Below are positions 1 through 64,000 of a stretch of 64,000 nt of DNA, piece after piece. Numbering within the stretch: position 1 is the first letter of the stretch; the number at the start of each line of letters is the position of its first letter. The notes under the pieces are model-generated. The model saw only the letters and a program-made list of their open reading frames with translations. It was not told the origin of the DNA and searched no databases. This stretch comes from Methanotrichaceae archaeon. GTDB lineage: Archaea; Halobacteriota; Methanosarcinia; Methanotrichales; Methanotrichaceae. Position numbers and translations under genes: made by a program. The DNA lies in assembly GCA_963754945.1 (NCBI GenBank), contig CAVWIG010000021.1, forward strand, positions 1 through 64,000. The letters run 5' to 3'.

Positions 1-991
1 CTGTGTCGATTAAGCTTAAACAAGTTTGAGATAAATATTATATCATGAACTATGTTGATAATAGAGACTGGCCAGAATATAATGCCCAACTTGTTTGAGG
101 AGGCGAATCTCTATCTCGATTTGAGTTGTGTGAAGAACTGGAGTTGGGAATTAAGAGAAATGAATAGAAAGAAAACAGGCGCTCCATAGGAATCCAACCA
201 AACACTTTTATAACTTTTGAATCAATAATATACTCTTTTTTTCGAATGCCATATGCTCAACTGGGGGTTGGACGACTTTCGACCTATGAACCAGGATTGG
301 TGGCGGAAGATCATACCACCCTCCATAAGCGAAAATCTAAGCAAGAGATTGGAATAGAGATACCAGAGAGTGTGAATGTCTTTTGCAGTTGATTCAACTG
401 GGATAAAGGTAACAAATAGAGTGGGGATTGGATGCGCGAGAAACACGGAAAGCAGCGGCGAGGGATGGCTTAAAGTTCATATCGTCGACGTTGAATCAAA
501 GAGATTATTGTCTATGGAAATTACAGAAGCAAGGACACAACGGATAAAAGGTTTGTGCCCTTTGTTGAAAGACGTCAATATTGAGGAGGGGTTGATGGAC
601 GGCGCATATGACACAAACGACGCATTTGAATTTATGAAATCGAAAGGTGTAGATTGTCCAGGGATTAAGATCAGAGAGAACGCGAGAGTAGGTAAAGATG
701 CATCAGCCAGGTCAACAGCTGTTCTGGAATTCAAAAAAATGGGCTACAAGGGTTGGAAGCAAATGCATCAGTACGGGTACAAGGGTGGGCAAGTCCAAGG
801 CTTCTTCTCATCGATCAAGCGTATCTTTGGTGAGACGGTTCGGGCATCTTCACCCGAAGGAATCGGTCGCCGAGATTAAAAATATTCATTTTGTATAATA
901 TACTTAGGGACCATATAAGTAATTAGTTAAAATAAATTATGAATTCTTGAATAGAAAAAATAAGGACTCATAATAATCATGCGACACAGCA
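1..991 (+). pseudogene. Degenerate mirror copy of the IS5-family element (frameshifted transposase)
   Basis: Collinear with the reverse complement of 2558-3544; fragment ORF 376..879; right TIR cgacacagca at 982-991. Confidence 0.85.
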
Positions 992-2557
992 TTGCGATAT
1001 TCAATATCGTTCCAATTATCATCAAATTCTTCTGAATGTTCGAGTAGTTATTACAGAAGGATCTTCTCCCCTGTCCAGCCTATATTCTATATTTTTAGAA
1101 ATTATTTGGCCTTGTACATATTTCTTAAAAAGATTCTCTATAATTATTTCCGGATTCGAAATCCTCAAATCAGAAATAGGGATTTCTTTACTGCTATATA
1201 GGTCATGGTACTTGTTAGAAAATATTCTAAATAGCAAGTTGAAATTAATTAAATAATTTTCTAATTCTTTTCTTACTCCAAACATGGACTTTGACACCTT
1301 TACCCGATAAATTATTGGTGACATTATCAATGTAGCTATCAGAATAATAATCCCTGTCAAGCATCACATAACCAAAGGCGTTCTCAAATATCCAATTCTA
1401 TGTGAAGCAATCGCTCCCAGTTAAGAAAATCCATCTAGTGGAATGACAGAAAATCCATTTTCCTGAGCAAATTGATGATTTCCTAATCTTAATGCCACTT
1501 TTTTCAAAAAATTAAAGTCCTTCCCCTCCACAAAAAGGCAGGTTTTCCTCTAATAAAATTGACCAATTTCAAGTTTTGATGAGCCTAATTTGAGCAAATA
1601 CAAGTTTGCACTTCATTCTATGGTCGATAAAATTCTTTTGATATATTTATTTTTTATCTATTGATATTACATCTTCCGGTTCTACTTCTTCGATGATATC
1701 AACTGCATGATGTTGCTATAATGACTTGATTAGCCCTTTCCTTACAAATATTAACCAACTTTTTTTGAACTTCAAAAAAAGTTGGTTAATATTTGTAAGG
1801 AAAGGGCTAATCAAGTCATTATGGCGACGCATGCAGTTGATATCATCGAAGAAGTAGAACCGGAAGATGTAATATCAATAGATAAAAAATCAAATATATC
1901 AAAAAGATTATCGACCATAGATGAAGTGCAAACTTGTATTACTCAATTAGGCTCATATCAAAACTTGAAATTGGTCAATTTTATTAGAGGGAAAACATGC
2001 CTCTTTGTGGAGGGGAAGGACTTTAATTTTTTGAAAAAAGTGGCACTAAGATTAGGAAATGATCAATTTGCTCAGGAAAATGGATTTTCTGTCATTCCAC
2101 TAGATGGATTTTCTAACTGGGAGCGATTGCTTCACATAAATTGGATATTTGAGAACGCCTTTGGTGAAAAAGTAAAGTGTTATGTGATGCTTGACAGGGA
2201 TTATTATTCTGATAGCTACATTGATAATGTCACCAATAATTTATCGGGTAAAGGTGTCAAAGTCCATGTTTGGAGTAAGAAAGAATTAGAAAATTATTTA
2301 ATTAATTTCAACTTGCTATTTAGAATATTTTCTAACAAGTACCATGACCTATATCGCGGTAAAGAAATCCCTATTACATTTGAGGATTTCGAATCCGAAA
2401 TGGTTATGTTATTCGAATCTTTTAAGAAATATGTACAAGGCCAAATAATTTCTAAAAATATAGAATATAGGCTGGACAGGGGAGAAGATCCTTCTGTAAT
2501 AACTACTCGAACATTAGAAGAATTTGATGATAATTGGAACGATATTGAATATCGCAA

Positions 2558-3546
2558 TGCTGTGTCGCATGATTATTATAGTATTATTTCGTTATTCAAG
2601 AATTCATAATTTATTTTAACTAATTACTTATATGCTCCTAAGTATATTATACAAAATGAATGCTCTTTTAATCTCGGCGACCATTCCTTCGGGTGAAGAT
2701 GCCCGAACCGTCTCACCAAAGATACGCTTGATCGATGAGAAGAAGCCTTCAACTGCCCACCTTCTACCGTACTGATGCATTTGCTTCCAACCCTTGTAGC
2801 CCATTTTTTTGAATTCCAGAACAGCTGTTGACCTGGCTGATGCATCTTTACCTACTATCGCGTTCTCTCTGATCTTAATCCCTGGACAATCTACACCTTT
2901 CGATTTCATAAATTCAAATGCGTCGTTTGTGTCATATGCGCCATCCATCAACCCCTCCTCAATATTGACGTCTTTCAACAAAGGGCGCAAAACCTCGCTA
3001 TCCGAGGTGTCTTCTTCTGTAATTTCCATAGACAATAATCTCTTTGATTCAACGTCGACTGCCACATGAACTTTAAGCCATCCTCGCCGCTGCTTTCCGT
3101 GTTTCTCGCGCATCCAATCCCCTCTATTTGTTACCTTTATCCCAGTTGAATCAACTGCAACAACAGCGTCGTTCTCTGGTATCTCTATTCCAAGATCTTG
3201 CTTAGAGATTCGCTTATGGAGGGTGGTATAATCTGCCGCCACCAATCCTGGTTCATAGGTCGAAAGTCGTCCAAAGAATCCTTCAAGTTGACGATATGGC
3301 ATTCGAAAAAAAGAGTATATTATTGATGCAAAAGTTATAAAAGTGTTAGGGTATTTGTATGGAGCGCCTGTTTTCTTTCTATTCATTTCTCTTAATTCCC
3401 AACTCCAGTTCTTCACACAACTCAAATCGAGATAGAATTCGCCTCTTCGAACAAGTTGGGCATTATATTCTGGCCAGTCTCTATTATCAACATAGTTCAT
3501 GATATAATATTTATATTTAAACTATTTAAGCTTAATCGACACAGCA
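2558..3546 (-). mobile_element. IS5-family insertion sequence (IS903/ISH1-like), 989 bp
   Basis: TIRs TGCTGTGTCG / CGACACAGCA; 8-bp target duplication TATCGCAA at 2550-2557 and 3547-3554. Confidence 0.93.
2628..3500 (-). CDS. IS5-family DDE transposase
   Basis: AVDSTG, WLKVHVAVD, DGAYD and RWAVEGFFSSIKR motifs; 290 aa. Confidence 0.93.
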   Translation of the reverse strand: MNYVDNRDWPEYNAQLVRRGEFYLDLSCVKNWSWELREMNRKKTGAPYKYPNTFITFASIIYSFFRMPYRQLEGFFGRLSTYEPGLVAADYTTLHKRISKQDLGIEIPENDAVVAVDSTGIKVTNRGDWMREKHGKQRRGWLKVHVAVDVESKRLLSMEITEEDTSDSEVLRPLLKDVNIEEGLMDGAYDTNDAFEFMKSKGVDCPGIKIRENAIVGKDASARSTAVLEFKKMGYKGWKQMHQYGRRWAVEGFFSSIKRIFGETVRASSPEGMVAEIKRAFILYNILRSI

Positions 3547-4383
3547 TATCGCAAGGAAGTAATTCCTGGAAAAGATTACTTTTCGAGGATGAATCGATGG
3601 CTGAATAGCGAATATAAATTGGCTTTATCCCCAGGATATATCAGAAATTCCTTATTGAAGAGCGAAATTGATAAGGAAATTATCGATGCAATTAATGATT
3701 TTACAGAGCTTGTAAATTCTAGCTAATGAATTTAAATCCAGTCTTTTTTCAGAAGATTCTCCTAGAAAGTTACTGTTTCATTGTCAAGACATTCAAAAAG
3801 TCATTTCTTGTAGAAAATATATGAAGAAATTATGTGGCTAAAAGCTAATCCTACATTCCGCACTTTCGTTTTGAAATCTGGTATTTTTGCAGCTATCGAT
3901 TCAAAATTTTTGATCTAAATTTAATAATTTAATAAGAAATTTTAAAATAATAAGTTTGCATTACGTTGGTTATTTCATAAATGGGTTAAACGCATCTTCG
4001 GTCTTTTAATCCAGTACAAAGTCTTGAAGTTGAATATATTTAATTTATTAATTATAAATATTATGAATAAATCCTAAAATCGCTATCGGGAAAATTATTC
4101 AATTCACAAGTCAAAAGTGCGGAAATCCTCATGAGCCTCAGGACGGGGGGGCTCATGCCCGAAGAATGTAAATCGATATGCAGTATGAGATTTACATGGG
4201 AATGTAGGCTAATTATAATTTTGAGCAATATTAACGGGGAGCTCGCAGCTTCGCGGAGCCAATCTAGGTCTAGCGCATACCATCATTCGGACCAGGCGAC
4301 TTATGCCCGATTGATGCACACTGAACATATACCAGAACCAATATATTTATATTCTGTACCCATTCATAACGCTTGAGGGGAAT

Positions 4384-5850
4384 ATGACTGAAAAGTCCTG
4401 TAGGCATTTGCGCATATTGATACTTCTCTGTGTCTTCTGTATTGTTCCGGCAATTGCGGAAGCATCGAACGATTACTGGGCTCCGTGGGTAACACAAACC
4501 ACCACGAATTCTACGACCATCAACTGGCAAGGAGAAACCAATGGAAACGGCTCAATAGACTACGCCACGTCGAGTTATTTTAATCAGCATCATAGTTTTG
4601 AAAATACGATATCATCTCAGGTAGCTGCCCAGTATCAACATGTTCAGCTTACCGGCCTTGAACCAAATACATCGTATACCTACTGGGTGAGACCTTCAGG
4701 CAACGAGTCAGCATTTGGCAATCGCACGTTCCGGACGATGCCGCTCAGCGGTCCATTTACCTTTATTGTAGTCGGCGACACAAGGGAAGGTATTAATTAT
4801 ACTGAGGCGAAACGGTTCAAGTACGTAGCGGATGCCATCGGAAATGAGTCAAACGTGCTCTTTGTCTTGCATGGCGGGGATTTTGCCAGATTTGATTTGA
4901 CAAAAAAATGGGCAGCATTTTTTGAGTGTGCTGACAGGATGTTGGCGAAATCCACATTTTTCCCAGTCATTGGGAACCACGAATATCATAACCATAGCAA
5001 TGCAAATCTTGACGAAGAACACTATCATATTTGCCCTGGACAATGCCGCCCGTGCAATGATAACTGCTCCCCACCTACTGATGCCGTTAATTACCATTCG
5101 GCATTTGACATGCCTCTGAACTATTCCTTTGACTGTGCTGGTATCCGATTTGTTGTCTTGAACTCTCCGGACGTGAATTATTCATGTTGTGATGATCCAC
5201 AGACTTCTACTGCCCTTGCAGAGAGTCAAGCATCCTGGCTTCAACAGCAACTTGACAATAATATGTCGGGGACATTTACCATACATCACCATCCGATCTG
5301 GGATGCTGGACGTACCACGATGAATTCGAATCTAAGTTCATGGGAAAAGCTGTATCATGCCTACAATATCAGCGCAAATTTCGCGGGCCATACCCACAAT
5401 TACCAGAGATATAATATAAGCGGGATACCATATTTCATAGTTGGCAATGGTGGGGCACCGAATGACGATGTCAACAACTCTACCAAATATCCTATTGGGT
5501 TACAGTCGGTTTTGCCAATGCAGCTCGGGTATCTTAAGGTCACTGTTGATCCGGCAAACAATACGGCTACAGCATGGGAGATTACCGTCGGCAAGCTTAC
5601 GGGGTGGGAAGACAACGAGACACCTCAGTTATATAATCCACCGGTAATTAATGATACGATCACATTCCCTCTTAAGGCCAATGTAAGCCCGCCTCCCGCT
5701 TCTAGTGGTAACACCAGCAAAACGATAAACAAAGAGCAAATAAAGATCGGTAACAGTCATGCAGAGGCGTACGAATCTGGGTCAGCGATGAACAACATCA
5801 ATATAGTAACCTCTCAGGGGCCATTACATGCCTCCACCTACTCTGCCTAG
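4384..5850 (+). CDS. Secreted metallophosphoesterase with FN3-like N-domain (purple acid phosphatase-like)
   Basis: Signal peptide; HVQLTGLEPNTSYTY; GDTR, HGGD, GNHE, HHP and GHTH motifs. Confidence 0.85.
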   Translation: MTEKSCRHLRILILLCVFCIVPAIAEASNDYWAPWVTQTTTNSTTINWQGETNGNGSIDYATSSYFNQHHSFENTISSQVAAQYQHVQLTGLEPNTSYTYWVRPSGNESAFGNRTFRTMPLSGPFTFIVVGDTREGINYTEAKRFKYVADAIGNESNVLFVLHGGDFARFDLTKKWAAFFECADRMLAKSTFFPVIGNHEYHNHSNANLDEEHYHICPGQCRPCNDNCSPPTDAVNYHSAFDMPLNYSFDCAGIRFVVLNSPDVNYSCCDDPQTSTALAESQASWLQQQLDNNMSGTFTIHHHPIWDAGRTTMNSNLSSWEKLYHAYNISANFAGHTHNYQRYNISGIPYFIVGNGGAPNDDVNNSTKYPIGLQSVLPMQLGYLKVTVDPANNTATAWEITVGKLTGWEDNETPQLYNPPVINDTITFPLKANVSPPPASSGNTSKTINKEQIKIGNSHAEAYESGSAMNNINIVTSQGPLHASTYSA

Positions 5851-5910
5851 CAACAAGACTGTAGCTTGCAGCAAGACATCACTGCGAGCTACAAATTACC
5901 GGGGATTCCC

Positions 5911-6810
5911 ATGGCCAGCTACAACCTCCTGCCCCTGAAAACCTTGGAAGAACGAGCCAGTGAGGCCATCTCCAGGCTCGAAAGTTGCCAGATCTGCCCC
6001 AGATATTGCCGTGTCAACCGCCTGAATGGCGAGTTGGGCTTCTGCCGTGGCGAAAGGCACGCCAGGATCTACAGCTATGCTCCTCACTTTGGCGAAGAAC
6101 CGCCCTTGGTTGGCACGCGCGGCTCCGGCACCATCTTCTTCTCCGGTTGCAATCTGGCCTGCGTCTTCTGCCAGAACTACGAGATCAGCCAACTGGATCA
6201 GGGTACCGAAGTACGCGCCGTTGGCCTGGCCACGATGATGAAAAGACTTCAGGACCTCGGGTGCCACAACATAAACTTCGTCACACCATCACACTATGTG
6301 CCCCAGATCCTGGAGGTCCTGATATTGGCGAGGGTGATGGGCCTGAACGTTCCCCTGGTCTACAACAGCGGCTACGACTCAGTTGAGACACTGCGGCTCT
6401 TGGACGGCATCTTCGACATCTACATGCCTGACATGAAGTACGGCTCCGATGAGATGGCTCTCAAGTATTCAAACGCCACGGAGTACACCAAATACGCCAA
6501 AGCTGCAATCCTCGAGATGCACCGCCAGGTGGGCGACCTGGTGATCGACGATGACGGCATTGCCGTCAGAGGGCTGCTGGTTCGCCATCTGGTCCTGCCT
6601 GAGGGCGCAGCCGGCACAGCAGAGGTTGTTCGCTTTCTATCCCAGGAGGTTTCTCGGAACACCTACCTCAACGTCATGGCCCAGTACAGGCCCGAGTACA
6701 ATGCGTGTGGATATTCTGATATCGACAGGAGCCTGACGGCCCAGGAGTACAGAGAGGCGGTTCAAATGGCAGCCGATGCCGGTCTGACTCGGGGATTGGA
6801 TATCTATTAA
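5911..6810 (+). CDS. Radical SAM protein, PflX family (COG1313-like)
   Basis: CQICPRYC N-terminal cluster, CNLACVFC radical SAM motif, HNINFVTP, RHLVLP. ATG at 5911 preferred over TTG at 5866. Confidence 0.88.
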   Translation: MASYNLLPLKTLEERASEAISRLESCQICPRYCRVNRLNGELGFCRGERHARIYSYAPHFGEEPPLVGTRGSGTIFFSGCNLACVFCQNYEISQLDQGTEVRAVGLATMMKRLQDLGCHNINFVTPSHYVPQILEVLILARVMGLNVPLVYNSGYDSVETLRLLDGIFDIYMPDMKYGSDEMALKYSNATEYTKYAKAAILEMHRQVGDLVIDDDGIAVRGLLVRHLVLPEGAAGTAEVVRFLSQEVSRNTYLNVMAQYRPEYNACGYSDIDRSLTAQEYREAVQMAADAGLTRGLDIY

Positions 6811-6851
6811 TAGACTCCACAGGAGATATTATAGTACAATATAGTGAAGAT

Positions 6852-7286
6852 ATGGTGAAGATGAAGCCTTACGAATACCTCGAACACACCGCCGACATCA
6901 AGTTCAGAGCATACGGAAAAAGCCCGGATGAAATGCTCAGCAACGCCGCTCTGGCCCTCTTCAACTCAATGATAGACACTGGCACCGTCCATGTCACGGA
7001 GACTTGGAAGGTGGAGCTCTCCGGGCCCGATCTCGAACGCCTGGCTTACAATTGGCTCTCCGAGCTGGTGTTCCTCTTCGAGACCGAGTTTGCAGTGTTC
7101 TCGACCTTCGACGTCTTGCTGCACCAGAACAGCGATAGCGATTGGAGCCTTCAGGCCGTTGTAGGCGGTGAGAAGATAGATCATAGCAGACACGCCTTCG
7201 ATAACGAGGTCAAGGCAGTGACCCTCCACGAGTTTGAGATCAAGAAGAATGATCTCTGGTGCATACAGGTGGTTCTTGACGTTTGA
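6852..7286 (+). CDS. Archease
   Basis: EHTAD, EVKAVTLH and VVLDV motifs; lies directly upstream of rtcB. Confidence 0.95.
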   Translation: MVKMKPYEYLEHTADIKFRAYGKSPDEMLSNAALALFNSMIDTGTVHVTETWKVELSGPDLERLAYNWLSELVFLFETEFAVFSTFDVLLHQNSDSDWSLQAVVGGEKIDHSRHAFDNEVKAVTLHEFEIKKNDLWCIQVVLDV

Positions 7287-7329
7287 TTTCGGATTACGAT
7301 TCTGGATTATGATTCTGGACGTGTGATCA

Positions 7330-8751
7330 ATGCTCAACAAGATTGAAGATAACATTTACGAATTGCCCATGGACTACCGCCCTGGAATGAGGGTTCCCGG
7401 AAGGGTCTTCGTCTCCGAAGCCCTGCTCGGAATGGTAGAACCCGGGACGATAGATCAGGTAGCCAACGTTGCCAGCCTGCCGGGGATAGTCAAATACTCC
7501 ATGGCCATGCCGGACGCCCATCTGGGCTACGGCTTTCCCATCGGAGGCGTGGCCGCCTTCCGAGAGGATGGAGGGGTTATCAGCCCGGGTGGGGTAGGTT
7601 TCGACATCAACTGCGGTGTGAGGATGCTCAGATCGAACCTGGAAGCAAAGACTGTCCAGCCGTTGATCTCCGTACTGGTGGACGCCCTCTTCGAGGCCGT
7701 ACCATCCGGTGTTGGGGCAACGAGCAGGCTTCATGTCTCCGACAAAGAGCTGACCGATGTTTTCATCGATGGTGCCAAGTGGGCCGTGGGTCAAGGCTAC
7801 GGCGTGGAGGCCGACCTGGCTCACTGCGAGGAGAATGGTTCTATGAAGGGCGCTGACCCGTCTCAGGTCAGCATTAAGGCCCGCAAGAGGGGCCGACCTC
7901 AGTTAGGCACCCTGGGTAGCGGCAACCACTTCCTGGAGATCCAGAGGGTGGACGAGATCTACGATGAGGAAGTAGCAAAAAAGTTCGGGCTGTTCAAAGG
8001 CCAGATAACGGTCATGATCCACTGCGGCTCCCGGGGGGCTGGCCACCAGATCTGCACCGACCATCTAGAGGTGCTGAGCAGGGCGGTCCACAAGTACAAT
8101 ATCGACATCCCGGACAAGCAACTGGCCTGCGCGCCCCTGGGGACGCCAGAAGCTGAAAACTACTTCGGGGGGATGGTCTGCGCCGCAAACTACGCCTGGG
8201 CCAACCGCCACATCATCGCTCACTGGACAAGAGAGGTCTTCGAGAAGTACTTCCCTGAGGGGAAGCTGGACTTGGTCTACGATGTCGCTCACAACGTGGC
8301 CAAGATAGAAGAGCACGATATCGATGGAGTTCGCGAACGCCTGTGCGTCCACAGAAAAGGCGCAACAAGAGCCTTTGGCCCCTCACGGAGTGAAGTTCCT
8401 GATGTTTACAGAGACGTGGGCCAGCCGGTTCTTATTCCGGGGAGCATGGGCACAGCCTCGTATGTGCTGTGCGGAAAAGACAGGGCACTGGAGGTAACCT
8501 TCGGATCGGCCTGTCACGGCGCGGGAAGGATAATGAGCCGCAGCCAGGCAAAGAGGACCTTTGCAGGGCAGGACATCAAGGCTGCACTGAGTGCCCAGGG
8601 AATTAAGGTCAAAGCCACCCACCCTGCCATGCTCGCCGAAGAGGCCCCCCAGGTCTACAAGCCCTCCAACGAGGTAGTTGACGTGGTGCACAACCTCGGG
8701 ATAGCCACGAAGGTTGCGAGATTGGTGCCCCTAGGAGTCTCCAAAGGATAG
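7330..8751 (+). CDS. rtcB: RNA-splicing ligase RtcB
   Basis: MPDAHLGYGFPIGG, DINCG, GNHF, HRKGAT and HGAGR motifs. Confidence 0.97.
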   Translation: MLNKIEDNIYELPMDYRPGMRVPGRVFVSEALLGMVEPGTIDQVANVASLPGIVKYSMAMPDAHLGYGFPIGGVAAFREDGGVISPGGVGFDINCGVRMLRSNLEAKTVQPLISVLVDALFEAVPSGVGATSRLHVSDKELTDVFIDGAKWAVGQGYGVEADLAHCEENGSMKGADPSQVSIKARKRGRPQLGTLGSGNHFLEIQRVDEIYDEEVAKKFGLFKGQITVMIHCGSRGAGHQICTDHLEVLSRAVHKYNIDIPDKQLACAPLGTPEAENYFGGMVCAANYAWANRHIIAHWTREVFEKYFPEGKLDLVYDVAHNVAKIEEHDIDGVRERLCVHRKGATRAFGPSRSEVPDVYRDVGQPVLIPGSMGTASYVLCGKDRALEVTFGSACHGAGRIMSRSQAKRTFAGQDIKAALSAQGIKVKATHPAMLAEEAPQVYKPSNEVVDVVHNLGIATKVARLVPLGVSKG

Positions 8752-8849
8752 AACTTTCGGGGCCGACTAAGTCGCGCCCCATCGAAGTCCACCTCACCGC
8801 CCTTAGTCATCCTTTTTTCTTTGCCGAAGCGCTCTGCTGATCAATTTTC

Positions 8850-9110
8850 TCAGATGGCAATACCCATGAAGTGGAGAAGGATTATCAGGATGGCCCCCAG
8901 AGCGCCTCCGATCGCACAGATCAGTATGACCAACAGACTGTAACCTATCCCTAGGCCAGCGATGGCGTTGGCCAGAAAGAGTATCATAAGGCCAACCACA
9001 GCGTTGACCAGGAAGTTCTTGATCGATCTCAGGACGATGAAAGCGCCGAAGACTATGGCCAGGGCGAGCACAATTAGCCCCAAAATCCCTGTTTCTATCA
9101 TAATCACCAT
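8850..9110 (-). CDS. Small membrane protein, BofA-like family
   Basis: Three hydrophobic segments with an NAVVGL...ICAIGG pattern. Confidence 0.6.
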   Translation of the reverse strand: MVIMIETGILGLIVLALAIVFGAFIVLRSIKNFLVNAVVGLMILFLANAIAGLGIGYSLLVILICAIGGALGAILIILLHFMGIAI

Positions 9111-9136
9111 TAAACCTGTAACGTTTAAAAGGGTTC

Positions 9137-12100
9137 TCAGACTCCGGCTTTGACATCCAGCGGCTCCATCTCGCTCTCTAGCCTGTGCAGCTCTTTGGTG
9201 TCCAGGGATAGTGGATCGATATGCACCAGGAAGATGGCGTTTTTCAAGGCGACGTCGTCCCTCTGAGATTGGATGAACCGCAGAACTGTCTCGTAGTTGC
9301 TCTGGGTGATCAGGTAGCCTAGCCCTTCCAGGAGTATCACCGGATAGTTCGCCTTTCGAAGGAAGTCTGAGAGCATGCTGCTGAGCCTCGGGAAGTTGGT
9401 GGGATCCACAGACCTGTGCTCCGACTCGCTCTTCTGGGTAAGCCAGATGACCGTCCCGGCAGGAATGCCGTATCTTTCGCTGAGGAGCTCAGGGTTGTAC
9501 CTGCTCAGACACAGGCCGTCCATCCCATGGTTTACCAGATTACCGAAGATCTCCAGGCTCTTGTTCGGCTTTTCCTCCTCGATGACATAGGTGGTCCCTG
9601 GTATGAGAGCGATCTCGAGGGGACTCCGACCAAAGCTATTCATGAGCTCCCTCACAGACGCTGCCAGGTCGAACTTGGGATCGTACTTCTTAATAATCCT
9701 TCCAAGTCTTCTGATAGCAATGAAGAACTCCCGACGGTTCAAAACTATGCCTGAACAGATCTTCAATGCAACCTTACTGGACTGTGCCATGTCAGGATCA
9801 CATGCCGCCGATGATTCGCCTCCTATGGGCACCGCCTTTTCAAAGATAGTGCCAGACTCGATTGATTCGTTTACATCTCTGATGACATCGACCCTTGTCG
9901 CACTGTCAAGCCCAGACAGCATGGCATCAGAGAAGACCTTAAACAGGTAAGCAGAGAGCGGCCCAATGGTGAAGATGAGCTCTTTGATCTCGTTTATCTC
10001 CGAGGCAATCTCCCGGTGTACGAACTCCGGCCTCTCTGCCAGAACCATGCGGGTCCCTCTGGATAACAGCTCTATCTCGTAGACGAAGTCCAGCACCTCC
10101 CTCTCAGGGACCAAGTCGGCGTTCTCCTTTATCAGGTGCTCGACGTTATCCAAAAGCACGATGCTGTTCTTGCTGGATTCGACGAAGGACTTAATGGTCA
10201 CGAAGAGCAGCGGCAGGTTTGTGGGGGATATGTACCTCTCTGAACCTTTTTCGTGACTGAGCTTGATAATAGGTGTCTCCCTGAAACCCCATCTTCTCCG
10301 AAGCTCCTCAGGGTCGTGGGTGGTTATGCACAAACCCTGCACGCCATGGGTGATCTGGTCCGTGAACACCTCGTATGCCTTTTCGGGAATTACGAAAGTC
10401 CTGCCGGGCCTCAGTTCGTAGGCCGGCTGGGTGGCCTCTGCAGCCTCTTGCACCGGTGTGACTAAAACCTTCTCCTCAACGATCATCCTGGTAGCCGAGG
10501 GCCCAACGGAGCCGGTGAGGGTCTTCTCGAACTCGCCCCACAGCTCCAGAAGCTGTTTAGCATCGATCCTGTCTCGAGTTATCCCTAAGCTATCAAGCTC
10601 TGCATTAACAAGCCTTTTAGCCCTGTCGTCTCCGATGTATCGAGCTAATGTCGTCTGAAGCTCATCTACAGTCCCCATTCTGATGGAACCCCTCTCCACC
10701 GGAAGAGGCTCGACGTTCTCTTTGAAAACGTCTACAAAGCTGCTGGTCAGGGCGGCCTCAGCAGGGCTAGGCCTGGACATCAGAGATACCAGCACGTACA
10801 GTGAACAGTTTACGAAAAGGGTCCAGAAGACCGAATGTGTCCAGATGTCGAGGTCCATTCCAAAGAGCGCAGTGGGCTTCAGAGCCGTTATGCCAAAAGG
10901 CCCGTTGGCAACGAGATTGGCCGACAGCCAGCCTTCCCCGGCTACAGTTGGGATCAAAGCGGTGTAGATCCATAGCAGAAAGCCGGACACGAGGCCTGCC
11001 ATGGCTCCCTCTCTGGTTCCCCTCTTCCAGAACAACCCTCCAATGGCAGCAGGGGCAAACTGACTGGCAGCCAGGAAGGAGACAATACCAATATCAGCAA
11101 GGCTGTGGTAGGCCACAGCCCGGGAGTAAAGATAACCCAGGGCTACTACAAGCAGGATGTTCAGCCTTCTCATCTGCAGGAGAAGTCCTGGGAGGTTCAT
11201 GCCCCCCCCTATTCGACCCAGCAGGTAAGGCATCTCAAGGTCGTTGAGCATCATGGTTCCCACAGCAACTGACTCCACGAGGATCATGGCCGTGGCGGCC
11301 GAAGCACCACCGATGAAGACGAAAAGGGCCAGCAAGTCCTGGCCATGAGTGTAAGGAATGGTGATTATGAAAGCGTCCTTGATTCCAGGAGTGTTCAGAA
11401 GCAGTCCACCCCATGCAATGGCCGGGACGAAAATGTTCATCAGGAGCAGATAAAGTGGAAAGAGCCACATGGCTTTCTTCAGGTGCGACTCGTCCGAGTT
11501 CTCCACAACCATAACATAGAACTGCCTGGGAAGTAAGAGTATGGCGAAGAACGAGATCAATGTGAGAGAAAACCAGGAAGTATAATTTATGCTCATAAGA
11601 TTGGAGTATTCGGGGTTTGTCGAGATGGCCCGGGAAATTCCGTCCAGGATAGGCCCGTATCCGCCGAAGATTCCATAGGTTACGTAAAGCCCTACCAGAA
11701 GAAAAGAGACGAGCTTGACCAGGGACTCGAAGGCCACGACGGCGATAAGCCCATCGTGGTGCTCCTCCATTGGATCGAGGTGTCTAGCACCGAAGATAAC
11801 TGCGAACGCGCCCAAGAGCAAAGCCACGACAAGCTTGCTCTCGATCTCTATGCCCAAGATCATATGCGGCCCACTCAACACCTCCAGAGATGTGGAAATC
11901 GCTATCAACTGAAGGGCGACGTAAGGTGTGACCATTACCAGGCTGACGACAGCCACGATGGCTCCAATGGCATAGCTCCTGCCATACCGAAAGCTGATGA
12001 AGTCGCTAATCGATGTCAAACGGTGCTCTTTAGCGATCTTGATCATCTTCCTTATGATGACCCAAGCTAGGAGCATGGCAAGAGATGGACCAAGATAGAT

Positions 12101-12313
12101 GGTCAGGAATTCCAAGCCATTGGATGCCGCTCTTCCTATGGAGCCGTAGAAGGTCCAGGCCGATACGTAGACCGACAGGGACAGGGCGTAAACGTATGGG
12201 TTTGATACAATGCTTCTTCCAGCCAACCTCCTTCGGACGGCAAACTGCGCTATCCCGAAGAGGAGAAGCAGGTACAGCACCATGGTGATGAGGGCGAGGT
12301 GAGGACTTATCAG
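9137..12313 (-). CDS. SLC5/sodium:solute symporter-like sensor (CbrA/CrbS-type N-terminus, probable STAC domain) fused to two DUF835-like domains
   Basis: YALSLSVYVSAWTFYGSIG, AFESLVKL and LLPRQFY match CbrA-type SLC5. LARYIGDDRA...LTGSVGPSATRM resembles STAC. There are two GLCI/GLCL(S/T)...PTN(L/F)P...(V/I)LL(D/E) repeats. Probable CTG start at 12313 overlaps the upstream stop (the ORF track starts at ATG 12283). Confidence 0.8.
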   Translation of the reverse strand: MISPHLALITMVLYLLLLFGIAQFAVRRRLAGRSIVSNPYVYALSLSVYVSAWTFYGSIGRAASNGLEFLTIYLGPSLAMLLAWVIIRKMIKIAKEHRLTSISDFISFRYGRSYAIGAIVAVVSLVMVTPYVALQLIAISTSLEVLSGPHMILGIEIESKLVVALLLGAFAVIFGARHLDPMEEHHDGLIAVVAFESLVKLVSFLLVGLYVTYGIFGGYGPILDGISRAISTNPEYSNLMSINYTSWFSLTLISFFAILLLPRQFYVMVVENSDESHLKKAMWLFPLYLLLMNIFVPAIAWGGLLLNTPGIKDAFIITIPYTHGQDLLALFVFIGGASAATAMILVESVAVGTMMLNDLEMPYLLGRIGGGMNLPGLLLQMRRLNILLVVALGYLYSRAVAYHSLADIGIVSFLAASQFAPAAIGGLFWKRGTREGAMAGLVSGFLLWIYTALIPTVAGEGWLSANLVANGPFGITALKPTALFGMDLDIWTHSVFWTLFVNCSLYVLVSLMSRPSPAEAALTSSFVDVFKENVEPLPVERGSIRMGTVDELQTTLARYIGDDRAKRLVNAELDSLGITRDRIDAKQLLELWGEFEKTLTGSVGPSATRMIVEEKVLVTPVQEAAEATQPAYELRPGRTFVIPEKAYEVFTDQITHGVQGLCITTHDPEELRRRWGFRETPIIKLSHEKGSERYISPTNLPLLFVTIKSFVESSKNSIVLLDNVEHLIKENADLVPEREVLDFVYEIELLSRGTRMVLAERPEFVHREIASEINEIKELIFTIGPLSAYLFKVFSDAMLSGLDSATRVDVIRDVNESIESGTIFEKAVPIGGESSAACDPDMAQSSKVALKICSGIVLNRREFFIAIRRLGRIIKKYDPKFDLAASVRELMNSFGRSPLEIALIPGTTYVIEEEKPNKSLEIFGNLVNHGMDGLCLSRYNPELLSERYGIPAGTVIWLTQKSESEHRSVDPTNFPRLSSMLSDFLRKANYPVILLEGLGYLITQSNYETVLRFIQSQRDDVALKNAIFLVHIDPLSLDTKELHRLESEMEPLDVKAGV

Positions 12314-12522
12314 CTCGAACCCCTCCTGTCGAAGAGGTAGGCAAATAGTATTATCAGCAGCCAGACTAGAGCTAAATAGAGCAATATCGATGGATAGCCG
12401 AATACCCGCGCCATTCCTGTGGCCAGGGATAATAGAGGCCAGTTGAGCAGGGCTACCCCCAACAAGAAGAGAAATACCCAGGTCTCATCCTGCCTGAACA
12501 GATCCTTAATCGATAATGCCAT
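12310..12522 (-). CDS. Small two-helix membrane protein accompanying the SLC5 sensor (CbrX-like)
   Basis: 70 aa, two TM segments, LLNWPLL...GYPSILLY pattern; overlaps the probable start of the sensor gene. Confidence 0.7.
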   Translation of the reverse strand: MALSIKDLFRQDETWVFLFLLGVALLNWPLLSLATGMARVFGYPSILLYLALVWLLIILFAYLFDRRGSS

Positions 12523-12524
12523 GG

Positions 12525-13202
12525 TTACAGACCTGGATAAACAGTCAACCCCTTAGCAGAAATATCTAATGCGTGTTTCCCGGACGTATGAGGTGTGCCA
12601 GCCATCTTCAGTATCTCCAGCGATCGTCTCCGGACGAAGTTCACCTCGGTATTGTGAAGCAGTATTATTCCATCAGCAATATGAGCGATGTCCGCAGGAT
12701 ATGGACATCCAGGCCCGGTTTCGCCTGTTATCAGGGAAACTGCGTCTAAGTCCTTGATCGTCCTGGCCAGCTTAAGGAGAAAACGCCGGTAATCACCCTT
12801 GAGTATCTCCTGGAGCTCTGAAGGATTGCACATCACCACCCTCTTAGACTGAAACTCGCTGATCTTAGATTGAATCAGATCCAGCAAGTTCAGAACGCTC
12901 TTCGTGTTCTCCGCTGCCTCACCCAAATCTATGTAATGAATTTCCTTGCAGAAGTAATCATCTTTGACAAACTCGTAGGTTGAGGCAAACTTGAAAACAA
13001 GACTGGGGGATTCACCAGAGATCATGAAATAAAGCCCTGGCTCCTTTTGCTCCGCTCCCTTGCACAGGAACTGATTGCAGAACGTGGTCTTCCCTGTTCC
13101 TGCTTCCCCTGCCACTAAGGTTATGGATGGAACTGGCAGACCGCCTCCGATCATCTCGTCCAATCCGGGGATTCCGGTGGGGACCCTCTCTATATTTTTC
13201 AT
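12525..13202 (-). CDS. KaiC/RecA-superfamily ATPase (single domain, degenerate)
   Basis: TGIPGLDEM, Walker A GEAGTGKTT, ADGIILL, RSLEILKM. Confidence 0.88.
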   Translation of the reverse strand: MKNIERVPTGIPGLDEMIGGGLPVPSITLVAGEAGTGKTTFCNQFLCKGAEQKEPGLYFMISGESPSLVFKFASTYEFVKDDYFCKEIHYIDLGEAAENTKSVLNLLDLIQSKISEFQSKRVVMCNPSELQEILKGDYRRFLLKLARTIKDLDAVSLITGETGPGCPYPADIAHIADGIILLHNTEVNFVRRRSLEILKMAGTPHTSGKHALDISAKGLTVYPGL

Positions 13203-13460
13203 TCCCTCATCCTGTGGAATTTTGAGTGATTATAAAATTATCGTTCCCAAATTTTCTTCGCGTATGTAAACATTTCTATCGCGGCAAAGTGGATCGCACG
13301 GTTAACCGCACGCTTTCGTGAGTACCCTTAAGCAGAATATTGTATCTTTTCTTATTTGTCTTTAATGGTAAGTTGAATCATGGAAGAGGATTGCTACGCA
13401 CTCAAGGGCTTCTCCAGACTGTTTTTATATTAGGAATTCCCTCTCGCTGATGTGAGATGA

Positions 13461-14765
13461 TTGATCCTAAGAACACATTATTCAGGTGACATAACCCCAG
13501 AGAAAGCTGGTGTTGAGGTCACCTTGGCTGGCTGGGCCCACGAGATCCGCGACCTCGGGGGCATAGCCTTCCTGGTCTTACGCGACAGGGAAGGGTTTGC
13601 CCAGATAACTCTGGTTAAGAAGAGATCGGATCCAAAAGTGCTGGAGACCGTCAGATCCATCACCAGAGAAAGCGTTGTTCAGGTCAGGGGAACGGTCAAG
13701 GCTGAGCCCAAGGCGCCCGGGGGCTTTGAAGTTCTGCCATCAGAAGTGAATATATTAAGTGCAGCAGAGGTGCCTTTGCCCCTTGATCCCACCGAGAAGG
13801 TGGCCTGTGAGCTCGATACCAGGCTTGACGCACGGTTCATGGACATTCGCAGGCCCTGCATTCTAGCAGGTTTCGAGATCGAGAGCGCCGTTCTTCGCAG
13901 CCTCCGGGAGTACTTCTACAAGAATGGCGTAACCGAGGTATTCACTCCTAAGATCGTTGCAGCAGCCACCGAAGGCGGAACAGACCTGTTTCCCATAAGC
14001 TACTTCGAGCGGGAGGCCTTCCTTAACCAGAGCCCACAGCTTTACAAACAGATGCTAATGGGTGCAGGCATGGACAAGGTCTTCGAGATCGGGCCAATCT
14101 TCCGGGCGGAGGAGCACGACACCCGCAGGCATCTGAACGAGGCAATCTCCATCGACGTAGAGGTCAGCTTTGCCGATGACAAGGACGTAATGGGGCTACT
14201 GGAGGACGCGGTATCCGGGGCCTATAAGTATGTGAGAGAGAATTGCACACGCCAGCTAGGAGTCCTTGGCCTGGACCTCCAGGTTCCAAAAGTCCCCTTC
14301 CGCAGGATCACCTACACAGAAGCCTTAGAGCTTGCCAAAGGGCGGCCGGGCGTGGAGATGAAGTGGGGAGATGACCTGGATAGAGAGACGGAGAAGTTCC
14401 TGGGAGAAACCATTGGGGAGCACTACTTCTTGACCGACTGGCCGTCGTCCATAAAGCCCTACTACACTCTGCCTTATGAGGATAAGCCTGAGGTCTGCCG
14501 GGGCTTCGACTTGATGCACCCGAGGATGGAGCTGGCCAGCGGAGCCCAGAGAGTTCATGACTACCAGCTACTCGTAGAGCGAATCAAAGAGAAATGTTTA
14601 GATCCGGCAGGCTTCGAGTTCTATCTAAAGGCCTTCAGGTATGGCATGCCTTCCCATAGTGGATGGGGCCTGGGGCTGTCCAGGCTGGTGATGACCATGC
14701 TGAACCTGGAGAACATACGCGATGCGGTGATATTCCCGAGGGACAGGAGACGGCTAGTGCCATAG
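13461..14765 (+). CDS. aspS: Aspartate--tRNA(Asp/Asn) ligase, non-discriminating type
   Basis: [28 protein letters not shown] and [11 protein letters not shown] motifs; the His and Pro in the anticodon-binding domain are typical of ND-AspRS. Confidence 0.95.
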
Positions 14766-14959
14766 AAAAGCCCGGGTTTTCAAGCATTTTTAATTCTATT
14801 TTTCCGGGTGCACATTGTTAGTGGACAAGTAGTCACTTGTCTGCAGGGTGCCTCGCCGGTGGGAAGGCACTTGTAAAGGAGCGTGAGCATGATGAGGCAG
14901 CGCTGCTCATGGTACTAAGCGATAAGATCTAATATCACGAGAAGAAAGGAGAGAGGGCA

Positions 14960-15033
14960 GGGCCCGTGGTCTAGCTGGTTATGACATCGCCCTTACACGG
15001 CGGGGATCACGCGTTCGAATCGCGTCGGGCCCA
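14960..15033 (+). tRNA. tRNA-Val(TAC)
   Basis: Acceptor GGGCCCG/CGGGCCC-A; anticodon arm tcgcc-CTTACAC-ggcgg; TTCGAAT T-loop. Confidence 0.95.
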
Positions 15034-15062
15034 TCTCCATGCAACTTCTTCTTCGAATGTTT

Positions 15063-16313
15063 TCAGGTAAACAGTGTAACCAGCAGTCCAACAATTATCA
15101 TTGGCAAAAAGATCGTGGCTATTCTATTTCCGAATTCCCTTGTTCCCATAATATAAGATATCGAGAGCTTCACCAGGGTGTTGGTTATTGCTGCTAGGGT
15201 AATGGCGGTCACCGCTGTGCTCGACGTCAGGCTAGATTTAGCAAGGGTGGCCATGGAAAGAGAGATGGCATCCACGTCGGCCAGGCCGGCGATAACGCTG
15301 GCAGCATAGGTCCCTGCGTTTCCGAAGTAAATGCTCGCCAGCTTTGATGTAAGCAGCACGATTGCGAAGAAGCCTCCGAAGGTGAGGGCTGGAAGTATCC
15401 TGAAGGGATCCTTCAGGGCCACGTTCTTTCCTACAGGATCTTTCTTCCTCAGGAGCAAAGCGGCCAGAGCTACGCCAACGATTGTCATGCTGCCCAGTTT
15501 GGGCAATAGAGTTAGGAAGATGTCTCTGTTCACCACTAGAACTATGAACAGCATTCTGGGGAACATGGTGCAGCTTGCGATGGTGGTTGCGAAGACCGCT
15601 GAGGAGAGTATCTCCTTCTGCGATCGTACCTCTGAGGCCATGGCTGTTGTAACCGCTGTGCTGGATACCAATCCACCCAGGATACCCGTCAGGCTGAGAC
15701 CCCTCTCGGTTCCCAGTATTCTGATCAGAACGTATCCTACATAACCGATTAGGCTAACGAGAACGACCATCAACCAGATTTGTCTCGGGTTGAGTATGTT
15801 GAATGGATCAAGCGGCTGGTCTGGCAGGAATGGATAAATCACCAGGGCGATTATCCCCATCTTTAGTGTGTCCAGGAGGTCCGTCTCGCTCATGGCCTCC
15901 ACATAGCGATGAGTGACCTTTCTGGTGGCCAGGATCCAGGTTATCACGACTGCCAGGGCAACTGCAAGCAGTCTTCTATCATCGAAAAAGCTCAGTGACC
16001 CAAGAATGAAGGTCAGGATAGCGGCAACGGCTGAGGTCAGGTCAACTCTGCCCTGAGTTCTTGAAGAAGCTGAATAGTAGCCGATCCCCACGAGCAGTAT
16101 GAAGGCACCAAAGGCTACAATTATGAACTCCTGGCTATAATAAACGGCCATATTGGCGCACAACGTGCCTAGAAGCGCGATCAGGGTGAAGGTGCGTAGG
16201 CCAGCCACTCCTATTAACTTCTCCTCTGCCAGCCGTCGCTGCCGCTCTGTCCCGATGAGGGCACCTATTAGCAAGGAGATTATAAACGGATAGAGATCGG
16301 TAAACTGCATCAT
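15063..16313 (-). CDS. MgtC/SapB family membrane protein with DUF4010
   Basis: GALIGTER, AGLRTF, GGLVSSTAVT and GLADVDAI motifs. Confidence 0.9.
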   Translation of the reverse strand: MMQFTDLYPFIISLLIGALIGTERQRRLAEEKLIGVAGLRTFTLIALLGTLCANMAVYYSQEFIIVAFGAFILLVGIGYYSASSRTQGRVDLTSAVAAILTFILGSLSFFDDRRLLAVALAVVITWILATRKVTHRYVEAMSETDLLDTLKMGIIALVIYPFLPDQPLDPFNILNPRQIWLMVVLVSLIGYVGYVLIRILGTERGLSLTGILGGLVSSTAVTTAMASEVRSQKEILSSAVFATTIASCTMFPRMLFIVLVVNRDIFLTLLPKLGSMTIVGVALAALLLRKKDPVGKNVALKDPFRILPALTFGGFFAIVLLTSKLASIYFGNAGTYAASVIAGLADVDAISLSMATLAKSSLTSSTAVTAITLAAITNTLVKLSISYIMGTREFGNRIATIFLPMIIVGLLVTLFT

Positions 16314-16408
16314 AATTTAATTGACCTTTAAAGTATTAACTTTTACTTTCCTGCCCGGGTTGCCGGTCAGGCTAAGATATTTAAATTGGCTCGAATTGAT
16401 AAAGACGG

Positions 16409-17080
16409 ATGATCACCGGGAAGGTCAAAGTCAAGGAGTGCATCCAGATCCTGGAGGATCTCTACGGCGTCCCAGAGGCGGAACCGATCGATCCTGTGGA
16501 CCTTCTGATTGCTACCATCCTCTCCCAGAACACCACAGATAAAAACTCTCTCAAGGCCTTTGGCAACCTGAAGTCATCCTACCCAGATTATGAGTCGCTG
16601 CTCTCTGCAACGGAGTCGCTGATAGAAGAGAAGATCCGGGTGGGTGGTCTCGCAGAGATGAAGGCTAGCCGAATAAAGTGTGCCCTGGAAAAGATAAAGG
16701 CGGATGCGGGCTCTATAGACCTTGGCTTCATCAGAAAAATGGATTTAAAGGAGGCAAGAGATTATCTGATGGACCTTCCGGGAGTCGGGCCCAAGACCGC
16801 TGCTGTAGTTCTGCTGTTCGCTTTTCACAAAGCCACTATGCCTGTCGACACTCACGTCTTCAGAGTCTCAAAGAGGATCGGCCTTGTTCCAGAGAACGCC
16901 AGCATAAAGGAAGCACAATCTGTGCTTGAGAAGATAACGCCGCCGGATAAGTACATGTCTCTGCACTTAAACCTGATAAGGCACGGGCGGCTCATCTGCA
17001 AAGCCAGGAATCCTAATCACTCCGATTGTGCCCTCAAGGACATCTGCAACTTCTATTCGCATGCCACAAGTCTTAAATGA
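16409..17080 (+). CDS. nth: Endonuclease III-family HhH-GPD DNA glycosylase
   Basis: ILSQNTTD, LPGVGPKTA, PVDTHVFR and a C-terminal Fe-S-like motif. Confidence 0.9.
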   Translation: MITGKVKVKECIQILEDLYGVPEAEPIDPVDLLIATILSQNTTDKNSLKAFGNLKSSYPDYESLLSATESLIEEKIRVGGLAEMKASRIKCALEKIKADAGSIDLGFIRKMDLKEARDYLMDLPGVGPKTAAVVLLFAFHKATMPVDTHVFRVSKRIGLVPENASIKEAQSVLEKITPPDKYMSLHLNLIRHGRLICKARNPNHSDCALKDICNFYSHATSLK

Positions 17081-17104
17081 TAAGAGGAACCACCCCCATT
17101 CCGC

Positions 17105-17179
17105 GCTCCGGTAGTGTAGCTCGGCCAATCATGAAGGACTCTCACTCCTTCGACTCGGGTTCAAATCCCGACCGGAGCA
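17105..17179 (+). tRNA. tRNA-Glu(CTC)
   Basis: Acceptor GCTCCGG/CCGGAGC-A; anticodon arm aagga-CTCTCAC-tcctt; TTCAAAT T-loop. Confidence 0.95.
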
Positions 17180-17669
17180 CTGTTTTACTTGTAATGGTTT
17201 TATATTGTAAGTTTTATTATATTTCTTGGTTAAAATTCGTTATCAAGTCGGATAGTCGAACAGGGAGTCCTATAAGACCTTGAAAATTATCTCACAGTGC
17301 AATCCAGCATCTATGAATATCTCACCTGCGAAGGATATGTTGAGGACGTGAAGGACTACGTAGTCGAGCATTCAAAGTTCGCGAAGTATGTGCAGATTTT
17401 GAAGAACTCCAATTGCCTTCCAATGAAAACAGCCAGTGAGAGGGTTTTCTGATGAAGACCGGGCGGCGGTGGTGTAAGCGGTGGGATTGGGGGGGGGCTG
17501 GTAGTGGAATGAGATGAGGCTTCTGATTATGCTCTTGTAATATGGCAATTTTTAGGAATTCGGAATCCGCATACATATGTCACAAAATTATTACACGCTG
17601 CCTGAAATTGCGCTGATTAGAGATTCAGACTTGAGAAAAGCCAGACGCTGAGAGTTCGGGGTTAAAGGG

Positions 17670-18143
17670 TCATTCTATCTGCATCATCTTGGATAATGCT
17701 TTTTCCAGCCTTTTCCGTGTCTTGGAGTCCGGGTTTTGCAGCAAGTCCAAATCCCTTTCAATTCTCTTGAGGCTCTCTTCCGAGGCAGGGCAATCTTCGT
17801 AAACCTCTACACCGATGAGTCCTATTTGACCGGGGCTTAGAAAAGGGCTGCACCTGCATACCATCGGTCTGGCCTGGTATATCCTGCATCCCTTCTGGGC
17901 CTCGTCGTAGAATCTGCATGGTGCGCTTGCTTTGAACGCCCGAAGGTCTGGCTCAGTGGGGTGAGGGATTGTGTATTCTTTAACTGTTTCTTCTATAGAA
18001 ATATTAAAATAGCTGGATAATCTTCGAATATCCTTGGGATAAATGTCGATTGGATCGGCTACCTGGCAGCATATTCCGCAACGCACGCATTGAAAGTCAA
18101 GCTGGGCCTGAATGCGCACATAATCGTAGGGATCAAGCGGCAT
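17670..18143 (-). CDS. YkgJ-family cysteine-cluster protein
   Basis: FQCVRCGICC, PCRFY and CRIYQARPMVCR motifs. Confidence 0.88.
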   Translation of the reverse strand: MPLDPYDYVRIQAQLDFQCVRCGICCQVADPIDIYPKDIRRLSSYFNISIEETVKEYTIPHPTEPDLRAFKASAPCRFYDEAQKGCRIYQARPMVCRCSPFLSPGQIGLIGVEVYEDCPASEESLKRIERDLDLLQNPDSKTRKRLEKALSKMMQIE

Positions 18144-18319
18144 ATTATCACTGTGATGAGTCTGCAAGGGCTATTGAGTTATAAACAATCTGCTCAGAGG
18201 GACGGCTTCAATCACCAAAAGATACCTACCATCCTTCACAGGATCGCAAAGTTCTAGTACAGCCCTGTCCTCTAAATGACGGCTAGCTCAAATTATAGCA
18301 CGGCTCATAGGGCAATAGC

Positions 18320-18402
18320 GCGGGGGTTGCCAAGTGGTTAAAGGCGCAGGGCTTAGGACCCTGTCACGAAGGTGTTCGCGGGTTCGACTCCCGTCCCCCG
18401 CA
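18320..18402 (+). tRNA. tRNA-Leu(TAG), integration target
   Basis: Acceptor GCGGGGG/CCCCCGC-A; anticodon arm caggg-CTTAGGA-ccctg; long variable arm. Confidence 0.95.
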
Positions 18403-18403
18403 T
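18347..18403 (+). repeat. attL (57-bp direct repeat, 3' part of tRNA-Leu)
   Basis: Identical to 33210-33266. Confidence 0.95.
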
Positions 18404-18792
18404 AAAACCTCATTACTGATAGCGATTTTTTGTGATTGACTGCCATATTTGATTAAGGGCCCATTGATATAAAGGTTATCGGATCATTTACAAGGTATAA
18501 GAGGCCAAACCTCTATGAAATCCTTCCCGGGTCTTCGACGGGTGTTCCATAGTATTACAGAATAGGGAGAAACCGTTAAACGAATTGGCCCTGCGCCTGA
18601 TAACGGTTTAAAAGTGAAACCGATATCAAGAGACTTAACCAAAAGTGCAACCAAAACTCTATACGCTACTATTGAAGAGAAAAAAAATATAACAATGTAC
18701 TTTTGCAGCATAGCGTTTTTAAGACGATGCTGTCGCGAACGCATTGATGTACACTTTTGTACGTGGTTTGCCAGAGCGGTAAAAGGTTTAGG

Positions 18793-18862
18793 CAAAATGA
18801 CCCTTATATTAGTGAGGAGAAAAGGTCAAGTCAAAATGACCCTTATATTAGTGAGGAGAAAA
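18793..18862 (+). repeat. Two identical 31-bp repeats at a 39-bp period
   Basis: caaaatgacccttatattagtgaggagaaaa at 18793-18823 and 18832-18862. Confidence 0.9.
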
Positions 18863-19218
18863 TATCGGAGGCGATGACACCGGTCGACACGGCGACAGTC
18901 TCCAAAAAGTCCAGTCGGGTTTGTCGCGACTTGGTACATTCCTCTCGCAAATTGACGAGTTAAAGTCTTTGTCGCACGCCATCCTATCACTTTTAATCAC
19001 CTCCGACACCAGCCGGGGTTTCGACCATCGCAGGGTTTCTCGCAGTTTCCCTTAGTCAGCTGAAACGCCCGGAAACACCTCCCAAACCTCCACAATCACC
19101 TCCCTGAGAGGCTATTACAGCCTCCATCAACTCCACGAATCGACTTTTGGAAACACTACCATGAGAATTATTTTTATCGTAAAATGAAATTGTTAAGTAA
19201 TTAAACAGGGGTGAAAAC

Positions 19219-19494
19219 ATGACCGAGAAGTTAAAAATGAGTAAGAGCATCTCTTTAACCGCGGATAAGATAGCAGAGATCGAAGCACTTGCCGCGGAAC
19301 AAAATACATCGTTCTCTGGGGTTATTGAGAATGCTATTAATGCAAAGATAAGTAAAACCCAAGAAAGGCCAGCATTAGGGACCAATCTTGGAAGACAGCC
19401 TAATTATTGGGCCTCTGAATCAGTAAGGATATTAGAAGAGATATTGAAGCAATTGGACACACTAAACGAGAAATTAGAGAAAACGGAGGAATAA
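19219..19494 (+). CDS. Ribbon-helix-helix (CopG-like) DNA-binding protein
   Basis: KSISLT beta-strand followed by IEALAAEQNTSFSGVIENAI; GGTGA RBS. Confidence 0.65.
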   Translation: MTEKLKMSKSISLTADKIAEIEALAAEQNTSFSGVIENAINAKISKTQERPALGTNLGRQPNYWASESVRILEEILKQLDTLNEKLEKTEE

Positions 19495-19496
19495 AT

Positions 19497-19943
19497 ATGG
19501 TGAAAGCCTATCGAGTTATCGAACCAATTGAATGCGAGCAACACCCAATCATGATGAACAGCAAGAATCAAATTGTAGAGGCCACAGGAGGAGATATTAT
19601 GATGAACAGAAAGAAGAGTTGTGGAAAGAAAATTGAAGATAGCGACGTAATTGTTAAAGATGATAGTTCGATGTTTGACGATGAGAACTTACAAGAGGAT
19701 GATGAGGATGTACAAGAGGATGACGAAGGTTCTAACATATCGTCCCCTATGACGAACGATTCTCCCCCCTGCGAGGACGAAGAAAACCCCTCGGCAACCT
19801 GTCCCTATGATGCAGATGAGATGAATTGCAGAACCTGTAAAACCTTATCACAATCACAACGTGATGCGATGGAGAACATCAAAGAAATAAGGGACGAACC
19901 GAGCCTCGATGACGTAAGGGCAAAAATGGGAAACCGCCGGTGA
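19497..19943 (+). CDS. Hypothetical acidic protein with a C-terminal Cys cluster
   Basis: RBS and operon spacing; D/E-rich middle; CPY...CRTC. Confidence 0.6.
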   Translation: MVKAYRVIEPIECEQHPIMMNSKNQIVEATGGDIMMNRKKSCGKKIEDSDVIVKDDSSMFDDENLQEDDEDVQEDDEGSNISSPMTNDSPPCEDEENPSATCPYDADEMNCRTCKTLSQSQRDAMENIKEIRDEPSLDDVRAKMGNRR

Positions 19944-20242
19944 ATGCCATGGGAGCAATTGACGAAGGCTTCGAGATCCTCTTAAACTGCTGCGATCAAC
20001 TCCGGCAAATTAGCAGCAAAAGACACGTTACAATGGAAATAAGCAGGATCGTCAGTGAATGCCAGGCGGAACTCGAAGGTCTCGCACACAAAGAGAAAAA
20101 AGAAGAACAGGACCGAGAGGCCGCTTTAACGAGTGCCGAGAAGCATATCGAGCAACCCCAAAAGAATAGTAGCAAACCAAAAATATATAAAATGAATGAT
20201 AAAAAGAGGAAGGAATCAGTAGCAATTAAGAGGAGACGATAA
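19940..20242 (+). CDS. Hypothetical protein
   Basis: GTGA overlap with the previous gene; charged helical sequence. Confidence 0.55.
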   Translation: MNAMGAIDEGFEILLNCCDQLRQISSKRHVTMEISRIVSECQAELEGLAHKEKKEEQDREAALTSAEKHIEQPQKNSSKPKIYKMNDKKRKESVAIKRRR

Positions 20243-20245
20243 AAT

Positions 20246-20887
20246 ATGGTTGATATTATTGAATTCTATAATAACCATCCAAATAGAGGCTCAGATGGCA
20301 TCATGAAGGCAGTCCGGACCCTAAAGGTTATGGAAGAGAACCTCGATAAAATGAGAGCACAAAGCAGGGAATTCCTCATTTTGAGAGTTCGTGAGGGGGT
20401 GTTTTCCGCGGAAGTTGCTCCGGACAAACAGCAAGAGGCAAAGGAGCTTCTAACCCGGATTGACGGTACCGAGGAACGAATTAGAATCCTTCGAGAGGCA
20501 CTTTTAAGAATTGGCAACATGATTGAACAGGTCGGAATCCAAGAACCTCTTTTGGAGTCTGTCCAGGCCTCGTACATGGGCATGGTAAGGACGATAGGGG
20601 CCGTGGAGAAAAAGCACAGCTCCCTACTAAGTATCGCAGTTTCAAATCCTAAGAGTAGAGTCTACGAACAAAGGATGATTGAAGTCAACAGACTCGAAGA
20701 GGTCTTAGACGACTATCATGAAAAGTATGACGAGAGGATTGAAACACTGAAAACCCTCGAAAAAGCCCTCATATCAGCCCTCGGAGAGATTGTTGAAGAG
20801 CCGGTCCAGATGACATCACACGTAGAGGTAGAATCTCATCGCGGTTTGGAAGGGCCTATTCACCTGTGTGGCGGGATTAGGAGTTAA
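20246..20887 (+). CDS. Hypothetical coiled-coil protein
   Basis: 213-aa helical E/R/L-rich ORF with a GAGG RBS. Confidence 0.65.
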   Translation: MVDIIEFYNNHPNRGSDGIMKAVRTLKVMEENLDKMRAQSREFLILRVREGVFSAEVAPDKQQEAKELLTRIDGTEERIRILREALLRIGNMIEQVGIQEPLLESVQASYMGMVRTIGAVEKKHSSLLSIAVSNPKSRVYEQRMIEVNRLEEVLDDYHEKYDERIETLKTLEKALISALGEIVEEPVQMTSHVEVESHRGLEGPIHLCGGIRS

Positions 20888-21111
20888 ATCATACAATCAT
20901 AAACTTTCTTAACAATTTAACAATTTGAAGGAAATTTAAGGATTGCACGAAAGCAATTAAGAGGCGGGAGTTCCCAGCCTTTTTACCATTTTGGGGAACA
21001 CGACCCCTCTCGAAGCACTCGAAGCAGTTGATCTTGTCTTTTTGAGGATAAGTTTAAGGACGACGTACGATATAACAATAACGACACAACCAATAGCAGC
21101 GGAGGCATAAT

Positions 21112-21420
21112 ATGATTGGATATATTAAATTTTGGAACGAACATAAAAATTGGGGGTACATAGCCGCGGAAAATGGCAAAGATTACTTTGCAGGCGGGCC
21201 AAACCTAAGGAACAAAAACTACCACCCTCAAAAAAACGATAGCGTCACCTTCGAACTTGGTGAAAACCAAAAAGGAGTGTGCGCAAAATTGGTTGGACCG
21301 GCGGAAAACCCAATTGATGAAATAGCGGACTTCAATAAAGCATACGGCCGAACCTCCGGGTACACCAACGAGGAAGAGTCCGAGGAAACAATCGCAACAG
21401 CCCTTGGAGGTCATGCATGA
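21112..21420 (+). CDS. Cold-shock-domain protein
   Basis: GYIKFWNEHKNWGYI (RNP1-like), GKDYF (RNP2-like), VTFELGENQKGVCA. Confidence 0.8.
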   Translation: MIGYIKFWNEHKNWGYIAAENGKDYFAGGPNLRNKNYHPQKNDSVTFELGENQKGVCAKLVGPAENPIDEIADFNKAYGRTSGYTNEEESEETIATALGGHA

Positions 21421-21872
21421 CTACCCCTCTCGAAGCACTCGAAGCACTCGAAGCAGTCGAAGCAGTCGAAAAACCAGGAAAGGAGCCTTGGCAAATTTTT
21501 GATGAAGCAACCATCAAAAAGGTTTGGTTCCCGTATGATGCAGGTTATATTGCAGTCGGGATACTAAGAGAACCATTAGATCATAGAAGTCCCTGTGTTA
21601 ATACGGTGTGGGTTTTGGTTGATGATTTTTTTGCCGAGAACTACGAAGGCGGTGTTCATGAACCTGCTTACAGCACTATTATGACTGAGCGGGAGGCCAA
21701 AAGTATGTTTAAGGGACTATCAGAGATATTGGAGGTTCATAAAGAGTACTACGAACCACTATCCGAGGAGGATGAACACCAACATGATTCTGCTCCGAGG
21801 AAGCGAATTTGGCGAGACCTCGACGAAATGTTGAAAGAGGCAACCGAAAAGGGTGTTGCGAGGCAATCGTAG
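21417..21872 (+). CDS. Hypothetical protein with N-terminal (L/V)EA tandem repeats
   Basis: ATGA overlap and GGAGG RBS; 9-bp tcgaagca(c/g) repeats. Confidence 0.6.
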   Translation: MTTPLEALEALEAVEAVEKPGKEPWQIFDEATIKKVWFPYDAGYIAVGILREPLDHRSPCVNTVWVLVDDFFAENYEGGVHEPAYSTIMTEREAKSMFKGLSEILEVHKEYYEPLSEEDEHQHDSAPRKRIWRDLDEMLKEATEKGVARQS

Positions 21873-22110
21873 CATACTTAAGAGGAAAGAAATTAGCGAC
21901 CGAGAAGAAACCTATTGGTAGCCCAAATGGGACAAACCAATATACCAAAGTGGACAATGAGGAACTACCTCACAGTGAGGTAGTTGCTCAATCTGGGCAA
22001 TTTAAACCAAGTGCATTTGGTGAGGAAATTGGGCATAGAACCTCTGAGAAGCTCGGCAAGGAAACTGGACCTGGAAAAACAAGCACAGCAGACTACATTA
22101 AATATATCGA
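21809..22110 (+). pseudogene. Possible remnant of a ParB-associated HTH protein
   Basis: AYLRGKK...GTNQYT...TSEKLGKETG resembles the pre-HTH segment of mobile-element ParB-like proteins; no convincing start or end. Confidence 0.3.
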
Positions 22111-22223
22111 TCCCTTTGTATATGTACATCAAGATCCCCCCAATATGTCTATTAGATATAGTAGTAGACACTTTGGGGGATTTAGGTGTGCGTATAATTA
22201 TCCAAGGGATAAAAATCACCGAT

Positions 22224-22241
22224 AGGTTTAAATAGTTTGCG
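22224..22241 (+). promoter_or_regulatory. TATA-containing promoter motif upstream of the primase gene (copy 1)
   Basis: aggTTTAAATAgtttgcg, identical to 24027-24044. Confidence 0.7.
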
Positions 22242-22332
22242 AACATAGTGTTGGAAGGGTTGAGTTTTACTTTTCTTTCAATTGACTTTAAGAGGTAGCG
22301 TTGCCTTTCAACGAGTGAAGAACTGAGGACTA

Positions 22333-23157
22333 ATGGAAAACCTTAAGAAACTGACACAATGGGTCGTATGGGCTTATACCGAAGATGGTCGAAAGATCCC
22401 CCGATGCCCGGACAACCCTAGTATGTATCTGCGATGGTCTACTTCCTCCTTTATGACATACGAGGATGCATCAATCGCAGATCTCCGGGTCGAGGCCGAC
22501 GGGATAGGACTGATCATACCTGATGGGTACTATGTGATAGACCTCGATCATATCCGCCCCGGAGATCCAAGAGCAAAATCCCTAATCCAATATTGTAACA
22601 GCTATACGGAATTCTCACCATCAGGGAAGGGCATTCATATAATTGTCCGGGCGGATGTTCCGAGAACTCGGAATCTCACTATGGGTCCAAGGACAAAGTA
22701 CCCTACGAAATCAGGTATGGTTATAGAGCTTAAAAGGCCGGGAACGTTCGTAACCTATACCGGTAAGGCTATTGTGAATAGACCTATCAAAGACTGTACG
22801 GAACTTATCCGGACAACCTATGAGGAAGTTTCAGGGTTAGATGCTGCGCTACGCGCTAATGACGTGCATTGCGTAGAGAAAGACGCTTTGGCAAGCTCGA
22901 CGCTTGCCGGTTCTAATGCGGGTAAGCCGGATCATTATTATAAGATAGCCCTAATTAACGAGTGTGAAGTAGTTAGATCCGCGTCCCAAGGAAGCCGGAG
23001 GAACACCCTGTTCAATGCCGCGCGGCATCTCGGAAGATTCCACGGAAAGCTTAACGAGTCAGCGATCCGGGCGGAATTAACCAAAGCGGCGGGCGGATGG
23101 GGGTTCTCCGGGGATATCGTTGATAGCACAATAAGCAACGGGTTGGCAGCAGCATAA
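22333..23157 (+). CDS. Primase-polymerase (AEP/prim-pol) with helical C-terminal domain
   Basis: QWVVW, IDLDH, YTEFSPSGKGIHI, FVTYTG; C-terminal RNTLFNAARHLG. Confidence 0.85.
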   Translation: MENLKKLTQWVVWAYTEDGRKIPRCPDNPSMYLRWSTSSFMTYEDASIADLRVEADGIGLIIPDGYYVIDLDHIRPGDPRAKSLIQYCNSYTEFSPSGKGIHIIVRADVPRTRNLTMGPRTKYPTKSGMVIELKRPGTFVTYTGKAIVNRPIKDCTELIRTTYEEVSGLDAALRANDVHCVEKDALASSTLAGSNAGKPDHYYKIALINECEVVRSASQGSRRNTLFNAARHLGRFHGKLNESAIRAELTKAAGGWGFSGDIVDSTISNGLAAA

Positions 23158-23207
23158 GCCGAACGAAGCATTAAGGACCAATTAAAGAATGTAGGGGTGA
23201 ATTAATT

Positions 23208-23756
23208 TTGCCAAAAGAAATAAAATTATCACAGGGTAAAGTTGCAATCGTTAATGATGATGTGTTTAATGAGGTGAATAAATATACATGGTATGCTGAT
23301 AAGAAGGGAAAATATAATATTGGATTTTATGCGATGCGACATATTATCATAAATGGAAAAAAGACTACAATTCCGATGCACAGGTTTATTTACTTCTTGA
23401 AAACGGGGAAATATCCGGATGGTGACATAGATCACATCAACCACAACGGGTTAGATAATCGATTTGAGAATTTGCGAATATGCGACCGGTCAGAAAACGG
23501 CGGCAATCAACATATTCATGAGCAACCTGGAAAATCCAGCATCTATAAAGGTGTAAGCTGGTACGCGCAAGATCAAAAATGGGAGGCCTATATTCGCAAA
23601 CATTCTAAAAAAATACATCTTGGATTATTTGATTTAGAAATTGAAGCAGCCAGAGCTTATGATGAAGCTGCTATAGGGTATTTCGGAGAGTTTGCTTATA
23701 CGAATTTCCCACGTACAGATTACGAACATATACGACCAATAGCAGTGGAGGCTTAA
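23208..23756 (+). CDS. HNH endonuclease with AP2 domain
   Basis: [33 protein letters not shown]...[10 protein letters not shown]. Confidence 0.92.
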
Positions 23757-24026
23757 ACCACGAACGAAGTTCGGCAACATCCTTTCTTTCTTCTACGCAA
23801 TGCACTATTAGGTGACTTCCTCCCTCCCCCTCTCTCGTCATAGTACTATTAGATAAAATTTGAGGAATACATGGAGAATGTTTTAAATGATGAAATAGTA
23901 CATAAAAATAGGATATTGGGCCGGTTACCGGGAAGTATGTGTTGTTTTGATCTGAAAAGCCTTGTAACGAATTATGTTTTGCATATTATATTGTTGATGG
24001 GATTATAAGGTGCAGAAGGTTAGAAA

Positions 24027-24044
24027 AGGTTTAAATAGTTTGCG
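24027..24044 (+). promoter_or_regulatory. TATA-containing promoter motif upstream of the helicase unit (copy 2)
   Basis: Identical 18-mer to 22224-22241, preceded by a purine-rich BRE-like tract. Confidence 0.7.
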
Positions 24045-24150
24045 TGCGTATTTAGATGTAAACTGTTTTTGGCAATGACGAGCAACCTCGGAGCCGAAGG
24101 TACGGACTTACGGATATATTATCAACCAATAAAAATAACGGAGTGATTAG

Positions 24151-24360
24151 ATGCAAGAACCAATAAATGAATCATATAGGATGTTTGTCGGAAAAATATG
24201 TATCGGGTATCTTAAAAGCGGTCACAAGTTTGCAGCAAGGCTACTTGAAATTAAAGATGGAACGTTTATATTTGAGAGCAAAGCCGGTCTCAAGTTCATT
24301 GACCTAATCGCGGATGTGACAGAGCTTGCGGTTATGATTCATCCGGGAACGGAGGCTTAG
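24151..24360 (+). CDS. Small hypothetical protein (beta-rich)
   Basis: GGAGTGA RBS; stop 3 bp upstream of the helicase start. Confidence 0.6.
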   Translation: MQEPINESYRMFVGKICIGYLKSGHKFAARLLEIKDGTFIFESKAGLKFIDLIADVTELAVMIHPGTEA

Positions 24361-24363
24361 AAC

Positions 24364-26076
24364 ATGGCTGGGGCTTATTATGTAGGAACAGATGGATGCA
24401 CATATCATTCAAGCGGAAAAAAGGTTATGGATGGCCGGATTCACATTAATCAGATTAGACGGGATTATAAGACCGGCGAGGTAACTTATGTTTTGTCCGG
24501 GGAGGATACAACAGGCCGGAGAGTAATTATAATGGTACCGGCAGAGAGGTTTTTCGACCACCGTCGCTTAAGAGTCGATATCGAATCGAGATTTGATGTT
24601 ACATGTAACACATATTTCGGAAAGGAAGACAAACTATATAATATTATCAAAAGCGTAACCAACTTGGAAACACTCGTTGAATTCTGCGAAGTAGATCAGG
24701 TTTTATGGATTGATGATAAACTTGTCATCCCCGGTTTAGAGCCTAAAGGATACAAGTGCAACCTTGATAAAACATTATTTCCCTACAGCATGCCGGATAG
24801 CTTAGACTTGAATGCGGCTATTAATGCCTTAGACCATATCTTACATGCATGGCCCATTGAAAAGACTATGCCTATTATAACATTGGTTTTCGCCGGGCCG
24901 GTGATTGGGAAACTCTTTCCGGATTATAGATATGGGTTTGCTCTTGTAGGTGAAACAGGCAGCGGGAAGACTCTCTTTGCAAGGTTGGCCTTATCAATAT
25001 ATGGATCCGGGTTTAGATCTACGGAGACTATGATAAAACTTGGAGAGGGATCAACAGGCAATGCAGCAAGGAAAATCTTCGCTCAGGCCGGAATGATGCC
25101 CTGTTTAATGGACAACTACAAGCCATACAAGTCATGGTCTCAGAGTGACCTATCATCGCTTATTCATTCTGTTATGGAAGGCGGGGATAAAGCCCGGTTG
25201 GACAAGGAAAGTGAACTCAGGGACATACAAAAATATTATACATGTCCCATAATAACAGGAGAGGACTTTGCATTAGACCCGGCATCTCAGGCCCGGATTA
25301 TGCCTATGGATTGGCCTAGGTTCAATAGTGACGAGTTAGACAAGGCAACCGAAGATCTTCGGAGGCATTTACCGGCCATAGGCAGGGCATGGTTAACGTG
25401 GTTGCAATCCCCGGAAGGATTGACAGCTATGGATGAGTTTAAAGAACAGTTTCCAAAACATAGACAGGAGATGATAAGCATTATGGAGAGACGAGATGGA
25501 GCCGTAAACCCTGAGAGGTTGGGTTCCAATATGGCATTATCTGATTTGAGCTATGATATGTTATGTAAACATCCGACTATTGGATGGTACTTTAAACAGC
25601 ATAGACCGGAATATGAGCAGAACATAAAAGAGACTTGTAAGCAGGTAGCAACAGCAACAAGGGAAAGCTCGGAGGCTGATGAGTTAGTTGAACTGCTGAG
25701 AAATGCAATATCCCGTGATCGTTCCTCAGGTACAGGATACTACCCGAAATTCAAAGGATTTATAAGGGATGAATTTATATATATTTATCCTGATGAATTG
25801 GTCAAATTTGCAAAGCAGAATTTGGACGGCGCACAGAAGCTATCAAAAGCAACCTTAGCCCGGCAATTAATATCACACAAGTTCATCATTCCTTTTAAAG
25901 ACGGTAATCCAACATGGGTTGTTAGTGATCACGGCAAGAAGGTCAGACTTTACAAGTTCGAGAAAGAGACGCTACTTGAATATGCGCATACAGAAGTAGA
26001 ACCGCAACATGAAACGAGCCCGTTGGGCGATGTTGTAACAGTCGGAGGGGATCAGATAGATTTAGCATACGCATAG
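24364..26076 (+). CDS. Replicative P-loop helicase (DUF927/SF3-like)
   Basis: Walker A GETGSGKT, Walker B-like CLMDN, IITGED, Arg finger QARI; located after the primase and before the iterons. Confidence 0.75.
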   Translation: MAGAYYVGTDGCTYHSSGKKVMDGRIHINQIRRDYKTGEVTYVLSGEDTTGRRVIIMVPAERFFDHRRLRVDIESRFDVTCNTYFGKEDKLYNIIKSVTNLETLVEFCEVDQVLWIDDKLVIPGLEPKGYKCNLDKTLFPYSMPDSLDLNAAINALDHILHAWPIEKTMPIITLVFAGPVIGKLFPDYRYGFALVGETGSGKTLFARLALSIYGSGFRSTETMIKLGEGSTGNAARKIFAQAGMMPCLMDNYKPYKSWSQSDLSSLIHSVMEGGDKARLDKESELRDIQKYYTCPIITGEDFALDPASQARIMPMDWPRFNSDELDKATEDLRRHLPAIGRAWLTWLQSPEGLTAMDEFKEQFPKHRQEMISIMERRDGAVNPERLGSNMALSDLSYDMLCKHPTIGWYFKQHRPEYEQNIKETCKQVATATRESSEADELVELLRNAISRDRSSGTGYYPKFKGFIRDEFIYIYPDELVKFAKQNLDGAQKLSKATLARQLISHKFIIPFKDGNPTWVVSDHGKKVRLYKFEKETLLEYAHTEVEPQHETSPLGDVVTVGGDQIDLAYA

Positions 26077-26282
26077 AATTGTTACTTTTGTTGCCGGGGA
26101 TCGATATGCAGTGACCTACGGTAACAGAGTAACAGAAGAAACGGGGCTTTTTACAGAAAGTAAATCTAAGAGAATAAAAAAGAGTATAAATTACTGTAAC
26201 TACTGTAACTATACTATATAATATGTTAGTAGATAGTGTTCTTACTGTAACAATTAGGGTAACAGTGGTGTAACAAAGTGAC
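26035..26282 (+). other. Putative replication origin (GTAAC iterons around an AT-rich core)
   Basis: GTAAC at 26035, 26121, 26129, 26196, 26205, 26247, 26259 and 26270; inverted copy at 26081; TACTGTAAC three times. Confidence 0.6.
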
Positions 26283-26569
26283 AATTTAATGGAATACGCT
26301 ATCGAGTGACCTTAAACTTAGAGGAGATTGGAGGTTTATTAAAATGTTAGTATCATATATTTACAACACTAAGATTCACAGGATGGAAAAGGTATACATA
26401 TGCGAAAATCCATATGAAACCGCATTGGTAGAAGGCCGTATCCGGGAATCATTCACCGGGCCAACCCGGATTGAGAACAGGTATTGAGAGAAATTGGAAC
26501 AATCCAATAAAACCTTAGAAGGCCGGAATCACCCCATCGGAAGGCTATTGGGGTGATTTCCTAACGGTT

Positions 26570-26995
26570 ATGTATCCTCTGATGGCAACTGAGCTTACCC
26601 CGTTGGAATCATCATCAGGCGTGAAATCAATACCGATGGCATTCACTACAAAAGAATTTATAAATGTGGTTAAATCTGGAAGAACACTTAAGGAGGTGAA
26701 AGATAGCACACAGAAGAAAGAGGAAAAGAGCGAGGAGGACTTCCGGAAGGCTACTATAAGGATTAATCAGATGATAAGCACAACACCGGAGGAGTTAGCT
26801 GATATTTTAAAGGAACATGTATCACCGGAGAAGGCAGCAGGCAGGTTGCTTCTAAAGATGAGGAATAAGAGATTTCCAACGGGGGACGAACCTGGAATGG
26901 ACTATATGGTTTACATGGCAAAAAAGAATACAGGAAACGGTGTAAAAAGATGGAAGATATTAAAGGTGGAGAAAGGCAAGAGGTATATTCCCTAA
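26570..26995 (+). CDS. Hypothetical basic protein (start uncertain)
   Basis: Lys-rich ORF in the orientation of the element. Confidence 0.4.
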   Translation: MYPLMATELTPLESSSGVKSIPMAFTTKEFINVVKSGRTLKEVKDSTQKKEEKSEEDFRKATIRINQMISTTPEELADILKEHVSPEKAAGRLLLKMRNKRFPTGDEPGMDYMVYMAKKNTGNGVKRWKILKVEKGKRYIP

Positions 26996-27013
26996 ATCGA
27001 TAACAGGCTAACC

Positions 27014-27208
27014 CTACTGTTGGTATCGCTATCGGGAAGGCTCGAAAAAGGGTATGATGGGTTTAATGGGTTTGTTTTACCCGGTTCTATAGAAATTTTC
27101 AAAAATTTGGAAGCCGGGGGGTAAAACTAACCATTAAAACCCATTATACCCTCTTTTAGTGTTTTTTGAGTCCGGCTGATAGCGGTATTTTTTAATCAAT
27201 AACAGTAG
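27014..27208 (+). repeat. ~195-nt imperfect inverted repeat (long hairpin)
   Basis: Nested complementary blocks: ctactgtt/aacagtag, gtatcgctatc/gatagcggtat, agggtatgatgggt/acccattataccct, gttttaccc/gggtaaaac. Confidence 0.85.
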
Positions 27209-27677
27209 ACCTGATTAGGATAACCTTTTTTCCGGAGCATTTTTTTCCTCTCCCCTTGTGTGTTAGACGAATACAGTTATCGCGTCGTGAGTCCTGGGGA
27301 AATTTGGGCCTTTGCCTGATCCCTTTTCCATCTCACTGTAATACTATATCGTCTATTAAAATATATCTATTTTTTATATATCATAGAAATATTAATATGA
27401 AACGGGGTTGGGCGATGTGTGTTGCAGTAAGATTTTTTAGAAAGTAGTAACACGAATCAAGTAAGTTCGCATTATTAACGAAAGCGAACTCCGGTCGCAG
27501 GATATCGGTATTTTTTGGGCCATGGTGTGTTACTCAAAACTCACATCCGGGCTAGTGGCTACTGTTATTGATTAGGCAGATTTATGTGTACAATTGGGCC
27601 ACATAAACCGATCGTTGAAATGCGTTTCTAAGATATAGGTCAAATAATTATAAATATAAAGTTATGGAGGAATTATC

Positions 27678-28232
27678 ATGAGAAAATGCAAAGTTTGTAG
27701 TAATAAGACGTGGCTTAAAGAGATCAACCTAAGACTCATACGAAAGCATCAAACCGGTGAGTCGTTTGCGAGTATAGCCAAAGATTATGAAGGATTAGAT
27801 AAGCAAAATTTACAATGGCATTATAATAATCACCTAAAAGACAGCTCGAATGAAAAAGATAAAACGGATAACTATTGTCCACGAAATACCCTGAATAATA
27901 GTCAAAATGTAGATGGTTTGGATGACAACCCGGATGATTTGAATGATTCCGAGGTCAATTTACAAGAGAAAGAAGCCCAGGCCTGGGATATCTACGAGAA
28001 GAGCCTGAAGTCAGGAGATCTACAGCTTGCACTAAAGGCCGAACAGATAGCAGTAGACCTATTGAAACTCCAGGATAAGCGGAAAGATGAGGGCCACGGA
28101 CAAGTAGTGAACATTACCGACACCCCGGAATATCAAGAAATGATGGATGTAATACTCAGGGTATTGGACAAATACCCAGAGGTCAGGAGGGAATTAGAAC
28201 ATGAGCTTGAAAAACTTACAGCAAAGACTTAA
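27678..28232 (+). CDS. Putative terminase small subunit (CxxC...HxxxH zinc-finger/HTH)
   Basis: CKVC...SFASIAKDY...WHYNNH and a helical C-terminus; overlaps the terminase ATPase gene. Confidence 0.55.
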   Translation: MRKCKVCSNKTWLKEINLRLIRKHQTGESFASIAKDYEGLDKQNLQWHYNNHLKDSSNEKDKTDNYCPRNTLNNSQNVDGLDDNPDDLNDSEVNLQEKEAQAWDIYEKSLKSGDLQLALKAEQIAVDLLKLQDKRKDEGHGQVVNITDTPEYQEMMDVILRVLDKYPEVRRELEHELEKLTAKT

Positions 28233-28944
28233 TCCCGCCGCATGGTTGGAAGATGTTACGGGGATAGTACCCGATCTTTGGCAACGGGATTTATTATATT
28301 ATAGAGAAGATACTTTATGTATGACAGGGCGGCAGATGGGGAAAAGTACTATGGTTGCCGCTAAAGCCTGTCACCGTGCCGTGTTCTATCCAAAGTCCTT
28401 AGTACTGATTCTTGCACCATCCCAACGTCAGAGTCAGGAATTGGGATTGAAAGTGTCTGATATCTGTTCTGAAGCCCGCCTTCCGGTTGTTGATGAAAGC
28501 CAACAGAAGACTACATTCACTAACAAGAGCCGGATTATATGTTTACCGGGATCTGAAGCAACAATCCGGGGATATTCCGCGGCAAATCTTCTCATTATTG
28601 ATGAAGCCAGCCGGGTAGAAGACGGATTATACTTATCTGTAAGGCCTTTCTTAGCAGTATCCGGAGGGCAATTGGTAGCGATAACAACCCCGTATATCCG
28701 CTCCGGGTGGTTCTATAATGCCTGGGAGACCTTGGATTCCCATTGGAAGAAGATTAAAGTGACTGCTGATGATAATCCCAGGATTACCAAGGTATTTCTT
28801 GAATCAGAGCGCGAATCAATGCCGAATTCGTGGTTTAGATCGGAATATTTTTGTGAATGGTTGGATTCCGGGGAAGGCTGTTTATTCAATCCGGACGATA
28901 TTAAATCATGTGTGAGCAGTGAAATAGAGGAATTGGAGGTATAA
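28201..28944 (+). CDS. Terminase large subunit, ATPase domain (stand-alone gene)
   Basis: PDLWQ (Q motif), GRQMGKST (Walker A), APSQRQS, IRG, IIDEASRV (Walker B), TTP (motif C), FRSEYFCEW. Confidence 0.88.
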   Translation: MSLKNLQQRLNPAAWLEDVTGIVPDLWQRDLLYYREDTLCMTGRQMGKSTMVAAKACHRAVFYPKSLVLILAPSQRQSQELGLKVSDICSEARLPVVDESQQKTTFTNKSRIICLPGSEATIRGYSAANLLIIDEASRVEDGLYLSVRPFLAVSGGQLVAITTPYIRSGWFYNAWETLDSHWKKIKVTADDNPRITKVFLESERESMPNSWFRSEYFCEWLDSGEGCLFNPDDIKSCVSSEIEELEV

Positions 28945-28945
28945 T

Positions 28946-29833
28946 ATGGTAAAAACTATAGTTTACAGTAGAGCAGAAATCAACGCGATGACAGAAGAAG
29001 AACTACTATCAAAAGGTTTTAAAGATGAGGTAGCCGCCCGGAAGAAAATACAACAGCAAAAATCCAAGCCTCTTAACTGGTTTATGTCATACCGCTACAT
29101 AATCAGTGTAGATATCGGCAAACATAACGATTATACGGCTATATTTGTCATTGAGAGGGAGGGCCGGGATTACCATGTTATAAAGATCGATAGGTGGAGA
29201 CGTCAAGACCACACTTATCTAATCTCAAAGCTGTTAGAACTCCAAAGACACCCCAAAATGAAATCCGGAGAGATAGCCTTCGTCATAGATGCTACGGGTG
29301 TTGGTGATGCAATGTTGGATTTTATTAGGGAGGCGGGGATTCCGGCCATCGGTATCAATATCCACGGAGGATTTGACACAACAATGAGCTCAGGAAGGAT
29401 TTCTGCTTCAAAAAATGATTTAGTTTTCTGTTTACAAAATATCTTTGAACACCACCGCATCAAGGTTGCCGATACTATTAAACTTTGGGCCGAAGTTCAG
29501 AAAGAATTGATGACGTTCTCCCCAAAGGTAAATCAGAACACCGGGCACGTGTCCTATGAGGCTATCCGGAGCAGGGATCACGACGATTTAGTAATGTCTT
29601 TAGCAATGGCCGCATTGTTTTGTGAGAGGGTTGATCCTGCTGTTGTACAGGACTCAGAGGGCGGAACCAACGTATATTCAGGATCGGGAGGAATGACTGA
29701 TATCATCGGGCTTAGTACCCTCTCGATAGATGATATAAACGATATGATGACGAATGATGGGTCCGGGGATTATACTCCGGGAATGGAGAGCTTAGAAGTG
29801 AGCCGCAAAAGGGTTCGAGGTGAAGTCTGGTAG
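28946..29833 (+). CDS. Terminase large subunit, RNase H-like nuclease domain (stand-alone gene)
   Basis: SVDIGKHNDYTA, IDATGVGD and HDDLVMSLAMA motifs; own GGAGGT RBS and ATG. Confidence 0.85.
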   Translation: MVKTIVYSRAEINAMTEEELLSKGFKDEVAARKKIQQQKSKPLNWFMSYRYIISVDIGKHNDYTAIFVIEREGRDYHVIKIDRWRRQDHTYLISKLLELQRHPKMKSGEIAFVIDATGVGDAMLDFIREAGIPAIGINIHGGFDTTMSSGRISASKNDLVFCLQNIFEHHRIKVADTIKLWAEVQKELMTFSPKVNQNTGHVSYEAIRSRDHDDLVMSLAMAALFCERVDPAVVQDSEGGTNVYSGSGGMTDIIGLSTLSIDDINDMMTNDGSGDYTPGMESLEVSRKRVRGEVW

Positions 29834-29877
29834 GTCCACATTTTGTACATTTTTGACCATCAAGCACAAGATATATA

Positions 29878-30866
29878 TGCTGTGTCGATTAAGCTTAAAT
29901 AGTTTAAATATAAATATTATATCATGAACTATGTTGATAATAGAGACTGGCCAGAATATAATGCCCAACTTGTTCGAAGAGGCGAATTCTATCTCGATTT
30001 GAGTTGTGTGAAGAACTGGAGTTGGGAATTAAGAGAAATGAATAGAAAGAAAACAGGCGCTCCATACGAATACCCTAACACTTTTATAACTTTTGCATCA
30101 ATAATATACTCTTTTTTTCGAATGCCATATCGTCAACTTGAAGGATTCTTTGGACGACTTTCGACCTATGAACCAGGATTGGTGGCGGCAGATTATACCA
30201 CCCTCCATAAGCGAATCTCTAAGCAAGATCTTGGAATAGAGATACCAGAGAACGACGCTGTTGTTGCAGTTGATTCAACTGGGATAAAGGTAACAAATAG
30301 AGGGGATTGGATGCGCGAGAAACACGGAAAGCAGCGGCGAGGATGGCTTAAAGTTCATGTGGCAGTCGACGTTGAATCAAAGAGATTATTGTCTATGGAA
30401 ATTACAGAAGAAGACACCTCGGATAGCGAGGTTTTGCGCCCTTTGTTGAAAGACGTCAATATTGAGGAGGGGTTGATGGATGGCGCATATGACACAAACG
30501 ACGCATTTGAATTTATGAAATCGAAAGGTGTAGATTGTCCAGGGATTAAGATCAGAGAGAACGCGATAGTAGGTAAAGATGCATCAGCCAGGTCAACAGC
30601 TGTTCTGGAATTCAAAAAAATGGGCTACAAGGGTTGGAAGCAAATGCATCAGTACGGTAGAAGGTGGGCAGTTGAAGGCTTCTTCTCATCGATCAAGCGT
30701 ATCTTTGGTGAGACGGTTCGGGCATCTTCACCCGAAGGAATGGTCGCCGAGATTAAAAGAGCATTCATTTTGTATAATATACTTAGGAGCATATAAGTAA
30801 TTAGTTAAAATAAATTATGAATTCTTGAATAACGAAATAATACTATAATAATCATGCGACACAGCA
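29878..30866 (+). mobile_element. IS5-family insertion sequence, second intact copy (989 bp)
   Basis: Same TIRs as the first copy; 8-bp TSD GATATATA at 29870-29877 and 30867-30874. Confidence 0.93.
29924..30796 (+). CDS. IS5-family DDE transposase
   Basis: Matches 2628..3500 except for one visible K/E substitution. Confidence 0.93.
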   Translation: MNYVDNRDWPEYNAQLVRRGEFYLDLSCVKNWSWELREMNRKKTGAPYEYPNTFITFASIIYSFFRMPYRQLEGFFGRLSTYEPGLVAADYTTLHKRISKQDLGIEIPENDAVVAVDSTGIKVTNRGDWMREKHGKQRRGWLKVHVAVDVESKRLLSMEITEEDTSDSEVLRPLLKDVNIEEGLMDGAYDTNDAFEFMKSKGVDCPGIKIRENAIVGKDASARSTAVLEFKKMGYKGWKQMHQYGRRWAVEGFFSSIKRIFGETVRASSPEGMVAEIKRAFILYNILRSI

Positions 30867-30928
30867 GATATATATATACACCCGTCGAAACTTTAACCAT
30901 TAATACAGTTAAAAAAGGAGGATATATA

Positions 30929-32077
30929 ATGAAACTGGTTAAAGTACTTATAGCACTCGCTATAGTCTTGATGGGAATTTCGGGTGCTAACGCCGTGCGA
31001 CAAGGTGTTGCTAACGGTGAATTAAAAACAGCCGGTGTTGGTCAAATAGATTATTCATTGACATATGATGCTTCACTAAATACAGTGACAAATCCAACTG
31101 TATTGAATTCACCACTTACCATGAAAGCCCAAATCGGCTCTGGGTATATCCTCGTGGAGCCTACTCCGGGCACTCCGGGAGCAACGATAACTAACGCAAA
31201 TGCTATCAATTCATTTTTGAACGCTCATTCTGCAGGAGGGGATATTGCAGCCGTTGGGCTTGGTGTTTCTGGAGCTAATGGTCAGGATGCATCAGTCAAG
31301 AATTACCAAATGTATGGATATGTCACGCCTAATTATGCATGGGCTGGCCAATATGCAGATAGCATCACGGGTGAGTCTATATCTATGCAAACTTTGACAT
31401 ATAACTATGCAACTCAAAATCTGGTTTTCCACCCAACCACTATCCAACTCGGTCCACTGGCTGTACCCACTCCATACACTTACGCCGATGCCACATCTGG
31501 TATTAAAACTGCCACCCTAAATACACTGAACAATAACCTTAACACGGGCTATACCGCAGCGCAAATCAATGGGGCCAATGCCGGAGGAACTGACAAATCA
31601 ATTGTTACTTTAACAACGGCATACCAATTCGCCCAAGCAGGAGGATCACAGACCCCATATCCAAGTATTGGTGCATTCGGACAGTCAGTAAATGCTGCGG
31701 GATCTATACTTACGGGCGTCAATGGTGGTACGATAAATGAGCTCACTGAAGGCGCGTACGGTCAGGATCCATGGACGGGATCTACCACATATATTGCAAA
31801 AACCGGTACCGCCAGTATCGCCCCCGCCCAGGACAGCATGGGATTTGAAGACAAGACTTTAACCTACGCTAGCGTGGACGACCCTACATCCGCCGGTTCG
31901 CCCTCTGGTAGCTCTTACCATACAAGTTACGTTGCTAACTTCAACGGAGCGGGTTATGAGTCGCCGGGATCATCTTATGCTAGCACCGTTCCTCTTGCGC
32001 CGCACATTTGCAGTGGCTTCCCGTACTCAATTACCACCGGAACGGAGGGAGGGGCAACGGGACAAACTTTCTTCTAG
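30929..32077 (+). CDS. Secreted Gly/Thr/Ala-rich protein (cargo, possible surface protein)
   Basis: GGAGG RBS; signal peptide MKLVKVLIALAIVLMGISGANA; T-rich terminator-like tract after the stop. Confidence 0.75.
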   Translation: MKLVKVLIALAIVLMGISGANAVRQGVANGELKTAGVGQIDYSLTYDASLNTVTNPTVLNSPLTMKAQIGSGYILVEPTPGTPGATITNANAINSFLNAHSAGGDIAAVGLGVSGANGQDASVKNYQMYGYVTPNYAWAGQYADSITGESISMQTLTYNYATQNLVFHPTTIQLGPLAVPTPYTYADATSGIKTATLNTLNNNLNTGYTAAQINGANAGGTDKSIVTLTTAYQFAQAGGSQTPYPSIGAFGQSVNAAGSILTGVNGGTINELTEGAYGQDPWTGSTTYIAKTGTASIAPAQDSMGFEDKTLTYASVDDPTSAGSPSGSSYHTSYVANFNGAGYESPGSSYASTVPLAPHICSGFPYSITTGTEGGATGQTFF

Positions 32078-32225
32078 AAAAATTCTTTTTTTTATTTATT
32101 TAATACATGCGTCAACCTCCAAGCAATTTTCCCGAGCCCGTATAATCGATTTTAAGGCCTGATTTCCAAGGATGTATTCCAGGTGGTAAAAAGAGTTTTA
32201 GGGGCAAATTTGACGACTTGGTGGG

Positions 32226-33089
32226 CTATAACTTCAGAAATTGGTCATATTTTAGCCGCTTGGTATCATCCGATAAATGCAGGTACCTCATACTGGTTTG
32301 GATATCATTGTGCCTTAATACGTGTTGGATGGTCAATAGATCGCAGCCATTTTGCACCATTAAAGAGGCGGGAGTATGCCGGAATAGAACATGTGCTCCG
32401 CCTTTCTTAGTGATCCCTGCTCGATCCTTGTAATAGATCACCAAGTTGTAGATCTCTTTACGATCATATCGGTTCCCAAAGTCTGTGAAAAATAAAGCTT
32501 GTTTGCCTTCTAATTCAAAGTCCGGTCTTAGTGCTAAGTAGTCGCGAAGTGTTTCCGCGGCATCCTCGGAAAGATACACGACAGAGGTTTTGCCGCCTTT
32601 GCCATCGCGAACCTTTAAGGCCAACCTATCAAGTTCAACATCTTCAAGATCAAGGTTACATAGTTCGGAAGCTCTTAAACACCCGTAGAATGCAGTCTTA
32701 AACATCGCGAGGTGTTTAATATTATTAATCTGGTCGAATATCTTGCAAACATCATCAGAGGTGAAGTAATAGGGAATCTCGTTAGTCCGCTTTAAAAATG
32801 GAAATTTCACTTCCTGTCCGAGCATCCTGTGATAGTTCCTGATTGCAAAACAGTAATTATTGATCGAAGATCGGGATAGATTTTTATCCATTAAGGAATC
32901 CCGGTACTCCTGTGCCATCTCCGGGGAAGGTTGATTAGATCCGCAAAACTCAAGGTACTTCTTAATTCGTTGCAGGTAATCATCCAAGGTACTCTGCCTA
33001 ATGCCTTGGTCTCTTAAATACCGCTTAAAACTTCTTAATCTGGTATCCTTGTTCGGAATATCCCATCTTATTGATAACTTCTGCCTCAT
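32226..33089 (-). CDS. int: Tyrosine recombinase/integrase (XerC/D-like)
   Basis: GCLRASEL (R), GKGGK (K), HVLFRH, LRH and TSMRY; N-terminal SAM-like domain; adjacent to attR. Confidence 0.93.
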   Translation of the reverse strand: MRQKLSIRWDIPNKDTRLRSFKRYLRDQGIRQSTLDDYLQRIKKYLEFCGSNQPSPEMAQEYRDSLMDKNLSRSSINNYCFAIRNYHRMLGQEVKFPFLKRTNEIPYYFTSDDVCKIFDQINNIKHLAMFKTAFYGCLRASELCNLDLEDVELDRLALKVRDGKGGKTSVVYLSEDAAETLRDYLALRPDFELEGKQALFFTDFGNRYDRKEIYNLVIYYKDRAGITKKGGAHVLFRHTPASLMVQNGCDLLTIQHVLRHNDIQTSMRYLHLSDDTKRLKYDQFLKL

Positions 33090-33209
33090 TTTAATACCTC
33101 ACGAGGCAGTCATTAGCCGAGCCCTGTTCACTTACAAAACCCGGTATCACACGAAAATCAATATCAGCAGAGGCGTCCAGGGAGATATTTCGGATAGCAG
33201 AGGTTCATT

Positions 33210-33266
33210 CAGGGCTTAGGACCCTGTCACGAAGGTGTTCGCGGGTTCGACTCCCGTCCCCCGCAT
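33210..33266 (+). repeat. attR (duplicated 3' part of tRNA-Leu)
   Basis: 57-bp identity to 18347-18403; the 5' part of the tRNA is absent. Confidence 0.95.
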
Positions 33267-33395
33267 CAATTTACCATTAATGATGCTGGTTTTCAAAGGT
33301 TCACCCTGAAGGCCTCCACCTATAGCTGACAGGGTTGTTGAACTAATTAGCGCATACTTCAGGTGTCGATGTCCTTGCCGAAAGACTGGACGAAC

Positions 33396-34472
33396 CTATT
33401 CTTGGTTCTTGCCTTCAAAATCCAAAATAGCCTCAACAATCCTCTGGCTGGCATCGCCCTTGCCGAACATCTCCCTCTGATCGCTATGCGGATCGAATGA
33501 GCATGCAGCGCCGACGATCTTCTCCTTATCTGCACCAACCAAGACGTTCCACCCGTCCTCCACAGTCTCCACCCATTCCGTCTCGTCCCTCATGGTTATG
33601 CAGGGCACCTTCAGCATGTACGCCTCCTTCTGGACCCCACCCGAATCCGTCAGGATCCTACGGGCGCTCTTCTCCAGCAAGAGCATATCCAGATACCCTA
33701 CAGGTTTTATGACCCTGACTTCATCGTTTAACCTGTCCCAAAGAGCAACATCTCGTAAGCGCTTCTCAGTTCTAGGGTGGCAGGGGAATACCATATCATC
33801 CATCTCACAAAGGGCATCGATTATGTTCTTCAGCCTCTCTGGATCATCGGTGTTCTCAGCCCTGTGGACTGTGGCCAGATGGTACTCTTTGGGCTTCAGG
33901 TCGAGTTCGTCCAAAATCCCTGAACTCTTCTCTGCAATCCTTATGCAGTCTCTAAGGATATCAGCCATGACGTCTCCTGTGAGGTGAACTCCTCTGATAA
34001 TCCCTTCATTTTTGAGGTTCTCGACCGCTGTCCCGGTCGGGCAGAAGAGCAGGTCTGAGCAGTGGTCTACAAGGACTCTGTTGATCTCCTCTGGCATGTT
34101 TCTGTCAAAGGAGCGAAGCCCAGCCTCGACATGGGCCACTGGGATGTGCAGCTTCGTTGCTGCCAGAGCGCCAGCGAGAGTGGTGTTGGTGTCTCCGAAG
34201 ACGAGAGCCATATCCGGCTTCTCTTTCATAAAAACGTCTTCAATCCCACTTAGCATCTCTCCTGTCTGATGGCCGTGACTTCCCGAGCCTATCCCTAAGT
34301 GGTAATCGGGTTCGGGTATGCCTAGCTCCAGGAAGAATATCTTGTCCATCTCGTAGTCGTAATGCTGACCAGTGTGGATTATCAGTTCCATAGCATCTTT
34401 TCTGATCTCTCTTGAGACTGGTGCAAGCTTTATGAAGTTCGGCCTGGCCCCAACTATTGATGCGATTCTCAT
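33396..34472 (-). CDS. wecB: UDP-N-acetylglucosamine 2-epimerase (non-hydrolysing)
   Basis: GARPNFIK, HTGQHY, HVEAGLRS and TDSGGVQKEA motifs. Confidence 0.95.
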   Translation of the reverse strand: MRIASIVGARPNFIKLAPVSREIRKDAMELIIHTGQHYDYEMDKIFFLELGIPEPDYHLGIGSGSHGHQTGEMLSGIEDVFMKEKPDMALVFGDTNTTLAGALAATKLHIPVAHVEAGLRSFDRNMPEEINRVLVDHCSDLLFCPTGTAVENLKNEGIIRGVHLTGDVMADILRDCIRIAEKSSGILDELDLKPKEYHLATVHRAENTDDPERLKNIIDALCEMDDMVFPCHPRTEKRLRDVALWDRLNDEVRVIKPVGYLDMLLLEKSARRILTDSGGVQKEAYMLKVPCITMRDETEWVETVEDGWNVLVGADKEKIVGAACSFDPHSDQREMFGKGDASQRIVEAILDFEGKNQE

Positions 34473-34551
34473 GCGCGCCTACCTGAAAAGTCAATTAAAT
34501 CTTTGTCTATCGATTCTGTTTGGATGATCTTGGATTTGATATCTAAAGACG

Positions 34552-35613
34552 CTACGGCCTCAGTCTCCTAATCTCCAGATATTTTACTTCTCCATCAGGA
34601 TACGCAAACACCATCTGCTTCCTGACGCTGTGCGCCAACCGGACCGCTCTGGACACCGCTTGTAGGTGGAATATGTAGTCTTCTGGGACCGCGTGGACGA
34701 GATACTCGGAGTGGGGGACCGACTCTAGGCCCCCTACCTTCTTATAAACCCTGAAATGGGAGCCGAACTTGAAGCCTGTCTTGACCACAAGATTGCGGTC
34801 TCGCAGATCCTTGTATACCAGGTACTTCAGATCGAAATCCTGCTCGATCGTCCTGGCCTTATCCCTGAAGCCATCAAAGTCCAGAGGTGCTCCAGACCGA
34901 TCGGACAGCCGCACCAACCCCCTTTCAAGCAGGTAAGCGGACTCAACAAGAGAGAGCTGGAGTCGACCACCAACGGACTGGCCATAGAAACCGTGCTCGT
35001 GGAAACGCTTTGAGGCAGACTCGTCCCAGAGAACCACACGGTCTTCAAGTAGGGTAGCCACTCCACCCGTCTGGGCTACTTCCGTATGTCCGGCCATGGA
35101 CTTCTCTCTGGCCTCATAGAAGGTGATGTCGCTCTCCTCATCGACAATGGCCAGCATAAGCTTCTTCCTCATCTGGCTCGCAACGCGCACCGGTTGTAAG
35201 ACCTCTTTAATGGGCAGAGGTGTACGCTCTGAAATCACCAGGACATAGAACTCGGCTGGAGCCTTGCCAGGATGTCCCCCTCGGGGGTAAACCCGGAAAT
35301 CCGGCCTTCCCGGCTGAACGATGTATCCCCTCTCGCGGAGGTCCTTGTAGACCACGTACCTGAACTCGAATCCTTTTTCCAGGGATGAGGAGATTTGGAA
35401 AAGGGCCTGGAAGTCCAGCTCCAGGCCGTCATAGGCGGAAAGGACTCTGATCCTGGATCTGTCGAGGAGATAGGCAGCCTCCACCAGGGACAGCTCCAGG
35501 CTTTGGCCTATAGGCCGGCCGAAGTAGCCCTGGTTGTAAAGCTCCGGCAAAGCTTTTGCGTCCAACAGAACTCTATCGCCCAACAGCTTGCCGGATATTA
35601 TCTCCTCTGCCAT
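34552..35613 (-). CDS. endA: tRNA-intron endonuclease (two-repeat alpha2 type)
   Basis: Duplicated LSLVE..YL / VYKDLR units; GFKFGSHFRVY; HSEYL. Confidence 0.95.
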   Translation of the reverse strand: MAEEIISGKLLGDRVLLDAKALPELYNQGYFGRPIGQSLELSLVEAAYLLDRSRIRVLSAYDGLELDFQALFQISSSLEKGFEFRYVVYKDLRERGYIVQPGRPDFRVYPRGGHPGKAPAEFYVLVISERTPLPIKEVLQPVRVASQMRKKLMLAIVDEESDITFYEAREKSMAGHTEVAQTGGVATLLEDRVVLWDESASKRFHEHGFYGQSVGGRLQLSLVESAYLLERGLVRLSDRSGAPLDFDGFRDKARTIEQDFDLKYLVYKDLRDRNLVVKTGFKFGSHFRVYKKVGGLESVPHSEYLVHAVPEDYIFHLQAVSRAVRLAHSVRKQMVFAYPDGEVKYLEIRRLRP

Positions 35614-35618
35614 GAGTC

Positions 35619-36788
35619 TTAGCAGCTCAGCTTGTCCGGCCAGATGCCGTGCATCACGCCGATGGCCTTATCCACGGTGCTATGGACCTTGTCCGCCGGG
35701 TAACCACTCGATAGCAGGTAGGACTCCACGTGGTTGGGAACGGCAATGGACATCTGCTCGACCATGGATACAGTCTGCAGAACGGTTAAGTCGCCAAACT
35801 TGACCGGAATTATAGCGTCGGAGACCAGAAGCTCGAAGATCTCCGGGCTGATGGGCCGTTCGATGCCTGAAAGGAAAGCCTCAAGGATCTCGCTGGTCCA
35901 CTCATGCTTTCTTCCCTCGTCCTGGTAGGGCATGACTACTACCTCCCTCGTCTTGGCAAACTGTTCAACCAGTTGAGCAGGCGCGACGGAGCCTTTGAAG
36001 ACCATGTTCAGGAAGTTTGTGTGCGGAACCGTGGTTGGCACTTTGCTTGCCCGGATGGAGAAGTTGACCTCCTCGAAGACAGTCCCGGCATCCTTGCCCT
36101 GGTGGCCGGCACCTTTGCCGAACTGAACGGCGGATGGAGATGCCTTGACTACTGTGTGGGGATCGCCATGCCTCCTGTCGATGTTGCCGAGCATTGCCAC
36201 AAGCCCGAGGGGCCTCGCAGCCAGAGCGAGCCTAGATAGGCCAGTGGTGTTGCAGCTTGTACACTGGACGAGCTTAGGCTTGGCTTTGGAGAACATTTCG
36301 TAGTTTTCAAGGCCGAAGAAGAACTCCCGAGCGAAGTCCGACTTTAGCTCATCAGAAATCTTTGCCTTCTTATCGGTTAGAGCCTCAAGGAGAGCGGGGC
36401 GGTCTGCTCCTCCCATCAGGGAGACAAAGCAGTCGTGAGCCAGCGCGGACTCGACATAGGGGAGCTCTTCGTCTCCGGGTGTACCTACCATGACGAAATC
36501 CGATGCCCCAAAGAAGTCGTCGTACCCGCCCTCTATCTTGACTCCAGCCATCTCCCATTTCTCTTTATCAGCTTTATCGCTCACGTAGGCCTTCACACCG
36601 TCACAGAGGCGGCCGATCTTGGCCATCATGGACTTGGCCCTGGCGTGAGGCTTTCGCACAAGGATATTGAGGTCTCCACCTATTCCTGCAGCCTCCTTGA
36701 CCTGGTTCAGCGCCAGGATGGTCCTTTTGTTCTCCGTCCCATCAAACCCGACAAATCCAGCATTTGATTTCGTATTGACTCCTCCCAT
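35619..36788 (-). CDS. Divergent archaeal type II glyceraldehyde-3-phosphate dehydrogenase-like protein
   Basis: SCNTTGL, RRHGDP, HQGKD and VPTT motifs; altered Rossmann motif GFDGTENKR. Confidence 0.75.
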   Translation of the reverse strand: MGGVNTKSNAGFVGFDGTENKRTILALNQVKEAAGIGGDLNILVRKPHARAKSMMAKIGRLCDGVKAYVSDKADKEKWEMAGVKIEGGYDDFFGASDFVMVGTPGDEELPYVESALAHDCFVSLMGGADRPALLEALTDKKAKISDELKSDFAREFFFGLENYEMFSKAKPKLVQCTSCNTTGLSRLALAARPLGLVAMLGNIDRRHGDPHTVVKASPSAVQFGKGAGHQGKDAGTVFEEVNFSIRASKVPTTVPHTNFLNMVFKGSVAPAQLVEQFAKTREVVVMPYQDEGRKHEWTSEILEAFLSGIERPISPEIFELLVSDAIIPVKFGDLTVLQTVSMVEQMSIAVPNHVESYLLSSGYPADKVHSTVDKAIGVMHGIWPDKLSC

Positions 36789-37021
36789 TTTCCTACTTCA
36801 AGAATCTCGTCTTTCGGTGTATCCCGGTTCCGATCCGGGCTTAATTATCTGTTGTCATTATGACATACCTGGATGTTTCCCCAAGTAAGACGATTTCGGT
36901 TGTGTTTCCTCCTTTTCCAAGATCCAGCATCGGCATCCAGGCAGGATCGCTTCTCAGGCATTTGACTCTCTTGACCGTATTTCAATCTTTCCGGGAAAGA
37001 TGGCCAGATTTTCATACGCAG

Positions 37022-37564
37022 CTAACTTCGACCGAACAAGTCTAAAATCCTCTTGGCGATGAATTCTGCGCTATGTTCTGGGTCCATCTTTGAGGAGTCC
37101 ACATCGATCTCTGGGTCCAGGGGTTCTTCGTAATCTACGTTTACGCCAGGAACAGCCGCTCTCTCTTGGACAGCCTTCTTGTAGATGTCCTTAGGTGCAA
37201 ACTCCGCCTTCCTTTGGGCCTCCCGGGCCATGCATGTATCGATGTCCGCTCGGATGTAGACCTCAGCGAAATCTAGCACCAGTCTTCTGGCAAGATCACG
37301 GTACCGGCGCCGGTTTGCTGTGGCATCCACAATCACATTCTTTCCGGCTTCGGCCAGGAGCTTGGCCATGTACGCAAGGCTGGCGTACACTATCTCTCGT
37401 TCCTCATCAGTGTACTTAGGATTGGGGGTGACCACCCTTCGGATCTCGTCTAGCTGGAGGATCTTAACCTCAATCCCATTTTCAGATAGAAGTGCCTTGA
37501 CTGCCTTGGCGATCGTGGTCTTACCACAGCCAGGAAGGCCAGTGAACCATACAACCCAGGCCAT
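37022..37564 (-). CDS. Adenylyl-sulfate kinase-like P-loop kinase
   Basis: WFTGLPGCGKTT, LDEIR, PGVNVDYEEP. Confidence 0.8.
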   Translation of the reverse strand: MAWVVWFTGLPGCGKTTIAKAVKALLSENGIEVKILQLDEIRRVVTPNPKYTDEEREIVYASLAYMAKLLAEAGKNVIVDATANRRRYRDLARRLVLDFAEVYIRADIDTCMAREAQRKAEFAPKDIYKKAVQERAAVPGVNVDYEEPLDPEIDVDSSKMDPEHSAEFIAKRILDLFGRS

Positions 37565-37788
37565 AATTGATCACAGCTCCAGGCTCGAATAAATAACCAT
37601 TCCATAACCATTCCTAAGGCGTGCTGCTTTTTAGTCTTATTAAAAGTGAAATCAAAAGGCAACTGAAATCGAGAAACACTGCCCTCAAATTCTGAAATCG
37701 AACAAAAGATTAATATAAGTGTATTTGATATATAGACATGCAGCAAGTCTTATAGCCCTGTGCATATGGGTATTGGGAGGTATAAAAT

Positions 37789-38061
37789 ATGGCAGAAAAA
37801 AGAAATTTCGCATTGCGTGATGCGAAAGGTAACGAGATAGGCGTTTTCTGCGGCAAGCAGCCCAGACAGGCAGCGCTCAAGGCTGCCAATCGCGGCTTCA
37901 CGGATATCCGGCTCAGGGAGCGCGGAACCAAGAAAGTGCATCTCTTCCAGGGAGAGCGCAAGCAAGTGACGAAGCCATCAAATGCACCGGGCTGGATGCC
38001 TTCAAAGATTTGGAAGCCCAACGTGAAGAAGGTAGGCATCGAGAAGCTCGAAGAGCTCTAA
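37789..38061 (+). CDS. Methanogen chromosomal protein MC1
   Basis: RNFALRD..GNE.GVF.GKQPRQAALKAA, LRERGTKKVH and WMP motifs. Confidence 0.95.
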   Translation: MAEKRNFALRDAKGNEIGVFCGKQPRQAALKAANRGFTDIRLRERGTKKVHLFQGERKQVTKPSNAPGWMPSKIWKPNVKKVGIEKLEEL

Positions 38062-38373
38062 ACATACGGGCCGTACGCTGATCTTCCTTTCTGGCTCAAT
38101 ACACCAGAGGCGCAGCATGACAGAATTCCCCAATCATCTTTATTTTATTTTCTTTGCTTTTGGCTCTTAAGATCCTGGTGGAGGGACTCTCTGTTTCTAC
38201 ACGGTCTTCTCTTCACATTCGCCAATTCAGAAGGCCTATATTAATGCTCCCTGAACTCTAAAATTGAATAAGCTTCGAATATAATGCTTTAGGATAACAG
38301 CTACGGCAAAATCACCAATAGGAAGTTAAAAAGATCACGTAACAGACGTAAAAAAAAGAAAATAAGAGAGGTT

Positions 38374-38685
38374 TTAGCCGAATAGGGCGCCCAGTCCCTC
38401 GATTCCGCTCTCCTCTGCCTCTTCTTTCTTCTCTTCTTTCTCTTCAGTTGCCTCAGCCTTGGCGGCAGGTGCTGCTGCGGTTGGGGCAGCAGCTAAGGCT
38501 ACCGGCATAGCGGACGCCTGGGATAGAACTTTGGCAATGTCTACACCCTCCAGGGCTGCGACCAACGCCTTGATCCTGACCTCGTCCACTTTCACGCCCG
38601 CGGCCTCGACTACCTTCTTGATTCCGTCCTCGTTAACCTCTTTTCCTGCGCTGTGAAGCATCAGTGCTGCGTATACATACTCCAT
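38374..38685 (-). CDS. rpl12: 50S ribosomal protein L12/P1
   Basis: MEYVYAAL...GLGALFG. Confidence 0.97.
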
Positions 38686-38766
38686 TTAAATCACCTCTAA
38701 TTAACCGAATAAAGAACCCGGCCCTGCAGCCGGGTCCTCTTCTTTCTTCTACTCTTCCTTGGGCTT

Positions 38767-39663
38767 TTATTTCTCTTTTACTGGAGCCTGCGCTGGAGCA
38801 GTCTCCCTTTTGGATAAACTCGCTAAGGCCTGGGCGTTTGCAGCGGCGCGTGAGATTACTACATCCATCATGCCCGGCACGGGGATTCCGCCCTCGGCAA
38901 CCAGACTCCTGGCCCCGACGAAAGCCTTCTGCAAAATGGCATTAATGGTCTCCGGCGTGGCATAGCCGATCTCCGTAGCGAAGTTGAACGCTTTTGCTGA
39001 GGCTGAGCCCATCAGAGACAGCATACCATCTACGTCCACGGCTAGATCCTTGGCCTTGAACACCAATCCGCCTTCGTAGATCGCTCGGATCTCCAGTCCC
39101 ACATTCTTCGGGAAGATCTCCATGGTCTTCAGGATATCAGCGGTTTTAGCGGACACGACCTCCCCCTCTTTGACAAGGGTTATCTTTTGGTTGATGACCA
39201 CTTTTCCGCCTTTAATGGCCGCAGGTATTCCTGCTGCTTGGAGCTTGCCAACCATTGGTCCTGGGGAGAAAGACGTCTCACCAGCTTCGACCACTATGTC
39301 CTTGGGTGCTCGTGCGCCTGCGCGCATGGCCATTGGACGCTTGGCTTTCTCAAACATGCTGTAGAGCCTAAAGGGATTTCCGTTGCTGAAGACGAGGGCG
39401 CTCTGGTCCTCGATGAAATCAGCAAGCGGCTTAATCTCCTGAGAAGAGGAATCCAAGGCCCTGCGTGCTATGTTGTTGCGCACCATCTTGACCTCGACTT
39501 CGCTTCTCAGCACTCCTCGCATCTGTTGCAGGTCGCTGGCCGGAATCTCCCGCATCCCTACAACGCCAACAACTCTGCTCTTGCCTATCCGTTCTACCAG
39601 CTCACTTACCTCTTTTACCTTCCATTCTGGGAGATGGGCGGTACGGCGTACCTCTGATGCCAT
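38767..39663 (-). CDS. rplP0: 50S ribosomal protein L10/P0 (C-terminal tail cut off by in-frame stops)
   Basis: PEWK, LQQMR, GETSFSPGP; remnant tail in frame down to 38701. Confidence 0.95.
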   Translation of the reverse strand: MASEVRRTAHLPEWKVKEVSELVERIGKSRVVGVVGMREIPASDLQQMRGVLRSEVEVKMVRNNIARRALDSSSQEIKPLADFIEDQSALVFSNGNPFRLYSMFEKAKRPMAMRAGARAPKDIVVEAGETSFSPGPMVGKLQAAGIPAAIKGGKVVINQKITLVKEGEVVSAKTADILKTMEIFPKNVGLEIRAIYEGGLVFKAKDLAVDVDGMLSLMGSASAKAFNFATEIGYATPETINAILQKAFVGARSLVAEGGIPVPGMMDVVISRAAANAQALASLSKRETAPAQAPVKEK

Positions 39664-39664
39664 T

Positions 39665-40300
39665 CTAAATCACCCTTATAGCTGGCCCCATAGTTGTCTT
39701 GACGTAGACCGACTTCAGGTTCTGCTTTCCATCCTTGAGCGTCTGCTCAAGCTTGGTGACGACTGTGTCGATGTTCTCCGTAAGGGCCTTAATGTCCATG
39801 TTCTTGTTCCCGACAGTCAGATGGAAGGTCATCTTGTCCCTGGACCTGATCCGGATCATGTTCCTTAGCCTGTTGATCTGGGGAGTGACATCCTGAGTAG
39901 GAGGCAACGGGGATGGCATCTTGCCCCTCTTGCCCAGAATCGGTCCCAAACTTTTACCGATCACCGGCATGAACTGTGTCTCTGCTATGAAGAACTTGTA
40001 CTCGTCAGCGAGCTTTCTGGCAGCCCTCTTGTTTCCACCTAGCTCTTTGATCTCATCGCCTGAGAGGACACGATCTGCACCGGCACTCTTGGCCCGCATA
40101 GCAGTCTCTCCGCTCGCGAAAACAGCTATCTTGGCAGGCTTACCAACGCCGTGGGGTAGAATTATCTCCACATCCACGCGGTTGGCTGGCAAAGATAGGT
40201 CGATGTTGTGCAGGTTTATGGCCAGATCTATGCTCTCGCTGAACTTTCGGGCAGGCGCAACTTCGATGGCCTGCCTTACAGCATCTTCTATATTTGTCAT
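39665..40300 (-). CDS. rpl1: 50S ribosomal protein L1
   Basis: RKFSESIDL, LGPILGKRGKMP and KTTMGP motifs. Confidence 0.97.
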   Translation of the reverse strand: MTNIEDAVRQAIEVAPARKFSESIDLAINLHNIDLSLPANRVDVEIILPHGVGKPAKIAVFASGETAMRAKSAGADRVLSGDEIKELGGNKRAARKLADEYKFFIAETQFMPVIGKSLGPILGKRGKMPSPLPPTQDVTPQINRLRNMIRIRSRDKMTFHLTVGNKNMDIKALTENIDTVVTKLEQTLKDGKQNLKSVYVKTTMGPAIRVI

Positions 40301-40309
40301 CTCAATCCT

Positions 40310-40340
40310 CCGTAGTCTGCGACTTTAAGGTCTCCTACGG
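40310..40340 (-). promoter_or_regulatory. Candidate L1 autoregulatory mRNA hairpin upstream of rpl1
   Basis: Minus strand CCGTAG-GAGACCTTAAAGTCGCAGA-CTACGG forms a stem with a purine-rich internal loop overlapping the GGAGG RBS. Confidence 0.55.
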
Positions 40341-40383
40341 CTTCTCAAAAAAGAGAATCAACCCAACTTGACTACCTTGTATT

Positions 40384-40872
40384 TTAAGCCTTTCCTTCAT
40401 CGAGAAGATCGTCGTACTTGCCGTCCGCTACTACCTGCTGCGCCTCTTTTGAAGGCAATCCATCAACGGTCGCGCCCAAGGATCCCGCCGTTCCTATGAC
40501 CTCACGGGCTGCATTCTTCAAGGTCTTGGACAACAAGCTCTTTCTCTTTATGTTGGCGATCTTTACAACCTGCTCTATAGTCAGGTTGCCAACGATCGAT
40601 TTGTCGCCGGTACCCTTCTCTACCCCCATCTCCCTTATGATCAGGGCGGAGGTTGGCGGCGTACCTACCTCTATTTCGAACTCCGTTCTAGACTTGACTT
40701 TGATCTTGACAGGGACCTGCATTCCATTGAGATCCTTGGTCTGTTCATTGATCTTGGCCACTACCTGAGCGACGTTGACGCCCAGCGGTCCTAGGGCCGG
40801 GCCCAAGGGTGGTCCTGCACTGGCTTTTCCGCCAGGCACCAATGCTTCAACAACATTAGCCAAACTTTTCAC
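40384..40872 (-). CDS. rpl11: 50S ribosomal protein L11
   Basis: [15 protein letters not shown]; the true start is probably TTG at 40863. Confidence 0.97.
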
Positions 40873-41330
40873 CTCTGTGCTTCATCTTTGCTGAGCACCC
40901 GTACATGATCGCCCCTTACGGTGATGGGGATGGGCACCATGGCCTCGAAGAGTTCTACTGTGATCTCTTCTTTGGCAATGTCTACACGCTTGACCCTTGC
41001 CTTTTCGCCTTTGAACGGCCCTGAAATGAGCTCTATGATGGCACCCTCGTTTATCCCGACAACAACTGGCCGGGGGGTAAGGAAGTGCTCTACTTCAGCG
41101 ATGGTGGATGCCCCTTTTATAACCGAGCGGGCGTGGGGTACTCCCTGGATTGCCTGATCGACGATCTCAGGAGTGGGTGCCTCTACGAGAACGTAGCCTT
41201 TAAGCACATCTGGTACCAGCAGTGCCCTTATATCATACTTATCCTTGCGTGCTATCTGGGCGATCAGGTTGGCCACCGAACGTTCCTGATTTGCAGTGGT
41301 CTTCACAACGTATATGCTGGTCTCGGACAT
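40869..41330 (-). CDS. spt5: Transcription elongation factor Spt5
   Basis: [14 protein letters not shown] and KOW motif [10 protein letters not shown]. Confidence 0.96.
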
Positions 41331-41432
41331 TCCGCCAATTTAGATGGCAAGCGTGTATAAAAAGCTTTGTAATACCATGGAAATCTCTTTATAGTATAAA
41401 CAAGGGAGTTGTCTGATGGGTGAGTATCTTAA

Positions 41433-42032
41433 ATGAGTGGTAGAACGGATCAGTTGCGAGATCTTGTTCTGAAGATTGGGGCCAGCACCAAGGTTGTAGA
41501 GAAACAGGCAACTCAGCACGGCAATCTCAGGGGCAGTACTGAGATCGAGCGCGCTCTCTTGGGTGTTGTCAAAGAGATGATAAAGACCTACAATATTCAG
41601 ACCAAGCTAACACCTGAACAGCTTTCCACGGTCATCCGGCTATTTTACAAGGGGCTGAGCGATACAGAGATCGCTGAGCGTCTGGGAGATCGATCGCTCA
41701 ACAAAACCGTAAGCAGGGCCAGGATTAAGCTCCATCTTTTCCGGGAATCCGATTTAAAGGCTCCTTTTGATAAGGCCGAGTTCCTCAAGCTCTCCGAGAC
41801 GGGAAAATCCGTCAAGGAGATGGCTGAGGTTCTGGGCGTTGCTCCCTCGACTATCAGCGAGTACAGGAACATATTCGAGAGCCAGCAGGTTGCGGAACGG
41901 GACAAGTTCACAAAGCGCTTTGAGGAGATACTCTCAGACCAGGATGTCTCTGAGCGGATGGTGACATCTCATATCTCCAAAGATGGCCTGCAAGACACCA
42001 TAGATACGGATTACGAGGCTGCTGAAGCCTGA
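41433..42032 (+). CDS. Conserved archaeal protein with two HTH motifs
   Basis: GLSDTEIAERLG...TVSRARIKL and GKSVKEMAEVLGVAPSTI. Confidence 0.75.
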   Translation: MSGRTDQLRDLVLKIGASTKVVEKQATQHGNLRGSTEIERALLGVVKEMIKTYNIQTKLTPEQLSTVIRLFYKGLSDTEIAERLGDRSLNKTVSRARIKLHLFRESDLKAPFDKAEFLKLSETGKSVKEMAEVLGVAPSTISEYRNIFESQQVAERDKFTKRFEEILSDQDVSERMVTSHISKDGLQDTIDTDYEAAEA

Positions 42033-42058
42033 TGCTTCAGCGGCCCAATCGTGTATTA

Positions 42059-42964
42059 TTAAGCTATCCCTAATACGAGGATAGCTATCATGATTAGCAT
42101 CCATTCTCCCTCCACAAAGAAGTCTAAGGCAAGTGGATTTCTCCTCTTCCTGAAGTACAAGATACAGACATATCCGTATAATGTCAGCGCCAACGCAAGT
42201 GGCCAGGCAGCTTTACCAATAACTGCTACCAAAGGGAGAAGGGTGCTATTAGCTGCAAAAAGGACAAATACTGTTCGTTGTTCCCCCATTAAGGCTGCCA
42301 TTGTCTTTACGCCGTTCTCTCGGTCACCTTTTATATCTCTTACATCGTATAGGACATTATCTACTAATGTTTTTATCAAAACGAAGTAGAACACCAATGC
42401 AACTGTCTTTGTGGCTGGATTGGCAAGATGCATGGCAGGCATTAATACCGTTACTGAAGCCCAAGTTAGGGCTACTACGATATTCTTCACAATGGGTATA
42501 TCTTTGAGTCTAGGAATACCTTTATACAATTTTCTTCCATAAAATGCGTTAGCAATAAAAGGAAGAAAGACCAAGGGAAGAGTCAATGGCTTATTTAGAA
42601 GCGATATCATGAAGGCCAACAGATAAGCTGCGAAAGAACATGCTAGAACAAGCCTCTTTCTTCCGTGGAGGAAGCTTCGTCTTTGGGGCATGTTGGTTAT
42701 ATCCTTATCTATATCGGCAATCTTGTCCAGACTATAAACACAGAAGGTGATCAGAAATACCACAATACAGACCAGGATACTGGGATTCATTCCCAGAAGA
42801 ATAAATGCGACGTATGTCTTGAAGAAGCCATGGGCACCAATAAAAAGCGAACTTACAGAAAGAAATGAAAAGAGTTTCTCTACCGCAACGTAGACTTGCT
42901 TTCCAATTACTGTAAATGTTTCTTCAGACAGATCTCTCTTATTGATATTTTTATATACGCTCAT
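42059..42964 (-). CDS. UbiA-family prenyltransferase
   Basis: YSLDKIADIDKD, RLKDIP and YDVRDIKGD motifs; multi-TM. Confidence 0.88.
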   Translation of the reverse strand: MSVYKNINKRDLSEETFTVIGKQVYVAVEKLFSFLSVSSLFIGAHGFFKTYVAFILLGMNPSILVCIVVFLITFCVYSLDKIADIDKDITNMPQRRSFLHGRKRLVLACSFAAYLLAFMISLLNKPLTLPLVFLPFIANAFYGRKLYKGIPRLKDIPIVKNIVVALTWASVTVLMPAMHLANPATKTVALVFYFVLIKTLVDNVLYDVRDIKGDRENGVKTMAALMGEQRTVFVLFAANSTLLPLVAVIGKAAWPLALALTLYGYVCILYFRKRRNPLALDFFVEGEWMLIMIAILVLGIA

Positions 42965-43075
42965 AATATACTATCCCCTTTTCCTAGATTTGAATTTTTC
43001 TGTCATGAGACCACAATATTGTACAATGTTAGCTAAATTGTTTAAACGTAACAATTAAAATTTATTTTAAAATGA

Positions 43076-43868
43076 ATACCCCGCAGCTTGCTGCGGTTGG
43101 GATGGTCAGGAAACCGACTTAAGGAAGATTGCATATCGTGCATATTGATGATTGAGGTAAGAAATGCAAGCCATTGTACTTATAAAATTCGATATCACAT
43201 GGTTTTCAGCTTAAAATATAGAAAAAAGCTGCTTCTAGATAATGATCGTATCAATTATATCAAATCTATTTGTCTGAAATCGGTGAAAGATACTGGTTCG
43301 ATTTTGATGCCATAGGAACCGATGGAGACCATGTTCATATTTTTGTTGGAGCTGCGCCGAGATATTCGCCTTCAAGAGTGATGCAAATAGTAAAAAGCAT
43401 AACAGCGAGAGCGTTTTTTAAGAAATTCCCCGAAGTAAGGAAACAGCTTTGGGGCGGCGAATTTTGGAGTGACGGAGGATACATGGGAACGGTAGGGGAT
43501 GGCGTGATGGCGGACACAATACGCAATTATGTTGAATCACAGGGAAGCCCTGAAGAAAAGGAAGGGCATAAACAAATGAAGTTGTTGGATTTCAGCTGAT
43601 TACAAACGACACTAACACGCCCCACTGCTTGCATCGGGGATAAAGGGCATGCATATTAAACTTAGGTTTGGATCAGCCTAACCTGGTTCCACTTTCATGC
43701 GGCGGCGCCTTGGATGCCCCGCAGCTTGCTGCGCGGGTGCGCCGCCGCCGTTTCACTTCGTTATTGACATCACGGCTAATGTAGATAACATATTATTTAT
43801 ATAAATGTGCAATTAATTTTGTCGCAATACCCCAATGCTTGCATCGGGTGCACTGCCGTCGTTTGACT
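43076..43868 (+). mobile_element. IS200/IS605-family element (tnpA only) with four related subterminal hairpins
   Basis: CCCCGCAGCTTGCTGCG-type palindromes at ~43076, 43617, 43714 and 43827 around tnpA. Confidence 0.8.
43148..43599 (+). pseudogene. tnpA: IS200-type Y1 (HUH) transposase TnpA, frameshifted near 43275
   Basis: YHMVF..KYRK in one frame; DHVHI, KSITAR, FWSDGGY and IRNYV in another. Confidence 0.88.
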
Positions 43869-44011
43869 AGGACCCCTCTCAAAAATAAAATAATATTTTA
43901 ATCGATTTCGATCTAATCAAAGAAATTTTTAAAAATCATAAGTAATGGAACGGCCCAACATTCCCCTTAAGTAAGAAACCTCGGGTATATTACAGAAGTA
44001 GCGGATCTTAC

Positions 44012-44821
44012 TTAAGTTATCTCTACTAAATCTGACATCTCGCGATAGTATTCGAATAGTTCCATTCCCCAAATTCTAGCTTTCTCTCCAAAACAGTTGA
44101 GGTCTGATCCGACGTCATAATTTCCATCAATCCTGAATAATCCCAGTGAAAGGTAGTTATCCGTCACAGTGAAAGCTATCCTGACATCCCGATCTATTGA
44201 ATAAAGTTGGAAATTCTTGTTTTCTATTAATGGCTTGAGGAATTCTAGATAATCTCTCTTGACGATTTCCAGAATAGGCTTAGTCAGCACGAGGTTTACA
44301 GTTGCCCCGTTCTCCACAGCTTTGGTGATGACTATTGGATATTCAGGTATTATGATAGGTGAAACCCCTACTATGACCTTTGACTTGATCACCTCATTGG
44401 CCCAATATTCTTGAGTCTTGAGAATAGCGGCCAGGTCGCCTTTAAGAATTTCTGACTGGCTTAACATACCCATTTTGGCCAGAAGTTCTAAAGGTATTCC
44501 GCTTATGTCGTGGGTTAGCCAAAAATCCTTGTGTTGATCTAAGAGGACAATAGTGCTCACAAGTTCATCCACAAGCAACGCCTGAATCTTACCAATGTTA
44601 GTCAATGAATATCCATGACGAGTCTTCTGAGCGAGGTCTTCATCGATAAGCTCCCTCATCGCATGGAGGATTGTTGATGCCCTGATGCACATGTCTTTTT
44701 CGAGTTCTCTGGCCGTCATTTCCCCTTTAGCCAGACGCAACATAATTTTCGTTCGTACTGCCGATCTCGTGAAAGCCTTTAGTCGATTTTCGGCTAGATC
44801 ATAGAAATCCTGGGCTGGCAT
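44012..44821 (-). CDS. Winged-helix transcription regulator with DUF1724-like C-domain
   Basis: RSAVRTKIML, YSLTNIGKI, FWLTHDISGIP and WGMELFEYY motifs. Confidence 0.85.
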   Translation of the reverse strand: MPAQDFYDLAENRLKAFTRSAVRTKIMLRLAKGEMTARELEKDMCIRASTILHAMRELIDEDLAQKTRHGYSLTNIGKIQALLVDELVSTIVLLDQHKDFWLTHDISGIPLELLAKMGMLSQSEILKGDLAAILKTQEYWANEVIKSKVIVGVSPIIIPEYPIVITKAVENGATVNLVLTKPILEIVKRDYLEFLKPLIENKNFQLYSIDRDVRIAFTVTDNYLSLGLFRIDGNYDVGSDLNCFGEKARIWGMELFEYYREMSDLVEIT

Positions 44822-44832
44822 GATTTCCTCCT

Positions 44833-45244
44833 CTATTTTCTGACCGCTTCAAAGGGTCCAGATAAAGCGTTCATGTCGCTATCTTGTACGTAAATAGGTT
44901 CCTTTAAGAGTATTTGGATCGATAACGTGGCTTTCTGCAAATGTTATAATTACCTGAGGATCTTTACTTCCATTCCTCACTGATAGATAATTTGCTTTAA
45001 CCTCATCACTATTTACAGTCCCAAAAATTATACCCGAATATTTGTCTCCAGAGGATGGCTGTACTGAGAAAGAGCCCAGTAGGTTCTCGCCCACCTGCTG
45101 GATATTCGCGGTCATAACCTCCTTTGCTCCCATGAAATCGTATTGGGACTCCCAGGTTCCCGTTAAATCTGCACAGTTAGCCTGAACTAAGTAGCCTGAC
45201 TGGATCAAGATGCAAAAGATTAGCGCTGACCTTGGTATCAGCAT
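44833..45244 (-). CDS. Secreted hypothetical protein; probable +1 frameshift near 44893
   Basis: Signal peptide and DLTGTW. Removing one T gives GTYYVQDSDMNALSGPFEAVRK*, ending next to the RBS of the downstream gene. Confidence 0.6.
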
Positions 45245-46088
45245 TTATATCCTCCAAATATTGTGCTCGATTCGGTTATTAAGCATCATAGTACATCTCT
45301 TCTCTATTAATAGTTAATCTCTTCAAATTTTACGAAGATTTGAGTCGCGAACTTTATTATTTGGTGATTATTACTATTTCTACAAAATATAGTTTACTAA
45401 CAAATCAATAGGTGGGCATCTCGAGGTAGCCGTAGACATGGCCATAATCCTCAGAATCGCCATCATTGACGTTCTTCTCTTTTTCAATGTAGGACCAGAG
45501 TGTTTAGGTTGAAAAATGGGGTCCCTCGACTCTCACTGAAACAATGTCCGCAGGGTGTTACAGCGAAGAAGCGTCATTATTCTTGTCATTTCCTTTCTTA
45601 GAACGATGTTCCCAGCTCCTCCTTTTCGTAATTCGGACAACCTCTGTGCCAGCACCAAATGCTGACAAATCAAGATTGAAATTGCATAACCCTCAAAGAG
45701 GAAAGAATTAAACTCAGGATATATAAATATTATCGGTAGCTACTACACTACCTTGACTATTGGGCTTTTTTGAAATCCCAATTGCAGTTTAGCCTCGCGA
45801 ACTTCATGACTGCTATATACAATTTGTTATCTAAATATAAATCTAATAATTTTCAGAGTTCTTTCCTTTTACGCGTCTTGATTTTGTACTCAAAACCTTT
45901 CTATTTATGTGACATAAAAGACTTTTTGGCTATCGTTTAAGATAGCTTTTTAGTATCTCAAATCCGTTAAGTTTATATGATGTTTTGGATCTAATCAAAA
46001 TTGCTGAATTAGGGCAAAATGTACTCAATTAAGCAAACGAATGGATAGATATGTTGGATGAGAAATTTGGCGTTCAAGAGGGAAATTT

Positions 46089-46177
46089 ATGAAAAGAAGC
46101 GGGATGTAATCATAACACAGATATTGGGGATCTGCTCCAAAGGAGCTAACAAGACGAGGATCGTATATCAAGCAAAT
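46089..46177 (+). pseudogene. Truncated winged-helix regulator (COG3432-like), frameshifted and cut by an IS
   Basis: MKRS/RDVIITQILGICSKGANKTRIVYQAN ends exactly at the IS terminus; no continuation on the far side. Confidence 0.7.
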
Positions 46178-46286
46178 GAGGGTTTCGATTTAGTGTTGGT
46201 TAATGAAGCCTTAAATTCTTGCGTTAATATTTTCAATCTTTATAGTGGTTTTTTAGCATATTTCACCCCTAAATTGGCTTATTAGA

Positions 46287-46404
46287 TGCTGTGTTGCGTA
46301 ACTCAAGGCCATGATGCTGGCAGATGTCGATTTTGCTCATTTTACCTATCATTACTGATATGCCACGATGCATATCGGTTTTAGCAGAGTTATTCAACAC
46401 AGCA
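46287..46404. mobile_element. 118-bp MITE nested inside the IS
   Basis: TIRs TGCTGTGTTG / CAACACAGCA; TATTAGA duplicated at 46280-46286 and 46405-46411. Confidence 0.8.
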
Positions 46405-46463
46405 TATTAGATTTCAATTTACCTTGTTGTTTCTAATTTTTGCGCTTTTTTAGAGAGCTTCCG

Positions 46464-47525
46464 CTAGGCTGTTTGTTTATGCACTAAATATTTCAACTGT
46501 TCCAGGTTGTAAACGACCGAATTCATCATGAATTTTACTCCAGCTCTTGCGACAGTTGTTACATAAACATGTGCTCCCTTATGCCCCCGCTTCATAACAG
46601 CGAAGCATCTTTCGATGTGCGATCGCGTTTTACTGATTCTCTTATTCCTCAGAAGATCTATGATTCCAAGCTTGTGACCTCTTGTAGCTTTTTTCATGGC
46701 TGCATCATATCCTCGAGTTTTTGCACCATCATATCCCTTATCGGCGTAACGTGGTAGCCCTTCAATTCCAAGATCTACCTGACTATCGTGTACAGAAGCA
46801 GTTGTAGTCTCAAAATATCTGATAAGGTGGTAATTGGTATCGATTGAGATATGACCTTTATATCCGAAAAAGGATTTGACACCCTTTTTTGCCCAACTTC
46901 CCTCATTTATTGGCTCTTCTTCGAGTCTCTGTGGTTTGGCCTTGTCATCAATAATATTATTTGAAATACCAATTAGCTCTTTATCAAACTCCTGATTCAG
47001 GCTCGTACTGGTGGCTTCGGAATCTTGACCTTCCTTTTTGTCCCCGCCTTGCTCGTCTTTCTTGTTCCTCTTCCGACCTGGGTCCGAAGTTATGAAGGTT
47101 GCATCCTGGATAGTGCCATTCTTTACAGTAAACCCCATCTCATCGAGCTGCCTTTGAAGCTCATTCCAAAGATCATCGTATACGTCGCACTTAATCAAAC
47201 GTTCACGGAATAGCCAAACTGTGCTGAAATCAGGAATTACTTCAGTGGTGCCAAGGAAAATACGAAAAGAGATCCTATCCGCAACCTGTCGCTCCAGTTC
47301 TGGATCTGTTAGACCAAACCAATGCTGAATTACGAGAGCTTTCACCATAATCACGATGTCAATGTTCGGACGACCTCCGCGGCTAGTTTTATTTTTGTAT
47401 ATCAATGGTTCCAAAAATCTGAAACGCTCCCAATTGATCAACGATCCGATCTCGGATAGATCATCTCCGAGGGCTTTTACTCGAGCATATTCTGCTCGAA
47501 TGGCAAAATCAATGAGAGTCCTCAT
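46464..47525 (-). CDS. IS5-family transposase (DUF772-like N-terminus + DDE)
   Basis: GGRP, DRISFRIF, IPDFSTVWLFRERL, IQDAT, FGYKGH, YADKGY and RSHIER motifs. Confidence 0.92.
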   Translation of the reverse strand: MRTLIDFAIRAEYARVKALGDDLSEIGSLINWERFRFLEPLIYKNKTSRGGRPNIDIVIMVKALVIQHWFGLTDPELERQVADRISFRIFLGTTEVIPDFSTVWLFRERLIKCDVYDDLWNELQRQLDEMGFTVKNGTIQDATFITSDPGRKRNKKDEQGGDKKEGQDSEATSTSLNQEFDKELIGISNNIIDDKAKPQRLEEEPINEGSWAKKGVKSFFGYKGHISIDTNYHLIRYFETTTASVHDSQVDLGIEGLPRYADKGYDGAKTRGYDAAMKKATRGHKLGIIDLLRNKRISKTRSHIERCFAVMKRGHKGAHVYVTTVARAGVKFMMNSVVYNLEQLKYLVHKQTA

Positions 47526-47692
47526 GCATTATATTATAGTATTAATAGTATATAAGTATTTCGATTGATTAGTTTTTCGAAACTCTCATATATTTAGCCC
47601 TAACTCTATCCAAACCAACAATAGCGAAATACGTAAGAGAATTTAATAACCTACTCCCCCCATAAGATGTAACGCTAATTAACACCCCTCAT

Positions 47693-48715
47693 TTATGACT
47701 TCATACAGACAAAGATATGCCTTGTAAGGCTCCTGTGAACACGATCTGTATGAATTTCTCTCACAGCGAAATTTGCTCTGGTTATGTGCTCCTCTATATG
47801 CCTCTCAGCAACAACCACTATTCGTCTCCCTGGCTTCAAAACCCTGTGGAGTTCGGCTAGTCCTTTGTCCAGGAGTTCCTCCTTGGACTCTGCCCTTATG
47901 AGGGCTGATCTGCCGTAGGGTGTGTCAAGGACAGCATTATCAACTGAGCAGTCCCTGAAAGGCAAACGTCTGGCATCGCCTGCTATCATAGTGCAATCCA
48001 GCCCTTCCAGGTTAACCCTGGCTCCTCGAACCAGCTTCTTTTGAACATCTACTCCTACGCACTTTATGCCGACTAGACAGGCCTCGACTAGTATCCCACC
48101 GGTGCCCGAGAAGGGATCTAATAGCAGATCGCTCTCCTTTGCCTGGGAGATGTTGACCAACGCCCTAGCCATCCTCGGCATCAACACGCCTGGGTAGAAG
48201 AACGCCTTGAGGTGAGGCCGCCGGTCTTCAAATTCACACCGTTTTGCCCGAGTCACCTCAATGCCCAGGACGACTTTGTTGCCTGTTATAACGGCTCGCA
48301 ACTCAACTTCTGGTTTGGTGAGATCTGCTTTGTATCCCCTCTTGTAAAGAGCTCGACCGACCACTCTCTCCACTTGATCGGTTTGTAAAGGCGCATTTTT
48401 GACATTCCTGGCCCTGACGCTATAGGCCTTATCGGGAATCACAATGCTCTCTGCCGCATTAGCCAGTGAATCCAGGCTGGCATCGCAGATTGCCAAGACC
48501 TCTATTATCCTATGGGTCATGGCAAGCCGCAAGCCCAGGGTCTGAGCATCCAGATCTTCTGCTTCCACTACCAGGCACTGGTCCAGGAGACACAGTTCTC
48601 TGGAGCCACTGGAGTAGATCTCGAGAAGAGCTAGAGCTTCGCTTCGGGGTAGGGTATCGTGCTCCCCGGAGAGCTCGAAGGCGTAGGTGCGAGCCATGTC
48701 CAGGCTTGATATCAA
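47693..48715 (-). CDS. tRNA (guanine-10-N2)-methyltransferase, THUMP domain (Trm11/TrmG10)
   Basis: ELSGEH, PRMARALVN, LDPFSGTGG, DTPYG and VHRSLTR motifs. Confidence 0.9.
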   Translation of the reverse strand: MISSLDMARTYAFELSGEHDTLPRSEALALLEIYSSGSRELCLLDQCLVVEAEDLDAQTLGLRLAMTHRIIEVLAICDASLDSLANAAESIVIPDKAYSVRARNVKNAPLQTDQVERVVGRALYKRGYKADLTKPEVELRAVITGNKVVLGIEVTRAKRCEFEDRRPHLKAFFYPGVLMPRMARALVNISQAKESDLLLDPFSGTGGILVEACLVGIKCVGVDVQKKLVRGARVNLEGLDCTMIAGDARRLPFRDCSVDNAVLDTPYGRSALIRAESKEELLDKGLAELHRVLKPGRRIVVVAERHIEEHITRANFAVREIHTDRVHRSLTRHIFVCMKS

Positions 48716-49797
48716 TCCAGGTAGCTGTTCACATCTCTGTAGTTGAAGCCCTCGGAACCCAGGACGTTCTCCATGAAGTTGAAGAGCGTTCTTCTGACAT
48801 CATCGGCGAGCAGGGGATACCAGGTGGGGCTGGCCACAACCATGGCCCTGAAGGCGAAGAACGGGGCTATGACCTCTAAGAGAGCGTCGTCTCCTGTTTT
48901 CTCCAGGTACCTATCAAAGAATAGCTCGAATAGATCTTTCAAGTCGCCGGAGAGACGGAAGCTCTTCTGGACAGAGTAGAAGATGTAGTTCATGGCCATG
49001 GCAGTTATATCGTCTGCCGCCTCGCCCCACTCGCCTCTAGACCTGTCCAGGACTGTGAAATCGGTACCCTCGCGGAACATGATGTTCCAGGGGTGAAAGT
49101 CGCCATGAACCTGACAGAGCCGATCAGTCCTACTCCTAAGCTTCCAGCGCCACTCCACGCAGAGCTTCTCTACATCGCATAGCTCGCCAGGATCGAGAAA
49201 GGCAGGGTTTTCAGGGTAGTCGTCCAGGATCCCGAAGATGCACTCGCCATCCCCGACGATCTCCCGGATCTTGCGCAGATAGAGGGGCGCACAGTCCCTC
49301 TTGACTGAGTGGATATCTGCCAGGTAATCGGCGAGGGCAGTGACCCTTTGGTAGTCCAGATCTGTCGCACCCTTCTCTTTGACCCTCTCCAGGTCGAAGA
49401 AGTACTCCTTTCCCTCAACTTTCTCCATCATGAGGAAGTACTCTTTGGCCTCCCCCGAGGAGACCAGCCGCCCATCCTCAGTAAAGTAGCCGACGTCCAG
49501 AGACGGCACGTGCTTAGGCAGCTTGCCAAAGGTCGCGTTCTGCCAGATCAAAATCCTGGCACGATCTGAGAAGTGGTCGTGGCCGAAGCCGTGCTGGACC
49601 CGCATAGTGGAGAGCACCGCAGAGCCGTTTTTTCCTCCGGAGACGTACTCCACAAGCAGAGGGGCACCGTACCCGAAGCCTTTGACGTCCTCAGTTGTTG
49701 GTATTGTCTCGCCCATTCTGCGCAGGCTTTGCAGCTCGAGGTCCTGGTCTATAAGGTCGCGCAGATAGGCCTCAATGTTCTCCCGTTTGAGATCCAT
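48712..49797 (-). CDS. APH/choline-kinase-like phosphotransferase
   Basis: HGDFHPWNI and LDRSRGEWG motifs. Confidence 0.85.
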   Translation of the reverse strand: MDLKRENIEAYLRDLIDQDLELQSLRRMGETIPTTEDVKGFGYGAPLLVEYVSGGKNGSAVLSTMRVQHGFGHDHFSDRARILIWQNATFGKLPKHVPSLDVGYFTEDGRLVSSGEAKEYFLMMEKVEGKEYFFDLERVKEKGATDLDYQRVTALADYLADIHSVKRDCAPLYLRKIREIVGDGECIFGILDDYPENPAFLDPGELCDVEKLCVEWRWKLRSRTDRLCQVHGDFHPWNIMFREGTDFTVLDRSRGEWGEAADDITAMAMNYIFYSVQKSFRLSGDLKDLFELFFDRYLEKTGDDALLEVIAPFFAFRAMVVASPTWYPLLADDVRRTLFNFMENVLGSEGFNYRDVNSYLD

Positions 49798-49814
49798 TTT
49801 TTCACCTCAGCGGT

Positions 49815-51071
49815 TCAGGTTCCCGTCTGCCAGCTGTGCAGATACTTGTCCTGCTCTGGCGTCAACTTCTCGGTCTTCAGGCCCATGGAGGCCAGTTTGA
49901 GCTCAGCCACTCTTCGGTCGATCTCCACAGGAACTGCGTATACTTTTTTCTCCAGGCTTCGCCCGTGCTCCACGATGTAGCGCACGGCCAACGCCTGATT
50001 GGCGAAGGACATATCCATGACCTCTGGAGGGTGGCCGTAGGCTGCAGCCAGATTGATAAGTCGGCCCTCTGCCAGGAGGTACAGCCTCCTTCCGTCTTTG
50101 AGCCTGTACTCGGCCACGTTGTTCTGAATATCGGTCTTCGCAACCGCCATCTTCTCAAGGGCTGGGATATCGATCTCAACGTTGAAGTGGCCGCTGTTGG
50201 CGAGGATTGCCTGGTCCTTCATCAGCTCGAAGTGTTCCTTCCGGATGACGTTAATGTCGCCCGTTAGGGTCACGAAGAGGTCTCCCAGCGGAGCAGCCTC
50301 AAGCATGGGCATGACTCGGTAGCCGTCCATGGCCGCTTCCAGGGCTTTGCGCGGCTCGATCTCCACTACTATGACGTTTGCCCCAAGCCCCTTGGCCCTC
50401 ATGGCAAAGCCGCGGCCACACCAGCCGTAGCCGCCAACGACGACGTTCTTTCCGGCGAAGAGGAAGTTGGTCGCGTTCATTATGCCGTGCAGTGTGCTCT
50501 GGCCTGTGCCGTACCTGTTGTCGAACATCATCTTTGTCTCGGCGTCGTTTACGGCTATGACGGGATAGAGCAGGGCGTTGTCAGCAGCCATGGCCCGAAG
50601 TCTCACGACTCCCGTAGTCGTCTCCTCGCAGCCGCCGAACATCTGCGCAGCAAGCTCAGGATGCTCCTTGTGGACTATAGCTATGGTGTCCGCTCCGTCA
50701 TCCAGGGTGACGTTGGGCTTGATTTCCAGGGCTTTCTTGATGCAGTCGTAGTACTCCTTATCGTTCTCTCCCCGGAAGGCATAGACATGCAGCCCGCGGG
50801 CTGCCAGGGCAGCAGCCACTTCATCCTGGGTGGAGAGGGGGTTTGAGCCGGTGACGGCGATCTCCGCCCCGCCTGCCACGAGGGTTGTGATCAGGTTTGC
50901 TGTCTCGACTGTGACGTGCAGGCAGGCCACAATCCTTGCGCCTTTCAGCGGCTTTTCCTTTTCGAACTCTGCTTTGATGCTCTCCAGGACGGGCATGTGA
51001 CGCCTGGCCCACTCGATCCTCTTCTCGCCGGCTTCCGCCAACGCTGGATCTTTGACGACGCTCTTTTGCAT
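49815..51071 (-). CDS. ahcY: Adenosylhomocysteinase
   Basis: [30 protein letters not shown] and GYGWCG motifs; ATG at 51071 with a GGTGA RBS. Confidence 0.97.
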
Positions 51072-51177
51072 TAAATCACCTTGAAATTTATTGATGGGGT
51101 TCTTGGCATACCAGACCATTTTTAGCTACTTAACCCAACCGGTCAGCATATTATGTCCTACGTGTTAAGTCCCAGAC

Positions 51178-51915
51178 ATGAGCATAAAGGTCACGCTTCT
51201 CGGCACGGGCGTCGGCATTCCCCAGCCGGGTCGATCCCAGTCTGCAATCCTCGTCGAGACAGAAAGGCCGCTACTCCTGGACTGCGGAGCAGGAACGCTC
51301 CTGAGGCTGGATCAGGCGGGCATAGACATCGAGAACCTGGACGTCGTCCTGCTGACCCACCTTCACCTCGACCACGTCTCAGATCTGCTTGCTCTGGCCA
51401 ATGCCCGCTACCTACGGCGGCTTCCTGGATTGGAGGTCTACGGGCCAGTCGGGACGGCGGCATGGCTTGAAACTCTGCACCGCGCCTTTCCCTACCTGGA
51501 GAAGATGGAGGTGATGGCGCATGAAGTGCGGCCCATGGATGACTTCTCCGTACAGGGATTCGATATCTTTGCTGAGGAGGCAAAGCACAGCGTCACCGCT
51601 CTTGCCTACAGGATCGAGGCTGAGGAGAAAGTCCTGGTCTATTCGGGCGACACCGAACCCTCGCAGCGCGTGGCTACATTGGCGGATGGGGCGGATCTGC
51701 TGATCCACGAGTGCTCTTTCCCTGAGCCATTCGATGTGACGAACCACACGACGCCCAAAAAGCTGGGCAGGATGCTTAAAAACGTCGGGCGCGTGGTGCT
51801 CACTCATTTCTATCCCCAGGCGGAAGGATGCGAAGAGGATATGGCGCTGGAGGTGAGCGAGCTGTCCGGAGCGCCAGTGTTGGCTGGATGGGATATGATG
51901 ACGATGATTCTTTAA
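51178..51915 (+). CDS. MBL-fold metallo-hydrolase (RNase Z-like)
   Basis: LGTG, LLDCG, THLHLDH, YSGDT and LTH motifs. Confidence 0.88.
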   Translation: MSIKVTLLGTGVGIPQPGRSQSAILVETERPLLLDCGAGTLLRLDQAGIDIENLDVVLLTHLHLDHVSDLLALANARYLRRLPGLEVYGPVGTAAWLETLHRAFPYLEKMEVMAHEVRPMDDFSVQGFDIFAEEAKHSVTALAYRIEAEEKVLVYSGDTEPSQRVATLADGADLLIHECSFPEPFDVTNHTTPKKLGRMLKNVGRVVLTHFYPQAEGCEEDMALEVSELSGAPVLAGWDMMTMIL

Positions 51916-51975
51916 GCCCCAAGAGCTCTGTATCTTCGATGAAAATTACACGCTCAAGACTTCTGAAGGGCACCA

Positions 51976-52848
51976 CTACGATTGTTCGAGGTTATCAATT
52001 TTCCCGAAGGTAGCGATTCGCTTCCAAACGTCCTCTGGTTGCTCTTCTGGGGCAAAATGGCCGCTATCAGGTATTATGGAACTTTGCACGTTTTTAATGC
52101 CTGATTCCTTGAAACCACCAACATACTGCTCTATGTTGCCTCCTTCGCGTTCGCCACGCAGGTAAAGGAGTGGCGTTTCGATCTGTATTCCACGGGCGAT
52201 GTTCTCCCTGTTGTATTTAGCATCCTGTCCGAAAGCTCGATACCAATTGAAACCTGTGCTTAGTGCAGACGGCGTAGAATAAGCCTGAACGTAGCTATTG
52301 CGTAGATCGCCAGTGATTCTTTCGGGGTGTGTGGAAATTGCGTTATAGAAGTAATCAAAGTATGGACGTTCCTTGCCTGTTACAATTATTTCAGGCAAAT
52401 CCTGGATAGCATGGAATCCAAAGTGCCATATATAAGGATTGCGAATTACATCTTCCCATGGTTTGACACCAGGGACAGCGACATTCATAATAACCGCCCC
52501 ATTAAGTTCGTTAGAGTAGCGATGGAGATACGAATAAACAATTTGACCACCAACATCATGGCCAACTAGCGTGAGATGCTTGAGTCCCATTTTCTCCACG
52601 AATTCATGAATAAAGTCTGCTATATCGCGCTTGGTACTTGGAGCATTTCTCATTTTAGAATTACCTATGCCAGGGAGATCCACCGCAAGGGCATAAACGT
52701 GCTCATCTGCAAGCTTTAAGACACTCTCGAACGCACGCCAATTTTCTGGCCAGCCATGGAGAAATAACACTGCAGAGTTTTGGGGAAGGCCAGCTTCAAC
52801 CACATGCATACTTCCATTGCTAACGGTTATTTCAGTGTGTTTTAACAT
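51976..52848 (-). CDS. Alpha/beta hydrolase (epoxide hydrolase-like)
   Basis: LHGWPE, GHDVGG and GHFAPEEQP motifs. Confidence 0.9.
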   Translation of the reverse strand: MLKHTEITVSNGSMHVVEAGLPQNSAVLFLHGWPENWRAFESVLKLADEHVYALAVDLPGIGNSKMRNAPSTKRDIADFIHEFVEKMGLKHLTLVGHDVGGQIVYSYLHRYSNELNGAVIMNVAVPGVKPWEDVIRNPYIWHFGFHAIQDLPEIIVTGKERPYFDYFYNAISTHPERITGDLRNSYVQAYSTPSALSTGFNWYRAFGQDAKYNRENIARGIQIETPLLYLRGEREGGNIEQYVGGFKESGIKNVQSSIIPDSGHFAPEEQPEDVWKRIATFGKIDNLEQS

Positions 52849-53022
52849 AATATTTTCTCTTTTTATGGAAACATTAAGGAAATCATCGACCCTGTTTCAA
52901 CTGTCTACAAGCGATTTAATGCCGGAATAGGAGATCCTGGTGCACATTTGCACCATCAAGGCCAGTGGGGAAGCAGAAACTTGCTTCCACCTTTTACTAA
53001 ATCTCCTTAGTTATGAAAACTC

Positions 53023-53427
53023 TTAGGCGATCTGTTTCCCCGCTGCCGGTCCCCACATGGCGTTGTAGATCTCGGTGATCTTGACCATGACGCAGCCCTT
53101 GGCCGGTAGCTTGTCGTTGATTCCGAGCACCCATTCTCTCATTTGGTCGAAGTTCTCGCCTTCCTTGCAGAGGGTGACATTCCCCTTGATCTGGAAGGAT
53201 TTCTTGGTATCCGAGCTGTAGCATAGGATGGATATCTTGGGATTCTCCATCAGGTTGGCAGCGGTCTTGTAGAAGAAGTTGTCAGCGATCATCAGAGTCT
53301 CGTCGTCGATGATCTTCAATAGTCCGATGAAGACGACGTTCGGAACTCCTTTCTTGCTGGCCGTTGCGATCGGCACGGGCTTTTGCTTCTCCAGAGTCTC
53401 CCTAACCTCGGCAGGCATCTTTACCAT
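53023..53427 (-). CDS. Pyridoxamine 5'-phosphate oxidase-like FMN-binding protein
   Basis: IATASKKGVPNV, KTAANLMENP, FQIKG; start MVKMP at 53427. Confidence 0.88.
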   Translation of the reverse strand: MVKMPAEVRETLEKQKPVPIATASKKGVPNVVFIGLLKIIDDETLMIADNFFYKTAANLMENPKISILCYSSDTKKSFQIKGNVTLCKEGENFDQMREWVLGINDKLPAKGCVMVKITEIYNAMWGPAAGKQIA

Positions 53428-53458
53428 TACATCACCGCCCAAAGAGTTGTGCTGCAAT

Positions 53459-54848
53459 TTATTTAGCTCTTGTGCAGGTCTCAAGAAAATTGGAGGGGAA
53501 GCCTCTGTAGGAAGCGGCATGCAGATGGGAGTAGCTGGCAACCATATTGTTCTCCACGACTCCATCGAGGCTGCCCTGGATGCCAGTGCCGCGATCGAGC
53601 CTGATGGCGTACTCGACCTTCTCCTTTTCATCCATGACAAGCTCGGAGTGGTGGAACTCGTGGCCCAGGAGGCGCGATCCTGCGGGCCCCAGCAGGCAGT
53701 CGCGAGCCAGCTTGCCGGAGACGTAGCTTACCACTCGAATCTGACCCTTGCGGACTTTTCCGGGAACCAGACCGACCATATCATGGTGCTCGCCATCCCA
53801 ATCGATCTCCCTTGCCAGGTACATCAGTCCGCCGCACTCCGCATAGATTGGAAGCCCTCTTTCATGTGCCTGCTGGATGGACGCGAGCATGGACGAGTTT
53901 CGCGACAGCTCCGCTGCGTACAGCTCCGGATACCCTCCGCCGATGTAGATGCCGTCCACCTGCGGAAGCTCTTTATCATGCACAGGGCTGAATGGAACGA
54001 CCTGTGCGCCAGCCAGCTCCATCAGCTCCAGGTTATCCCGATAGTAGAAGTTGAAGGCCTCGTCAAGGGCCACGCCGATCTTCAGGCCCGAGCCTCGTTC
54101 GTTTCTCCTGTAGAGGTCCGGCTCCGGCGCTTCCAGAGGCTCGGCCTCGGCTGCGATCTCCAGGATCCTGTCGATGTCCAGGCCCTCCTCCACTATCTCG
54201 CGGATCCTATCCAGCCGCTGGACAAAACCGTCGTGCCTGGCCTCGCCCTCAAGCATTGGCACCAATCCCAGGTGACGCATTGCTAGGTGCATGGACTCGT
54301 CCCTTGGAATGACACCCACAACCTCCACGCCTGCGTACCGCTCGATCTCCTCCCTTGCCTTACGTGCGTGCCTCTCGCTGCCCACCTTGTTCAGGATGAC
54401 ACCCTTTATGTCGACATTTGGATCGAAGTCCATGTAGCCCTTGACCAGGGCGGCAGCCGAACGGGTAATGGATCGTGCGTCCACAACGAAGATCACAGGA
54501 GTCCTCAGGATCTTAGCAATCTGGGCCGTCGATCCGAGGTCACCCTCGTACCCCTCGTAGAGGCCGCGCACTCCCTCGATCACCGAAACGTCCGCACCAT
54601 CCACTGCATGGGAATAGACCTCGTGAACCGTCTTCTCAGGCATTAGGTAGCCGTCCAGGTTTCGGCACGGCCTTCCAGTTATCCAGCTATGATATGATGG
54701 GTCGATGTAGTCCATCGCCACCTTGAAGGGCTGGACACGGAGGCCCCGTCTAGGTTAGAGCGGAAAGCAGTCCGGCCACGATGGTGGTCTTGCCGCTGGA
54801 GCTTCTGTCTCCTGCCAGCAGAACCCGCGGGATGTGTCCAGAGTTCAT
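53459..54848 (-). CDS. cfbB: Ni-sirohydrochlorin a,c-diamide synthase (frameshift near 54752)
   Basis: [11 protein letters not shown] lies upstream of the shift; [22 protein letters not shown] and GHEFH follow; ATGA overlap with cfbC. Confidence 0.88.
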
Positions 54849-55642
54849 GCTCGCGACAGCTCCCTGAGCCGCTCATCGCTAATCGGCTGGGGTAACTTCG
54901 GCTCTGCCTCGCCCATGAACGCCTCGGCAAGCCGACGATAGATCTCGGCTATCTCCGAGTCGGGAGCGCCCTCTATGACAGTGATGCCCCTTCGCTCGCA
55001 CTCCTGGACCAGAGGGTCCTTGGGTATGAAGGCCACCATCCGGTTGTCCAGTTCTCTGGCGAAGCTCTCCACGATCTCGCGTTCGCCCGTTGCCTCTCGC
55101 GAGTTGCATATCACACCGGCCAGTGGCGTCCCAAGACGGCGTAGGCCTCTGCAGATGTTGTTGGCCGCATACAGGGGCATATATTCGCCTGAGGTTATGA
55201 TATACGCCTGGCTGACCAGGCCCTTCCTTATGGGCGCCGAAAAGCCGCCGCAGACGATGTCACCCGGTACATCGTACAGCACTAGATCCACATCGTCCAT
55301 TGCCGTAGAGACTTTGCGCAAAAACTGTATGGCTACAATGATTCCTCGACCGGCGCAGCCCACGCCAGGTTCCGGTCCTCCTACCTCGATGCACCTCACG
55401 CCCTTATATCCCTTGAAGACGACATCCGATTCTGCGATCTCTCCGCCACGCTGGATTAGGTCCATCATGGTAGGGATCCTGCGACCCACAAGGGTTATCG
55501 TCGAATCGCTCTTCGGGTCGCAGCCGACGACCAGAACCCTGTGCCCGTCTTCGGCGCAGGCGGCTGCGATGTTCGAGGCGGTGCAGGACTTGCCGATCCC
55601 GCCTTTGCCATAGATCGCAACGTGCTTAATGGGTGACATCAA
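54845..55642 (-). CDS. cfbC: Ni-sirohydrochlorin a,c-diamide reductive cyclase, ATP-dependent reductase (NifH-like)
   Basis: [20 protein letters not shown] and DIVCGGF motifs; adjacent to cfbB; no nifDK. Confidence 0.9.
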
Positions 55643-55741
55643 TTGACTCCGGAGAGCTTAAGACCACGCCATAGGATATACAGCTTATCCAGACGTAGTC
55701 ATCCAGGTATGTATGCTCCGTCTTACGATGAATGGAGGTAA

Positions 55742-58645
55742 ATGAGTTCCAGAGGACAGATTGACCTTTTAGTTCTTGTCGTGGTCTTAGGCGCATTTCT
55801 CATTGTGCCTTCTATGGCTCAATCGTCTTCCACAGATGCTGCCCTGGTGAGAGGATACATCACTAACATCAGTAGTACCTGGAATGCTCACGACTTCGGC
55901 TGGTTCTACTACGATCTGGACAAGGATGTGGGAGGCGAGCAGCTCTCGGTTGATGTGCACGGGCGGACCGCGGAGAAAAGCCACATAGTTTATACCAGTC
56001 GTGCCTGGTCGAGTGATTTCGAGTTTAAGCCCTGGGGGAAATACCAGTCGGTTGCCTTTTTGGGAAAGCGCTACTTCGCCGGCTATCCCGACAGCACTTT
56101 CACAGACGCCAAGAGCGCTCTGGAGAAAGGCGAACTCAGGGAGATACTCATCGACGACAAAAACACGCACATTTTGAACTACAGTCATCCCCTATCGCTC
56201 CTGGAAGGTTACATCCTGGCCGTCAATGGGATTTCAGCCAACGACGGCAAAGTAAACTTCGTCCTCGTAAAAGGCAAAACTGCAGTGGATTTTGGCGTTG
56301 TAAGCATAGGCGGGACCTATGCCTTCAAGAGTGGAGACGAACTTCCTTTAATCCTGATTCATGTCTCCAACGTGTTGGCCGGTGATAAGGATGGAACCGT
56401 CGAGATAGATGGCGTCTTCCAATTGGGAGATGCTCCAGTTGTCAGCATGAAAGACGGTGACAAGCTAGGAAGCATGGAGCTCGTTGACCTCACCGATCAG
56501 GGAATTACGTTTAAGACCAACAAAGATATTACACTGACCCGGGACGCCATTGTACCATTGGCTGATAGGTTGATGCTAGTTGTCGTGAATGATACAAGAC
56601 TGTTTTACTACCCTGTGGGAGCTATCACCGATTACGGCAATCAAGTGATAAGAGGGCCTGTTTTCGATGCCAACTCAATAGTACCAGTCAAGCTAGGTCA
56701 ATATCCTGCCACAGCACAGGCCAGATGGAACTCTGGGAACTTTACCGGATTCTATTTTTCTCCAGAAGACAAGTTGGGCAGTGAGACTCTTACTCTATTT
56801 CCCCCCAATGATAGGACAGTTCCAACTCCCACAAAGCCAGAGCTAATAAATGGAGTAGCGCATTGGAATGCGCTCCAGTATGTATCGTTCATGCAGCCAA
56901 AACAATTTAATTTTAGACCATGGGGCCAATACTACACAATAAGCTTTCTCGGAGAATCGTGGTTTGTAGGTTACAATATCGGGGCAACAAAAGAGAGTGA
57001 TTCGTTGAACCTTCTCGAGCACCAGAAGCTGGGCAAAGTTCTGATCGATAAAGAGATACGAGGGATGATTGTTGCCGGCAACTACACCCTTTCGGAGGGT
57101 TACCAACTCTACATCAGGGACGTGACACAAGATAAGATCTTCGTGCATCTCCTAAAGGACGGGCAGCTTGTGGACAGCTCCATAGCCGAATCCAACTCGA
57201 CTTATGTTTACAAAAAGGACCTCGGCGATGTCGCGGACATGCCCATTATAATGATGCACGTAGATAAGATCTTCAGCGATGGTAAGACGAAATTCGCATC
57301 GATTGACGGGCTTTTCCAGTTGTCGGACCAATATATCCTCTCAGTTGATCCAGGTTCGGGACTCGGTGAGCTTGAGATCGTCCCTACAAACTTTGGCATC
57401 ATAGGTATGTGGAACCATGATACTCTTACATTCAGTCGTAATTCAGACGTGAATCTCTGGCCCGGAATGAGCATCCGGGTCGCTGATAACGACACATTGC
57501 GATACTACCCGTACACTGTGCAGCGCGTGATCCCCAAACCCGCTCTGGGTGGCATAGATTACCCCAAGAACATAAGCTCATCAGGGCAGGCTAACTTCAC
57601 ATTGACTGCCCTGGCAGGTGATATTGTAAGCGTAAGCGTCGACGTAAACGATCCGTCCGGAAGAACCGTGTTCACCAAAGACCTCACCCGCATGGGAGTC
57701 GGTTCGGAGAACGTGTGGAACTACTTCTGGCGGTGGAATGCATCCACCTTGACAATGAGCGATGACGGCGCCCTAGTCCTCGACGCGAACGGTAATCCTA
57801 TCCCAGGACTGCTCTACCTCAACAAAACCAGCAGCCCACTACCGGTGGGGATAAGGTTTGATGGCTCGGGAAAAGTCGCCAGTATAGCGGATAGCAAGGT
57901 TATCTATTACGTCTCCCGTTCGGACTACAACTTGACGAAGCCCAAATTTACTTACGACTCAATGCTTGCCAACAGCACTGCAAAGAGACAGTACATAAAA
58001 ATCAATCCTGGCTCTAGCATGCTGAAGTTTTACGAGACCGTCAAAGGTTCGTTCAACCTGAGCAAATCCAACCACACAATAACGGGTTCCATCGATTCTC
58101 TGGAGCCCCACGCTCTTAGTTTGCCGGCTAAACCAGGCAAATACGAGCTGGGGGTAAGAATAGAGAATTCAGCCGATGCCCTCAGAGTAAATGGATTGTT
58201 CTTCAATGTTACAGCCCCAGAGATGCATGGCGTGTTTTTGGGCTCCAACTCGACCCAGACCGGAGGTCAAGTAAACGTTTCCCTCGAGGTTCCTACCTCT
58301 AATTCGGAGAAGAAAGTGGAGATATCCTACAACCCCGAAACGATCAAAGCAGTAGGCGCATTCGGGCCTTGCCAAACCCCCTCGTACATGGATGAAAAAG
58401 CCGGCTGGATCAACGTTACGTTTCCTCCGGGGTGCGGGGTGACCAACCTGACCTTCGTCGCAGGCCAGAAGAACGCCACGGCAGAACTAAAGGTGGTCAA
58501 TGTCGAAGGGTTCAAGCCAGATAAGGTGACCAACGGAACTATAACAATAAAGGCCGAAAAGAACGCTAAGAAGAGCAGTGATCTGTTGTTTGTAGCTGCT
58601 CTAGCGGCATTATCCCTGGCTGCTGTGTTCAGACGCTGGAGATAG
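55742..58645 (+). CDS. S-layer-domain protein (two DUF1608-like repeats, extra C-terminal domains, membrane anchor)
   Basis: Signal peptide; repeated WN..F.(W/G)FY / WG.Y..(V/I).FLG / IDG.FQ motifs; hydrophobic tail ending RRWR. Confidence 0.85.
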   Translation: MSSRGQIDLLVLVVVLGAFLIVPSMAQSSSTDAALVRGYITNISSTWNAHDFGWFYYDLDKDVGGEQLSVDVHGRTAEKSHIVYTSRAWSSDFEFKPWGKYQSVAFLGKRYFAGYPDSTFTDAKSALEKGELREILIDDKNTHILNYSHPLSLLEGYILAVNGISANDGKVNFVLVKGKTAVDFGVVSIGGTYAFKSGDELPLILIHVSNVLAGDKDGTVEIDGVFQLGDAPVVSMKDGDKLGSMELVDLTDQGITFKTNKDITLTRDAIVPLADRLMLVVVNDTRLFYYPVGAITDYGNQVIRGPVFDANSIVPVKLGQYPATAQARWNSGNFTGFYFSPEDKLGSETLTLFPPNDRTVPTPTKPELINGVAHWNALQYVSFMQPKQFNFRPWGQYYTISFLGESWFVGYNIGATKESDSLNLLEHQKLGKVLIDKEIRGMIVAGNYTLSEGYQLYIRDVTQDKIFVHLLKDGQLVDSSIAESNSTYVYKKDLGDVADMPIIMMHVDKIFSDGKTKFASIDGLFQLSDQYILSVDPGSGLGELEIVPTNFGIIGMWNHDTLTFSRNSDVNLWPGMSIRVADNDTLRYYPYTVQRVIPKPALGGIDYPKNISSSGQANFTLTALAGDIVSVSVDVNDPSGRTVFTKDLTRMGVGSENVWNYFWRWNASTLTMSDDGALVLDANGNPIPGLLYLNKTSSPLPVGIRFDGSGKVASIADSKVIYYVSRSDYNLTKPKFTYDSMLANSTAKRQYIKINPGSSMLKFYETVKGSFNLSKSNHTITGSIDSLEPHALSLPAKPGKYELGVRIENSADALRVNGLFFNVTAPEMHGVFLGSNSTQTGGQVNVSLEVPTSNSEKKVEISYNPETIKAVGAFGPCQTPSYMDEKAGWINVTFPPGCGVTNLTFVAGQKNATAELKVVNVEGFKPDKVTNGTITIKAEKNAKKSSDLLFVAALAALSLAAVFRRWR

Positions 58646-58858
58646 GTTGTCGCATTCGCGCTCGTGACCTTAACGGCTAGAACTGAGCTAAGCCACCGCG
58701 GGCAGTTTGTCAGTTCTTGCTTCAGAAGCTCGGACTCGTGGGGTTCGCTTCTTCTTCGTACCACCAAGGGTAATAGCCCAGTTGTCGCAGGTAGTACTTC
58801 CCGCCATCATCGCAATTCGAGGCGTAGGAATTATAAATTTGCCCTTTCTACTCTCTTT

Positions 58859-61033
58859 TCAGATCCTGCTGAACAGATCCCTCCTCACCCCTCTGTGCGG
58901 AGCCGCCATTGCAGCATCAAGAGCTTTCTGGTAGAACTTATCCGTATACTCCTTGGCCATCCGCCGGGCGCAGAAGTGCGGTCCGGTACTCTTTATGGTC
59001 TCCTTCATCATCTTGACCCAGCCCCTGGGAACACCGTGGTCGTCAACATCGTAGTACAACGGGACCACATGCTTTTCCAGGATTTCGTAGATGGCCGCAG
59101 CGTCCTTATGGTCCCTGTCAGGGCCTTGGGCTCCTTCAATTGCCCAGCCGTTCAAGCCGTTGTACCCCTCTATCCACCAGCCGTCCAGGATGGATAGTTG
59201 GGGAACGCCGTTTATGCTCGCCTTCATCCCGCTGGTTCCCGAGGCCTCCATGGGCGGCAGCGGGTTGTTGACCCAGACGTCGACGCCGTGAACCAGATAC
59301 TGGGCCAGAAGCTCATCGTAATCCTCCACGAAGGCTATCCGGCCTCCGAAGGCCTGGTCCTTGGCGACGTTGAATACATTCTGCAGGAGTTGCTTACTCT
59401 GCAGGTCGTCCTGGTGGGCCTTTCCGGCGAATATGATTTGAACCGGCTGCCAGGTATTGTTGACGATCCTCTTCAGCCGTTCGATATCCCGAAGGAGCAG
59501 AGTGGGCCTCTTGTACATTGCGATCCTCCTGGCAAACCCCAGGGTAAGGACCGATGGGTCGAACAGGATACCGGACGCCATAACTACACGAGGATCGGCC
59601 TTTCCGCTGTCGAGCCATTTTTGCCGGGCTCTGTCCCTAATCCTGGTGATCAGCAGGTTCTTCATTGCCTGGTGGTGTCTCCACAGCTCATCGTCCGGTA
59701 TCTCGTCGACCAGCTCCCAGATACGGGGATTGTCGTGACCCGCCAGCCAGTTTCTACCCAGATGCTCGTTGAGGATGACGTCTCCAAGGTGTCGATCGAT
59801 CCAGGTCGGGACATGAATCCCGTTGGTGATGTGGTCTATGGGCACTTTTTCTTCGGGCAGCTCAGGCCATAGCTGCCTCCACATGCTTCTCGCGACCTCC
59901 CCATGCCTTTTGCTCACAGCATTGCGATAGCCGGAGGACCGAAGGGCAAAGGCAGTCATGTTGAAGCCGCTCGGGTTATTCGGATCAACTCCCATCTCGA
60001 AGAACTCCTCTCGGCCAAGATCCAGGCCCGGAAGGTAGGAGCCGAAGTACTTGTCCATCAATTGAAAGGTGAAGATGTCGTGGCCGGCAGGCACAGGCGT
60101 GTGAGTCGTGAAGACCGTGGTTTCTTTGACCTGCTCGAAGGCATCACGGTAACTGGTTCCTCCCTCTACCCGCTCTCTGATCCTTTCCAGGATGGCAAAA
60201 GCCGGGTGCCCCTCGTTCAGGTGGAGGACGGAATAATCTATTCCCAGGGCTTTCAAAATCCTGACGCCACCAATCCCTAAAACTATCTCCTGTCTCAGCC
60301 GCTGTTCGGGGTCTCCTGTGTAAAGCCGGTCGGAGATGCACCGGTTCCAGGGATCGTTGGCCTCGCTTGATGTATCTAACAGGTAAAGGGATGTCCTGCC
60401 AACCTGGACCTTCCAGGCTTCCAGGTAGATCGGCGGATCTATGATAGGAATCTTGACCGACAGGGTCTTCCCATCACCATTCAGGACTCTGGTAATGGGT
60501 GCGTTCTCCCTGTCCAGGATCTCGCAGGCTCCCACCTGCCACCCATCCGGAGTGATCATTTGGCGCAGGTAACCCTGGGGGTACATGAACCCCACGCCGA
60601 CCATGGGTATCCCCAGGTCGCTGCACTCCTTCAGAAAGTCGCCTGCTAGGAATCCCAGGCCGCCGGCGTAGAAGGGAAGGGCGTGATGCAATCCGTACTC
60701 AGCCGAGAAGTATGCAATGTTCATGCTCTTTGGATCGGCTACGTTAGCGCAGAACCAGCCGCTGGATTTGCTCATCTCGTCTTCGAAACCAGCCATGACG
60801 GCGTCGTAATGTCTCAGAAAATGAGGATCCTTTGCTGCGGCCTCAAGCGTTGCCTGGTCAATCTGATGGAGCATCTTAACGGGGTTGTGGGCACTAAGGT
60901 ACCAACCTGTCCTGCTGAGCATCTTAAAGAGGCCCCTGCCTTCGGGGTGCCAGGACCACCACAGATTGTAAGCCAGATCTCCTAGTCCGGAGATCCTGTC
61001 AGGGAGATTGAAGAATTTGTTTATCGCGACCAT
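58859..61033 (-). CDS. glgP: Alpha-glucan (glycogen) phosphorylase
   Basis: NLWWSW, YAGGLG, HLNEGH and EASGTSGMKA motifs. Confidence 0.95.
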   Translation of the reverse strand: MVAINKFFNLPDRISGLGDLAYNLWWSWHPEGRGLFKMLSRTGWYLSAHNPVKMLHQIDQATLEAAAKDPHFLRHYDAVMAGFEDEMSKSSGWFCANVADPKSMNIAYFSAEYGLHHALPFYAGGLGFLAGDFLKECSDLGIPMVGVGFMYPQGYLRQMITPDGWQVGACEILDRENAPITRVLNGDGKTLSVKIPIIDPPIYLEAWKVQVGRTSLYLLDTSSEANDPWNRCISDRLYTGDPEQRLRQEIVLGIGGVRILKALGIDYSVLHLNEGHPAFAILERIRERVEGGTSYRDAFEQVKETTVFTTHTPVPAGHDIFTFQLMDKYFGSYLPGLDLGREEFFEMGVDPNNPSGFNMTAFALRSSGYRNAVSKRHGEVARSMWRQLWPELPEEKVPIDHITNGIHVPTWIDRHLGDVILNEHLGRNWLAGHDNPRIWELVDEIPDDELWRHHQAMKNLLITRIRDRARQKWLDSGKADPRVVMASGILFDPSVLTLGFARRIAMYKRPTLLLRDIERLKRIVNNTWQPVQIIFAGKAHQDDLQSKQLLQNVFNVAKDQAFGGRIAFVEDYDELLAQYLVHGVDVWVNNPLPPMEASGTSGMKASINGVPQLSILDGWWIEGYNGLNGWAIEGAQGPDRDHKDAAAIYEILEKHVVPLYYDVDDHGVPRGWVKMMKETIKSTGPHFCARRMAKEYTDKFYQKALDAAMAAPHRGVRRDLFSRI

Positions 61034-61295
61034 GAATTATGCCTCACTCCGGCTTAATATAGACAGGCAGGTTATTTAATATTTTTCAGAAAAGTATGAG
61101 GCATTCCGGAAAGACCATCTGTGAAACATCCCGGCTATAAAATTGATGGGCATAATTGCCGATAGCCCTCACAGCTTGAAGCCTCGTAGTGGGTTCATGA
61201 ACTTCTACAAAGCGGCCCTATGACCAATCGTCCCAGCCTGATCGAAATGCAGACATACGAAACCCTTAAAAGTTTATGAGTTTCATAGAATAGGG

Positions 61296-61736
61296 GTGAA
61301 TCTTTTGTCTAAAGGATCAAAATTAGGACTTGCTCTCTTGGTTGTTGCCATGTTAGCAACAGCCGCAGTAGCTGAGATGGCCAACAACTATACCATAAAC
61401 ACTGCAACCAACAAGACCATAGGAACCTATCTCGTAAACCAGACGGGTTTCACGCTATATTATTTCAAAATGGACCCCGGCAATGGAACAAGTACTTGCT
61501 CCGGCGGTTGTGCAACCCTGTGGCCCCCATTCTACGCAAAGAAAGTCACTGTGCCTACCGGACTGAACGCCTCTGACTTCACGAGCATAACAAGAAAGGA
61601 TGGCATGAACCAGACGGCGTTCAAGGGCTGGCCATTGTACCATTACTCAAAGGACATGTTGCCAGGGAACGCAAAAGGACAGGGATTCAAGGGGATCTGG
61701 TTCGTAGTCGATCCGATGAAATTCCCGCCCAAGTAG
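61296..61736 (+). CDS. Secreted repeat protein with Yx(4)D motif (COG4315-like)
   Basis: TLYYFKMD, CSGGCATLWPP and GWPLYHYSKD motifs. Confidence 0.88.
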   Translation: MNLLSKGSKLGLALLVVAMLATAAVAEMANNYTINTATNKTIGTYLVNQTGFTLYYFKMDPGNGTSTCSGGCATLWPPFYAKKVTVPTGLNASDFTSITRKDGMNQTAFKGWPLYHYSKDMLPGNAKGQGFKGIWFVVDPMKFPPK

Positions 61737-61761
61737 CTTTCCGCCCACAACTTTTTTATGA

Positions 61762-62283
61762 CTATTTTTCTGCAAGCGATTGTGCATAGCGTATGTAATC
61801 ACAGGTCGGCTCTCCAACTGGCACTATTCTTCCGGTGACCTTTCCGTCCTTTATCTCGATCTCCGCAACAGTTGGCGGAGACATCCTGGGCACTGTTGGG
61901 CTTCCTGGACAGATGAGCAGCTTGTTACCCCTCTCAACGATCGGCCTGTGCAGGTGACCATAGACAAGGACGTCCACCTCCATCTCCCTGGCAAGCATCT
62001 CAGTGCCGGGGCCAGTAGAGTGTGATGCCCGGTGAACTAGCCCGATCCTTACTCCATCCACCTCGATTACCTTTCTCTCCGGCAAAAGCATTTTCAGCTC
62101 TTGAGAATCTGAATTGCCGCACACTGCCTCGACCCTTCCTATATCAGCCAGGGAGTCGTAAACGTCTTTGGAAACGAAATCTCCGGCGTGAAGAATGAAG
62201 TCGGCTCCCTCGGCAAGCTCGACCAGTCTTTCCGGTAGACCTCTTTCCATGTGAGTATCCGACAGCGCAATTATCTTGATCAT
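61762..62283 (-). CDS. YfcE-family metallophosphoesterase
   Basis: SDTH, HAGD, GNSD, GHLH and CPGS motifs. Confidence 0.9.
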   Translation of the reverse strand: MIKIIALSDTHMERGLPERLVELAEGADFILHAGDFVSKDVYDSLADIGRVEAVCGNSDSQELKMLLPERKVIEVDGVRIGLVHRASHSTGPGTEMLAREMEVDVLVYGHLHRPIVERGNKLLICPGSPTVPRMSPPTVAEIEIKDGKVTGRIVPVGEPTCDYIRYAQSLAEK

Positions 62284-63473
62284 ACGTGCAGCCGCCTCAT
62301 TCCTGCCTCCATCATTCCGAGGAACTCTGCACCGACGGCCACTACGCTATTGGTGAAGATTGATGCGTTGATCTCGAAGATAGGGTACCTGAACTTAGTG
62401 TAATCCGACATCAGCCAGGTCGTTGAGCTGGTGTCGCCGCAGAACAGTCCTGAGTACTCAGGCTTAACAGGCACGAAAACGATATCGTCAGTACGTCCGT
62501 GCTTTCTCATCAAAGACACGAGCCGAGAGGATCGGTTCGCGGTAATGGGCATGACATCCGCTCCCTTGCTCAATGCGTGCGCGGCACCCTCCAGGGCCTC
62601 GTAGGTGTTCCCGATTCCGCTTATGGGGAGGTACACGTCCCCTATCTGGAAGGACGGGGTGTTGAAGTCTCTCTCCCAGTAGCTTATCTTGTTCAGGTGA
62701 GTGAACCTCATCTCGAAGGCACGGGCCACTAGGCCGGACCGGCCCACGCCCCCGATGACATATCTGCCGCTTCGCGGAAGAAGACGGTTGAACCAGTGCT
62801 CCAGGCTGTCTGGGTCCATGTCGACTATGAGCCTAGCGTTCTCTTCGAAGTCCTTTATGGTGGAGCGGTATTCGGGGCAGGAAACATCACACACGCCTTT
62901 TAACCTCGACTGGATGTCCTTGAAAACGGCGTTGAGGAAGGCCAGCACCTCCAGCTCGAACTCCGTTCCCAGGGGGGAGAGCCTGGATCTGGTCTCTTTG
63001 TCTGTGCTGTACTTTGTCCTGGCCTTGAAAACGAGGACTGAGCCCTTATCGTATTCTTTCACCAGCTTGTAGGCTGTGCCCTGCTCGTTTGCTGTTATCA
63101 GCTTGATCTCCCCTCCGTGGGCGATCACATCCTCTATGTACTTGTTGACCGATGAGGTCTCTCCCGATCCTGAAATGGCCAGCCCCAGGTTCTTGGCGCC
63201 CTTCCTGTAGTGCCTCTGAACTGGATCCTCTAGGGTGAAGGGGAAGACGTTGTCGAAGTGGTTCTGTATGAGCTGGAGGAAGCTGTACAGGGATAGGGCG
63301 CTCCTGCCAGCAGCCAGCCCGTACACGAACTTGTTCTCTGGTGTTGGGTTCAAAAAAGACACCATGGAGTCAGAGAAGGCTGCAACATCCGCCATGTCCA
63401 GATCGAGCAGCTTCTTCAAGAACTCGCACTGAAGGACTGTTGCTTCGCGAAAAGTCTCAATCAAGCCTGACAT
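62280..63473 (-). CDS. Tandem SIS-domain protein (6-phospho-3-hexuloisomerase-like)
   Basis: AGRS...ISGSGET...PLGTEFE, then a second GVGRSG...ISGIGNT unit. Confidence 0.75.
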   Translation of the reverse strand: MSGLIETFREATVLQCEFLKKLLDLDMADVAAFSDSMVSFLNPTPENKFVYGLAAGRSALSLYSFLQLIQNHFDNVFPFTLEDPVQRHYRKGAKNLGLAISGSGETSSVNKYIEDVIAHGGEIKLITANEQGTAYKLVKEYDKGSVLVFKARTKYSTDKETRSRLSPLGTEFELEVLAFLNAVFKDIQSRLKGVCDVSCPEYRSTIKDFEENARLIVDMDPDSLEHWFNRLLPRSGRYVIGGVGRSGLVARAFEMRFTHLNKISYWERDFNTPSFQIGDVYLPISGIGNTYEALEGAAHALSKGADVMPITANRSSRLVSLMRKHGRTDDIVFVPVKPEYSGLFCGDTSSTTWLMSDYTKFRYPIFEINASIFTNSVVAVGAEFLGMMEAGMRRLHV

Positions 63474-63516
63474 ACGAGTCAGACTACGCCGTCATCGGAT
63501 AAGCCTTTCTAGTTCT

Positions 63517-64000
63517 CTAGCTTATGACCTCTGATAGTGTATTCGTCTCCCTGGCCAGTTTTATCTCCTGGGCAATGCGTTTGCCGTTGGAGAGGTTGCG
63601 CTCGACCAGATCAGAGTAAGGCGAGCCGCTGACGAATAGGTTGGTGCCTGCGACGATCCTGGCCGATATCTCGAAGACCTTGAACTCCAGCTCGTCTGTG
63701 ACGATAGTCTCCAGGCTAAAGGGACCGATCATCCCTCCGAAAAGCTCGATGGACGTTTCGACCACCCGTTCGCCAAGCTCGAAGACCTTTGGAAGCAGTG
63801 ACTCCCTGAGCACCAGGGGCAGGTTGCCGGTGACAACGAAGCTGGGATAGATCCCTGCCTCGGCCAGCTCGTTCATGGACCCGATCCGAAAGATCTCGTC
63901 GGCGTTCGACTCGACTCTTCTGTCGATGCCTAACATGTCCAGGGTCCCTTTCTTTAGCTTGTATCCTTCTGTCTTTACGGGGGAATAGAAGAAATGAATG
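63517..64000 (-). CDS. purP: Formate--phosphoribosylaminoimidazolecarboxamide ligase PurP, 3' part (runs off the window)
   Basis: VTGNLPLVLRESLL, GPFSLE and FEISARIVAGTN motifs. Confidence 0.92.
   Translation of the reverse strand, partial: IHFFYSPVKTEGYKLKKGTLDMLGIDRRVESNADEIFRIGSMNELAEAGIYPSFVVTGNLPLVLRESLLPKVFELGERVVETSIELFGGMIGPFSLETIVTDELEFKVFEISARIVAGTNLFVSGSPYSDLVERNLSNGKRIAQEIKLARETNTLSEVIS

Follow-up and report, generated by a model that had tools for sequence, protein, structure and literature searches.

The low-GC region that occupies a tRNA-Leu(UAG) gene in the 64,000-nucleotide stretch of Methanotrichaceae DNA analysed here (the window) is a complete integrative mobile element, and it belongs, as judged from comparative sequence data, to a large family of capsid-less, terminase-bearing elements found across Bacteria and Archaea instead of being a one-off deletion. 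The best reading of this element, which we trust slightly more than we doubt it, is a virus satellite equipped with a packaging enzyme of its own, which neither borrows nor re-aims that of its helper. We prefer it because the family recurs, viruses with a split terminase co-occur with its members, the terminase ATPase reaches high identity between the two and the small terminase subunit is divergent.

Anatomy of the element

The element spans 14.9 kb (13.9 kb without its IS), with a GC fraction of 0.38-0.47 against 0.50-0.56 in the flanks. Its ends lie in a 60-nt direct repeat (18347-18406 / 33210-33269, 98% identity, spacing 14,863 bp), whose first 57 nt are identical; this exact 57-bp repeat of the tRNA-Leu 3' end and the drop in GC bear out the att-bounded element of ~14.9 kb claimed in the earlier note. 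The order of genes given there, from a regulator to a convergent integrase, holds: the RHH regulator is followed by the prim-pol, the HNH-AP2 gene and the SF3-type helicase, then by the iterons and the palindrome, the TerS-like gene, separate genes for the TerL ATPase and the TerL nuclease, the host IS, the secreted protein and the integrase (Table 1), the last being convergent with the remaining genes and possessing both the Phage_integrase catalytic and the N-terminal SAM-like domain (Pfam). The tandem 39-bp repeats are a candidate operator or arm-type site.

Table 1. Features of the element and its integration site (positions in the window)
Feature	Position	Strand	Evidence or remark
tRNA-Leu(UAG), integration target	18320-18402	+	ARAGORN (tag anticodon)
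attL core, 3' part of tRNA-Leu	18347-18403	+	direct repeat
Two tandem 39-bp repeats	18781-18858	+	92% identity; 5' of regulator gene
Ribbon-helix-helix (CopG-type) regulator, 91 aa	19219-19494	+	Pfam RHH_1 8.1e-05, above cut-off
Three coupled ORFs (148, 100, 213 aa)	19497-20887	+	without Pfam or PHROG match
Cold-shock-domain (CSD) protein (102 aa) and coupled 151-aa ORF	21112-21872	+	CSD gene 21112-21420
Prim-pol, archaeo-eukaryotic primase type	22333-23157	+	phrog_13901 1.6e-23; phrog_1829 6.6e-23
HNH-AP2 homing-endonuclease-type gene	23208-23756	+	HNH_3 3.4e-11; AP2 2.8e-09; phrog_99 1.9e-44
69-aa ORF and 570-aa SF3/D5-type helicase (DUF927-like)	24151-26076	+	helicase gene 24364-26076
Iteron-like cluster, GTAAC-type direct repeats	26117-26285		directly 3' of helicase gene
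141-aa ORF	26570-26995	+	without Pfam, PHROG or PADLOC match
Non-coding spacer	27024-27677		38-nt-arm palindrome 27045-27156
TerS-position protein, 184 aa	27678-28232	+	N-terminal CxxC and helix-turn-helix, helical remainder
TerL ATPase half, separate gene, 247 aa	28201-28944	+	Terminase_6N 1.7e-14, above cut-off
TerL RNase-H-like nuclease half, separate gene, 295 aa	28946-29833	+	Terminase_6C 3.6e-11
Host IS (29878-30866) with DDE_Tnp_1 transposase (29924-30796)	29870-30874 including TSD	+	Pfam and genome copies
Cargo: secreted all-beta protein, 382 aa	30929-32077	+	signal peptide behind RBS
Tyrosine recombinase (integrase), 287 aa	32226-33089	-	Phage_integrase 3.1e-27; Phage_int_SAM_1 1.3e-08; phrog_1 1.9e-34
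attR core, 57-nt copy of tRNA-Leu 3' part	33210-33266	+	direct repeat

The prim-pol is collinear with residues 242-308, and the helicase (phrog_1139 4.2e-13; DUF927 8.2e-4, below cut-off) aligns with residues 330-791, of one and the same 1074-aa protein of a relative (L088). By these alignments the prim-pol is the N-terminal part of a split primase-helicase with the HNH-AP2 gene between the halves, an arrangement in which this element departs from its capsid-less, terminase-bearing relatives. The iteron-like cluster is likely the replication origin, and the spacer 5' of the TerS-like gene, which also holds a perfect 16-nt inverted pair (27193-27208 / 27559-27574), is a candidate packaging-recognition region. 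Among the smaller genes, the CSD protein matches Pfam CSD at 6.3e-06, just below cut-off, and PADLOC CSD_V at 1.6e-08; for the three coupled ORFs an Atlas search gave no lead, and the 213-aa product is modelled as all-helical with long helices (AlphaFold, pLDDT 51.8, low confidence).

The protein at the TerS position belongs to a cluster of 63 proteins located 5' of TerL in elements and viruses, and its profile matches the equivalent gene of Methanotrichaceae viruses with 95.5% probability; searches of Pfam, PHROG and PDB returned no match. Its position, the CxxC motif with the HTH-like region, the helical remainder and its conservation 5' of TerL would fit a TerS, which is a small, oligomerising DNA-binding protein encoded beside TerL whose task is to recognise the packaging site. 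The ATPase covers all 239 positions of phrog_7579 (5e-52), and its Walker A residues G47-K48-S49-T50 as well as D134-E135 are invariant across 15 aligned sequences, in keeping with an ASCE ATPase that has Walker A and Walker B motifs. The nuclease has all the conserved acidic residues of its domain: an alignment of 14 sequences shows no variation at D56, D62 and D115 and hardly any at D213 and D214. As predicted proteins, both TerL halves have intact catalytic motifs, and the three terminase ORFs are open.

Virion genes were sought in several ways. HMMs for portal, MCP, MuF and scaffold proteins built from related viruses matched none of the 18 element ORFs, Pfam and PHROG gave no portal, capsid, protease or tail match among them, the ~14 kb contain no tail or lysis genes, and no structural pseudogene fragments were seen, the other ORFs all being short. 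The largest ORFs apart from the named genes encode 382 aa (all-beta, secreted) and 213 aa (helical), and neither model has an HK97 capsid or portal fold, that of the 213-aa protein being of low confidence. The absence of a recognisable portal, capsid, protease or tail gene, stated in the earlier note, holds against Pfam, PHROGs, related-virus HMMs and models alike, and the possibility it raised, that some ORF without assigned function is a capsid or portal protein, turned up none recognisable by profiles or models; the label is profile-based, and very divergent archaeal proteins could escape it. Classification as a tailed (Caudoviricetes) provirus, which calls for an HK97-fold major capsid protein and a portal, finds no basis in these profiles and models.

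The IS lies between two copies of the 8-bp TSD GATATATA (29870-29877 and 30867-30874), so that it kept its TSD on both sides, as had been claimed. The genome contains 12 other full-length copies (protein identity at least 97.6%), and at least six other copies have perfect 8-bp TSDs; the insertion into the element took place recently. The cargo gene had been given a start at 30854, which falls within the IS end and is here corrected to 30929 on account of the RBS and signal peptide. Its product has 32 homologues among 1.84 billion representatives and was not found in the 100 other Methanotrichaceae genomes searched; the model (signal helix and beta strands, pLDDT 65.6, pTM 0.71) resembles no PDB or BFVD fold at E<=0.001.

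Relatives and co-occurring viruses

Stand-alone TerL-ATPase proteins of this type number 1,678 (~250 aa), and of the 469 genome loci with such an ATPase the best 80, nine of them archaeal, were kept. The recurrent order is INT, primase/helicase, TerS, TerL-N, TerL-C. In 12 of the 33 loci with both integrase and TerL, att repeats of 31-65 bp at tRNA genes enclose 8.3-12.2 kb; these 12 elements are bacterial, and their gene set is limited to an integrase, a primase-helicase, TerS and the split TerL. Their 95 further ORFs fall into 44 families, and the 25 of these that were listed include none of portal, capsid or tail type. The element described here shares with them the att repeats, the integrase, the primase/helicase, the TerS-like gene, the split TerL and the absence of portal and capsid. 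Whether the closest homologues are full proviruses and this copy a one-off deletion, as the earlier note had asked, can be answered: mostly they are not, structural genes being matched in one of the 80 genome loci (best 80 of 469; a portal), against 44 of 80 IMG/VR loci. Episomal, circular-looking forms occur as well: four IMG/VR contigs without structural matches have terminal repeats (11.7, 12.5, 6.6 and 15.2 kb). A second terminase module, 39% identical and without structural genes, lies on another contig (C8) of the same genome. Two observations count against a satellite. In the ATPase tree, loci that have structural genes are mixed with loci that lack them. Morphogenesis leftovers occur in three relatives, a prohead protease in L201 and tape-measure-type domains in L036 and L214, which fits a decay series from proviruses. 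A literature search found nothing on such a family beyond the single "enigmatic" NitKor-E1, and it is apparently undescribed so far.

Within the Methanotrichaceae, the ATPase profile matches 35 of 100 other genomes, 23 of which have the ATPase and lack the portal type of the family's viruses. Twenty regions were fetched, among them 14 small elements and five tailed proviruses; in the latter, portal and capsid genes come after a TerL split in the same way. One complete genome (G044) contains an element and a split-TerL provirus together (L198 and L199). The terminase is all that elements and viruses have in common. Between them the ATPase is 75-86% identical and TerS always 18-27%, despite which element-type and virus-type TerS are, from sequence comparison, homologous. 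The ATPase is conserved above TerS and nuclease also within element-element and virus-virus pairs, and what is specific is solely that TerS identity stays consistently low when elements are compared with viruses, a result based on two virus contigs.

The earlier note had suggested looking for a helper provirus, excision junctions and CRISPR spacers. The host family does include viruses with the same split TerL as potential helpers, but no helper was found in this assembly (88% complete): Phage_portal and Phage_capsid as well as the portal profile had no match, and a tblastn search in which the family's viruses supplied the portal and capsid queries hit TerL genes only. An attP junction was looked for and not found for this copy, and none of the 42 spacers compared matches the element; nor does any member of the family bear a direct mark of mobilisation or encapsidation. 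The helper lineage cannot be named, because the ATPase sits on a long branch without close relative (at most 49% identity to any row of the tree, 53% to the best database match).

Satellite, plasmid, relic or virus

If the element is a satellite, its integrase would move it into and out of the tRNA-Leu 3' end (att sites, tRNA and domain are seen, activity is presumed), and prim-pol and SF3 helicase would replicate it from the iteron cluster 3' of the helicase gene. The trigger would be the multiplication, in the same cell, of a tailed virus whose portal is compatible. The TerS-like protein would then recognise a site on the element DNA, probably in the palindrome-rich spacer 5' of its own gene, the nuclease subunit would cut, the ATPase subunit would dock on the helper procapsid and pump the DNA in, and the element would exit in virions made by the helper, on which we infer its packaging to depend. 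With an IS insertion and a replication gene split by an endonuclease gene, the present copy may be old or inactive. More tentatively, and with rather more doubt than trust, we propose a hitherto unrecognised, cross-domain class of satellites with a complete three-gene terminase only, in which the split TerL would combine a helper-like, portal-docking ATPase with a nuclease that, as TerS, has diverged to recognise and cut satellite DNA only.

A self-sufficient replicon with an integrase could also be an integrative plasmid that uses the terminase for concatemer processing, for vesicle loading or as a portal-competing defence against viruses. Such a portal-blocking decoy would equally need an ATPase close to that of co-occurring viruses, and interference with helper packaging by satellites and prophages is described in published accounts (10.1101/2025.02.27.640495, PMC11417361). 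It would, however, need neither a conserved nuclease nor a TerS carrying a DNA-binding domain of its own, and a terminase had, according to the account of NitKor-E1, not been identified in a non-viral element (PMC6563490); interference and spread as a satellite are, moreover, compatible, and known satellites as described do both. We regard the plasmid as rather unlikely. A shade less probable still is a tailed provirus at tRNA-Leu from which the genes for head, tail and lysis have disappeared, with the terminase a functionless leftover. The only comparable archaeal element was published as 'likely is a relic' (PMC6563490), some relatives keep single morphogenesis genes, this copy contains the IS and the split replication gene, and its assembly yielded no helper. 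Against decay stand the same reduced gene set in att-bounded units of many phyla, two terminase modules in this genome at 39% identity, three open terminase ORFs with kept catalytic residues, circular-looking assemblies of such elements and a replication module of plasmid type, typical of small elements; nor are there structural pseudogene fragments among the short remaining ORFs, and the IS kept its TSD. Highly improbable, finally, is an autonomous small virus with capsid proteins too divergent to recognise. For about half of the ORFs no function can be assigned, but packaging by a terminase needs a portal (typically at least 400 aa in related viruses) and a major capsid protein, the sole unassigned ORF above 213 aa encodes the all-beta protein with signal peptide and no viral fold match, and ~14 kb in total hold no tail or lysis gene.

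The satellite of a tailed methanogen virus proposed in the earlier note survives these comparisons in so far as the homologues are mostly not full proviruses and no ORF is recognisable as capsid or portal; helper, junction and spacer are missing for this copy.

Known systems and significance

Like PICIs and SaPIs, the element is an att-bounded unit of ~14 kb with integrase, regulator and a primase/helicase next to the origin; it also has a small-terminase-type gene and cargo, lacks genes for virion and lysis and, here presumably, depends on helper capsids. Classical PICIs use the TerL of the helper, and PICIs other than cf-PICIs lack TerL; an alpA or Stl-type master repressor regulates them, and their pri-rep genes are of a PICI kind. 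The element, in contrast, encodes a complete large terminase as two genes and resides in an archaeal host, and its Pfam and PHROG matches include no alpA/Stl-type module, PICI-type pri-rep or capsid-size-redirection gene. What remains of the term 'PICI-like' in the earlier note is the analogy of layout; the regulator is RHH, the replicase prim-pol with a DUF927-like helicase. The label applies by analogy only, because none of the genes has demonstrated homologues among those of PICIs and non-cf PICIs lack TerL. An integrase-bearing, att-bounded island without structural or lysis genes, the element falls within the PICI size range, given as roughly 7-20 kb (PMC13376191). The cf-PICIs have their own TerS and TerL and package independently of the helper terminase, but, as described, encode capsid, portal and protease, none of which was found in the element, and take only tails (10.1101/2022.09.08.507074).

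The nearest archaeal counterpart, likened here by its description, is NitKor-E1 of Ca. Nitrosopumilus koreensis AR1, presented by Krupovic et al. in 2019 as an enigmatic single case and probable relic (PMC6563490): it is likewise integrated, with a tyrosine integrase and with TerS and TerL as its sole Caudoviricetes-like genes, whereas that account, as far as it goes, reports no family, split TerL or co-occurrence with viruses. The earlier note knew of no such architecture in methanogens, with which our literature search agrees, but the thaumarchaeal NitKor-E1 had been published in 2019 (PMC6563490). pSSVx/pSSVi, the haloarchaeal SRCEs and the Asgard NMV2S are also archaeal plasmid-type replicons thought to travel in helper virions; the former two groups rely on spindle-shaped viruses and encode an AAA+ ATPase and/or an MCP, and NMV2S is a circle on the 4-kb scale for which regulator, helicase-primase and Cas4-like nuclease are listed and no terminase (10.1101/2025.02.15.638363, 10.64898/2026.08.12.739948). 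The layout of integrase, primase, TerS and split TerL appears in none of them as described. Among tailed viruses, the TerL of Meiothermus phages MMP7/MMP17 and Thermus phage Riverbug is 43-44% identical to the element ATPase and that of Methanotrichaceae proviruses ~41%, all with the same TerS-position gene 5' of TerL; these viruses, however, have 33-34 kb or more, TerL being immediately followed by genes for portal, MuF, protease, capsid and tail, and in the isolated phages MMP7, MMP17 and Riverbug TerL is one fused protein of ~415 aa in place of two genes.

The terminase complex has been taken for a hallmark that tailed viruses share with herpesviruses, not identified in non-viral elements (PMC6563490); an intact terminase is now present in hundreds of small elements regarded as non-viral. 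If these are satellites, they would represent a third packaging strategy beside the borrowed or re-aimed helper terminase and the self-built capsid, and virus-prediction pipelines would be mistaking them for viral fragments; of the 80 IMG/VR loci examined, at least 36 are without structural match. The split terminase is a natural system in which to ask on which TerL domain portal compatibility depends and on which DNA specificity. The archaeal satellites described are those of spindle-shaped viruses and one putative Asgard case (10.1101/2025.02.15.638363, 10.64898/2026.08.12.739948); with satellites of the present kind, helper-satellite biology would extend to the tailed viruses of methanogens. 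On the more tentative reading of a cross-domain class, no earlier satellites of tailed archaeal viruses would be known from methanogens. Present in roughly a third of the sampled species of Methanotrichaceae, hosts that are globally important methane producers, such elements would then constitute a major route, overlooked so far, by which genes are transferred and viruses interfered with.

Anatomy of the integrated element

The earlier note had described an att-bounded element, its order of genes and an insertion sequence (IS) keeping an 8-bp target-site duplication, a picture borne out by ARAGORN, the repeats and Pfam and PHROGs, and accurate save for the start of the cargo gene (30929). The 3' part of a tRNA-Leu gene is duplicated at the far end, the att copies forming a direct repeat of 60 nt (98% identity, first 57 nt identical) whose copies lie 14,863 bp apart. 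GC content is 0.38-0.47 inside the att copies versus 0.50-0.56 outside, and every long ORF save one is on the plus strand. A cluster of GTAAC-type repeats is present 3' of the helicase gene, as is a large palindrome in the 680-bp spacer upstream of the gene in the small-terminase (TerS) position, while the large terminase (TerL) is split into an ATPase and a nuclease. The IS belongs to the host and went in recently, by a simple insertion that deleted nothing, since the same 8-bp duplication rule is also seen at other copies in the genome, where 12 further full-length copies share at least 97.6% protein identity. Two further low-GC stretches occur in the window, one of them with more copies of this IS.

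Features of the window, of other contigs of the same genome (C) and of related terminase loci (L)
Feature	Coordinates	Details	Basis
tRNA-Leu(tag)	window 18320-18402		ARAGORN
Element	window 18347-33266		
RHH regulator			Pfam, PHROGs
Cold-shock-domain protein			Pfam, PHROGs
Prim-pol			Pfam, PHROGs
HNH-AP2 endonuclease			Pfam, PHROGs
DUF927-like SF3 helicase			Pfam, PHROGs
Terminase_6N ATPase		247 aa	phrog_7579, 5e-52, end-to-end on 239-position profile
Terminase_6C nuclease		295 aa, start 2 bases past ATPase stop	Pfam, PHROGs
IS	window 29878-30866	GATATATA on each flank	
DDE transposase			Pfam, PHROGs
Tyrosine integrase		convergent	Pfam, PHROGs
Duplicated 3' part of tRNA-Leu	window 33210-33266		
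Low-GC stretch	window 1-5000	GC 0.31-0.43	
Further IS copies	window 45-864, 2631-3500		
Low-GC stretch	window 42000-48000	GC 0.38-0.44	
Second terminase module (L003)	C8 290-4022		
Integrase and prim-pol homologues	C31 about 40.9-49.1 kb (L004), C15 12-24.5 kb	integrase 42-44%, prim-pol 29% identity	
Terminase nuclease match	C18 152193-152425	41-56% over 27-56 aa	tblastn
Tape-measure-type ORF	L036 9742-12468	PhageMin_Tail, 3.5e-42	
Tape-measure-type ORF	L214 12472-16677	PhageMin_Tail, 2.3e-38	
Early-ending nuclease	L013 10725-11297		
Long ORFs of ATPase cluster	L040 562-2430, L065 643-2547	622-634 aa	

The replicase gene looks split by the insertion of an endonuclease, because prim-pol (274 aa) and helicase (570 aa) are collinear with two parts of one 1074-aa primase-helicase in the related locus L088 (residues 242-308 and 330-791 respectively), and an HNH-AP2 homing-endonuclease-type gene, together with a 69-aa ORF, lies exactly between them (window 22333-26076).

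Contig C8 of the same genome has a second terminase module, which shares 39% identity with that of the element. Its order is Gins51_C/HTH protein, TerS-like gene, ATPase, nuclease and two small ORFs, and host genes (ADH and luciferase-like) come next; as the contig begins 290 bp ahead of the module, the left part is lost. Compared with elements in other family genomes, the ATPase of this module shows 84-88% identity, and with a virus contig 75-78%. The homologues on C31 and C15 appear to mark other integrated elements, and the short match on C18, to the C-terminal part of the TerL nuclease of a same-genus provirus, may be a terminase remnant.

Search for virion genes in the element and its relatives

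The absence of recognisable virion genes, reported in the earlier note, was upheld. The unnamed ORFs (148, 100, 213, 151, 138, 69, 141 and 382 aa) gave no structural matches in Pfam or PHROGs, and HMMs for portal, capsid, MuF and scaffold proteins built from related viruses matched none of the 18 ORFs of the element. Only the 382-aa ORF, the secreted cargo protein, is as large as a portal or capsid protein. It carries a signal peptide and has 32 homologues in a library of 1.84 billion proteins and none in the 100 other family genomes searched. Its model (21-row alignment) is all-beta, with a pLDDT of 65.6 and a pTM of 0.71, and found nothing at E<=0.001 in a fold search of PDB and BFVD, whereas the 213-aa ORF was modelled with low confidence as long helices (pLDDT 51.8); the ESM Atlas yielded no usable lead for either. 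Profile searches of the TerS-like family against PDB brought up nothing beyond designed helical repeats and weak HTH proteins. PADLOC, run on 10 ORFs, reported CSD_V and a homing-endonuclease model, a weak Cas2 match (E 0.0057) being disregarded. The 370-aa ORF following TerL in the Methanothrix harundinacea element was rejected as a homologue of the 382-aa ORF (E 14); a 'ParB-like' motif can be read in its sequence. From sequence comparison and the predicted folds we conclude that neither a capsid nor a portal protein can be recognised in the element; a small structural protein of very divergent sequence is possible.

Database relatives of the ATPase number 1,678 proteins (135-433 aa, E<=1e-5); the 120 of them listed measure 236-322 aa, with identities of 43-53%. 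When one genome per species was scanned with a profile, 469 loci emerged, of which the best 80 were kept; nine of these 80 have archaeal titles (Methanocrinis, Methanothrix harundinacea, Methanospirillum, Methanolinea, Methanomicrobiales and others) and the remainder belong to many bacterial phyla. Clustering the ORFs of these 80 loci produced only four large clusters, namely nuclease (68), ATPase (65), TerS-position gene (42) and integrase (37), followed by primase/helicase clusters, and no conserved cluster of proteins large enough for portals or capsids. Among the 33 loci holding both integrase and TerL, a direct repeat of 31-65 bp at a tRNA gene encloses 8.3-12.2 kb in 12, each with an integrase, few small ORFs, a large primase/helicase, TerS, ATPase, nuclease and little cargo; the other 21 have shorter repeats or none, contig ends being the limit in several. 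In the 12, the 95 ORFs left over (at least 90 aa) matched 44 Pfam families, and the 25 families listed include no portal, capsid, protease or tail family. Structural HMMs matched one of the 80 genome loci (L062, the only portal-type match), in contrast to 44 of 80 IMG/VR loci (199 IMG/VR loci in all). Four IMG/VR contigs without structural matches have identical ends, as is usual for circular or terminally redundant molecules: L115 (11.7 kb, 123-bp repeat), L092 (12.5 kb, 127 bp), L159 (6.6 kb, 127 bp) and L123 (15.2 kb, 32 bp); no structural family was found among the eight unassigned ORFs of L115. Because capsid-less loci recur, with att-bounded relatives and terminal-repeat contigs among them, this copy is not a one-off deletion of a full provirus, which the earlier note had named as an outcome that would tell against a satellite.

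Some relatives show peculiarities of their own. The nuclease of the att-bounded bacterial element L013 loses its similarity ahead of the conserved HDD motif and stops short, which may mean a damaged copy, and the ORFs of the ATPase cluster in the archaeal MAG loci L040 and L065 exceed both the split (about 250 aa) and the fused (about 415-490 aa) forms. In several archaeal capsid-less elements (L036, L214, L198, L204, L206, L207) an ORF of 800-1,400 aa stands right after the nuclease gene; in L036 and L214 this tape-measure-like protein occurs without capsid or tail-tube genes in the same element.

Related viruses and a possible helper

The nearest isolated phages are Meiothermus MMP7 and MMP17 and Thermus Riverbug, with 43-44% identity to the ATPase of the element; inspection of two of them, MMP17 and Riverbug, showed an undivided TerL of about 415 aa, after which come genes for portal, MuF, protease and capsid. 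Among IMG/VR viruses, Phage_portal and Phage_capsid genes come after a fused TerL, and SPP1-type portal, MuF, scaffold and capsid genes after a split one. Loci with and without structural genes are interleaved in a FastTree phylogeny of 140 ATPase sequences, in which the label 'virus' changes 16 times, below all 500 shuffles, and the sequence of the element forms a long branch that lacks any well-supported neighbour.

Within the Methanotrichaceae, the ATPase profile matches 35 of 100 other genomes, often two or three times per genome, and 9 of 16 genera, the genus of the window counted. Twenty of these places were fetched: in L199, L205, L209 and L210, the last from the same genus as the window, a split TerL precedes portal (SPP1-type) and capsid genes; L211 combines a portal of Mu type with a prohead protease, large ORFs follow TerL in L208, and 14 have no structural match. 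One complete genome contains both the split-TerL provirus L199 and an element, L198. Most of the 14 comprise a 170-aa ORF, an integrase, small ORFs, a primase/helicase of 800-1,100 aa, TerS, ATPase and nuclease; one, L201, spans 15.7 kb, with a 69-bp repeat at tRNA-Gly, and retains a prohead protease, and another is L214, with its tape-measure-type ORF. A portal profile of the family viruses matches 18 of the 100 genomes; portal and ATPase occur together in 12, the ATPase only in 23.

The helper provirus and the matching CRISPR spacers that the earlier note proposed to look for were sought in vain: the genome of the window contains no portal found by these searches, and no spacer of its single array (contig C32, 42 spacers) matches the element, the C8 element or the fetched loci over at least 80% of its length. 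Four contig-type public runs of one study (shares 0.06-0.11, none RNA) cover the element with scattered short identical pieces and no attP or attB joint, which is uninformative on excision or expression, and their high depth is confined to the multicopy IS. Two sister genomes, G003 and G018, have the right-flank gene, with an upstream region that is not syntenic; tRNA-Leu is followed in G003 by about 95 bp resembling the left end of the element, after which the contig diverges and ends, and in G018 by about 24 nt resembling the right flank, the contig ending 84 bp on. These stretches hint at an occupied site in G003 and an empty one in G018 but are too short to count.

In the clade holding the C8 copy, elements and viruses have only the three terminase genes in common, and their TerS types are homologous (hhalign probability 95.5%, E 1.4e-8). 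The identities are those expected if the motor subunit fitted a shared partner, the helper portal, while the DNA-recognition subunit differed; we hold this loosely, because the ATPase is the most conserved in every type of pair, this clade includes only two virus contigs and the three genes are clearly shuffled (C8 versus L215: TerS 73%, ATPase 79%, nuclease 27%).

Global-alignment identities in the clade of the C8 copy, which includes only two virus contigs
Pair	ATPase	Nuclease	TerS-position
Element vs virus	75-86%	25-64%	18-27%
Element vs element	75-89%	26-66%	32-73%
Virus vs virus	81-83%	66-73%	31-65%

A probable satellite and its alternatives

The integration site and its core are documented, the integrase, replicase and terminase genes are intact, recognisable virion genes are absent, the family is large with complete small members, and related viruses exist in the host family. 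We lean towards regarding the element as a virus satellite, which would replicate from its iterons, whose TerS-like protein would recognise a site in the spacer and whose DNA would be packaged into the procapsids of a helper tailed virus. This is the best available reading, neither of the two outcomes named beforehand as contrary to it, a one-off deletion and a capsid or portal among the unnamed ORFs, having been observed; the interpretation of the earlier note is supported in part, a helper for this copy not being identifiable. A role of the terminase other than export, including defence by competition for a portal, seems unlikely to us; like a satellite, a decoy that blocks portals would need an ATPase close to that of the viruses. 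Slightly less credence is given to a relic, with the apparently split replicase gene and the failure to find a helper on one side and the intact genes and the complete small relatives on the other. An autonomous virus that escaped recognition is very improbable; it would depend on structural proteins diverged beyond all the profiles and models applied.

As far as the sources consulted describe them, the element is functionally like PICIs in size, att sites, integrase, a replicon with a putative origin beside it, a gene of small-terminase type and the lack of virion genes, but on gene content it falls outside them and carries TerL; with cf-PICIs it has its own TerS and TerL in common, but it does not have the capsid genes that they carry. 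Among published archaeal cases NitKor-E1 comes nearest; its only virus-like genes, in the portion of the paper available, are TerS, TerL and integrase (PMC6563490). One 2025 preprint of the same school, as available in part, gives pSSVi and pSSVx as the only archaeal satellites known and adds the spindle-virus-associated SRCEs (10.1101/2025.02.15.638363); another, from 2026, proposes one small Asgard satellite, a terminase not being listed in the accessible part (10.64898/2026.08.12.739948). A family combining integrase, primase, TerS and split TerL is not described in the portions of the literature searched, and the supplementary catalogues of archaeal provirus surveys may hold members. If the element is indeed a satellite, it would represent a new composition of modules and a new host domain for satellites of tailed viruses.
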